Source: Eledone cirrhosa (lineage: Eukaryota). From it: a DNA stretch of 64,000 bases. Shown here one piece after another: positions 1-64,000 of this stretch. Below the pieces are notes generated by a model that saw nothing but the letters and a program-made list of their open reading frames with translations, did not search any database and had not been told where the DNA came from. How positions within the stretch are numbered: the stretch's first letter is position 1; every line of letters starts with the position of its first letter. Position numbers and translations under genes: made by a program. The stretch spans positions 20,708,001 to 20,772,000 of the forward strand of contig OZ024764.1 in NCBI GenBank assembly GCA_964016885.1, in the 5' to 3' direction.

Positions 1-681
<681 letters not shown>

Positions 682-1364
682 CCAAGCATGTGCGTATTCA
701 TTCAGAAGTTTAGCTGTATCAATATCAAACTCATTACATCATACTACAACGACAGCAATTGTGTAGATCCATCATCCTTGCTAAAACTGGAATTAACCTT
801 GTAGGTTTTACCTAGGACAGGGATCATAAAACCAGGTTTCCATTTTTGAAGCAGTGTTTGAAGATTTTGTGTAAATTAAAGTTTTTCACATTAAACTTTG
901 ATTTATTATACTTTAACAGGTAAGATATATATTTGTATTTTTAGTAAAGGTTGGGAACTTCTGTAATTTAAACCTGCCAATGAAATGAAAACTTTTGTTG
1001 TTGCTAGTCTGACATAGATATTAATTCTATTGTCCTGTACATTGTCTCAAATATCACAGATTAAACAGATTTTAACAATAACAACAGAAATCAATAACTT
1101 GTAAGCCTAATATCTAGCTTCCATTTTAACTATTTGATATTGTTGTTCCTCTCCTGTCTCTTCAGGTGTTTTAGATTTCAACTTCTATCTACTGTACTAT
1201 TCCATCACCAAGGCAACATTCATCTGGCTGGCAGCTTACATCAACTACAGTTCTCATCAGTGGTTCACAACAGGCTGTCTGAAAGAAACTTGCAGATATC
1301 TTCTATGTCATAGCTATCAATCTCCTCCTCCTTATCATATGTATCATGTAGAACATCTCTGAAT

Positions 1365-1912
1365 TTATATTTAACAGGGAGATCTTTTACTGTCCCTACC
1401 TCTTTCTCTAGGTTGCCTTGTACCTCTCTCACAGTCCCTCTAGATCTTATATTTAACAGGGAGATCTTTTACTGTCCCTACCCTTTTCTCTAGGTTGTCT
1501 TGTACCTCTCTCACAGTCCTTGTAGATCTTATATTTAACAAGATCTTTTACTGTCCGTACCCTTTTCTCCAGGTTGTCTTGTACGAGTCTCACAGTCCCT
1601 CTAGATCTTATATTTAACAGGGAGATCTTTTACTGTCCCTACCCTTTTCTCTAGGTTGTCTTGTACCACTCTCACAGTCCCTCTAGATCTTATATTTAAC
1701 AGGGAGATCTTTTACTGTCCCTACCTCTCTCACAGTCCCTCTAGATCTTATATTTAACAGGGAGATCTTTTACTATCCCTACCCTTTTCTCTAGGTTGTC
1801 TTGTACCTCTCTCACAGTCCCTCTAGATCTTATATTAAACAGGGAGATCTTTTACTCTCCAACCCTTCTTTCTCCGGATAGTCTTGTATCTGTCAGTCCC
1901 TCTAGATATTAC
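1365..1912. repeat. 82-bp minisatellite (~6-7 copies, some internally deleted)
   Basis: The unit ttatatttaacagggagatcttttactgtccctacccttttctctaggttgtcttgtacctctctcacagtccctctagatc recurs at 1365, 1447, 1529 and onward. Confidence 0.93.
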
Positions 1913-1919
1913 ACCTAGT

Positions 1920-2090
1920 ATCTAGTCTATGTTGAGTGGTATGTCCTTCTCCAGTAAAGGAGTTAATATTCCCAACCATCTGTCTATGCTGTTTTTTATG
2001 AGAATGAAGTCAATCTAGTTTATCTCTTCACCTGATTGAAGTAACTAGATCAAGTAACTAGATGGTTTCCTGTAAGTTAGTGTTGCAGTG
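1920..2090 (-). mobile_element. Decayed RTE-clade LINE endonuclease fragment (paralog at ~19305-19478)
   Basis: The minus strand gives frameshifted CNTN..RKP..SGE..IDFIL-like AP-endonuclease motifs. It resembles the fragment at 12700-12800. Confidence 0.5.
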
Positions 2091-2200
2091 TTTGTGTCAC
2101 CATGTAAGGTTTATATCTATTAATATAGAGATGTAGTAAAGTTTTCATTGTTGTATCTCTATTTTCTAAATATCTTAATAATGTTTCTCTACTATTTCAG

Positions 2201-2540
2201 AATATCACATGACCTTGACAGAAAAGAGTCTTTTAAAGACAACAGAAAGATGTTACATACAAGTGATATAAACTTGTTTAGTCTGTGGTGAATTATGGTG
2301 AAATATTTCTTCTGAATTGAGATAAATATTTTCCTTTTTCACTGTCTGGAATATTTACAAGATGATTTTACATTCTGATTAAACTTTAGATATTTACAAA
2401 GGAGTTTTCAAAATATTGACAAAGATCACATTTGGTAAAAATTATGAACAATAGAAATATTTACATCAATATAGGAATATTTTCCAGAAGAGATGGGAAA
2501 ATCATTATACCACTGTAATATTTGTGGTAAACTATTCTCT
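2201..2540 (+). pseudogene. Truncated ZNF gene remnant (5' part of the coding exon plus the first half-finger)
   Basis: The acceptor-like actatttcag|aatatcacatgaccttgac matches ttatttcag|aataccagaggacattggc at 16001-16028. It shares actgtctggaatat.tacaagatgatttta with 16581. It ends with KSLYHCNICGKLFS, homologous to [14 protein letters not shown] at the start of the intact gene. Confidence 0.8.
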
Positions 2541-2904
2541 CTTCTTTATATGTAGAACATCTAACTAAACACTTTAACTAACAAACTATTGTGCTATAGA
2601 ATTGACAAAGTTGAAGAATGTTTAATAAATGTTACAGATTTCTCCAAACTGTCGTTTACTAACTTTAATTTGAAGCTATATTATCTATATACTACTAAAA
2701 CTCTGTAATTGTGTCTTGTCCGTAATTTAATACAGCTAAAACAGTGCATAATGGGGAAATACTTTGAAAAGAATAAAACAAGTTTTGTATAAATTGGAGC
2801 ACAGGTTCCCAAGATACGGGGTTTTCTAGGTACCTTCATAAATATAGGGAGAGAAAGAGATAGTGGTTGTGAGAGAGTGGGAGCTGATGGTGTTGTTTAA
2901 TAAA

Positions 2905-2935
<31 letters not shown>

Positions 2936-3460
2936 CGTATGTGTATATATATATATACGTATGTGTATATTTTAACTATTTAAAAAATTTTTTAAATGAC
3001 TTTTAAAAAATAGTTTTAAGGGAACGTGACAGAACAGGTCCCAGGTGGTCTAGTTTGTTACTAAATACTAGATATTAGAGGGTCATGTTGTTCTAGATGT
3101 GCTGGAAGAGCTATTCCATCTCGTGAGGCTCACACCAGCAGCTAGCCCCCTCAGCACCTATGGTGGTATATTTATTATATTATTTATTCTTTATCATTAA
3201 CATTAATATAAAAGATAATTATATATTTTTAGAAAAGAACCTCTAACTTCATATAGCTTAGGGCTTCAGTAGGTAAAAGTCTGGCCCTGCTTGTCTTGTA
3301 TTTTTTAGGGGAGAAGTTAGGGAATACTGTTATTGTGTGAAAGTTTTCTAAATCTTCTTCAGCCACTAACATGGAGAAGATATTTCAGTAAGAAGGTTCA
3401 CATCCTGACATCTATAGCTGTTAACAATGAGATTGGAATTCATTATTAAACAAATGTTAT

Positions 3461-3640
3461 ATCATCATCACTGTTTTACATCAGTTTTTTCACCCTGGCA
3501 TGGGTTAGACGAGTTATCCTGTTGTAAGCATTGCCAGGTCAGGTGATCACGTGTTGCTTCTACAGAACAAATTTTGGATTGGTTTCTACAGCTGGATGCC
3601 CTTCCTAGCACCAACCTTATTTACATTGAGTACTGGGTGC
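3461..3640 (-). mobile_element. RTE LINE/SINE 3'-tail fragment with (GAT)n tail (further copies ~5094-5260, ~21215-21390, ~23168-23345)
   Basis: The minus strand reads ggttggtgctaggaagggcatccagctgtagaaacc...aacccatgccag...gatgatgatg, a typical RTE-type 3' end with a microsatellite tail. Confidence 0.7.
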
Positions 3641-4305
3641 ATTTTACCATCTCACCATCATGACCTCTTTACAGTGTAGGCTGGGTGCTTTTTGTTGTGA
3701 CACCTATATGACCACTTTACAGTGTGGGCTGGGTGCTTTTTGTTGTGACAGCTACATGACCACTTTACAGTGTGCATTGGTTACTTTTTGTTGTGACACC
3801 AACATGACCACTTTATAGTGTGGACTGGGTACTTTTTGTTGTGACACCAACATGACCATTTTAAAGTTTTGACTGGGTACTTTTTGTTGTCACCTACATG
3901 ATCACATTACAGTGTGGGCTGGGTGCTTTTTGCCGTGACACCTATGCAACCGCTTTACAGCGTGGGCTAGTTTCTTTTTGTCATGTCACCTACATGACCA
4001 GTTTATAGTATTGGCTGTGTGTTCTTTACAGTGTGGGCTGGTTTCTTTTTGTTATATCACCTACATGACCACCTTATAGTGTTGGCGGTGTGTTCTTTGC
4101 AGTGTGGGCTGGTTTCTTTTTTTCATGTCACCTACATGACCAGTTTATAGTATTGGCTGTGTGTTCTTTACAGTGTGGGCTGGTTTCTTTTTGTCATATC
4201 ACCTACATGACCACCTTATAATGTTGACTGTGTGTTCTTTACAGTGTGGGTTGGGTGCTTTTTGTCATATCTCCTACCCAACCACTTTGCAGTGTGGGCA
4301 GTGAA
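3640..4305. repeat. 48-bp minisatellite with diverged variants
   Basis: The unit gtgacacctacatgaccactttacagtgtggactgggtgctttttgtt is repeated in tandem directly after the RTE tail. Confidence 0.9.
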
Positions 4306-4407
4306 ATATCAGTAATGCACCAGCTCCAATATTCAGTAATCAGAAGAAGGGAGGTAGGCATAAAAGCCAAACTTGCTGTCTTCAATTAGGTTTTTGTGCC
4401 AACCCTT

Positions 4408-4570
4408 TGGATATTTACAAAGGAGTTTTCAAAATATTTGGATATTGACAAAGATCACATTTGGTAAAATTATGAACAATAGAAATATTTACATCAACAT
4501 AGGAATATTTTCCAGAAGAGATGGGAAAATCATTATACCACTGTAATATTTGTGGTAAAGTATTCTCTCT
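4408..4570 (+). pseudogene. Second ZNF half-finger remnant within a local ~2-kb duplication
   Basis: Near-identical to 2385-2540, ending aaatcattataccactgtaatatttgtggtaaagtattctct (KSLYHCNICGKVFS). Confidence 0.75.
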
Positions 4571-5254
4571 TTATATGTAGAACATCTAACTAAACACTTT
4601 AACTAACAAACTATTGTGCTATAGAATTGACAAACTTGAACAATGTTTAATAAATGTTACAGACTTCTTCAAACTGTCGTTTACTAACTTTAATTTGAAG
4701 CTATATTATCTATATACTACTAAAACTCTGTGATTGTGTCTTGTCCGTAATTTAATACAGCTAAAACAGTGCATAATGGGGAAATACTTTGAAAAGAATA
4801 AAACAAGTTTTGTATAAATTGGAGCACAGGTTCCCAAGATACGGGGTTTTCTGGGTACCTTCATAAATATAGGGAGAGAGCGAGACAGTGGTGGTGAGAG
4901 AGTGGGAGCTGGTGGTGTTGTTTAATAAATTGTGTGTGTGTGTGTATATATATATATATACGTTTATTGTGTGAAAGTTTTCTAAATCTTCTTCAGCCAC
5001 TAATATGGAGAAGATATTTCAGTAAAAAGGTTCACATCCTGACATCTATAGCTGTTAACAATGAGATTGGAATTCATTATTAAACAAATGTTATATCATC
5101 ATCACTGTTTTACATCAGTTTTTCCACGCTGGCATGGGTTAGACGAGTTATCCTGTTATAAGCAATGCCACGTCTGGCTCCTACAGAACCAATTTTGATT
5201 TTGTTTCTACAGCTGGATGCCCTTCCTAGTACCAACCTTATTTACATTGAGTAC

Positions 5255-5605
5255 TGGGTGATTTTTACTATCTAACCAACTCGACCACTTCACAGTGTGG
5301 GCTGGGTACTTTTTTACTTTTTGTCATGGCACCTACATGACCACTTTACAGTGAGTACTGGGTACTTTCTGTTGTGACACCTACAGTACCACTTTACAGG
5401 GTGGACTGGGTACTTTTTGCCATGACACCAATGTGACCACTTTACAGTGTGGATTGGGTACTTTTTGTCGTGACACCTACATGACCACTTTACAATGTGG
5501 AATGGGTACTTTTTGTTGTGACACCTACATGACCACTTTACAGTGTGGATTGGGTACTTTTTGTCATGACACCTACACAACCTCTTTACAGTGTTGGCAG
5601 TGAAA
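5255..5605. repeat. 48-bp minisatellite
   Basis: Same unit as 3640-4305. It explains the repetitive 5314-5658 ORF. Confidence 0.9.
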
Positions 5606-5679
5606 TCTAATGCACCGGCTTCAGTAATCAGAATATACATATACACACACACAAACACAAATATATATATATATATATT

Positions 5680-7739
5680 CAGTGGTACCTTGACTTACAA
5701 GTGTCCCAACTAATAAGTTTTTCGAGATACGAGCCCTCTCTCGGCTGATTTTTTGCGTTGAGTTCCAGAGTAAAATTCGGGTTACGAGTCAGCTTCAGAT
5801 GCCCCGCCACTAGTTGGCATAGTGACCGCCACAGGCAATACCGTAACACCCGCCCGGCATCCCATGGCTTCGAAGAAAGTGAGGGCGAAGGACAGTTCTG
5901 AGAAGAAGAAGCAGATGATGTGTATTGAATTAAAGAAAGAAATTATAGAAAAACATGACCAAGGTGTGTGTAGTGGACTTGGTGAAGCAGTACGAGCGTA
6001 GCACTTCTACGATATGTACCATACTGAAGTAGAAGGACTTGATAAAGGCTATAACCCCAGCTAAGGGTGGTAAAATAATTTCTAAACAGCGGACATCTAT
6101 CCATGAAAATATGGAAAAGCTGCTGATGGTGTGGTTGACGGAGAAGCAGCTCGCAAGAGATACTGTGATGAAGATTATAATATGTGAGAAGGCACGAGCT
6201 ATTTACGCTGATTTGCTGCAGCAGACCCCAGGTACTTCTACGGACGAGCCATCGGCAAGCCCTTTAATGCCAGTCGGGGTTGGTTTGAGAATTTTAAAAA
6301 GAGGACCAGCATTCACTCCGTTGTCAGGCATGGTGAGGCAGCGAGCGCGGATATGAAGGCAGCTGAGGATTACCTCAAAACCTTTGCCGGAATTATAGCA
6401 GCCGAAGGATACATCCCTCAGCAAGTCTTTAGCTGTGATGAAACAGGACTTTTTTGGAAGAAGATGCCAAGGAGGACTTATATAATGGCAGAGGAGAAGA
6501 GGATGCCTGGCCACAAACCCATGAAGGATAGGCTAACCCCTGCACTGTGTGCCACTGAGAGGCGAGTGTAAGATTAAGCCGCTGCTCGTTTATCATTCGG
6601 AAAACTTTAAGTCACATAAGATTCTGAAAGAAAAACTGCAGGTTATGTGGAGGGCAAACCCGAGGTCATGGGTCACCAGGTAGTTTTTTGTGGAGTGGGT
6701 GAATTTGGTCTTTGGTCCTGACGTTAAAAAATATCTCCAGGAAAATAACCTACCCCTGTAAACCCTTCTTATCCTACATAATGCACCTGCTCATCCACCC
6801 AACCTCGAAGAGGTCAAGTTTATAAAGGTTCTCTACCTTCCACCAAACACCACCCCTATCCTACAGACCAAGGACCAGCAGGTACTTTCTAATTTCAAGA
6901 AGCTCTTCACCAAGCACCTGTTCAGTCGCTGCTTTGAAGTGACGGAGAGACCAAACTTCACCCTTGAGAGGTCTGGAAGGACCATTATAACATCGTGATA
7001 TGCCTCAGAATTATCGATATGACCTGGCAGGGTCTTACAAAGAGGACCTTGACCTCTACATGGAAGAAGCTGTGGCCTGAAGTTGTGTCTAAAACAGACT
7101 TTGAAAGACTGGAACCCGAAGCGGCAGTGGTGGAGGAGATTGTAACCCTCGGTAACTCCATGGGCCTGGACATGGACGAAGGTGACATCAACGAGCTCAT
7201 CGAGGCGCACCTCGAGGAACTGACAACGAAGGAATTAAAGGAGCTACAGACACAGCAACACACGGAGTTTTTGCAGGAAATAGGTGACACAGAGGAGGTT
7301 ATCTCAACAAGTGAGATGAAACAAACCCCATTAGACAGGTTCTTATCGAAAATCCCTGCAGATAAAAATGAGGAAAGCGTGACGAAAAGGGCAAAAATCA
7401 GCGAATAAGATTCAGTTATTCAGTTCATCCTTTCTCCTCCGTCAACATCCTCAAGTCGTCTGATCTCCAAGATAGATGCTGTACATTATACTTAATAAAA
7501 CCAGTTTATTGTAGTACATTCTATTGTATTGTTTTTTATATACAATATTTGTTATTTATAAGTACATTTTTCTTATTTAAAAACGCGTAACAAAACAAAC
7601 TGCGGTTTTTGGGGATCTGGAACGGATTAATGGCATTTTATTTTATTTCAGTGGGGAAAATTGATTTGACATGCGAGTAATTTAAGTTACGAGGTCCTCC
7701 ACGGAACAAATTAAACTCGTAAGTCAAGGTACCACACTG
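5680..7739 (+). mobile_element. Tigger/pogo-family (Tc1/mariner superfamily) DNA transposon with a decayed transposase
   Basis: TIRs are cagtggtaccttgacttac (5680) and gtaagtcaaggtaccacactg (7719-7739), flanked by TA runs. The frameshifted transposase (5864-7408) has a CENP-B-like HTH (IELKKEIIEKH; EKLLMVWL..KQL; ICEKARAIY) and the DDE motif VFSCDETGLFWKKMP. Confidence 0.92.
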
Positions 7740-7849
7740 TATATATATATATGAAGGAACGATCGACTTTCGTCAAATCGGACCGAGGAAGCAATGTTTC
7801 CATTGGTCTTTCCAAATGCTAGTACTAACGGTCGCAACTCCGGGTAGAA

Positions 7850-7927
7850 GGAACAACGTGATATAAAGTCTCTTGCTCAAGGACATAACGCATCGCCTGG
7901 TCCAAGAATCGAACTCACAACCTCAAG
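7850..7927 (-). mobile_element. tRNA-derived SINE fragment (paralog ~26319-26396)
   Basis: The minus strand reads gaggttgtgagttcgattcttggaccagg...tgtccttgagcaagagactttatatcacgttg: a B-box GTTCGATTC followed by a SINE core-like segment. Confidence 0.65.
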
Positions 7928-8344
7928 ATATATATATATATAGTTAAATATTAGACAGGAACAAAAAACAGAGGCAGTGCAAATGGTAGTTTATACCGAG
8001 AGAGAGACAGACAAACACATATATACCTCTACTACTGTCAAACATAAAACATATGTAAGGAAAGAGAACTCTCGTTTCATCCCCCTCTTCTTTTTGACAT
8101 ACATTCTTTAGATACTTTGTTCAATGGAATCTACTTTATTTTGTGTCCTAAGTAGATTTCTGTTTAAGTATTTACGAGATTCACAATGATTCACGTAACC
8201 AAGTTACTTACATAGAGATATATTTCACATAGAATCACAACAAATGAAAATATTAAGTCAACACTCTGTCAATCAGTATCACATCACATGGGGTGCCGGA
8301 ATCTCCCTCTAATACTTTCTGAGACAGTCATACCTTGAGTGATA

Positions 8345-8836
8345 GCAAGGCTAAGATGTTGGAACTACCAAACACCCTCATATGTATCATCTGACACCTC
8401 GGTAAGGAGAGCTGCCAACGATAACAAGAACCTCGTTGTCAGGGACCTATCTCCTCAAAACTTCTCCAACACCACAGACTAGAATATTCTACTCTTTATT
8501 CCCTATCAAATATATTTCAGTCTAGTCATTTATCTTGTATCTTGTATATGTATTTTCAAAACTAACTGTCACATTTGTGAGACCCCAGTTAGTGATGTTT
8601 TTCTCTCCCTCCCACATCCTACATGCTGTAGTAAAAGTGAGGGTCACTGCTTCCGTAGACGAACGAAATAAAACTTAAACTACCAGTAATTATCGGCAAA
8701 GTATTTATTCCAGTCTGTGATGTTTGAGAAGCTGGGCTGCTGACAACGAAGTTGTTGTCACTGTTGGCGGCTGGCTTTACCGAAGTACCCGATGACTCTT
8801 GTGAGGGTACTTAGCTGTTCTGACGGTTTAGCCTCC
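8345..8836. repeat. Diverged inverted pair of a dispersed repeat (arms ~8345-8486 and ~8707-8836); paralog ~27312-27800
   Basis: ctcggtaagg..agctgccaac..aacctcgttgtcag..cttctccaacaccacagactagaata aligns with the reverse complement of tattccagtctgtgatgtttgagaag..ctgacaacgaagtt..gttggcggct..ttaccgaag. Confidence 0.7.
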
Positions 8837-9006
8837 ACATGACCCGATCTTACCGAGATACCCGGTGATCTCTGTAAGAGTACTTAGCTGTCCTATTTTA
8901 ATTTCATCACCAACACCTTACTTTCTCTATTTTAATTACATTTACTGATTTAAACTTTCATTTTTTTTATTACAAACTTTACATAATTTAATTCGGTAAA
9001 AATATT

Positions 9007-9139
9007 TTACGTCACAACAAAACATTGAAGCATGCGCAGTGGTGCAGTTGTCGACTTCCTGTCCACGTGTTAGTCTTCCTACAACAACATTGAGACAACA
9101 TTTCTGTAAATACTAAACACCTGAGACTATAATGTAAGT
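9007..9139 (+). promoter_or_regulatory. Putative promoter and non-coding first exon of the ZNF gene at 16824
   Basis: Clustered motifs in an otherwise AT-rich region: TTACGTCA (CRE-like, 9007), GCATGCGCA (NRF1-like, 9030), ACTTCCTG (ETS, 9054) and CACGTG (E-box, 9064). A GTAAGT donor follows at 9134. All are conserved in the paralog. Confidence 0.6.
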
Positions 9140-10429
9140 ATTATGTCTATTAATATTGTAGATTTAAGCTCACTTTTCACATCACAAATATATATTTTCT
9201 TGTTTGTTTCATTACTGGAAATATAAAATGTTATCGTAATTATCTATATTTTACCTACCTCTAATTAATTAAAGTGAAAACTTTTGTTGTTGCTGAAAAA
9301 TAAATTAACAAAACTAAATATTTAAATATTCTAAAGGTCGTTTTTATATTATGTGATGATATAATTAATATATTTTATTACAATTGTATAAATTTACAGT
9401 AGAATAACGTAAATATGTTTTAAATATATACATAAATAACATAAGTGTGTAAATAACATTATAAATTGCTGGCAATTCCTTGAGAAAGACATTACAAATA
9501 TATTGTCTAAACTGTGTATAATAATATAATTTATTGAACAATAATGATAAAGGAAAGAAAAACACAGTGGGAGATGGCAATTCACCACCAAACGAGGTAA
9601 ACATTTTCAACTTTCCCCCTTTTTTTGCTTTGTCCGAGACAACTCAAAATATTCTTCAAGGAACTGGATTTTCCATTCGGTTGGATCGAACGGATTTTAC
9701 CATTTATAATCTACGGAGAGGAATAACAGATGTTCAGAGGAAAAAAGAATTGTTTGTGGCAACAACGTAGGGAACCAACCTGGAGCAATTGTATCACACA
9801 ATTATACTTTCCTCCTTAACATACACTTACAATTTTTCAAAATCAAACCCCCCAAATATAAAATATAAATAATTATAAATGGCGAGGAACCATCCCATCT
9901 CCCTCTTGAAATAACCTGAATCTATTTATAGTCAGGTGTGACTGAAAGGTCAATCCATACTTCCATTCTATTTCACAGAATTAGAAGCTTTGACCACTTG
10001 ATAGAATTCAGGTCCAGTAATGTAATCACTCCGTAATTGTAAACATCTTGTATCACTATCATTCAGGTTTTGATTTTACTCAAGTCTTGCCCATGTTTTT
10101 TTTTTTTTTCTTTTTTTTTACACAAACTCACAATTTCGGTTTTTACTGCGGATTTACCCATGCGAACTATTACACAAACTCACAGCCTTAGATTTTGTAT
10201 TTCTAGCGTTTTTATTTTCCTTCTCTTTGCATGTTCAGTGCTCTTTCTCTCCCACTGTATTTACCTGCCTCTCACATGACCACACTCCTCTCTACGTACT
10301 CATCATCTTCTCACTCCTTCTACACCTTCCAACGCTGGCCCTCTACTGCCGGCTGTTGCCAGCCCGCCACCTGATTGCGCCATCTGTGCCCGCACTAACC
10401 AGTACTTAAAGACAATTTAAATGTCACCT

Positions 10430-11720
10430 ATGCCACACAAGCTACCACAGAAGCATGTGTCAGCATCACCAAAGCTCAAGCCGAAAGGCTTCAACATTGG
10501 ACCTGTCATAGGTGCCACTTCAGCTCCGTCTATTCCGTGGTTTTGACCAACACTCTACCGACGACTTTGCCACAGCGCCCCAGGGCTTCTCCAAATCAAA
10601 GCTCCTTAGGAGCCCCGATCACAGACCTGGCCTTCGAGTCAACCATCCAATCGAAGATGGTTGGCCTTGAGCAGCTGCTGAGGAATATTGAAGATATCGA
10701 ACCCCATCAAAGTTTCTTCTTACTCAGGAACTACCTGTCTATTCCTAAGCTTCTGTATCTGCTCAGGGTCAGCCCCTCTCACAGATTTCCATCCTGCCTC
10801 CAACGCTTCGACGACCTAATCTTCGAGAGACTCGAGTGTCTGGTCAATGTTAGTAAGTGTTCGTCCCTCTCTCTGCCCTGCTTCCTTTCCTCCACCCAAG
10901 CTTGCAGCATCCTCTCCTCTCCAACATGGACTAGTTCCAACAGGGAGTTGTGTGAAGCTCTCCAGCAATGAAGTGAGTTGGGCTTGTCTCTTCCTGAGAA
11001 GGTGGAGGACAGTCGAAGTCAGTAGAACTTGGGACGGGATACGTTGGAATGCCACCTTCGACTCCCTCTTCGTCCTCTCAGATCAGTTTACAAGGTGCCG
11101 CTTACCATCTGCCAGCGCCAAATACTCCGGTGACTGGGTCGATGCCTTACCCGTGGCCAACGTTGGAGGCCTACTCAGCCTGGATGAAGTTCGTGTCTCC
11201 ATCACCCTCAGAGTGGGAGCTGACGTCTGCATGGGTTTGAGATGTGGCTAACTCCTCGACTCCACAGGCCTCCACGGTCTTTCTTGCTGCCTGAATGCCG
11301 GCCTCTTCGCCCGTCACACGGAGCTAAACTTTATTCTGAAGAGAGCTTTGGCCCGGGCAAACATCTCCTCAGTCTTGGAACCATCTTGGTTGTCCAGAAG
11401 TGACGGCAAAAGACCTGACGGCCTTACCCTGTGCCCCTGGTCGAAAGGCAGGTGCTTAATCTGGGACGTCACTGTTAGTGACTCCTTTGCTCTTTCCCAC
11501 ATCCTTGATGCTGCGGTAAGGACGAGAGCCACAGTTTCGGCAGCCGAGCGGAGTAAGAGTCGGGCCGCTGACTGCGAGGTTCCTTTCCTGACTGGCGGCT
11601 CGCCTTATAGAGGTAACTGGCGAAATCGCGAGGGCGCTTGGCTGTTCCAGCACCTCAACCTCGCCATCACCCGAGGTAACACTGCCAGTGTGCTGGCTTG
11701 CCTCAAAACTCATTAGAGAG
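10430..11720 (+). mobile_element. 5'-truncated, decayed non-LTR retrotransposon with a restriction-like endonuclease (CRE-like clade)
   Basis: RT-thumb-like FFLLRNYLSIPKLLYLLRVSP, Zn-knuckle C..RCG..D..GLHGLSC, ARH motif, RLE motif LEPSWLSRSDGKRPDGLTLCPWSKGRCLIWDVTV, and C-terminal AITRGNTASVL. Confidence 0.85.
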
Positions 11721-12127
11721 GTTTCCCAGTACCCCTCGTTGCTGTCTTTTGCTCTGGTGTTGGCTCCGTTGTCCACCCCTTCCTTTACATTTTCTTTAAT
11801 ATTGCAACATTGAAGGAATTTATCTTTCATTGTATCATCCTTTATAGTGTTAACGAGGCATTTGTAATGTTATTTATATATTTAAAACATATTTCTTATG
11901 TTATTCTACTGTAAATTTATTTATATGCTCTGTTTATATATTCATTCTGAAGTAACTTATCCACTTGTGTTGATATAAGTGATTCTATGACTTTCCTCTA
12001 AGCATTGTGTCATTATATATGTTATTATAAACGTGAATAAATTTAATTTATAGTGTGATAATAACCCTAGGGGTTAACTACACACTTTGAGGCAAGCCAA
12101 CACACTGGCAGCATTACAACGGGTGAT

Positions 12128-12289
12128 GGTGAGGCTAAGGTGCTTAAATAACCAGGTACCCTCACGGGTATCACCTGACGCCTCTATAAGGTGAGGCTAA
12201 GGTGCTGAGATAACCAGGTACTCTTACGGATATCACCTGACACCTCAGTAAGGTGAGGCTACGGTGCTGAAATAACCAGGTACCCTCAC
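12128..12289. repeat. ~61-bp tandem repeat (~2.7 copies), related to the repeat at 8345 (paralog 31128-31289)
   Basis: The unit ggtgaggctaaggtgctgagataaccaggtactcttacggatatcacctgacacctcagtaa is repeated. Confidence 0.85.
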
Positions 12290-12649
12290 GGAAACGACTA
12301 GATTTGTAGAAAAAGTAGGGTGAAAGTATACAAAGAGATGTAGTTTCACAGATCTACTCAGCCCTCACGTTGGGTGAGAATAATTATTTTTCTTAGAATT
12401 CTTGCTATACCCCTTTTCCAGTATTTTTTCTCTGGACCCCTTAGATACTTGCGATAGACGTTTTATTTCCCAGTATTAGGATTAGGGTTTCCGTTTTCAG
12501 GAAGAAAAGTCGATTGCAAACATCTAAGAGTTCGAGCAATAAAATTAAGGAAAGATAATTATTTCCCAGCCAACTGGAGAAGTGTGTAGCTCTTCTAAAC
12601 TCCGATAATCCTGTCTCCCACTTCTTTATCTACAAATCTAGTCGTTTCC
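12290..12649. mobile_element. Foldback-type MITE with 21-bp TIRs (paralog 31290-31649)
   Basis: ggaaacgactagatttgtaga (12290-12310) is a perfect inverted match to tctacaaatctagtcgtttcc (12629-12649). Weaker inverted similarity continues internally. No TSD was recognised. Confidence 0.75.
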
Positions 12650-12689
12650 TGCTACTTTGTTCCCTGGGGTATGCCTTAGTATTTGACAC

Positions 12690-13255
12690 CATCTATCTGT
12701 CTTACTCCCTAACTAGAAAGAAGTCAATCTGTCTCATGTGCTCACCTGATTGGTAGGTTATTAGGTGGTTGGTAGGTTTCTTGAAGTGTTGCAAATGGTT
12801 AGTTCACTTGCATCACAAAATACAAGAAGCCTCACTCCTCCTTCATTTCTTGAGCCATAACCATGACCACCATGTACCCCAGTGTATCCATCCTGGAGCT
12901 GTCCAACATGACCATGGTAGTCCCCTGCTATTATAATTAGGTCTCTGTCATTGTGGTTATCTCTACTTATTCCTTTTCTACATATGGAGCAGGGCCACTT
13001 TCCTGAAGGTGTCAGGGTCTTCTCTCCTATCCATTAGCACTTTAGTTTTGGCTAAGTATATTCTCAGAACTTACCATTTCAAATTCTATATCTATAGCTG
13101 GTCATCTACATAGAGAAGTTTCCATAGACAGCCAGTCTTAAACCTCTCTGTTATGGCTTGGAGAACTATGATGAACAACAGTGGGCTAAGAACTAAACCA
13201 TGATGAACTCCTACCTGTACCTTCAATTCCTCACTAGACACACTTTACTGACAGC
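12690..13255 (-). mobile_element. Rearranged RTE-clade LINE fragments (RT and AP-endonuclease); paralog ~31700-32262
   Basis: The minus strand gives VQVGVHHGLVLSPLLFIIVLQAITERFKTGCLWKLLYVDD, LAKTKVL and SGKWPCSICRKG. These are followed by the endonuclease GDYHGHVGQLQDGYTGVHGGHGYGSRNEGGVRLLVFCDASELTICNT (ORF 31761-31958 in copy B). Confidence 0.8.
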
Positions 13256-13292
13256 TTCTCACAAGGCATTCTTCTACACCTAATTTCCTTAA

Positions 13293-15225
13293 CCCTTTAG
13301 TATATAAACTGGCCATATCTGGCCAGAATTCTCCCACATCTTTCTGTTCAAACTGGCCATAATTAAATAATAATAACAATAATGAAATATTGTGTACAGT
13401 GCCCAGGTGCACCACAACTCATCAAAAAAGTGCATGTACAGTACATAGGGCAATGCACAAACATCAGTAAAATGAACAGTGCACGAGTCATGATACACAC
13501 ATGTGTGCATGTGTATGGAAGGGGTACATCAGGTGTAGTTTTGGCATATTTCGGGAAGCATGAGTGTCTTAAAGGATGCAGTGTCTCGGCAGATAACAAC
13601 TGACGCAGGCAGTTTGTTCCCTACTTCAGCAACTCTGAACGTGAAAAAATGTCTACGAAAGTCATGGGAGCTGTGCTGTTTTCTGATCTTGTAGGCATGT
13701 CCACGTGTGTTAGACACATGGAGATCAAAGAGGCGCTCAGGGTTGCAATTGGCGAGATGGTTAAAAACTTTGTGGGCATTCACCAAGTCCATTGCCAGAC
13801 GTCGGAGCTTCAATGAATTCATGCTCAGGGAAGCAAGGCGTTCAGAGTATGGTAGGTGTCTGATGGAGGGTATGCGCTTGGTTGCACGTCTCTGAACAGT
13901 TTCCAGGAGGTCAATGTTCTGAGCAAGATAGGGGTTCCAGACTGATGATGTGAATTCCAAGTGTGGTCGTACCATAGCTGTATACAGTTTTAAATAGATG
14001 GCTGGAGAGCGGCTAACAAAGGTCTTGCTGAGTGATGCCAAGACACCCTCGGCCTTCTTGACAATCTTAGAGACATGCTTTGTCCAACGCAAATCGTTGC
14101 TGACAGTAATGCCCAGGTCACGTTCACAAGAGGAATTTTTGATATCAGTGTTGTGGAGGGAGTATGTGGACGCTGGATTTTTCCTTCCAAAATGCATGGT
14201 GGTACACTTGTCCACAGCCAGCTTCAGTTGCCAGTCTGTGATCCATTGCTGCATTGTGTCCAGGTCTGATTGTAGGAAAGAGTTGTAAATTTCAGGATCA
14301 GTCCTTTTGATTTCAAGGTACAGCTTGATGTCATCTGCATATTTCAGTACCGTGGCATTCTGTAAGTTGGCATCTATGTCATTAATATATGCCACAAACA
14401 AAAGAGGACCAAGAACAGATCCCTGTGGTACACCAGATGACATCTCATATGGTGAAGAATGCTGACCTAGAACCGTGACTACTTCTTTTCGGCTGAGAAT
14501 GAAGGATTTCAACCAGTCGAAAAGATCATCCCTCACACCCATTGCAGAGAGTTTTGCCATAAGTCTTTTGTGTGGCACAGAATTAAAAGCCTTAACAAAG
14601 TCAAGGTAAACAACATACACCCATGAGCTGCTGTCAGTGATCCGGGTGATGTCCTCAAGGAACTCAATAAGCTGATCACAGCAGCTGGAGTTAGGGATAA
14701 ATCCAAACTGTGAGGGCCGGATGAGGCTGTGAGAGCTCCAGAAGTTCCAAAGTGTTTCTCTGACACAGGATTCCATCAGTTTGGCCATACAGCTAGTAAG
14801 ACTGACTGGACGATAGTTGACAGGTGACATGCCGTTGCCCTTTTTGAACAGGGGAATGACACTGGCAGTTTTCCACTGCTCCGGAGTAGCACCATTGTTG
14901 AGACAGTATTGAAAGAAGAAAGAAAGCTGGCGCAAAAGGAAATACCCGCCACGTTTGAGAAGCAGGTATGTCACACCATCAAGACCAGGGGAGGCATAGT
15001 TGCGCTTATTCTTAAGGTGACGTCACAACATTGCAGGTGTAAATTCCATAGTTGTTATGGAATTTGATGTTAGAGATGGTGGAGATGGTACATTCTGGTT
15101 TTCAACAGTAAAAATACTTGCATAGCACTCAGCAACGAGTTCTGCGCATTCCTTGATTGGTCACTTATACTTATGTTAAGGTATTGTTCTCAATATAAAT
15201 AACATGAAAATCTCATAGATTTGAT
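13293..15225. mobile_element. piggyBac-like MITE, copy A (left TIR kept, right TIR deleted), interrupted by the CR1-like LINE
   Basis: TTAA (13289-13292) is followed by CCCTTTAGTAT. The right end lacks the 77 bp that are present in copy B. Confidence 0.65.
13362..15153 (-). mobile_element. 5'-truncated CR1/L2-group LINE; RT ORF 13529-14974
   Basis: RT motifs NYRPVSLTS, QFGF, YLDFVKAFNSVPH, GVPQGSVLGPLLF, YADD, RDLGI and LYTAMVRPHLEF, with CR1-type C-terminal TRGH..K. A (TTA)n-like 3' tail lies at ~13365. Confidence 0.92.
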
Positions 15226-15880
15226 ATGTCACTAATAACTACTTTTATCAGTCAGTATAATCTACTGTCACTAATAACTACTTTTATCTGTCAGTATAAT
15301 CTAATGTCACTAATAACTACTTTTATCAGTCAGTATAATCTAATGTCACTAATAACTACTTTTATCAGTCAGTATAATCTACTGTCACTAATAACTACTT
15401 TTATCAGTCAGTATAATCTACTGTCACTAATAACTACTTTTATCAGTCAGTTTAATCTAATGTCACTAATAACTACTTTTATCAGTCAGTATAATCTACT
15501 GTCACTAATAACTACTTTTATCAGTCAGTTTAATCTAATGTCACTAATAACTACTTTTATCAGTCAGTTTAATCTAATGTCACTAATAACTACTTTTATC
15601 TGTCAGTATAATCTAATGTCACTAATAACTACTTTTATCAGTCAGTTTAATCTAATGTCACTAATAACTACTTTTATCAGTCAGTTTAATCTAATGTCAC
15701 TAATAACTACTTTTATCAGTCAGTTTAATCTAATGTCACTAATAACTACTTTTATCAGTCAGTTTAATCTAATGTCACTAATAACTACTTTTATCAGTCA
15801 GTTTAATCTAATGCCACTAATAACTACTTTTATCAGTCAATTTAATCTACTGTCACTAATAACTAACCTATGTCAGTCAG
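15226..15880. repeat. 39-bp minisatellite, ~16.5 copies (small paralog of the giant array)
   Basis: The unit ctaatgtcactaataactacttttatcagtcagt(a/t)taat decays into unique sequence at ~15868. Confidence 0.97.
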
Positions 15881-15989
15881 CACATTCTTCACCAAAGAAG
15901 GCCTTAGTATTTATTACAGTCCATTTATCAATATAGAAATATTATATGAAATTTGTACTGATGTATTACAAGTTTCTGAGTATCTTATA

Positions 15990-16010
15990 ATGTTCTTTTA
16001 TTATTTCAGA
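15990..16010 (+). promoter_or_regulatory. Putative 3' splice acceptor of the ZNF coding exon
   Basis: atgttcttttattatttcag|a, with AG at 16008-16009. Homologous acceptors precede the ZNF remnants at 2200 and 19587. Confidence 0.55.
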
Positions 16011-16823
16011 ATACCAGAGGACATTGGCATTAAAGAGCACATTACATCAGACATATCCTCAACATTAACCATTTCTAATGAAAGACACTATCCATCATTT
16101 TCAAATAATTTTGAAAACACTCAACACTTTGAAGGGATTTAGTAATATAACTAAATTTCTCAGTATTAAGCTGCTATTTGGAACATAACTTTGCACAATT
16201 TCATGAAGTTACAATGGAAAGTTTTTAGATAAATATAAAGACTGGTATGAAAAGGATAAAACACTTTTATATCAGTTGTTTCATCAACACCATTATTTAA
16301 AGATTAAAGGAAGCTGTTATACAGAACAGATACAACCTTGTTTATATAAATCTATGGGAGAAATACTGTGAAATATTTCTTGTAAACTCAATAACACTTC
16401 TATTCTTTGCTGTCTGGAATATGTAGAAGATACAAAATAAAGCAGAAGAAATTTACAAATGATTTTGTAAGATCTTCATATATTGACAAAGATGATAGTT
16501 GATGGAACTACAGGAGTAGAAATATTTCCATTATTACAGGAATAACTAATCAAATAAAAACCAGAAAAATTAGATTCTTCACTGTCTGGAATATGTACAA
16601 GATGATTTTATATGTATATTAAACTTGAAGACATCTACAAAACAGTTTGTATCATCTTTAAATATAAAGAAAGACCAAGTTGATGGAAATATATCTGGAG
16701 GAATATATTTTAGGAATAATATTATAAACATAAAGAAGAAAAATATCCATATATTGCGAGGAGAAAAATATTAAAACTGTGAATTATGTGAGAAACTGAG
16801 GTGATTGATATCTTTTAGGAGAT

Positions 16824-18191
16824 ATGTCGAAAAATATAGTAAAATCACCATTCCACTGTGATATCTGTGGCAAATCATTCTCTCATAGTAATCACCTAAC
16901 TACTCACAAACGTATTCATACAGGAGAGAAGCCTTATAAGTGTGATATCTGTAACAAATCATTCAGTCACAGTAGTAGCGTCAGAGTTCACAAACGTATT
17001 CATACAGGAGAAGAGCCATTCCACTGTGACATCTGTGGTAAATCATTCACTTATAGTCATCAACTAACTACTCACAAACATATTCATACAGGAGAGAAAC
17101 CATATCACTGTGACATCTGTGGTAAATCATTCTCTCAGAGTCATCACCTAACTACTCACAAACCTATTCATACAGGAGAGAAGCCTTATCACTGTGATGT
17201 CTGTGATAAATCATTCAGCCAAAGTAGTAGCTTAACTCATCACAAACGTCTTCATACAGGAGAGAAGCCATATCACTGTGACATCTGTGGTAAATCATTC
17301 TCTAAATGTGGTAACTTAACTACCCACAAACGTATTCATACAGGAGAGAAGCCACATCACTGTGACATCTGTGGTAAATCATTCAGTCACAGAAATACCT
17401 TAACTAAACACCAACGTATTCATACAGGAGAGAAGCCATATCACTGTGATATCTGTGGTAAATCATTGTCTCGTAGTGATACCTTAACTACCCACAAACG
17501 TACTCATACAGGAGAGAAACCATATCACTGTGACATCTGTAGTAAATCATTATCTGACAGAAGTAGCTTTGTTAAACACCATCGTATTCATACAGGAGAG
17601 AAGCCATATCACTGTGATATCTGCGGTATTTCATTCTCTCAGAGAAATCACCGAATGGCTCACAAACGTATTCATACAGGAGAAAAACCATATCACTGTG
17701 ATATCTGTGGTAAAACATTCTCTGTAAATCATAATCTAACTACTCACAAACGTATTCATACAGGAGAGAAGCCATATCATTGTGACATCTGTGGTAAATC
17801 ATTTTCTCGTAGTCACCTAACTACTCACAAACGTATTCATACAGGAGAGAAGCCATATCACTGTGATATCTGTGATAAATCATTCTCTCATAGTAAAACC
17901 TTAACTACCCACAAATGTACTCATACAGGAGAGAAGCCATATCATTGTGACATCTGTGGTAAATCATTCGCTGACAGAACTAGCTTAGCTACCCACAAAC
18001 GTACTCATACAGGAGAGAAGCCATATCACTGTGACATCTGTGGTAAATCATTCTCTCATAGTAATACGTTAGCTATCCACAAACGTACTCATACAGGAGA
18101 GAAGCCATATCCCTGTGACATCTGTGGTAAATCATTCAGTCACCGTAGTAACTTAACTACCCACAAACGTACTCATACAGGAGTACTCTGA
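16824..18191 (+). CDS. Poly-C2H2 zinc-finger protein, 455 aa, 16 tandem fingers, no effector domain visible
   Basis: The ORF has 16 CxxC-x12-HxxxH units joined by TGEKP linkers. Finger 12 has a one-residue deletion (SRSHLTTH). Confidence 0.95.
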   Translation: MSKNIVKSPFHCDICGKSFSHSNHLTTHKRIHTGEKPYKCDICNKSFSHSSSVRVHKRIHTGEEPFHCDICGKSFTYSHQLTTHKHIHTGEKPYHCDICGKSFSQSHHLTTHKPIHTGEKPYHCDVCDKSFSQSSSLTHHKRLHTGEKPYHCDICGKSFSKCGNLTTHKRIHTGEKPHHCDICGKSFSHRNTLTKHQRIHTGEKPYHCDICGKSLSRSDTLTTHKRTHTGEKPYHCDICSKSLSDRSSFVKHHRIHTGEKPYHCDICGISFSQRNHRMAHKRIHTGEKPYHCDICGKTFSVNHNLTTHKRIHTGEKPYHCDICGKSFSRSHLTTHKRIHTGEKPYHCDICDKSFSHSKTLTTHKCTHTGEKPYHCDICGKSFADRTSLATHKRTHTGEKPYHCDICGKSFSHSNTLAIHKRTHTGEKPYPCDICGKSFSHRSNLTTHKRTHTGVL

Positions 18192-18891
18192 CAGTAGTAC
18201 CTTAACTAAGCATGTGTGTATTCATACAGAAGTTTAGCTGTATCAATATCAAACTCATTACATCATACTACAACAACAACAACAATTGTGTAGATCCATC
18301 ATCCTGGCTAAAACTGGGGTTAAATTGTAGGTTTTACCTATGACAGGGATCATAAACACCAGGTTTCCATTTTTGCAGTAGTGTTTGAAGATTTGGTGTA
18401 AATTAAAGTTTTTCACATTAAACTTTGACTTATTATACTTTAACAGGTAAGATATATATTTGTATTTTTAGTAAAGGTTGGGAACTTCTGTAATTTAAAC
18501 CTGCCAATAAAATGAAAACTTTTGTTGTTGCTAGTCTGACATTGATATTAATTCTATTGTCCTGTACATTGTCTCAAATATCACAGATTAAACAGATTTT
18601 TACAATAACAACAGAAATCAATAACTTGTAAGCCTAATATCTAGCTTCTATTTTAACTATTTGATATTGTTGTTCCCCTCCTGTCTCTTCAGGTCTTTTA
18701 GATTTCAACTTCTATCTACTGTACTATTCCATCACCAAGGCAACATTCATCTGGCTGGCAGCTTACATCAACTACAAATCTCATCAGTGGTTCACAACAG
18801 GCTGTCTGAAAGAAACTTCCAGATATCTTCTATGTCATAGCTATCAATCTCCTCCTCCTTATCATATGTATCATGTAGAACATCTCTGAAT

Positions 18892-19298
18892 TTATATTTA
18901 ACAGGGAGATCTTTTACTGTCCCTACCCTTTTCTCTAGGTTGTCTTGAGCCTCTCACAGTCCCTCTAGATCTTATATTTAACAGGGGGATGTTTTACTAT
19001 CCCTACCTCTTTCTCTAGGTTGTCTTGTACCTCTCTCACAGTCCCTCTAGATCTTATATTTAACAGGGAGATATTTTACTATCTCTACCCTTTTCTCTAG
19101 GTTGCCTTGTACCTCTCTCACAGTCCCTCTAGATCTTATATTTAACAGGGAGATGTTTTACTGTCCCTACCCTTTTCTCTAGGTTGTCTTGTACCTCTCA
19201 CAGTCCCTGTAGATCTTATATTTAACAGGGAGATCTTTTACTCTCCAACCCTTCTATCTCCAGATAATCTTGTATCTGTCAGTCCCTCTAGATCTTAC
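18892..19298. repeat. 82-bp minisatellite (~5 copies)
   Basis: Paralog of 1365-1912 with a different copy number. Confidence 0.92.
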
Positions 19299-19587
19299 AC
19301 CTAGTATCTAGTCTATGTTGAGTGGTACGTCCTTCTCCAGTAAAGGAGTTAATATTCCCAACCATCTGTCTATCCTGTTTTCTGATGAGAATGAAGTCAA
19401 TCTAGTTTATCTCTTCACCTGATTGAAGTAACTAGATCAAGTAACTACATGGTTTCCTGTAAGTTAGTGTTGCAGTGTTTGAGTCACCATGTAAGGTTTA
19501 TATCTATTAATATAGAGATGTAGTAAAGTTTTCACTGTTGTATCTCTACTTTCTAAATATCTTAATAATGTTTCTCTACTATTTCAG

Positions 19588-19942
19588 AATATCACATGAC
19601 CTTGACAGAAAAGAGTCTTTTAAAGACAACAGAAAGATGTTACATACAAGTGATATAAACTTGTTTAGTCTGTGGTGAATTATGGTGAAATATTTCTTCT
19701 GAATTGAGATAAATAACAACATTTTCCTTTTTCACTGTCTGGAATATTTACAAGATGATTTTACATTCTGATTAAACTTTGGATATTTACAAAGGAGTTT
19801 TCAAAATGTTTGGATATTGACAAAGATCACATTTGGTAAAAATTATGAACAATAGAAATATTTACATCAACATAGGAATATTTTCCAGAAGAGATGGGAA
19901 AATCATTATACCACTGTAATATTTGTGGTAAAGTATTCTCTC
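19588..19942 (+). pseudogene. Truncated ZNF remnant (paralog of 2201-2540); further copy ~22088-22249
   Basis: Acceptor atttcag|aatatcac followed later by KSLYHCNICGKVFS. Confidence 0.78.
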
Positions 19943-20414
19943 TTCTTTATATGTAGAACATCTAACTAAACACTTTAACTAACAAACTATTGTGCTATAG
20001 AATTGACAAACTTGAAGAATGTTTAATAAATGTTACAGATTTCTCCAAACTGTCGTTTACTAACTTTAATTTGAAGCTATATTATCTATATACTACTAAA
20101 ACTCTGTGATTGTGTCTTGTCCGTAATTTAATACAGCTAAAACAGTGCATAATGGGGAAATACTTTGAAAGGAATAAAACAAGTTTTTTATAAATTGGAG
20201 CACAGGTTCCCAAGATACGGGGTTTTCTGGGTACCTTCATAAATATAGGGAGAGAAAGAGATAGTGGTTGTGAGAGAGTGGGAGCTGGTGGTGTTAAATA
20301 GAATGTATGTGTGTATATATATATGTATATATATACACGTATCTATATATATATACGTATGTGCATATATATGTATCTATATATATATATATATACGTAT
20401 GAAGCATATAGACA

Positions 20415-20699
20415 ATATGCCCCCACACCCTCCCACTGCAAGGTGGTCGTGGAGGTGCCACAGCAAAAAAGCACCGAGCCCACACTGTAAAGTGGACATG
20501 TAGGTGCCACGAAAAAGCACCCAGCACTCACTGTAAATGAGGTTGGTGTTAGGAAGGGCATCCAGCTGTAGAAATCGAGCCAAATCAGTTCCTGTATGAG
20601 CAAGGCATGGTCAGCCGACCAGACGCTGCCCACAACAGGTCAACTCATCTAACCCATGCTAGCGTGGAAGAACGGACATAAAACGGTGATGATGATGAT
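20415..20699 (+). mobile_element. RTE 3'-tail/SINE insertion specific to copy B
   Basis: ggtgccacgaaaaagcacccag..ggttggtgttaggaagggcatccagctgtagaaa..aacccatgctagcgtggaa..gatgatgatgat lies inside a (TA)n tract. It is absent from the paralogous site ~2935. Confidence 0.75.
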
Positions 20700-21384
20700 A
20701 TATATATATATACGTATGTGTATATTTTAACTGTTTAAAAATTATTTTAAATGACTTTTAAAAAATAGTGATAAAGGAACGTGACCCAACAGGTCGCGGG
20801 TAGTCTAGTTTGTTACTAAATACTAGATATTAGAGGGTCATGTTGTTCTAGATGTGCTGGAAGAGCCATTCCATCTCGTGAGGCTCACACCAGCAGCTAG
20901 CCACCTCAGCACCTATGGTGGTATATTTATTATATTATTTATTCTTTATCATTAACATTAATATAAAAGATAATTATATATTTTTAGAGAAGAACCTCTA
21001 ATTTTATATAGCTTAGGGCTTCAGTAGGTAAAAGTCTGGCCCTGCTTGTCTTGTATTTTTTAGGGGAGAAGTTAGGGAATACTGTTATTGTGTGAAAGTT
21101 TTCTAAATCTTCTTCAGCCACTAACATGGAGAAGATATTTCAGTAAGAAGGTTCACATCCTGACATCTATAGCTGTTAACAATGAGATTGGAATTCATTA
21201 TTAAACAAATGTTATATCATCACTGTTTTACATCAGTTTTTCCACCCTGGCATGGGTTAGACGAGTTATCCTGTTGTAAGCAATGCCTGGTCAGGTGACC
21301 ACATGTTGCTCCTACAGAACAAATTTTGGTTTGGTTTCTACAGCTGGATGCCCTTCCTAGCACCAACCTTATTTACATTGAGTA

Positions 21385-21985
21385 CTGGGTGCTTTTTGTC
21401 GTGACACCTACATGACCACTTTACAGTGTGGACTGGGTACTTTTTGTTGTGATACATACGTGACCACTTTACAGTGTGCGTTGGGTGCTGTTTGTTGTGA
21501 CACCTACATGACCACTTTACAGTTTTGACTGGGTGCTTTTTGTCGTGACACCTACATGACCACTTTATAGTGTGGACTGGGTACTTTTTGTTGTGACACC
21601 TACATGACCATTTTAAAGTTTTGGCTGGGTACTTTTTGTTGTCACCTACATGACCACATTACAGTGTGGGCTGGGTGCTTTTTGCCGTGACACCTACGTA
21701 CCCGCTTTACAGTGTCGGCTGGTTTCTTTTTGTCATGTCACCTACATGACCAGTTTATAGTATTGGCTGTGTGTTCTTTACAGTGTAGGCTGGTTTCTTT
21801 TTGTCATATCACCTACATGACCACCTTAGAGTGTTGGCTGTGTGTTCTTTGCAGTGTGGGCTGGTTTCTTTTTGTCATATCACCTACATGACCACCTTAT
21901 CATGTTGACTATGTGTTCTTTACAGTGTGGGTTGGGTGCTTTTTGTCATATCTCCTACCCAACCACTTTGCAGTGTGGGCAGTGA
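21385..21985. repeat. 48-bp minisatellite
   Basis: Same unit as 3640-4305. Confidence 0.9.
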
Positions 21986-23339
21986 AATATCAGTAATGCA
22001 CCAGCTCCAATATTCAGTAATCAGAAGAAGGGAGGTAGGCATAAAGCCAAACTTGCTGTCTTCAATTAGGTTTTTGTGCCAACCCTTTGGATATTTACAA
22101 AGGAGTTTTCAAAATATTTGGATATTGACAAAGATCACATTTGGTAAAATTATGAACAATAGAAATATTTACATCAACATAGGAATATTTTCCAGAAGAG
22201 ATGGGAAAATCATTATACCACTATAATATTCGTGGTAAAGTATTCTCTCTTCTTTATATGTAGAACTTCTAACTAAACACTTTAACTAACAAACTATTGT
22301 GCTATAGAATTGACAAACTTGAACAATGTTTAATAAATGTTACAGATTTCTCCAAACTGTCGTTTACTAACTTTAATTTGAAACTATATCATCTATATAC
22401 TACTAAAACTCTGTGATTGTGTCTTGTCCGTAATTTAATACAGCTAAAACAGTGCATAATGGGGAAATACTTTGAAAAGAATAAAACAAGATTTGTATAA
22501 ATTGGAGCACAGGTTCCCAAGATACGGGGTTTTCTGGGTACCTTGATAAATATAGGGAGAGAAAGAGATAGTGGTTGTGAGAGAGAGGGAGCTGGTGGTG
22601 TTGTTTAATAAAATATGTGTGTGTATATATATATATATAAACGTATGTGTATAGATATATATATGTATGTGTATATTTTAACTATTTTAAAATGACTTTT
22701 AAAAAATAGTTTTAAGGGAACGTGACCCAACAGGTCCCGGGTGGTCTAGTTTGTTACTAAATACTAGATATTAGAGGGTTGAAATACTAGATATTAGAGG
22801 TTCTAGATGTGCTGGAAGAGCCATTCCATCTTGTGAGGTTCACACCAGCAGCTAGCCACCTCAGCACCTATGGTGGTATATTTATTATATTATTTATTCT
22901 TTATCATTAACATTAATATAAAAGATAATTATATATTTTTAGAAAAGAACCTCTAACTTCATATAACTTAGGGCTTCAGTAGGTAAAAGTCTGGCCCTGC
23001 TTGTCTTGTATTTTTTAGGGGAGAAGTTAGGCAATACTGTTATTGTGTGAAAGTTTTCTAAATCTTCTTCAGCCACTAACATGAAGATATTTCAGTAAAA
23101 AGGTTCACATCCTGACATCTATAGCTGTTAACAATGAGATTGGAATTCATTATTAAACAAATGTTATATCATCATCACTGTTTTACATCAGTTTTTCCAC
23201 GCTGGCATGGGTTAGACGAGTTATCCTGTTGTAAGCAAGGCCAGGTCAGGTGTCCACGTCTGGCTCCTACAGAACAAATTTTGGATTGGTTTCTACAGCT
23301 GGATGCCCTTCCTAGCACCAACCTTATTTACATTGAGTA

Positions 23340-24160
23340 CTGGGTGCTTTTTGTTGTGACACCTACATGACCACTTTACAGTGTGGACTGGGTGCTTTTT
23401 GTTGTGACACCTACATGACCACTTTACAGTGTGGACTGGGTGCTTTTTGTTGTGACACCTACATGACCACTTTACAGTGTGGACTGGGTACTTTTTGTTG
23501 TGACACCTACATGACCACTTTACAGTGTGGACTGGGTGCTTTTTGTTGTGACACCTATATGACCACTTTACAGTGTCGACTGGGTACTTTTTGTTGTGAC
23601 ACCTACATGACCACTTTACAGTGTGGACTGGGTGCTTTTTAACATCTCACCAGCACCACCACTTTACAGTGTAGGCTGGGTGCTTTTTACCATCTCACCA
23701 TGATGACCACTTTACATTGACTACTGGGTGCTTTTTGTTGTGACACCTACATGACCACTTTACAGTGTGGACTGGGCGCTTTTTGTCATAACACCTGCAT
23801 GACCACTTTATAGTGTGGTCTGGGTACTTTTTGTCGTGACACCTACATGACCACTTTACCATGTGGACTGGGTACTTTTTGTCGTGACACATACATACAT
23901 ACATACACACACATATACATACATTTATAATATAACCATACATGACCACTTTACAGTGTGGTCTGGGTACTTTTTGTTGTGACACCTACATCACCACTTT
24001 ACAGTGTGGACTTAGTACTTTTTGTTGTGACACCTACATGACCACTATACAGTGTGGACTGGGTACTTTTTGTTGTGACACCTACACAACCTCTTTACAG
24101 TGTGTACTGGGTACTTTTTGTTGTGACACCTACACAACCTCTTTACAGTGTTGGCAGTGA
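23340..24160. repeat. 48-bp minisatellite (homogeneous, expanded relative to copy A)
   Basis: Translates as repeated MTTLQCGLGAFCCDTY (16 codons = 48 bp). It is interrupted by a CATA/CA microsatellite at ~23890-23940. Confidence 0.92.
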
Positions 24161-24280
24161 AATATCTAATGCACCAGCTTCAGTAATCAGAAGATCGCTG
24201 TTTTCTATATTATAATTTTATAATATACATATAAACACACATACAAACACACACATATATATATACAGTATATATATATA

Positions 24281-26188
24281 CGAGTGTCCCAAGTAAAGAG
24301 TTTTTTGAGATACGAGCCGTCCCTCGGCTGATTTTTTGCGTTGAGTTCCAGTTCTAGTTGGCATAGTGACCGCCACAGGGAATACCATAACACCCGTCCA
24401 GCATCCCATGGGTTCGAAGAAAGTGAGGGCGAAGGACAGTGCTGAGAAGAAGAAGCAGATGATGTGTATTGAATTAAAGAAAGAAATTATAGAAAAACAT
24501 GTCCAAGGTGTGTGTGTAGTGGACTTGATAAAGGCTATAACCCCAGCTAAGGGTGGTAAAATAATTTCTAAACAGCGGACCTCTATCCATGAAAATATGG
24601 AGAAGCAGCTTGCAAGAGATACCGTGATGAAGATTATAATATGTGAGAAGGCACGAGCTATTTACGTTGATTTGCTGCAGCAGACCCCAGGTACTTCTAC
24701 GGACGAGGCATCGGCAAGCCCTTTAATGCCAGTCGGGGTTGGTTTGAGAATTTTAAAAAGAGGACCGGCATTCACTCCGTTGTCAGGCATGGTGAGGTAG
24801 CGAGCGCGGATATGAAGGCAGCTGAGGATTACCTCAAAACCTTTGTCAGAATTATAGCAGCCAAAGGATACATCCCTCAGCAAGTCTTTAACTGTGATGA
24901 AACAGGACTTTTTTGGGAAGAAGATGCCAAGGAGGACTTATATAATGGCAGACGAGAAGAGGATGCCTGGCCACAAACCCATGAAGGATAGGCTAACCCT
25001 CGCACTGTGCCACTGTGAACGTTGACTGTAAGATTAAGTTGCCGCTCGTTTATCATTCGGAAAACTTTAAGTCGCATAAGATTCTGTAAGAAAAACTGCA
25101 GGTTATGTGGAGGGCAAACCCGAGGTCATGGGTCACCAGGCAGATCGTTGTGGATTGGGTGAATTTGGTCCTGACATTAAAAAATATCCCCATGAAAATA
25201 ACCTACCCCTGTAAACCCTTCTTGTTCTGGACAATACACCTGCTCACCCACCTAACCTCGAAGAGTTCAAGTTTATAAAGGTCCTCTAACTTCCACCAAA
25301 CACCACCCCTATCCTACAGCCCAAGGACCAGCAGGTACTTTCTAATTTCACGAAGCTCTTCACCAAGCACCTGTTCAGTCGCTGCTTTGAAGTGACGGAG
25401 AGCACAAACTTCACCCTTGAGAGGTCTGGAAGGACCATTATAACATCGTGATATGCCTCAGAATTATCGATATGACCTGGCAGGGTCTTACAAAGAGGAC
25501 CTTGACCTCTACATGGAAGAAGCTGTGGCCTGAAGTTGTGTCTAAAACAGACTTTGAAAGACTGGAACCCGAAGCGGCAGTGGTGGAGGAGATTGTACCC
25601 CTCGGTAAGTCCATGGGCCTGGACATGGATGAAGGTGACATCAACGAGCTCATCGAGGAGCACCCCGAGGAAATGACAACGAAGGAATTAAAGGAGCTAC
25701 AGACACAGCAACACACGGGGTTTTTGCAGGAAATAGGTGACACAGAGGAGGTTATCTCAACAAGTGAGATGAAACAAACCTCATTAGACAGGTTTTTATC
25801 AAAAATCCCTGCAGATAAAAGTGAGGAAAGCGTGGCGAAAAGAGCAAAAATCAGCGAATAAGATTCAGTTATTCAGTTCATCCTTTCTCCTCCGTCAACA
25901 TCCTCAAGTCGTCTGATCTCCAAGATAGATGCTGTACATTATACTTAATAAAACCAGTTTATTGTAGTACATTCTATTGTATTGTTTTTTATATACAATA
26001 TTTGTCATTTATAAGTACATTTTTCTTATTTAAAAACACGTAACAAAACAAACTGTGGTTTTGGGGGTCTGGAACGGATTAATGGCATTTTAATTTATTT
26101 CAGTGGGGAAAATTGATTTGAAATACGAGTAATTTAAGTTACGAGGTCCTTCACGGAACAAATTAAACTCGTAAGTCAAGGTACCACA

Positions 26189-26190
<2 letters not shown>
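24281..26190 (+). mobile_element. Tigger/pogo transposon, copy B (left TIR largely lost, internal deletions)
   Basis: Paralog of 5680-7739. The right TIR gtaagtcaaggtaccacag is at 26171-26189, with transposase fragments spanning 24408-25861. Confidence 0.9.
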
Positions 26191-26220
<30 letters not shown>

Positions 26221-27936
26221 GAAGGAACGATCGACTTTCGTCAAATCGGACCGAGGAAGCAATGTTTCCATTGGTCTTTCCAATTGCTAGTACTATCGGT
26301 CGCAACTCTAGGTAGAAGGAACAACGTGAAATAAAGTGTCTTGCTCAAGGTCATAACGCATCGCCTGGTCCAGGAATCGAACTCACAACCTCAAGATATA
26401 TATATATATATATAAATGAAGAATATAGAAATTATTGTAGCAAAAAGCCAACAGTATTCCATTATATATATGTATATATAGTATAAAAGAGAAAACACAG
26501 GTAAGCATTAAGAGAAGGATTTTATCCAGGTATTTACGACCGTTTCATTGGTAAGTGCAACCTTATATTTCTATCCTGCAAATAGCAGCCACTCAATTAT
26601 AATTGTTGTTCACAGTCCAAATTTTCAAAATGGTAAGTTACTCTTGAAATAATTCTTAATATATAGAGAAAAACATTTATTTGGAATTGTATTTACTAGT
26701 ATAGAGAGAGAGGAATCAGAAGGTGAGGGGACAGACGGAATAGTATAGAGAGAGAGGAAGAGGTAGGAAGTAGAGTGACAAACTGAGATGGAGGGAGGGG
26801 TAGAGGTGGAAGGATTCTTTGGTCAGTTTTGATAGCAGACTTCATGTCGTGGAATGTAGTGAGTTAAAGAGAATTAAATTGATCATTTTTGGAGGGATGG
26901 ATATATATATATATATATAGTTAAATATTAGACAGGAACAAAAAACAGGCAGTGCAAATGGTAGTTTATACCGAGAGAGAGACAGACAAACACATCTATA
27001 CCCCTACTACAGTAAAACATATCTAAAGGGAGACAACTCTCGTTACATCCACCCTTCTTTTTGATATACGTCCTTTACATACTTTGTTCAATGGAATCTG
27101 CTTTATTTTGTGTCCTAAGTAGATTTCTGTTTAATTATTTACGAGATTCACAATGATTCACGTACCAAGTTACTTACATAGAGATATATTTCACATAGAA
27201 TCACAACAAATGAAAATATTAAGTCAACACTCTGTCAATCAGTCTCACATCACATGGGGTGCTGGAGTCTCCCTCTAATACTTTCTGAGACAGTCTTACC
27301 TCGAGTGATAGCAAGGCTAAGATGTTGGAACTACCAAACACCCTCATATGTATCACCTGACACCTCGGTAAGGAGAGCTGCCAACGATAACAAGAACCTC
27401 GTTGTCAGGGACCTATCTCCTCCAAACTTCTCCAACACCACAGACTAGAATATTCTACTCTTTATTCCCTATCAAATATATTTCAGTCTAGTTATTTATC
27501 TTGTTTCTTGTATATGTATTTTCAAAACTAACTGTCACATTTGTGAGACCCCAGTTAGTGATGTTTTCGTCTCCCTCCCACATCCTACATGCTGTAGTAA
27601 AAGTGAGGGTCACTGCTTCTGTAGACGAACGAAATAAAAGTTAAACTACCAGTAATTATCGGCAAAGTATTTATTCCAGTCTGTGATGTTTGAGAAGCTG
27701 GGCTGCTGACAACGAAGTTGTTGTCACTGTTGGCGGCTGGCTTTACCGAAGTACCCGATGACTCTTGTGAGGGTACTTAGCTGTTCTGGCAACTTAGCCC
27801 CCATATGACGCGATCTTACCGAAGTACCCGGTGATCTCTGTCAGAGTACTTAGCTGTCCTATTTTAATTACATTTACTGTTTTCAACTTCATTTTTTTAT
27901 TACAAACTTTACATAATTTAATTCCGTAAAAATATT

Positions 27937-28070
27937 TTACGTCACAAAAAAATCATTGAAGCATGCGCAGTGGTGCAGTTGTCGACTTCCTGTCCACGTG
28001 TTAGTCTTCCTACAACATCATTTAGACAACATTTCTGTAAATACTAAACACCTGAAACTATAATGTAAGT
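27937..28070 (+). promoter_or_regulatory. Putative promoter and first exon of a third ZNF paralog, whose coding exon would lie beyond the window
   Basis: Same TTACGTCA, GCATGCGCA (27961), ACTTCCTG and CACGTG cluster, with a GTAAGT donor at 28065. Confidence 0.55.
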
Positions 28071-29359
28071 ATTATGTCTATTAATATTGTAGATTTAAGC
28101 TCACTTTTCACATCACAAATATATATTTTCTTGTTTGTTTCATTACTGGAAATATAAAATGTTATCGTAATTATCTATATTTTACCTACCTCTAATTAAT
28201 TAAAGTGAAAACTTTTGTTGTTGCTGAAAAATAAATTAACAAAACTAAATATTTAAATATTCTAAAGGTCGTTTTTATATTATGTGTTGATATAATTAAT
28301 ATATTTTATTACAATTGTATAAATTTACAGTAGAATAACGTTGTAAATATGTTTTAAATATATACATAAATAACATAAGTGTGTAAATAACATTATAAAT
28401 TGCTGGCAATTCCTTGAGAAAGACATTACAAATATATTGTCTAAACTGTGTATAATAATATAATTTATTGAACAATAATGATAAAGGTAAGAAAAACACA
28501 GTGGGAGATGGCAATTGACCACCAAACGAGGTAAACATTTTCAACTTTCCCCTTTTTTTGCTTTGTCCGAGACAACTCAAAATATTCTTCAAGGAACTGG
28601 ATTTTCCATTCGGTTGGATCGAACGGATTTTACCATTTATAATCTACGGAGAGGAATAACAGATGTTCGGAGGAAAAAAGAATTGTTTGTGGCAACAACG
28701 TAGGGAACCAACCTGGAGCAATTGTATCACACAATTATACTTTCCTCCTTAACATACACTTACAATTTTTCAAAATCAAACCCCCCAAATATGAAATATA
28801 AATAATTATAAATGGCGAGGAACCATCCCATCTCCCTCTTGAAATAACCTGAATCTATTTATAGTCAGATGTGACTGAAAGGTCAATCCATACTTCCATT
28901 CTATTTCACAGAATTAGAAGCTTTGACCACTTGATAGAATTCAGGTCCAGTAATGTAATCACTCCGTAATTGTAAACATCTTGTATCACTATCATTCAGG
29001 TTTTGATTTTACTTAAGTCTTGCCCATGTTTTTTTTTTTTTTCTTTTTTTTTACACAAACTCACAATTTCGGTTTTTACTGCGGATTTACCCATGCGAAC
29101 TATTACACAAACTCACAGCCTTAGATTTTGTATTTCTAGCGTTTTTATTTTCCTTCTCTTTGCATGTTCAGTGCTCTTTCTCTCCCACTGTATTTACCTG
29201 CCTCTCACATGACCACACTCCTCTCTACGTACTCATCATCTTCTCACTCCTTCTACACCTTCCAACGCTGGCCCTCTACTGCCGGCTGTTGCCAGCCCGC
29301 CACCTGATTGCGCCATCTGTGCCCGCACTAACCAGTACTTAAAGACAATTAAATGTCAC

Positions 29360-30716
29360 CTATGCCACACAAGCTACCACAGAAGCATGTGTCAGCATCA
29401 CCAAAGCTCAAGCCGAAAGGCTTCAACACTGGACCTGTCATCGGTGCCACTTCAGCTCCGTCTATTCCGTGGTTTTGACCAACACTCTACCGACGACTTT
29501 GCCACAGCCCCCCAGGGCTTCTCCAAATCAAAGCTCCTTAGGAGCCCCGATCACAGACCTGGCCTTCGAGTCAACCATCCAATCGAAGATGGTTGGCCTT
29601 GAGCAGCTGCTGAGGAATATTGAAGATATCGAACCCCATCAAAGTTTCTTCTTACTCAGGAACTACCTGTCTATTCCTAAGCTTCTGTATCTGCTCAGGG
29701 TCAGCCCCTCTCACAGATTTCCATCCTGCCTCCAACGCTTTGACGACCTAATCTTCGAGAGACTCGAGTGTCTGGTCAATGTTGGTAAGTGTTCGTCCCT
29801 CTCTCTCCCCTGCTTCCTTTCCTCCACCCAAGCTTGCAGCATCCTCTCCTCTCCAACATGGACTAGTTCCAACAGGGAGTTGTGTGAAGCTCTCCAGCAA
29901 TGAAGTGAGTTGGGCTTGTCTCTTCCTGAGAAGGTGGAGGACAGTCGAAGTCAGTAGAACTTGGGACGGGATACGTTGGAATGCCACCTTCGACTCCCTC
30001 TTCGTCCTCTCAGATCAGTTTACAAGGTGCCGCTTACCATCTGCCAGCGCCAAATACTCCGGTGACTGGGTCGATGCCTTACCCGTGGCCAACGTTGGAG
30101 GCCTACTCAGCCTGGATGAACTTCGTGTCTCCATCACCCTCAGAGTGGGAGCTGACGTCTGCATGGGTTTGAGATGTGGCTAACTCCTCGACTCCACAGG
30201 CCCCCACAGTCTTTCTTGCTGCCTGAATGCCGGCCTCTTCGCCCGTCACACGGAGCTAAACTTTATTCTGAAGAGAGCTTTGGCCCGGGCAAACATCTCC
30301 TCAGTCTTGGAACCATCTTGGTTGTCCAGAAGTGACGGCAAAAGACCTGACGGCCTTACCCTGTGCCCCTGGTCGAGAGGCAGGTGCTTAATCTGGGACG
30401 TCACTGTTAGTGACTCCTTTGCTCTTTCCCACATCCTTGATGCTGCGGTAAGGACGAGAGCCACAGCTTCGGCAGACAAGCGGAGTAAGACCCTCAAATA
30501 CTCTGATCTGTCGGCCAGCTACATTTTTCAGCCTGTGGCTTTCGAGACGTTTGGGGGAGTCGGGCCGCTGACTGCGAGGTTCCTTTCCTCACTGGCGGCT
30601 CGCCTTATAGAGGTAACTGGCGAAATCGCGAGGGCGCTTGGCTGTTCCAGCACCTCAACCTCGCCATCACCCGAGGTAACACTGCCAGTGTGCTGGCTTG
30701 CCTCAAAACTCATTAG
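29360..30716 (+). mobile_element. CRE-like RLE retrotransposon fragment, copy B
   Basis: Same motifs as 10430-11720. It also retains KTLKYSDLSASYIFQPVAFETFGGVG, which is deleted in copy A. Confidence 0.87.
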
Positions 30717-32299
30717 AGAGGTTTCCCAGTACCCCTCGTTGCTGTCTTTTGCTCTGGTGTTGGCTCCGTTGTCCACCCCTTCCTTTACATTTTCTTTAAT
30801 ATTGCAACATTGAAGGAATTTATCTTTCATTGTATCATCCTTTATAGTGTTACCGAGGCATTTGTAATGTTATTTATATATTTAAAACATATTTCTTATG
30901 TTATTCTACTGTAAATTTATTTATATGCTCTGTTTATATTTTCATTCTGAAGTAACTTATCCACTTGTGTTGATATAAGTGATTCTATGACTTTCCTCTA
31001 AGCATTGTGTCATTATATATGTTATTATAAACGTGAATAAATTGAATTTATAGTGTGATAATAACCCTAGGGGTTAACTACACACTTTGAGGCAAGCCAA
31101 CACACTGGCAGCATTACAACGGGTGATGGTGAGGCTAAGGTGCTTAAATAACCAGGTACCCTCACGGGTATCACCTGACGCCTCTATAAGGTGAGGCTAA
31201 GGTGCTGAGATAACCAGGTACTCTTACGGATATCACCTGACACCTCAGTAAGGTGAGGCTACGGTGCTGAAATAACCAGGTACCCTCACGGAAACGACTA
31301 GATTTGTAGAAAAAGTAGGGTGAAAGTATACAAAGAGATGTAGTTTCACAGATCTACTCACACCTCACGTTGGGTGAGAATAATTATTTTTCTTAGAATT
31401 CTTGCTATACCCCTTTTTCAGTATTTTTTCTCTGGACCCCTTAGATACTTGCGATAGACGTTTTATTTCCCAGTATTAGGATTAGGGTTTCCGTTTTCAG
31501 GAAGAAAAGTCGATTGCAAACATCTAAGAGTTCGAGCAATAAAATTAAGGAAAGATAATTATTTCCCAGCCAACTGGAGAAGTGTGTAGCTCTTCTAAAC
31601 TCCGATAATCCTGTCTCCCACTTCTTTATCTACAAATCTAGTTGTTTCCTGCTACTTTGTTCCCTGTGGTATGCCTTAGTATTTGACACTATCTGTCTCT
31701 CTTACTGCCTAACTAGCAAGAAGTAAATCTGTCTCATGTGTTCACCTGATTGGTAGGTTATTAGGTGGTTGGTAGGTTTCTTGAAGTGTTGCAAATGGTT
31801 AGTTCACTTGCATCACAAAATACAAGAAGCCTCACTCCTCCTTCATTTCTTGAGCCATAACCATGACCACCATGTACCCCAGTGTATCCATCCTGGAGCT
31901 GTCCAACATGACCATGGTAGTCCCCTGCTATTCTAACTAGGTCTCTGTCCTCTGACATTGAGGTTATCTCTACTTATTCCTTTTCTACATATGGAGCAGG
32001 GCCACTTTCCTGAATGGGTCAGGGTCTTCTCTCCTATCCATTACCACTTTAGTTTTGGCTAAGTATATTCTTAGAACTTACCATTTCAAATTCTATATCT
32101 ATAGCTGGTCATCTACATAGAGAAGTTTCCATAGACAGCCAGTCTTAAACCTCTCTGTTATGGCTTGGAGAACTATGATGAACAACAGTGGGCTAAGAAC
32201 TAAACCATGATGAACTCCTACCTGTACCTTCAATTCCTCACTAGACACACTTTACTGACAGCTTCTCACAAGGCATTCTTCTACACCTAATTTCCTTAA

Positions 32300-34425
32300 C
32301 CCTTTAGTATATAAACTGGCCAGATATGGCCAGAATTCTCCCACATCTTTCTGTTCAAACTGGCCGTAATTAAATAATAATAATAATAATGAAATTATTG
32401 TGTACAGTGCTCAGGTGCACTACAACTCATCAAAGGTGCATGTATAGTACATAGAATAATGTACAAATGTCAAGAAAATGAACAGTGTATGAGTCATGAT
32501 ATAATAACAATAATGAAATATTGTGTACAGTGCCCAGGTGCACCACAACTCATCAAAAAAGTGCATGTACAGTACATAGGGCAATGCACAAACATCAGTA
32601 AAATGAACAGTGCACGAGTCATGATACACACATGTGTGCATGTGTATGGAAGGGGTACATCAGGTGTAGTTTTGGCATATTTCGGGAAGCATGAGTGTCT
32701 TAAAGGATGCAGTGTCTCGGCAGATAACAACTGACGCAGGCAGTTTGTTCCCTACTCCAGCAACTCTGAACGTGAAAAAATGTCTACGAAAGTCATGGGA
32801 GCTGTGCTGTTTTCTGATCTTGTAGGCATGTCCACGTGTGTTAGACACATGGAGATCAAAGAGGCGCTCAGGGTTGCAATTGGCGAGATGGTTAAAAACT
32901 TTGTGGGCATTCACCAAGTCCATTGCCAGACGTCGGAGCTTCAATGAATTCATGCCCAGGGAAGCAAGGCGTTCAGAGTATGGTAGGTGTCTGATGGAGG
33001 GTATGCGCTTGGTTGCACGTCTCTGAACAGTTTCCAGGAGGTCAATGTTCTGAGCAAGATAGGGGTTCCAGACTGATGATGTGAATTCCAAGTGTGGTCG
33101 TACCATAGCTGTATACAGTTTTAAATAGATGGCTGGAGAGCGGCTAACAAAGGTCTTGCTGAGTGATGCCAAGACACCCTCGGCCTTCTTGACAATCTTA
33201 GAGACATGCTTTGTCCAACGCAAATCATTGCTGACAGTAATGCCCAGGTCACGTTCACAAGAGGAATTTTTGATATCAGTGTTGTGGAGGGAGTATGTGG
33301 ACGCTGGATTTTTCCTTCCAAAATGCATGGTGGTACACTTGTCCACAGCCAGCTTCAGTTGCCAGTCTGTGATCCATTGCTGCATTGTGTCCAGGTCTGA
33401 TTGTAGGAAGGAGTTGTAAATTTCAGGATCAGTCCTTTTGATTTCAAGGTACAGCTTGATGTCATCTGCATATTTCAGTACCGTGGCATTCTGTAAGTTG
33501 GCATCTATGTCATTAATATATGCCACAAACAAAAGAGGACCAAGAACAGATCCCTGTGGTACACCAGATGACATCTCATATGGTGAAGAATGCTGACCTA
33601 GAACCGTGACTACTTCTTTTCGGCTGAGAATGAAGGATTTCAACCAGTCGAAAAGATCATCCCTCACACCCATTGCAGAGAGTTTTGCCATAAGTCTTTT
33701 GTGTGGCACAGAATTAAAAGCCTTAACAAAGTCAAGGTAAACAACATACACCCATGAGCTGCTGTCAGTGATCCGGGTGATGTCCTCAAGGAACTCAATA
33801 AGCTGATCACAGCAGCTGGAGTTAGGGATAAATCCAAACTGTGAGGGCCGGATGAGGCTGTGAGAGCTCCAGAAGTTCCAAAGTGTTTCTCTGACACAGG
33901 ATTCCATCAGTTTGGCCATACAGCTAGTAAGACTGACTGGACGATAGTTGACAGGTGACATGCGGTTGCTCTTTTTGAACAGGGGAATGACACTGGCAGT
34001 TTTCCACTGCTCCGGAGTAGCACCATTGTTGAGACAGTATTGAAAGAAGAAAGAAAGCTGGCGCAAAAGGAAATCCCCGCCACGTTTGAGAAGCAGGTAT
34101 GTCACACCATCAAGACCAGGGGAGGCATAGTTGCGCTTATTCTTAAGGTGACGTCGCAACATTGCAGGTGTAAATTCCATAGTTGTTATGGAATTTGATG
34201 TTAGAGATGGTGGAGATGGTACATTCTGGTTTTCAACAGTAAAAATACTTGCATAGCACTCAGCAACGAGTTCTGCGCATTCCTTGATTGGTCACTTATA
34301 CTTATGTTAAGGTATTGTTCTCAATATAAATAACATGAAAATCTCATAAATTTGATATTATGAGAGATAAAGCATTTACTGTGAAAATATAATAGTAAAT
34401 ATAAAGTAATGTGAATACTAAAGGG
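32300..34425. mobile_element. piggyBac-like MITE with both TIRs and TTAA target-site duplication, carrying a nested CR1-like LINE
   Basis: TTAA (32296-32299) + CCCTTTAGTAT ... ATACTAAAGGG + TTAA (34426-34429). Confidence 0.8.
32370..34284 (-). mobile_element. 5'-truncated CR1/L2-group LINE, copy B; RT ORF 32660-34180 (506 aa)
   Basis: Same RT motifs as copy A plus SPGLDG. A (TTA)n tail lies at ~32372-32390, and the 3' UTR has an extra ~120-bp repeat unit. Confidence 0.92.
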
Positions 34426-37400
34426 TTAATCTAATGTCACTAATAACTACTTTTATCAGTCTGTATAATCTAATGTCACTAATAACTACTTTTATCAGTC
34501 AGTATAATCTAATGTCACTAATAACTACTTTTATCAGTCAGTATAATCTAATGTCACTAATAACTACTTTTATCAGTCAGTTTAATCTAATGTCACTAAT
34601 AACTACTTTTATCAGTCAGTATAATCTAAAGTCACTAATAACTACTTTTATCAGTCAGTTTAATCTAATGTCACTAATAACTACTTTTATCAGTCAGTAT
34701 AATCCAATGCCACTAATTACTACTTTTATCAGTCAGTATAATCTAATGTCACTAATAACTACTTTTATCAGTCAGTTTAATCTAATCTCACTAATAACTA
34801 CTTTTATCAATCAGTATAATCTAATGTCACTAATAACTACTTTTATCAGTCAGTTCAATCTAATGTCACTAATAACTACTTTTATCAGTCAGTTTAATCT
34901 AATGTCACTAATAACTACTTTTATCAGTCAGTTTAATCTAATCTCACTAATAACTACTTTTATCAGTCAGTTCAATCTAATGTCACTAATAACTACTTTT
35001 ATCAGTCAGTTTAATCTACTGTCACTAATAACTACTTTTATCAGTCAGTATAATCTAATGTCACTAATAACTACTTTTATCAGTCAGTTCAATCTAATGT
35101 CACTAATAACTACTTTTATCAGTCAGTTTAATCCAATCTCACTAATAACTACTTTTATCAGTCAGTATAATCTAATCTCACTAATAAATACTTTTATCAG
35201 TCAGTTTAATCTAATGTCACTAATAACTACTTTTATCAGTCAGTTTAATCTACTGTCACTAATAACTACTTTTATCAGTCAGTATAATCTAATGTCACTA
35301 ATAACTACTTTTATCAGTCAGTTCAATCTAATCTCACTAATAACTACTTTTATCAGTCAGTTTAATCTAATCTCACTAATAACTACTTTTATCAGTCAGT
35401 ATAATCTAATCTCACTAATAAATACTTTTATCAGTTAGTTTAATCTAATCTCACTAATAACTACTTTTATCAGTCAGTATAATCTAATGTCACTAATAAC
35501 TACTTTTATCAGTCAGTATAATCTAATCTCACTAATAAATACTTTTATCAGTTAGTTTAATCTAATGTCACTAATAACTACTTTTATCAGTCAGTATAAT
35601 CTAATGTCACTAATAACTACTTTTATCAGTCAGTTTAATCTAATCTCACTAATAACTACTTTTATCAGTCAGTATAATCTAAATTCACTAATAACTACTT
35701 TTATCAGTCAGTTTAATCTAATCTCACTAATAACTACTTTTATCAGTCAGTTTAATCTAATCTCACTAATAACTACTTTTATCAGTCAGTTCAATCTAAT
35801 GTCACTAATAACTACTTTTATCAGTCAGTATAATCTAATTTCACTAATAACTACTTTTATCAGTCAGTATAATCTAATGTCACTAATAACTACTTTTATC
35901 AGTCAGTATAATCTAATGTCATTAATAACTACTTTTATCAGTCAGTATAATCTAATGTCACTAATAACTACTTTTATCAGTCAGTATAATCTAATGTCAC
36001 TAATAACTACTTTTATCAGTCAGTATAATCTAATGTCACTAATAACTACTTTTATCAGTCAGTATAATCTAATGTCACTAATAACTACTTTTATCAGTCA
36101 GTATAATCTAATGTCACTAATAACTACTTTTATCAGTCAGTATAATCTAATGTCACTAATAACTACTTTTATCAGTCAGTATAATCTAATGTCACTAATA
36201 ACTACTTTTATCAGTCAGTATAATCTAATCTCACTAATAACTACTTTTATCAGTCAGTATAATCTAATGTCACTAATAACTACTTTTATCAGTCAGTTTA
36301 ATCTAATCTCACTAATAACTACTTTTATCAGTCAGTTTAATCTAATGTAACTAATAACTACTTTTATCAGTCAGTATAATCTAATCTCACTAATAACTAC
36401 TTTTATCAGTCAGTTTAATCTAATCTCACTAATAACTACTTTTATCAGTCAGTTTAATCTAATCTCACTAATAACTACTTTTATCAGTCAGTATAATCTA
36501 ATCTCACTAATAACTACTTTTATCAGTCAGTATAATCTAATGTCACTAATAACTACTTTTATCAGTCAGTTTAATCTAATCTCACTAATAACTACTTTTA
36601 TCAGTCAGTTTAATCTAATCTCACTAATAACTACTTTTATCAGTCAGTTCAATCTAATGTCACTAATAACTACTTTTATCAGTTAGTATAATCTAATTTC
36701 ACTAATAACTACTTTTATCAGTCAGTATAATCTAATGTCACTAATAACTACTTTTATCAGTCAGTATAATCTAATGTCACTAATAACTACTTTTATCAGT
36801 CAGTATAATCTAATGTCACTAATAACTACTTTTATCAGTCAGTATAATCTAATGTCACTAATAACTACTTTTATCAGTCAGTATAATCTAATGTCACTAA
36901 TAACTACTTTTATCAGTCAGTATAATCTAATGTCACTAATAACTACTTTTATCAGTCAGTATAATCTAATGTCACTAATAACTACTTTTATCAGTCAGTA
37001 TAATCTAATGTCACTAATAACTACTTTTATCAGTAAGTATAATCTAATCTCACTAATAACTACTTTTATCAGTCAGTTCAATCTAATGTCACTAATAACT
37101 ACTTTTATCAGTCAGTATAATCTAATTTCACTAATAACTACTGTTATCAGTCAGTATAATCTAATGTCACTAATAACTACTTTTATCAGTCAGTATAATC
37201 TAATGTCACTAATAACTACTTTTATCAGTCAGTATAATCTAATGTCACTAATAACTACTTTTATCAGTCAGTTTAATCTAATCTCACTAATAACTACTTT
37301 TATCAGTCAGTATAATCTAATCTCACTAATAACTACTTTTATCAGTCAGTATAATCTAATGTCACTAATAACTACTTTTATCAGTCAGTATAATCTAATG

Positions 37401-40400
37401 TCACTAATAACTACTTTTATCAGTCAGTATAATCTAATGTCACTAATAACTACTTTTATCAGTCAGTATAATCTAATGTCACTAATAACTACTTTTATCA
37501 GTCAGTATAATCTAATGTCACTAATAACTACTTTTATCAGTCAGTATAATCTAATGTCACTAATAACTACTTTTATCAGTCAGTATAATCTAATGTCACT
37601 AATAACTACTTTTATCAGTCAGTATAATCTAATGTCACTAATAACTACTTTTATCAGTAAGTATAATCTAATCTCACTAATAACTACTTTTATCAGTCAG
37701 TTCAATCTAATGTCACTAATAACTACTTTTATCAGTCAGTATAATCTAATTTCACTAATAACTACTTTTATCAGTCAGTATAATCTAATGTCACTAATAA
37801 CTACTTTTATCAGTCAGTATAATCTAATGTCACTAATAACTACTTTTATCAGTCAGTATAATCTAATGTCACTAATAACTACTTTTATCAGTCAGTTTAA
37901 TCTAATCTCACTAATAACTACTTTTATCAGTCAGTATAATCTAATCTCACTAATAACTACTTTTATCAGTCAGTATAATCTAATGTCACTAATAACTACT
38001 TTTATCAGTCAGTTTAATCTAATCTCACTAATAACTACTTTTATCAGTCAGTTTAATCTAATGTAACTAATAACTACTTTTATCAGTCAGTATAATCTAA
38101 TCTCACTAATAACTACTTTTATCAGTCAGTTTAATCTAATCTCACTAATAACTACTTTTATCTGTCAGTTTAATCTAATATAACTAATAACTACTTTTAT
38201 CAGTCAGTTTAATCTAATCTCACTAATAACTACTTTTATCAGTCAGTTTAATCTAATCTCACTAATAACTACTTTTATCAGTCAGTTTAATCTAATGCCA
38301 CTAATAACTACTTTTATCAGTCAGTTTAATCTAATGCCACTAATAACTACTTTTATCAGTCAGTTTAATCTAATGTCACTAATAACTACTTTTATCAGTC
38401 AGTTTAATCTACTGTCACTAATAACTACTTTTATCAGTCAGTATAATCTAATGTCACTAATAACTACTTTTATCAGTCAGTTCAATCTAATCTCACTAAT
38501 AACTACTTTTATCAGTCAGTTTAATCTAATCTCACTAATAACTACTTTTATCAGTCAGTATAATCTAATCTCACTAATAAATACTTTTATCAGTTAGTTT
38601 AATCTAATCTCACTAATAACTACTTTTATCAGTCAGTATAATCTAATGTCACTAATAACTACTTTTATCAGTCAGTTTAATCTAATCTCACTAATAACTA
38701 CTTTTATCAGTCAGTATAATCTAAATTCACTAATAACTACTTTTATCAGTCAGTTTAATCTAATCTCACTAATAACTACTTTTATCAGTCAGTTTAATCT
38801 AATCTCACTAATAACTACTTTTATCAGTCAGTTCAATCTAATGTCACTAATAACTACTTTTATCAGTCAGTATAATCTAATTTCACTAATAACTACTTTT
38901 ATCAGTCAGTATAATCTAATGTCACTAATAACTACTTTTATCAGTCAGTATAATCTAATGTCATTAATAACTACTTTTATCAGTCAGTATAATCTAATGT
39001 CACTAATAACTACTTTTATCAGTCAGTATAATCTAATGTCACTAATAACTACTTTTATCAGTCAGTATAATCTAATGTCACTAATAACTACTTTTATCAG
39101 TCAGTATAATCTAATGTCACTAATAACTACTTTTATCAGTCAGTATAATCTAATGTCACTAATAACTACTTTTATCAGTCAGTATAATCTAATGTCACTA
39201 ATAACTACTTTTATCAGTCAGTATAATCTAATGTCACTAATAACTACTTTTATCAGTCAGTATAATCTAATCTCACTAATAACTACTTTTATCAGTCAGT
39301 ATAATCTAATGTCACTAATAACTACTTTTATCAGTCAGTTTAATCTAATCTCACTAATAACTACTTTTATCAGTCAGTTTAATCTAATGTAACTAATAAC
39401 TACTTTTATCAGTCAGTATAATCTAATCTCACTAATAACTACTTTTATCAGTCAGTTTAATCTAATCTCACTAATAACTACTTTTATCAGTCAGTTTAAT
39501 CTAATCTCACTAATAACTACTTTTATCAGTCAGTATAATCTAATCTCACTAATAACTACTTTTATCAGTCAGTATAATCTAATGTCACTAATAACTACTT
39601 TTATCAGTCAGTTTAATCTAATCTCACTAATAACTACTTTTATCAGTCAGTTTAATCTAATCTCACTAATAACTACTTTTATCAGTCAGTTCAATCTAAT
39701 GTCACTAATAACTACTTTTATCAGTCAGTATAATCTAATTTCACTAATAACTACTTTTATCAGTCAGTATAATCTAATGTCACTAATAACTACTTTTATC
39801 AGTCAGTATAATCTAATGTCACTAATAACTACTTTTATCAGTCAGTATAATCTAATGTCACTAATAACTACTTTTATCAGTCAGTATAATCTAATGTCAC
39901 TAATAACTACTTTTATCAGTCAGTATAATCTAATGTCACTAATAACTACTTTTATCAGTCAGTATAATCTAATGTCACTAATAACTACTTTTATCAGTCA
40001 GTATAATCTAATGTCACTAATAACTACTTTTATCAGTCAGTATAATCTAATGTCACTAATAACTACTTTTATCAGTCAGTATAATCTAATGTCACTAATA
40101 ACTACTTTTATCAGTCAGTATAATCTAATGTCACTAATAACTACTTTTATCAGTCAGTTTAATCTAATGTAACTAATAACTACTTTTATCAGTCAGTATA
40201 ATCTAATCTCACTAATAACTACTTTTATCAGTCAGTTTAATCTAATCTCACTAATAACTACTTTTATCTGTCAGTTTAATCTAATATAACTAATAACTAC
40301 TTTTATCAGTCAGTTTAATCTAATCTCACTAATAACTACTTTTATCAGTCAGTTTAATCTAATCTCACTAATAACTACTTTTATCAGTCAGTATAATCTA

Positions 40401-43400
40401 ATGTCACTAATAACTACTTTTATCAGTCAGTATAATCTAATCTCACTAATAACTACTTTTATCAGTCAGTATAATCTAATGTCACTAATAACTACTTTTA
40501 TCAGTCAGTTTAATCTAATGCCACTAATAACTACTTTTATCAGTCAGTTTAATCTAATGCCACTAATAACTACTTTTATCAGTCAGTTTAATCTAATGTC
40601 ACTAATAACTACTTTTATCAGTCAGTATAATCTAATGTCACTAATAACTACTTTTATCAGTCAGTTTAATCTAATGTCACTAATAACTACTTTTATCAGT
40701 CAATATAATCTAATGTCACTAATAACTACTTTTATCAGTCAGTATAATCTAATGTCACTAATAACTACTTTTATCTGTCAGTATAATCTAAAGTCACTAA
40801 TAACTACTTTTATCAGTCAATATAATCTAATGTCACTAATAACTACTTTTATCAGTCAGTTTAATCTAATGTCACTAATAACTACTTTTATCAGTCAGTT
40901 TAATCTAATGTCACTAATAACTACTTTTATCAGTCAGTATAATCTAATGTCACTAATAACTACTTTTATCAGTCAGTTTAATCTAATGTCACTAATAACT
41001 ACTTTTATCAGTCAGTATAATCTAATGTCACTACTAACTACTTTTATCAGTCAGTATAATCTAATGTCACTAATAACTACTTTTATCAGTCAGTTTAATC
41101 TAATGCCACTAATAACTACTTTTATCAGTCAGTATAATCTAATGTCACTAATAACTACTTTTATCTGTCAGTATAATCTAAAGTCACTAATAACTACTTT
41201 TATCAGTCAGTATAATCTAATGTCACTACTAACTACTTTTATCAGTCAGTATAATCTAATGTCACTAATAACTACTTTTATCAGTCAGTTTAATCTAATG
41301 CCACTAATAACTACTTTTATCAGTCAGTATAATCTAATGTCACTAATAACTACTTTTATCTGTCAGTATAATCTAAAGTCACTAATAACTACTTTTATCA
41401 GTCAGTATAATCTAATGTCACTAATAACTACTTTTATCAGTCAGTTTAATCTAATGCCACTAATAACTACTTTTATCAGTCAGTTTAATCTAATGTCACT
41501 AATAACTACTTTTATCAGTCAGTTTAATCTAATGTCACTAATAACTACTTTTATCAGTCAGTTTAATCTAATGTCACTAATAACTACTTTTATCAGTCAG
41601 TTTAATCTAATCTCACTAATAACTACTTTTATCAGTCAGTTTAATCTAATGTCACTAATAACTACTTTTATCAGTCAGTTTAATCTAATCTCACTAATAA
41701 CTACTTTTATCAGTCAGTTTAATCTAATGTCACTAATAACTACTTTTATCTGTCAGTTTAATCTAATCTCACTAATAACTACTTTTATTAGTCAGTTTAA
41801 TATAATGTCACTAATAACTACTTTTATCAGTCAGTTTAATCTAATCTCACTAATAACTACTTTTATCAGTCAGTTTAATCTAATGTCACTAATAACTACT
41901 TTTATCTGTCAGTTTAATCTAATCTCACTAATAACTACTTTTATCAGTCAGTTTAATCTAATGTCACTAATAACTACTTTTATCAGTCAGTTTAATCTAA
42001 TCTCACTAATAACTACTTTTATTAGTCAGTTTAATATAATGTCACTAATAACTACTTTTATCAGTCAGTTTAATCTAATCTCACTAATAACTACTTTTAT
42101 TAGTCAGTTTAATATAATGTCACTAATAACTACTTTTATCAGTCAGTATAATCTAATCTCACTAATAACTACTTTTATCAGTGAGTATAATCTAATGTCA
42201 CTAATAACTACTTTTATCAGTCAGTTTAATCTAATCTCACTAATAACTACTTTTATTAGTCAGTTTAATATAATGTCACTAATAACTACTTTTATCAGTC
42301 AGTATAATCTAATCTCACTAATAACTACTTTTATCAGTCAGTATAATCTAATGTCACTAATAACTACTTTTATCAGTCAGTTTAATCTAATGTCACTAAT
42401 AACTACTTTTATTAGTCAGTTTAATATAATGTCACTAATAACTACTTTTATCAGTCAGTTTAATCTAATCTCACTAATAACTACTTTTATTAGTCAGTTT
42501 AATATAATGTCACTAATAACTACTTTTATCAGTCAGTTTAATCTAATCTCACTAATAACTACTTTTATTAGTCAGTTTAATATAATGTCACTAATAACTA
42601 CTTTTATCAGTCAGTATAATCTAATGTCACTAATAACTACTTTTATCAGTCAGTATAATCTAATGTCACTAATAACTACTTTTATCAGTCAGTATAATCT
42701 AATGTCACTAATAACTACTTTTATCAGTCAGTATAATCTAATGTCACTAATAACTACTTTTATCAGTCAGTATAATCTAATGTCACTAATAACTACTTTT
42801 ATCAGTCAGTATAATCTAATGTCACTAATAACTACTTTTATCAGTCAGTATAATCTAATGTCACTAATAACTACTTTTATCAGTCAGTATAATCTAATGT
42901 CACTAATAACTACTTTTATCAGTCAGTATAATCTAATGTCACTAATAACTACTTTTATCAGTCAGTATAATCTAATGTCACTAATAACTACTTTTATCAG
43001 TCAGTATAATCTAATGTCACTAATAACTACTTTTATCAGTCAGTATAATCTAACGTCACTAATAACTACTTTTATCAGTCAGTATAATCTAATCTCACTA
43101 ATAACTACTTTTATCAGTCAGTTCAATCTAATGTCACTAATAACTACTTTTATCAGTCAGTATAATCTAATTTCACTAATAACTACTTTTATCAGTCAGT
43201 ATAATCTAATGTCACTAATAACTACTTTTATCAGTCAGTATAATCTAATGTCACTAATAACTACTTTTATCAGTCAGTATAATCTAATGTCACTAATAAC
43301 TACTTTTATCAGTCAGTATAATCTAATGTCACTAATAACTACTTTTATCAGTCAGTATAATCTAATGTCACTAATAACTACTTTTATCAGTCAGTATAAT

Positions 43401-46400
43401 CTAATGTCACAAATAACTACTTTTATCAGTCAGTATAATCTAATGTCACTAATAACTACTTTTATCAGTCAGTATAATCTAATGTCACTAATAACTACTT
43501 TTATCAGTCAGTATAATCTAACGTCACTAATAACTACTTTTATCAGTCAGTATAATCTAATCTCACTAATAACTACTTTTATCAGTCAGTTCAATCTAAT
43601 GTCACTAATAACTACTTTTATCAGTCAGTATAATCTAATTTCACTAATAACTACTTTTATCAGTCAGTATAATCTAATGTCACTAATAACTACTTTTATC
43701 AGTCAGTATAATCTAATGTCACTAATAACTACTTTTATCAGTCAGTATAATCTAATGTCACTAATAACTACTTTTATCAGTCAGTTTAATCTAATCTCAC
43801 TAATAACTACTTTTATCAGTCAGTATAATCTAATCTCACTAATAACTACTTTTATCAGTCAGTATAATCTAATGTCACTAATAACTACTTTTATCAGTCA
43901 GTTTAATCTAATCTCACTAATAACTACTTTTATCAGTCAGTTTAATCTAATGTAACTAATAACTACTTTTATCAGTCAGTATAATCTAATCTCACTAATA
44001 ACTACTTTTATCAGTCAGTTTAATATAATGTCACTAATAACTACTTTTATCAGTCAGTTTAATCTAATCTCACTAATAACTACTTTTATCAGTCAGTTTA
44101 ATCTAATCTCACTAATAACTACTTTTATCAGTCAGTATAATCTAATCTCACTAATAACTACTTTTATCAGTCAGTATAATCTAATGTCACTAATAACTAC
44201 TTTTATCAGTCAGTTTAATCTAATCTCACTAATAACTACTTTTATCAGTCAGTTTAATCTAATCTCACTAATAACTACTTTTATCAGTCAGTTCAATCTA
44301 ATGTCACTAATAACTACTTTTATCAGTCAGTATAATCTAATTTCACTAATAACTACTTTTATCAGTCAGTATAATCTAATGTCACTAATAACTACTTTTA
44401 TCAGTCAGTATAATCTAATGTCACTAATAACTACTTTTATCAGTAAGTATAATCTAATCTCACTAATAACTACTTTTATCAGTCAGTTCAATCTAATGTC
44501 ACTAATAACTACTTTTATCAGTCAGTATAATCTAATTTCACTAATAACTACTTTTATCAGTCAGTATAATCTAATGTCACTAATAACTACTTTTATCAGT
44601 CAGTATAATCTAATGTCACTAATAACTACTTTTATCAGTCAGTATAATCTAATGTCACTAATAACTACTTTTATCAGTCAGTTTAATCTAATCTCACTAA
44701 TAACTACTTTTATCAGTCAGTATAATCTAATCTCACTAATAACTACTTTTATCAGTCAGTATAATCTAATGTCACTAATAACTACTTTTATCAGTCAGTT
44801 TAATCTAATCTCACTAATAACTTCTTTTATCAGTCAGTTTAATCTAATGTAACTAATAACTACTTTTATCAGTCAGTATAATCTAATCTCACTAATAACT
44901 ACTTTTATCAGTCAGTTTAATCTAATCTCACTAATAACTACTTTTATCTGTCAGTTTAATCTAATATAACTAATAACTACTTTTATCAGTCAGTTTAATC
45001 TAATCTCACTAATTACTTTTATCAGTCAGTTTAATCTAATCTCACTAATAACTACTTTTATCAGTCAGTATAATCTAATGTCACTAATAACTACTTTTAT
45101 CAGTCAGTATAATCTAATCTCACTAATAACTACTTTTATCAGTCAGTATAATCTAAAGTCACTAATAACTACTTTTATCAGTCAGTATAATCTAATGTCA
45201 CTAATAACTACTTTTATCAGTCAGTTTAATCTAAAGTCACTAATAACTACTTTTATCAGTCAATATAATCTAATGTCACTAATAACTACTTTTATCAGTC
45301 AGTATAATCTAATGTCACTAATAACTACTTTTATCAGTCAGTATAATCTAAAGTCACTAATAACTACTTTTATCAGTCAGTATAATCTAATGTCACTAAT
45401 AACTACTTTTATCAGTCAATATAATCTAATGTCACTAATAACTACTTTTATCAGTCAGTATAATCTAATGTCACTAATAACTACTTTTATCAGTCAATAT
45501 AATCTAATGTCACTAATAACTACTTTTATCAGTCAGTATAATCTAATGTCACTAATAACTACTTTTATCAGTCAGTATAATCTAATGTCACTAATAACTA
45601 CTTTTATCTGTCAGTATAATCTAAAGTCACTAATAACTACTTTTATCAGTCAATATAATCTAATGTCACTAATAACTACTTTTATCAGTCAGTTTAATCT
45701 AAAGTCACTAATAACTACTTTTATCAGTCAGTATAATCTAATGTCACTAATAACTACTTTTATCAGTCAATATAATCTAATGTCACTAATAACTACTTTT
45801 ATCAGTCAGTTTAATCTACTGCCACTAATAACTACTTTTATCAGTCAGTATAATCTAATGTCACTAATAACTACTTTTATCTGTCAGTATAATTTAAAGT
45901 CACTAATAACTACTTTTATCAGTCAATATAATCTAATGTCACTAATAACTACTTTTATCAGTCAGTATAATCTACTGTCACTAATAACTACTTTTATCAG
46001 TCAGTTTAATCTACTGCCACTAATAACTACTTTTATCAGTCAGTATAATCTAATGTCACTAATAACTACTTTTATCTGTCAGTATAATTTAAAGTCACTA
46101 ATAACTACTTTTATCAGTCAATATAATCTAATGTCACTAATAACTACTTTTATCAGTCAGTATAATCTAATGTCACTAATAACTACTTTTATCAGTCAAT
46201 ATAATCTAATGTCACTAATAACTACTTTTATCAGTCAGTTTAATCTACTGCCACTAATAACTACTTTTATCAGTCAGTATAATCTAATGTCACTAATAAC
46301 TACTTTTATCTGTCAGTATAATCTAAAGTCACTAATAACTACTTTTATCAGTCAATATAATCTAATGTCACTAATAACTACTTTTATCAGTCAGTTTAAT

Positions 46401-49400
46401 CTAATGTAATAACTACTTTTATCAGTCAGTATAATCTAATGTCACTAATAACTACTTTTATCAGTCAGTTTAATCTAATGCCACTAATAACTACTTTTAT
46501 CAGTCAGTATAATCTAATGTCACTAATAACTACTTTTATCTGTCAGTATAATCTAAAGTCACTAATAACTACTTTTATCAGTCAGTATAATTTAATGTCA
46601 CTACTAACTACTTTTATCAGTCAGTATAATCTAATGTCACTAATAACTACTTTTATCAGTCAGTTTAATCTAATGCCACTAATAACTACTTTTATCAGTC
46701 AGTATAATCTAATGTCACTAATAACTACTTTTATCTGTCAGTATAATCTAAAGTCACTAATAACTACTTTTATCAGTCAGTATAATCTAATGTCACTAAT
46801 AACTACTTTTATCAGTCAGTTTAATCTAATGCCACTAATAACTACTTTTATCAGTCAGTTTAATCTAATGTCACTAATAACTACTTTTATCAGTCAGTTT
46901 AATCTAATCTCACTAATAACTACTTTTATCAGTCAGTTTAATCTAATGTCACTAATAACTACTTTTATCAGTCAGTTTAATCTAATGTCACTAATAACTA
47001 CTTTTATCAGTCAGTTTAATCTAATCTCACTAATAACTACTTTTATCAGTCAGTTTAATCTAATGTCACTAATAACTACTTTTATCAGTCAGTTTAATCT
47101 AATGTCACTAATAACTACTTTTATCAGTCAGTTTAATCTAATCTCACTAATAACTACTTTTATCAGTCAGTTTAATCTAATGTCACTAATAACTACTTTT
47201 ATCAGTCAGTTTAATCTAATGTCACTAATAACTACTTTTATCAGTCAGTTTAATCTAATCTCACTAATAACTACTTTTATCAGTCAGTTTAATCTAATGT
47301 CACTAATAACTACTTTTATCAGTCAGTTTAATCTAATGTCACTAATAACTACTTTTATCAGTCAGTTTAATCTAATCTCACTAATAACTACTTTTATCAG
47401 TCAGTTTAATCTAATGTCACTAATAACTACTTTTATCAGTCAGTTTAATCTAATCTCACTAATAACTACTTTTATCAGTCAGTTTAATCTAATGTCACTA
47501 ATAACTACTTTTATCAGTCAGTTTAATCTAATCTCACTAATAACTACTTTTATCAGTCAGTTTAATCTAATGTCACTAATAACTACTTTTATCAGTCAGT
47601 TTAATCTAATCTCACTAATAACTACTTTTATTAGTCAGTTTAATATAATGTCACTAATAACTACTTTTATCAGTCAGTTTAATCTAATCTCACTAATAAC
47701 TACTTTTATTAGTCAGTTTAATATAATGTCACTAATAACTACTTTTATCAGTCAGTATAATCTAATCTCACTAATAACTACTTTTATCAGTGAGTATAAT
47801 CTAATGTCACTAATAACTACTTTTATCAGTCAGTTTAATCTAATCTCACTAATAACTACTTTTATTAGTCAGTTTAATATAATGTCACTAATAACTACTT
47901 TTATCAGTCAGTATAATCTAATCTCACTAATAACTACTTTTATCAGTCAGTATAATCTAATGTCACTAATAACTACTTTTATCAGTCAGTTTAATCTAAT
48001 GTCACTAATAACTACTTTTATTAGTCAGTTTAATATAATGTCACTAATAACTACTTTTATCAGTCAGTTTAATCTAATCTCACTAATAACTACTTTTATT
48101 AGTCAGTTTAATATAATGTCACTAATAACTACTTTTATCAGTCAGTTTAATCTAATCTCACTAATAACTACTTTTATTAGTCAGTTTAATATAATGTCAC
48201 TAATAACTACTTTTATCAGTCAGTATAATCTAATGTCACTAATAACTACTTTTATCAGTCAGTATAATCTAATGTCACTAATAACTACTTTTATCAGTCA
48301 GTATAATCTAATGTCACTAATAACTACTTTTATCAGTCAGTATAATCTAATGTCACTAATAACTACTTTTATCAGTCAGTATAATCTAATGTCACTAATA
48401 ACTACTTTTATCAGTCAGTATAATCTAATGTCACTAATAACTACTTTTATCAGTCAGTATAATCTAACGTCACTAATAACTACTTTTATCAGTCAGTATA
48501 ATCTAATCTCACTAATAACTACTTTTATCAGTCAGTTCAATCTAATGTCACTAATAACTACTTTTATCAGTCAGTATAATCTAATTTCACTAATAACTAC
48601 TTTTATCAGTCAGTATAATCTAATGTCACTAATAACTACTTTTATCAGTCAGTATAATCTAATGTCACTAATAACTACTTTTATCAGTCAGTATAATCTA
48701 ATGTCACTAATAACTACTTTTATCAGTCAGTATAATCTAATGTCACTAATAACTACTTTTATCAGTCAGTATAATCTAATGTCACTAATAACTACTTTTA
48801 TCAGTCAGTATAATCTAATGTCACTAATAACTACTTTTATCAGTCAGTTTAATCTAATGTCACTAATAACTACTTTTATCAGTCAGTATAATCTAATGTC
48901 ACTAATAACTACTTTTATCAGTCAGTATAATCTAATGTCACTAATAACTACTTTTATCAGTCAGTATAATCTAATGTCACTAATAACTACTTTTATCAGT
49001 CAGTATAATCTAATGTCACTAATAACTACTTTTATCAGTCAGTATAATCTAACGTCACTAATAACTACTTTTATCAGTCAGTATAATCTAATCTCACTAA
49101 TAACTACTTTTATCAGTCAGTTCAATCTAATGTCACTAATAACTACTTTTATCAGTCAGTATAATCTAATTTCACTAATAACTACTTTTATCAGTCAGTA
49201 TAATCTAATGTCACTAATAACTACTTTTATCAGTCAGTATAATCTAATGTCACTAATAACTACTTTTATCAGTCAGTATAATCTAATGTCACTAATAACT
49301 ACTTTTATCAGTCAGTATAATCTAATGTCACTAATAACTACTTTTATCAGTCAGTTTAATCTACTGCCACTAATAACTACTTTTATCAGTCAGTATAATC

Positions 49401-52400
49401 TAATGTCACTAATAACTACTTTTATCTGTCAGTATAATTTAAAGTCACTAATAACTACTTTTATCAGTCAATATAATCTAATGTCACTAATAACTACTTT
49501 TATCAGTCAGTATAATCTAATGTCACTAATAACTACTTTTATCAGTCAATATAATCTAATGTCACTAATAACTACTTTTATCTGTCAGTATAATCTAATG
49601 TCACTAATAACTACTTTTATCAGTCAGTTTAATCTACTGCCACTAATAACTACTTTTATCAGTCAGTATAATCTAATGTCACTAATAACTACTTTTATCT
49701 GTCAGTATAATTTAAAGTCACTAATAACTACTTTTATCAGTCAATATAATCTAATGTCACTAATAACTACTTTTATCAGTCAGTATAATCTAATGTCACT
49801 AATAACTACTTTTATCAGTCAATATAATCTAACGTCACTAATAACTACTTTTATCAGTCAGTTTAATCTACTGCCACTAATAACTACTTTTATCAGTCAG
49901 TATAATCTAATGTCACTAATAACTACTTTTATCTGTCAGTATAATCTAAAGTCACTAATAACTACTTTTATCAGTCAATATAATCTAATGTCACTAATAA
50001 CTACTTTTATCAGTCAGTTTAATCTAATGTCACTAATAACTACTTTTATCAGTCAGTATAATCTAATGTCACTAATAACTACTTTTATCAGTCAGTTTAA
50101 TCTAATGCCACTAATAACTACTTTTATCAGTCAGTATAATCTAATGTCACTAATAACTACTTTTATCTGTCAGTATAATCTAAAGTCACTAATAACTACT
50201 TTTATCAGTCAGTATAATTTAATGTCACTACTAACTACTTTTATCAGTCAGTATAATCTAATGTCACTAATAACTACTTTTATCAGTCAGTTTAATCTAA
50301 TGCCACTAATAACTACTTTTATCAGTCAGTATAATCTAATGTCACTAATAACTACTTTTATCTGTCAGTATAATCTAAAGTCACTAATAACTACTTTTAT
50401 CAGTCAGTATAATCTAATGTCACTAATAACTACTTTTATCAGTCAGTTTAATCTAATGCCACTAATAACTACTTTTATCAGTCAGTTTAATCTAATGTCA
50501 CTAATAACTACTTTTATCAGTCAGTTTAATCTAATCTCACTAATAACTACTTTTATCAGTCAGTTTAATCTAATGTCACTAATAACTACTTTTATCAGTC
50601 AGTTTAATCTAATGTCACTAATAACTACTTTTATCAGTCAGTTTAATCTAATCTCACTAATAACTACTTTTATCAGTCAGTTTAATCTAATGTCACTAAT
50701 AACTACTTTTATCAGTCAGTTTAATCTAATGTCACTAATAACTACTTTTATCAGTCAGTTTAATCTAATCTCACTAATAACTACTTTTATCAGTCAGTTT
50801 AATCTAATGTCACTAATAACTACTTTTATCAGTCAGTTTAATCTAATGTCACTAATAACTACTTTTATCAGTCAGTTTAATCTAATCTCACTAATAACTA
50901 CTTTTATCAGTCAGTTTAATCTAATGTCACTAATAACTACTTTTATCAGTCAGTTTAATCTAATGTCACTAATAACTACTTTTATCAGTCAGTTTAATCT
51001 AATCTCACTAATAACTACTTTTATCAGTCAGTTTAATCTAATGTCACTAATAACTACTTTTATCAGTCAGTTTAATCTAATCTCACTAATAACTACTTTT
51101 ATCAGTCAGTTTAATCTAATGTCACTAATAAGTACTTTTATCAGTCAGTTTAATCTAATCTCACTAATAACTACTTTTATCAGTCAGTTTAATCTAATGT
51201 CACTAATAACTACTTTTATCAGTCAGTTTAATCTAATCTCACTAATAACTACTTTTATTAGTCAGTTTAATATAATGTCACTAATAACTACTTTTATCAG
51301 TCAGTTTAATCTAATCTCACTAATAACTACTTTTATTAGTCAGTTTAATATAATGTCACTAATAACTACTTTTATCAGTCAGTATAATCTAATCTCACTA
51401 ATAACTACTTTTATCAGTGAGTATAATCTAATGTCACTAATAACTACTTTTATCAGTCAGTTTAATCTAATCTCACTAATAACTACTTTTATTAGTCAGT
51501 TTAATATAATGTCACTAATAACTACTTTTATCAGTCAGTATAATCTAATCTCACTAATAACTACTTTTATCAGTCAGTATAATCTAATGTCACTAATAAC
51601 TACTTTTATCAGTCAGTTTAATCTAATGTCACTAATAACTACTTTTATTAGTCAGTTTAATATAATGTCACTAATAACTACTTTTATCAGTCAGTTTAAT
51701 CTAATCTCACTAATAACTACTTTTATTAGTCAGTTTAATATAATGTCACTAATAACTACTTTTATCAGTCAGTTTAATCTAATCTCACTAATAACTACTT
51801 TTATTAGTCAGTTTAATATAGTGTCACTAATAACTACTTTTATCAGTCAGTATAATCTAATGTCACTAATAACTACTTTTATCAGTCAGTATAATCTAAT
51901 GTCACTAATAACTACTTTTATCAGTCAGTATAATCTAATGTCACTAATAACTACTTTTATCAGTCAGTATAATCTAATGTCACTAATAACTACTTTTATC
52001 AGTCAGTATAATCTAATGTCACTAATAACTACTTTTATCAGTCAGTATAATCTAATGTCACTAATAACTACTTTTATCAGTCAGTATAATCTAACGTCAC
52101 TAATAACTACTTTTATCAGTCAGTATAATCTAATCTCACTAATAACTACTTTTATCAGTCAGTTCAATCTAATGTCACTAATAACTACTTTTATCAGTCA
52201 GTATAATCTAATTTCACTAATAACTACTTTTATCAGTCAGTATAATCTAATGTCACTAATAACTACTTTTATCAGTCAGTATAATCTAATGTCACTAATA
52301 ACTACTTTTATCAGTCAGTATAATCTAATGTCACTAATAACTACTTTTATCAGTCAGTATAATCTAATGTCACTAATAACTACTTTTATCAGTCAGTATA

Positions 52401-55400
52401 ATCTAATGTCACTAATAACTACTTTTATCAGTCAGTATAATCTAATGTCACTAATAACTACTTTTATCAGTCAGTATAATCTAAAGTCACTAATAACTAC
52501 TTTTATCAGTCAGTATAATCTAATGTCACTACTAACTACTTTTATCAGTCAGTATAATCTAATGTCACTAATAACTACTTTTATCAGTCAGTTTAATCTA
52601 ATGTCACTAATAACTACTTTTATCAGTCAGTATAATCTAATGTCACTAATAACTACTTTTATCAGTCAGTATAATCTAATGTCACTAATAACTACTTTTA
52701 TCAGTCAGTATAATCTAATGTCACTAATAACTACTTTTATCAGTCAGTATAATCTAATGTCACTAATAACTACTTTTATCAGTCAGTATAATCTAACGTC
52801 ACTAATAACTACTTTTATCAGTCAGTATAATCTAATCTCACTAATAACTACTTTTATCAGTCAGTTCAATCTAATGTCACTAATAACTACTTTTATCAGT
52901 CAGTATAATCTAATTTCACTAATAACTACTTTTATCAGTCAGTATAATCTAATGTCACTAATAACTACTTTTATCAGTCAGTATAATCTAATGTCACTAA
53001 TAACTACTTTTATCAGTCAGTATAATCTAATGTCACTAATAACTACTTTTATCAGTCAGTATAATCTAATGTCACTAATAACTACTTTTATCAGTCAGTA
53101 TAATCTAATGTCACTAATAACTACTTTTATCAGTCAGTATAATCTAATGTCACTAATAACTACTTTTATCAGTCAGTATAATCTAAAGTCACTAATAACT
53201 ACTTTTATCAGTCAGTATAATCTAATGTCACTACAACTACTTTTATCAGTCAGTATAATCTAATGTCACTAATAACTACTTTTATCAGTCAGTTTAATCT
53301 AATGCCACTAATAACTACTTTTATCAGTCAGTATAATCTAATGTCACTAATAACTACTTTTATCTGTCAGTATAATCTAAAGTCACTAATAACTACTTTT
53401 ATCAGTCAGTATAATCTAATGTCACTAATAACTACTTTTATCAGTCAGTTTAATCTAATCTCACTAATAACTACTTTTATCAGTCAGTTTAATCTAATGT
53501 CACTAATAACTACTTTTATCAGTCAGTTTAATCTAATGTCACTAATAACTACTTTTATCAGTCAGTTTAATCTAATGTCACTAATAACTACTTTTATCAG
53601 TCAGTTTAATCTAATCTCACTAATAACTACTTTTATCAGTCAGTTTAATCTAATGTCACTAATAACTACTTTTATCAGTCAGTTTAATCTAATCTCACTA
53701 ATAACTACTTTTATCAGTCAGTTTAATCTAATGTCACTAATAACTACTTTTATCAGTCAGTTTAATCTAATCTCACTAATAACTACTTTTATCAGTCAGT
53801 TTAATCTAATGTCACTAATAACTACTTTTATCAGTCAGTTTAATCTAATCTCACTAATAACTACTTTTATCAGTGAGTATAATCTAATGTCACTAATAAC
53901 TACTTTTATCAGTCAGTTTAATCTAATCTCACTAATAACTACTTTTATTAGTCAGTTTAATATAATGTCACTAATAACTACTTTTATCAGTCAGTATAAT
54001 CTAATCTCACTAATAACTACTTTTATCAGTCAGTATAATCTAATGTCACTAATAACTACTTTTATCAGTCAGTTTAATCTAATGTCACTAATAACTACTT
54101 TTATTAGTCAGTTTAATATAATGTCACTAATAACTACTTTTATCAGTCAGTTTAATCTAATCTCACTAATAACTACTTTTATTAGTCAGTTTAATATAAT
54201 GTCACTAATAACTACTTTTATCAGTCAGTTTAATCTAATCTCACTAATAACTACTTTTATTAGTCAGTTTAATATAATCTCACTAATAACTACTTTTATC
54301 AGTCAGTATAATCTAATGTCACTAATAACTACTTTTATCAGTCAGTATAATCTAATGTCACTAATAACTACTTTTATCAGTCAGTATAATCTAATGTCAC
54401 TAATAACTACTTTTATCAGTCAGTATAATCTAATGTCACTAATAACTACTTTTATCAGTCAGTATAATCTAATGTCACTAATAACTACTTTTATCAGTCA
54501 GTATAATCTAATGTCACTAATAACTACTTTTATCAGTCAGTATAATCTAATGTCACTAATAACTACTTTTATCAGTCAGTATAATCTAATGTCACTAATA
54601 ACTACTTTTATCAGTCAGTATAATCTAATGTCACTAATAACTACTTTTATCAGTCAGTATAATCTAATGTCACTAATAACTACTTTTATCAGTCAGTATA
54701 ATCTAATGTCACTAATAACTACTTTTATCAGTCAGTATAATCTAATGTCACTAATAACTACTTTTATCAGTCAGTATAATCTAATGTCACTAATAACTAC
54801 TTTTATCAGTCAGTATAATCTAATGTCACTAATAACTACTTTTATCAGTCAGTATAATCTAATGTCACTAATAACTACTTTTATCAGTCAGTATAATCTA
54901 ACGTCACTAATAACTACTTTTATCAGTCAGTATAATCTAATCTCACTAATAACTACTTTTATCAGTCAGTTCAATCTAATGTCACTAATAACTACTTTTA
55001 TCAGTCAGTATAATCTAATTTCACTAATAACTACTTTTATCAGTCAGTATAATCTAATGTCACTAATAACTACTTTTATCAGTCAGTATAATCTAATGTC
55101 ACTAATAACTACTTTTATCAGTCAGTATAATCTAATGTCACTAATAACTACTTTTATCAGTCAGTTTAATCTAATCTCACTAATAACTACTTTTATCAGT
55201 CAGTATAATCTAATCTCACTAATAACTACTTTTATCAGTCAGTATAATCTAATGTCACTAATAACTACTTTTATCAGTCAGTTTAATCTAATCTCACTAA
55301 TAACTACTTTTATCAGTCAGTTTAATCTAATGTAACTAATAACTACTTTTATCAGTCAGTATAATCTAATCTCACTAATAACTACTTTTATCAGTCAGTT

Positions 55401-58400
55401 TAATCTAATCTCACTAATAACTACTTTTATCAGTCAGTTTAATCTAATCTCACTAATAACTACTTTTATCAGTCAGTATAATCTAATCTCACTAATAACT
55501 ACTTTTATCAGTCAGTATAATCTAATGTCACTAATAACTACTTTTATCAGTCAGTTTAATCTAATCTCACTAATAACTACTTTTATCAGTCAGTTTAATC
55601 TAATCTCACTAATAACTACTTTTATCAGTCAGTTCAATCTAATGTCACTAATAACTACTTTTATCAGTCAGTTTAATCTAATGTCACTAATAACTACTTT
55701 TATCAGTCAGTTTAATCTAATGTCACTAATAACTACTTTTATCAGTCAGTTTAATCTAATCTCACTAATAACTACTTTTATCAGTCAGTTTAATCTAATG
55801 TCACTAATAACTACTTTTATCAGTCAGTTTAATCTAATCTCACTAATAACTACTTTTATCAGTCAGTTTAATCTAATGTCACTAATAACTACTTTTATCA
55901 GTCAGTTTAATCTAATCTCACTAATAACTACTTTTATCAGTCAGTTTAATCTAATGTCACTAATAACTACTTTTATCAGTCAGTTTAATCTAATCTCACT
56001 AATAACTACTTTTATTAGTCAGTTTAATATAATGTCACTAATAACTACTTTTATCAGTCAGTTTAATCTAATCTCACTAATAACTACTTTTATTAGTCAG
56101 TTTAATATAATGTCACTAATAACTACATTTATCAGTCAGTATAATCTAATCTCACTAATAACTACTTTTATCAGTGAGTATAATCTAATGTCACTAATAA
56201 CTACTTTTATCAGTCAGTTTAATCTAATCTCACTAATAACTACTTTTATTAGTCAGTTTAATATAATGTCACTAATAACTACTTTTATCAGTCAGTATAA
56301 TCTAATCTCACTAATAACTACTTTTATCAGTCAGTATAATCTAATGTCACTAATAACTACTTTTATCAGTCAGTTTAATCTAATGTCACTAATAACTACT
56401 TTTATTAGTCAGTTTAATATAATGTCACTAATAACTACTTTTATCAGTCAGTTTAATCTAATCTCACTAATAACTACTTTTATTAGTCAGTTTAATATAA
56501 TGTCACTAATAACTACTTTTATCAGTCAGTTTAATCTAATCTCACTAATAACTACTTTTATTAGTCAGTTTAATATAATGTCACTAATAACTACTTTTAT
56601 CAGTCAGTATAATCTAATGTCACTAATAACTACTTTTATCAGTCAGTATAATCTAATGTCACTAATAACTACTTTTATCAGTCAGTATAATCTAATGTCA
56701 CTAATAACTACTTTTATCAGTCAGTATAATCTAATGTCACTAATAACTACTTTTATCAGTCAGTATAATCTAATGTCACTAATAACTACTTTTATCAGTC
56801 AGTATAATCTAATGTCACTAATAACTACTTTTATCAGTCAGTATAATCTAACGTCACTAATAACTACTTTTATCAGTCAGTATAATCTAATCTCACTAAT
56901 AACTACTTTTATCAGTCAGTTCAATCTAATTTCACTAATAACTACTTTTATCAGTCAGTATAATCTAATGTCACTAATAACTACTTTTATCAGTCAGTAT
57001 AATCTAATGTCACTAATAACTACTTTTATCAGTCAGTATAATCTAATGTCACTAATAACTACTTTTATCAGTCAGTATAATCTAATGTCACTAATAACTA
57101 CTTTTATCAGTCAGTATAATCTAATGTCACTAATAACTACTTTTATCAGTCAGTATAATCTAATGTCACTAATAACTACTTTTATCAGTCAGTATAATCT
57201 AAAGTCACTAATAACTACTTTTATCAGTCAGTATAATCTAATGTCACTACTAACTACTTTTATCAGTCAGTATAATCTAATGTCACTAATAACTACTTTT
57301 ATCAGTCAGTTTAATCTAATGCCACTAATAACTACTTTTATCAGTCAGTATAATCTAATGTCACTAATAACTACTTTTATCTGTCAGTATAATCTAAAGT
57401 CACTAATAACTACTTTTATCAGTCAGTATAATCTAACGTCACTAATAACTACTTTTATCAGTCAGTATAATCTAATCTCACTAATAACTACTTTTATCAG
57501 TCAGTTCAATCTAATGTCACTAATAACTACTTTTATCAGTCAGTATAATCTAATTTCACTAATAACTACTTTTATCAGTCAGTATAATCTAATGTCACTA
57601 ATAACTACTTTTATCAGTCAGTATAATCTAATGTCACTAATAACTACTTTTATCAGTCAGTATAATCTAATGTCACTAATAACTACTTTTATCAGTCAGT
57701 ATAATCTAATGTCACTAATAACTACTTTTATCAGTCAGTATAATCTAATGTCACTAATAACTACTTTTATCAGTCAGTATAATCTAATGTCACTAATAAC
57801 TACTTTTATCAGTCAGTATAATCTAAAGTCACTAATAACTACTTTTATCAGTCAGTATAATCTAATGTCACTACTAACTACTTTTATCAGTCAGTATAAT
57901 CTAATGTCACTAATAACTACTTTTATCAGTCAGTTTAATCTAATGTCACTAATAACTACTTTTATCAGTCAGTATAATCTAATGTCACTAATAACTACTT
58001 TTATCAGTCAGTATAATCTAATGTCACTAATAACTACTTTTATCAGTCAGTATAATCTAATGTCACTAATAACTACTTTTATCAGTCAGTATAATCTAAT
58101 GTCACTAATAACTACTTTTATCAGTCAGTATAATCTAACGTCACTAATAACTACTTTTATCAGTCAGTATAATCTAATCTCACTAATAACTACTTTTATC
58201 AGTCAGTTCAATCTAATGTCACTAATAACTACTTTTATCAGTCAGTATAATCTAATTTCACTAATAACTACTTTTATCAGTCAGTATAATCTAATGTCAC
58301 TAATAACTACTTTTATCAGTCAGTATAATCTAATGTCACTAATAACTACTTTTATCAGTCAGTATAATCTAATGTCACTAATAACTACTTTTATCAGTCA

Positions 58401-61400
58401 GTATAATCTAATGTCACTAATAACTACTTTTATCAGTCAGTATAATCTAATGTCACTAATAACTACTTTTATCAGTCAGTATAATCTAATGTCACTAATA
58501 ACTACTTTTATCAGTCAGTATAATCTAAAGTCACTAATAACTACTTTTATCAGTCAGTATAATCTAATGTCACTACTAACTACTTTTATCAGTCAGTATA
58601 ATCTAATGTCACTAATAACTACTTTTATCAGTCAGTTTAATCTAATGCCACTAATAACTACTTTTATCAGTCAGTATAATCTAATGTCACTAATAACTAC
58701 TTTTATCTGTCAGTATAATCTAAAGTCACTAATAACTACTTTTATCAGTCAGTATAATCTAATGTCACTAATAACTACTTTTATCAGTCAGTTTAATCTA
58801 ATCTCACTAATAACTACTTTTATCAGTCAGTTTAATCTAATCTCACTAATAACTACTTTTATTAGTCAGTTTAATATAATGTCACTAATAACTACTTTTA
58901 TCAGTCAGTTTAATCTAATCTCACTAATAACTACTTTTATTAGTCAGTTTAATATAATCTCACTAATAACTACTTTTATCAGTCAGTATAATCTAATGTC
59001 ACTAATAACTACTTTTATCAGTCAGTATAATCTAATGTCACTAATAACTACTTTTATCAGTCAGTATAATCTAATGTCACTAATAACTACTTTTATCAGT
59101 CAGTATAATCTAATGTCACTAATAACTACTTTTATCAGTCAGTATAATCTAATGTCACTAATAACTACTTTTATCAGTCAGTATAATCTAATGTCACTAA
59201 TAACTACTTTTATCAGTCAGTATAATCTAATGTCACTAATAACTACTTTTATCAGTCAGTATAATCTAATGTCACTAATAACTACTTTTATCAGTCAGTA
59301 TAATCTAATGTCACTAATAACTACTTTTATCAGTCAGTATAATCTAATGTCACTAATAACTACTTTTATCAGTCAGTATAATCTAATGTCACTAATAACT
59401 ACTTTTATCAGTCAGTATAATCTAATGTCACTAATAACTACTTTTATCAGTCAGTATAATCTAATGTCACTAATAACTACTTTTATCAGTCAGTATAATC
59501 TAATGTCACTAATAACTACTTTTATCAGTCAGTATAATCTAATGTCACTAATAACTACTTTTATCAGTCAGTATAATCTAACGTCACTAATAACTACTTT
59601 TATCAGTCAGTATAATCTAATCTCACTAATAACTACTTTTATCAGTCAGTTCAATCTAATGTCACTAATAACTACTTTTATCAGTCAGTATAATCTAATT
59701 TCACTAATAACTACTTTTATCAGTCAGTATAATCTAATGTCACTAATAACTACTTTTATCAGTCAGTATAATCTAATGTCACTAATAACTACTTTTATCA
59801 GTCAGTATAATCTAATGTCACTAATAACTACTTTTATCAGTCAGTTTAATCTAATCTCACTAATAACTACTTTTATCAGTCAGTATAATCTAATCTCACT
59901 AATAACTACTTTTATCAGTCAGTATAATCTAATGTCACTAATAACTACTTTTATCAGTCAGTTTAATCTAATCTCACTAATAACTACTTTTATCAGTCAG
60001 TTTAATCTAATGTAACTAATAACTACTTTTATCAGTCAGTATAATCTAATCTCACTAATAACTACTTTTATCAGTCAGTTTAATCTAATCTCACTAATAA
60101 CTACTTTTATCAGTCAGTTTAATCTAATCTCACTAATAACTACTTTTATCAGTCAGTATAATCTAATCTCACTAATAACTACTTTTATCAGTCAGTATAA
60201 TCTAATGTCACTAATAACTACTTTTATCAGTCAGTTTAATCTAATCTCACTAATAACTACTTTTATCAGTCAGTTTAATCTAATCTCACTAATAACTACT
60301 TTTATCAGTCAGTTCAATCTAATGTCACTAATAACTACTTTTATCAGTCAGTTTAATCTAATGTCACTAATAACTACTTTTATCAGTCAGTTTAATCTAA
60401 TCTCACTAATAACTACTTTTATCAGTCAGTTTAATCTAATCTCACTAATAACTACTTTTATCAGTCAGTTTAATCTAATGTCACTAATAACTACTTTTAT
60501 CAGTCAGTTTAATCTAATCTCACTAATAACTACTTTTATCAGTCAGTTTAATCTAATGTCACTAATAACTACTTTTATCAGTCAGTTTAATCTAATCTCA
60601 CTAATAACTACTTTTATCAGTCAGTTTAATCTAATGTCACTAATAACTACTTTTATCAGTCAGTTTAATCTAATCTCACTAATAACTACTTTTATTAGTC
60701 AGTTTAATATAATGTCACTAATAACTACTTTTATCAGTCAGTTTAATCTAATCTCACTAATAACTACTTTTATTAGTCAGTTTAATATAATGTCACTAAT
60801 AACTACATTTATCAGTCAGTATAATCTAATCTCACTAATAACTACTTTTATCAGTGAGTATAATCTAATGTCACTAATAACTACTTTTATCAGTCAGTTT
60901 AATCTAATCTCACTAATAACTACTTTTATTAGTCAGTTTAATATAATGTCACTAATAACTACTTTTATCAGTCAGTATAATCTAATCTCACTAATAACTA
61001 CTTTTATCAGTCAGTATAATCTAATGTCACTAATAACTACTTTTATCAGTCAGTTTAATCTAATGTCACTAATAACTACTTTTATTAGTCAGTTTAATAT
61101 AATGTCACTAATAACTACTTTTATCAGTCAGTTTAATCTAATCTCACTAATAACTACTTTTATTAGTCAGTTTAATATAATGTCACTAATAACTACTTTT
61201 ATCAGTCAGTTTAATCTAATCTCACTAATAACTACTTTTATTAGTCAGTTTAATATAATGTCACTAATAACTACTTTTATCAGTCAGTATAATCTAATGT
61301 CACTAATAACTACTTTTATCAGTCAGTATAATCTAATGTCACTAATAACTACTTTTATCAGTCAGTATAATCTAATGTCACTAATAACTACTTTTATCAG

Positions 61401-64000
61401 TCAGTATAATCTAATGTCACTAATAACTACTTTTATCAGTCAGTATAATCTAATGTCACTAATAACTACTTTTATCAGTCAGTATAATCTAATGTCACTA
61501 ATAACTACTTTTATCAGTCAGTATAATCTAACGTCACTAATAACTACTTTTATCAGTCAGTATAATCTAATCTCACTAATAACTACTTTTATCAGTCAGT
61601 TCAATCTAATTTCACTAATAACTACTTTTATCAGTCAGTATAATCTAATGTCACTAATAACTACTTTTATCAGTCAGTATAATCTAATGTCACTAATAAC
61701 TACTTTTATCAGTCAGTATAATCTAATGTCACTAATAACTACTTTTATCAGTCAGTATAATCTAATGTCACTAATAACTACTTTTATCAGTCAGTATAAT
61801 CTAATGTCACTAATAACTACTTTTATCAGTCAGTATAATCTAATGTCACTAATAACTACTTTTATCAGTCAGTATAATCTAAAGTCACTAATAACTACTT
61901 TTATCAGTCAGTATAATCTAATGTCACTACTAACTACTTTTATCAGTCAGTATAATCTAATGTCACTAATAACTACTTTTATCAGTCAGTTTAATCTAAT
62001 GCCACTAATAACTACTTTTATCAGTCAGTATAATCTAATGTCACTAATAACTACTTTTATCTGTCAGTATAATCTAAAGTCACTAATAACTACTTTTATC
62101 AGTCAGTATAATCTAACGTCACTAATAACTACTTTTATCAGTCAGTATAATCTAATCTCACTAATAACTACTTTTATCAGTCAGTTCAATCTAATGTCAC
62201 TAATAACTACTTTTATCAGTCAGTATAATCTAATTTCACTAATAACTACTTTTATCAGTCAGTATAATCTAATGTCACTAATAACTACTTTTATCAGTCA
62301 GTATAATCTAATGTCACTAATAACTACTTTTATCAGTCAGTATAATCTAATGTCACTAATAACTACTTTTATCAGTCAGTATAATCTAATGTCACTAATA
62401 ACTACTTTTATCAGTCAGTATAATCTAATGTCACTAATAACTACTTTTATCAGTCAGTATAATCTAATGTCACTAATAACTACTTTTATCAGTCAGTATA
62501 ATCTAAAGTCACTAATAACTACTTTTATCAGTCAGTATAATCTAATGTCACTACTAACTACTTTTATCAGTCAGTATAATCTAATGTCACTAATAACTAC
62601 TTTTATCAGTCAGTTTAATCTAATGTCACTAATAACTACTTTTATCAGTCAGTATAATCTAATGTCACTAATAACTACTTTTATCAGTCAGTATAATCTA
62701 ATGTCACTAATAACTACTTTTATCAGTCAGTATAATCTAATGTCACTAATAACTACTTTTATCAGTCAGTATAATCTAATGTCACTAATAACTACTTTTA
62801 TCAGTCAGTATAATCTAACGTCACTAATAACTACTTTTATCAGTCAGTATAATCTAATCTCACTAATAACTACTTTTATCAGTCAGTTCAATCTAATGTC
62901 ACTAATAACTACTTTTATCAGTCAGTATAATCTAATTTCACTAATAACTACTTTTATCAGTCAGTATAATCTAATGTCACTAATAACTACTTTTATCAGT
63001 CAGTATAATCTAATGTCACTAATAACTACTTTTATCAGTCAGTATAATCTAATGTCACTAATAACTACTTTTATCAGTCAGTATAATCTAATGTCACTAA
63101 TAACTACTTTTATCAGTCAGTATAATCTAATGTCACTAATAACTACTTTTATCAGTCAGTATAATCTAATGTCACTAATAACTACTTTTATCAGTCAGTA
63201 TAATCTAAAGTCACTAATAACTACTTTTATCAGTCAGTATAATCTAATGTCACTACTAACTACTTTTATCAGTCAGTATAATCTAATGTCACTAATAACT
63301 ACTTTTATCAGTCAGTTTAATCTAATGCCACTAATAACTACTTTTATCAGTCAGTATAATCTAATGTCACTAATAACTACTTTTATCTGTCAGTATAATC
63401 TAAAGTCACTAATAACTACTTTTATCAGTCAGTATAATCTAATGTCACTAATAACTACTTTTATCAGTCAGTTTAATCTAATCTCACTAATAACTACTTT
63501 TATCAGTCAGTTTAATCTAATGTCACTAATAACTACTTTTACCAGTCAGTTTAATCTAATGTCACTAATAACTACTTTTATCAGTCAGTTTAATCTAATG
63601 TCACTAATAACTACTTTTATCAGTCAGTTTAATCTAATCTCACTAATAACTACTTTTATCAGTCAGTATAATCTAATGTCACTAATAACTACTTTTATCA
63701 GTCAGTATAATCTAATGTCACTAATAACTACTTTTATCAGTCAGTTTAATCTAATGTCACTAATAACTACTTTTATCAGTCAGTTTAATCTAATGTCACT
63801 AATAACTACTTTTACCAGTCAGTTTAATCTAATGTCACTAATAACTACTTTTATCAGTCAGTATAATCTAATGTCACTAATAACTACTTTTATCAGTCAG
63901 TTTAATCTAATGTCACTAATAACTACTTTTATCAGTCAGTTTAATCTAATCTCACTAATAACTACTTTTATCAGTCAGTTTAATCTAATGTCACTAATAA
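34426..64000. repeat. Giant 39-bp satellite array (>=29.5 kb, ~758 monomers, continues past the window edge)
   Basis: Uninterrupted head-to-tail ctaatgtcactaataactacttttatcagtcagt(a/t)taat with single-base variants and rare indels (~45014, ~46408, ~53233). Confidence 0.99.

Follow-up and report, generated by a model that had tools for sequence, protein, structure and literature searches.

In the window analyzed here, a stretch of 64,000 nucleotides of Eledone cirrhosa DNA, we observe the same 39-bp tandem repeat in two neighboring paralogous units, as a short array in copy A and as a long array in copy B that runs off the window. The explanation we favor, and hold to be reasonably probable, is that of a hypermutable intronic variable-number tandem repeat (VNTR) within a recently amplified C2H2 zinc-finger (ZNF) family, drifting in length between gene copies without a selected function. 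The long array likely lies in an intron of one member of this family, which has likely been amplified about hundredfold in E. cirrhosa. TRF recovers 16.8 copies of the unit in A and 758.5 copies (96% matches) in B, and this upholds the gap of at least 45-fold claimed in a previous sequence-only reading of the window. The number of units thus varies at paralogous positions (17 versus at least 758), as expected of a VNTR between paralogs.

Table 1. Features of the window, with positions counted from its first letter
Feature	Position	Strand	Remark
Upstream C2H2 zinc-finger paralog, 3' end	1-681	+	
Gene A: putative promoter, short exon 1, donor GT 9134-9135	7950-9135	+	Predicted role
TTAA-flanked element, counterpart in A	13289-15225	.	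Left end only
Reverse-transcriptase counterpart, A	13529-15022		
Short 39-bp array, copy A	15226-15880	+	~17 units; left edge is a deletion junction
Gene A: intron end after array and acceptor AG 16008-16009	15881-16009	+	High depth in run X1, common to many paralogs
Gene A: exon 2, long 5' UTR, then C2H2 open reading frame 16824-18191	16010-18191	+	
Gene B: putative promoter, short exon 1, donor GT 28065-28066	26920-28066	+	4.05% diverged from A; predicted promoter/exon role
Complete nonautonomous element, B	32296-34429	.	TTAA and 11-bp inverted repeat at both ends; interrupted by reverse-transcriptase fragment
Reverse-transcriptase open frame, B	32660-34291	-	Pfam RVT_1, E 4e-37
77 bp in B, missing from A	34357-34433	+	Right end of element and start of unit 1
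Long 39-bp tandem array, copy B	34427-64000	+	At least 758 units, runs off window; nested block duplications
Youngest large duplication in B, two adjoining 4,680-bp (120-unit) blocks	54153-63512	+	1 base different; real or assembly-made

Gene A is a C2H2 gene, with an open reading frame of 455 aa that encodes 15 full-pattern fingers joined by TGEKP linkers (zf-H2C2_2, E 7e-129). Both the donor and the acceptor between which the A array was said to lie could be located (Table 1), and the array appears to sit just upstream of a predicted acceptor that the RNA-like run X3 seems to use. Since promoter, exon 1, and donor are intact and paralogous in B, this copy is likely a further ZNF gene, and we expect with some confidence that its array ends in flank of the type seen at 15881-16009, followed by a ZNF exon.

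Both arrays follow the same reverse-transcriptase (RT) fragment within a TTAA-flanked element, which we take to be piggyBac-like; the RT fragment is presumably CR1-like, given its resemblance. The near identity of the RT frames is borne out, with 5 of the 497 amino acids compared differing (5 of 481 in the earlier count). In B the element is complete, each end carrying a TTAA target duplication and a terminal inverted repeat (32296-32310 and 34415-34429), and the TTAA on the right extends into the first array unit. The 77 bp missing from A include the right terminal repeat of the element; the right breakpoint falls inside the array, and the junction at 15225/15226 shows 2 bp of microhomology. 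With the element complete in B and its right end deleted in A by an event that broke inside the array, A is the derived copy at this edge. The arrays therefore share their position insofar as both follow the RT fragment and TTAA element, but their left edges differ. The proposal that A displays the state before expansion is not supported, given this deletion and the lack in A of allele 10C, the second commonest of B.

The B array divides into 758 units, 755 of which are exactly 39 bp and free of indels, with 54 unit types and a mean pairwise difference between units of 4.2%. We find 539 of the 758 units inside exact duplicate blocks (at least 10 units and at least 3 unit types), compared to none in 50 shuffles, and the longest exact repeat at the unit level spans 79 units (3.1 kb). 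Lag analysis shows these blocks to be irregular in arrangement, and no regular higher-order repeat is seen in B, the best lag (120 units) matching 29% of positions versus 14% expected. All 26 perfect tracts of at least 5 units consist of the consensus unit, comprising 180 units with a longest tract of 15. The array is thus real in structure, young, and built by nested block duplication. Its head-to-tail 39-bp units fall within the ~7- to 100-bp range of minisatellites and VNTRs, and as a long, homogeneous, block-amplified array of at least 29.5 kb it also qualifies as satellite DNA, at the small end of that class. Searches with 16-mers of the unit, allowing as many as 2 mismatches, gave no hits in positions 1-34426 outside the A array, and an exact search of metagenome contigs with a 30-base part of the unit gave 0 matches. 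Protein-level searches from the window, scoring 8,000 candidates each, gave distant hits only, most of them vertebrate or unnamed. A coding role of the repeat was rejected: one frame is open across A, but the frame in B closes after 338 aa.

Could the assembly have over-expanded a far shorter array? The two adjoining 4,680-bp blocks that differ by a single base invite this suspicion, and the near-perfect duplicate is the chief candidate for an artefact within B. It accounts for 16% of the array, however, and ~24.9 kb remains without it. The nested block duplications and the 54 unit types in diverged blocks argue against inflation, as do the limited length of the longest exact repeat, the near absence of indels, and the very high depth of the repeat in run X1, so that we regard over-expansion as highly unlikely.

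The flanks preceding the arrays are 99% identical, differing at 54 of 6,055 bases. These differences represent the intron, whereas promoter and exon 1 differ at 46 of 1,137 bases (Fisher P 8e-13), with a switch point between 9125 and 9356; the drop in divergence points to exchange between paralogs. At 9125, 9 bases ahead of the donor, gene A has G and gene B has A. We simulated a static array (60 runs), growth (300 runs per setting), and a large array with fast turnover. A static 758-unit array yielded 110 to 144 alleles (5 to 95% range) versus the 27 B-private alleles and 8 singletons observed (n = 755 units). The scarcity of private alleles and singletons marks B as young, and a static long array is excluded. 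Growth from 4 to 16 units within the intron divergence time (0.9%) reproduces allele and singleton counts, but the observed private load of 0.555 per unit is reached in at most 3% of the 300 runs per setting. All four B statistics are matched by a large array that turns over fast across a longer period, and growth and fast turnover are inseparable in these simulations. That the size change is recent, as the sequence-only reading proposed, agrees with the flank identity, the few private alleles, the nested duplications, and the simulations.

Contigs were examined from X1, X3, X5, and X6, 4 of the 10 listed public runs; the others are X2, X4, X7 (share 0.09), and the RAD-seq runs X8 to X10. No RNA run is among the holders listed, which says nothing about expression. 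Of the runs examined, X6 was set aside; several of its contigs are exactly 151 nt long and two of the six listed loose ends finish in GATC, a pattern suggestive of ligation chimeras. In run X1, one contig covers 15901-16116 at a depth of 1,822, with subtypes at depths of 133 to 1,500 among the contigs listed, and majority alleles replace those of window copy A at 16041, 16444, 16458, 16632, and 16815. Set against the median depth of 9.2 for dispersed contigs of 85 to 95% likeness (21 listed values), the depths of the gene contigs suggest that there are likely 80 to 200 near-identical gene copies, although contig depth is not itself a copy number. With the same reservation, taking the subtype depth of 133 as a single copy suggests at least 14 copies. 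Run X5 stems from another organism, a relative with private variants, in which the gene contigs have depths of 4.4 to 4.9, compared to 3.9 to 4.5 for four of the five listed dispersed contigs (the fifth is at 29), and the repeat has ~27 times the depth of the gene contigs. This suggests a gene at single-copy depth with few repeat units in the relative. There is no cover at 15872-15979 in X5, and upstream of 15997 its contig no longer follows the window, so that the placement of the repeat in this organism is tentative.

In the RNA-like run X3, a 194-nt contig aligns from exactly 16010 while its 30 upstream letters remain unaligned, and depth rises from 0.57 at 15944-15979 to about 170 beyond 15979. 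Unlike X3, X1 contig coverage continues straight through the acceptor at 16010. The break of the X3 contig exactly at this position suggests an intronic placement of the repeat for the family. The repeat-to-flank depth is 7 to 14 in X3 versus 35 to 67 in X1; we do not read the lower X3 ratio as a sign of silencing, since expression is poorly gauged from contig depth and the two runs represent different samples.

All five variant alleles of A, whose alleles include 8C, 32T, and 11C+37A, are also present in B, which argues for a common origin of the arrays and would suit a simple before-and-after history, in which A keeps an ancestral state of 17 units and B grew from a copy after one duplication. 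Such a history gains further from the few repeat units in the X5 relative and from the allele and singleton counts, which fit exponential growth from 4 to 16 units. We nonetheless consider it improbable: the derived deletion in A ends inside the array, allele 10C, carried by 178 of the 755 B units, is absent from all 15 complete internal A units, and only 2 of the 741 15-unit windows of B are without private alleles. Moreover, the private load exceeds that of the growth simulations (P at most 0.03), the flanks are mosaic, and many further paralogs likely exist. Because A has itself lost DNA, the pair does not offer a clean comparison of states before and after expansion; the two copies look like two draws from a many-copy family rather than parent and child. 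The opposite course, in which the ancestral intron array was long and A lost most of it by the left-edge deletion while keeping the far (3') end, also seems unlikely. The breakpoint inside the A array means that any number of units could have gone, and the fit of the large fast-turnover array is in keeping with this course. However, no 15-unit window of the visible B array matches A (best, 14 mismatches), so that A is rejected as an excision product of that part and could come only from the unseen end. In addition, the summed X1 ratio corresponds roughly to only ~35 to 76 units per gene copy, and most copies are thus likely short.

An intron of 30 kb is unexceptional among animals, which counts against a functional rheostat, in which long arrays would lower or mis-splice expression of their own gene copy, a way of buffering dosage after amplification of a transcription factor. 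What speaks for such a role is the unit itself: in the sense direction, each carries CTAAT, which resembles a branch point, together with a short stretch of pyrimidines and CAG. This would amount to hundreds of decoy acceptors in B, with pyrimidines at 10 of 16 positions before the AG of the unit compared to 12 of the 16 before the real acceptor AG, if the usual splice consensus is applied. Furthermore, four B units create AATAAA. In the human VNTR TRACT, long alleles are associated with lower expression in the available text of PMC13131567, and splice consensus sites are described within its units in that of 10.1101/311795. Against this, no use of a unit AG as acceptor is seen among the listed X3 loose ends or joints, the 17 units of A sit ~130 bp from the acceptor apparently used, and an effect on expression alone would not demonstrate selection. 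We rate the rheostat as quite unlikely; the intronic VNTR is probably neutral.

Under the favored reading of a drifting intronic VNTR, every family member would carry the repeat a short distance before the acceptor, and its length would change as sister chromatids, homologs, or paralogs exchange unequally and as perfect tracts expand. B would then represent the long tail of this process and A a copy that contracted at least once, with a short array presumably ancestral at the family level.

What lets some minisatellites grow into satellites is a difficult question, as each locus usually provides one case. If the depth estimate is true, a single assembly offers gene copies in the tens to hundreds, nearly identical and bearing one seed repeat at very different lengths. 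Predictors of run-away growth (perfect-tract length, unit alleles, position in the cluster) would then be testable, as would the effect of intron repeat length on splicing and expression with promoter and exons nearly constant. A bolder and improbable reading holds that a recent, species-specific amplification of one zinc-finger gene, roughly hundredfold, seeded ~100 near-identical loci with the 39-bp repeat, which now range from ~17 to more than 750 units, the longest arrays, with every unit a decoy acceptor, turning down their gene copies and buffering dosage; if true, satellite birth within introns would have been replicated here as a natural experiment. On its own, an intronic VNTR of 30 kb is unsurprising and closely paralleled in humans.

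Our literature search, which covered main texts and few of the subscription papers, returned no description of the 39-bp repeat or of any comparable pair of paralogs. The 2015 octopus genome paper reportedly linked C2H2 clusters to a tandem repeat of 70 to 90 bp. The C2H2 expansions of coleoids (PMC9068888, PMC12513265, PMC6279123) resemble the present family in forming tandem, lineage-specific clusters of multi-finger genes (100 to 500 genes), but the available parts of their descriptions contain no intronic satellite. Internal tandem repeats of human paralogs, as far as presented in the accessible text of PMC2812944, are likewise ~30-bp minisatellites whose number differs between recent paralogs, mostly in large groups; they average ~4 units (160 bp) and were chosen for touching exons, whereas the B array is intronic and at least 29.5 kb long. 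Human-specific VNTR expansions share a structured motif order with frequent internal duplication and deletion, yet those covered in the available portion of PMC8327921 are single loci outside any multicopy gene family. In the Drosophila Y-loop genes kl-3 and kl-5, a tandem repeat fills most of the intron, as may hold for B. The analogy drawn from them in the sequence-only reading is weak, since in the accessible part of PMC6508621 these introns consist of megabase simple satellites making up >99% of the locus and need dedicated RNA-binding proteins, in contrast to the B array with its 39-bp unit and known extent of at least 29.5 kb. The closest likeness is with TRACT, described in the available texts as a 30-bp VNTR in intron 3 of human CACNA1C (10.1101/311795; PMC13131567), for which perfect tracts are proposed as the substrate of expansion (PMC13131567). 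Its unit, too, is intronic and comparable in length, and its arrays extend over 3 to 30+ kb. Further points in common are structured variants of 1 bp, perfect tracts, units with splice-like motifs, and growth that is recent, lineage-specific, and started from a tiny ancestral state. This likeness implies no shared sequence. Where the accounts of TRACT available compare orthologs and alleles of one locus, the present case sets side by side adjoining paralogs that are 99% identical and belong to what is likely a family of many copies.

Self-comparison of positions 1-34500 reveals a ~19-kb tandem duplication. Each duplicated unit carries the coding exon of a C2H2 zinc-finger gene, tandem repeats of 82 and 48 bp, and pieces of transposons; it also has a putative promoter, followed by a short first exon and by an intron ending in an array of a 39-bp unit. 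The sequence-only reading had noticed the same 39-bp unit as a short array in copy A and a long one in copy B, an observation confirmed by TRF, unit cutting, and self-comparison. On cutting B, 755 of 758 units are exactly 39 bp and fall into 54 types, the two most frequent comprising 349 units. Gene A encodes a C2H2 protein of 455 aa with 15 fingers, and the CR1-like reverse-transcriptase (RT) frames adjoining the two arrays differ at 5 of 497 aa. The copy number of the 48-bp repeat also depends on the paralog (about 6 to 17), and the block carrying it is duplicated again inside the second ~19-kb unit. The 82-bp repeat lies ~700 bp past each zinc-finger stop codon; a repeat of 70 to 90 bp reportedly adjoins octopus C2H2 genes.

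Coordinates of features in the two copies (window positions)
Feature	Copy A	Copy B	Remark
Duplicated unit	roughly 1-15370	17573-34500	~19 kb
39-bp array (TRF)	15226-15880, 16.8 copies	34427 to window end, 758.5 copies	identical unit; 96% matches in B
82-bp tandem repeat	1365-1911	18892-19297	
48-bp tandem repeat	3633-5594	21385-24151	
Divergence switch	9125-9356	just after 28056	
Element start (TTAA)	13289	32296	11-bp terminal repeat
Element right end + TTAA		34415-34429	B only
Segment missing from A		34357-34433	77 bp
Element flanks	12300-13292	34426-34429	left; right
Cluster of 8C units		45812-49864	
X1 array-end variant	15884-15920		
UTR dispersed repeat	16071-16240		exon 2
UTR deletion	16170-16777		606 bp, exon 2
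Zinc-finger ORF	16824-18191		

The unit string of array B consists of irregular blocks copied at many scales, with no regular higher-order repeat in the array. Exact duplicates of at least 10 units with at least 3 types include 539 of the 758 units (0 in 50 shuffles), and 425 units lie within duplicates of at least 20 units. The longest exact unit-level repeat (79 units, 3.1 kb) falls inside two tandem blocks, each 4,680 bp long, with a single base difference between them. The second block may have arisen in the assembly; without it, ~24.9 kb of diverged, nested structure would remain, and this is unlikely to be an assembler's invention. All 26 perfect tracts of at least 5 units are made of the consensus unit, which agrees with the perfect-tract model put forward for TRACT (PMC13131567). 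Seven of the 10 units with 8C, an allele common to A, cluster in mid-array, often adjoining 11C, 32T, and 37A.

That A and B represent states “before” and “after” satellite birth, as the sequence-only reading proposed, is too simple a picture, and A does not fit the earlier state. The element left of both arrays opens alike in both copies, and its matching right end, which overlaps the first array unit, is found only in B; the junction in A shows 2 bp of microhomology. The two-ended element represents the ancestral state, so A, lacking the right end, is the derived copy. The right breakpoint of its deletion falls within the array, and any number of units may therefore have been lost with it. 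Allele 10C, present in 178 of 755 B units, is absent from all 15 complete internal units of A. Each of A's five variant alleles is also present in B, showing that the arrays share an origin; B holds 27 alleles beyond those of A, 10C among them, and none of its 15-unit windows closely resembles A (best, 14 mismatches). The element is flanked on the left by an RT fragment cut mid-frame and on the right by the array, so the flanks do not derive from one empty site; the left boundary of the array may have been set by element-mediated deletion or by recombination between two copies.

Copies A and B differ at 46 of 1,137 bases in the promoter and exon 1 versus 54 of 6,055 in the intron (P 8e-13). 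Divergence drops from 4% to <1% just past the splice donor, a switch that is likely a conversion or crossover breakpoint. Such mosaic flanks suggest that paralogs have exchanged sequence by gene conversion or unequal crossing-over, in which case the near-identity of the RT frames would date the last exchange and not the duplication.

Age and direction were approached by simple simulations that assumed infinite sites and block duplications, with a clock of 0.0045 per site per lineage taken from intron divergence. An array kept static at 758 units gave 110 to 144 new alleles, nearly all singletons, versus the observed 27 alleles and 8 singletons; array B is therefore young or subject to fast turnover, and the scarcity of private alleles and singletons bears out the recent size change put forward earlier. 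Growth from 4 to 16 units reproduced the allele and singleton counts, but its private load rose to the 0.555 per unit seen in B in no more than 3% of the 300 runs made at each setting, and to 0.31 (about the load of B without 10C) in 5 to 14%. A large array with fast turnover over an ~3-fold time span fitted all four statistics. Given this shortfall and this fit, the simulations fix no direction of change at B, and under these models a seed identical to present-day A is disfavored. The 39-bp array is itself a real and recent feature.

A search with 15885-16845 listed 10 public runs, among which four from one organism contained 60 to 70% of the query words and three from other organisms 9 to 14%; contigs of X3, X1, X5, and X6 were aligned on 15800-16850. 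X3 is small (88 Mb) and RNA-like in behavior. One of its contigs (194 nt) starts aligning exactly at 16010, after 30 unaligned letters, and the depth of X3 rises from 0.57 at 15944-15979 to ~170 beyond, with X1 unbroken through the same place. This supports use of the acceptor at 16010 by some family member, X3 being RNA-like by behavior and not on record as RNA.

In X1, one contig over 15901-16116 reaches a depth of 1,822, others 1,500, 835, 691, 561, 503, 352, and 133; at 5 or more places X1 has alleles other than those of the window. Dispersed relatives of a repeat within the exon-2 UTR have a median depth of 9.2 (range, 4 to 22; 21 values among the contigs listed). With contig depth not equal to copy number, we estimate about 80 to 200 near-identical gene copies in this organism, or at least 14 if a depth of 133 is the single-copy level. 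Summed repeat depth relative to flank depth is about 35 to 76, inflated by overlapping contigs; by this ratio the average gene copy would carry tens of units, B would belong to the long tail of array lengths, and A would fall short of the mean. The array contains no GATC or GANTC site, so a restriction-based library would under-sample it. In X5, a relative with private variants, gene contigs have depths of 4.4 to 4.9, similar to those of most dispersed contigs in the run, and the repeat stands at ~27 times that depth. This suggests that the gene was amplified, and the repeat mostly grew, only in the lineage of the window; the amplification is possibly very recent and species-specific. It counts against this that X5 lacks cover at 15872-15979 and that its contig diverges from the window upstream of 15997; the repeat could thus lie elsewhere in that genome.

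Other variants accompany these copies. One subtype, with a 606-bp gap in the 5′ UTR of exon 2, has depths of 691 in X1, 72 in X3, and 4.9 in X5; the gap ends are not GT-AG, indicating a genomic deletion, likely older than the split from X5. Part of this UTR is similar to a dispersed repeat whose relatives are very numerous in X1, X3, and X5, and loose ends there show a terminus of TTAA plus CCC, as in the intronic element. In an X1 variant (depth, 172), the sequence steps back 36 bases across 29 intervening letters that contain a piece of the 39-bp unit; some paralogs thus have a different array end that includes flank sequence.

A short 39-bp minisatellite near the 3′ end of a zinc-finger gene intron would have been the starting point. 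The depths suggest many subsequent rounds of tandem gene amplification, three consecutive copies being visible in the window, and the nested blocks and mosaic flanks suggest that unequal exchange and perfect-tract expansion made array lengths diverge among copies. B now holds at least 758 units, and A has lost its left edge. We lean toward a neutral process, a hypermutable repeat drifting in length. The repeat might also have an effect on function: judged against the splice consensus, each unit has a motif like a branch point, then a short run of pyrimidines and CAG, and four units near the start of B form AATAAA. The array of B is probably intronic and might silence its gene.

Our literature search, supplements aside, found no description of the 39-bp repeat. 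Array B is a VNTR, presumably intronic, grown to satellite size, a kind already known, and its setting is unusually useful if the many-copy estimate holds. In style the window's sequence resembles octopod DNA. Octopod C2H2 families show lineage-specific expansions of 104 to 495 genes (PMC12513265). The closest known case is the TRACT repeat of CACNA1C: chimpanzee has a single 30-mer, and in human introns the array spans 3 to 30+ kb (10.1101/311795). Its long alleles correlate with reduced expression in certain tissues (PMC13131567). Minisatellites differing between recent paralogs are known from human segmental duplications but are short, averaging ~160 bp (PMC2812944), in contrast to the at least 758 units of 39 bp in B. 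Y-loop introns, in turn, are megabase-sized and require special factors (PMC6508621), and array B, at the size seen, is far smaller.
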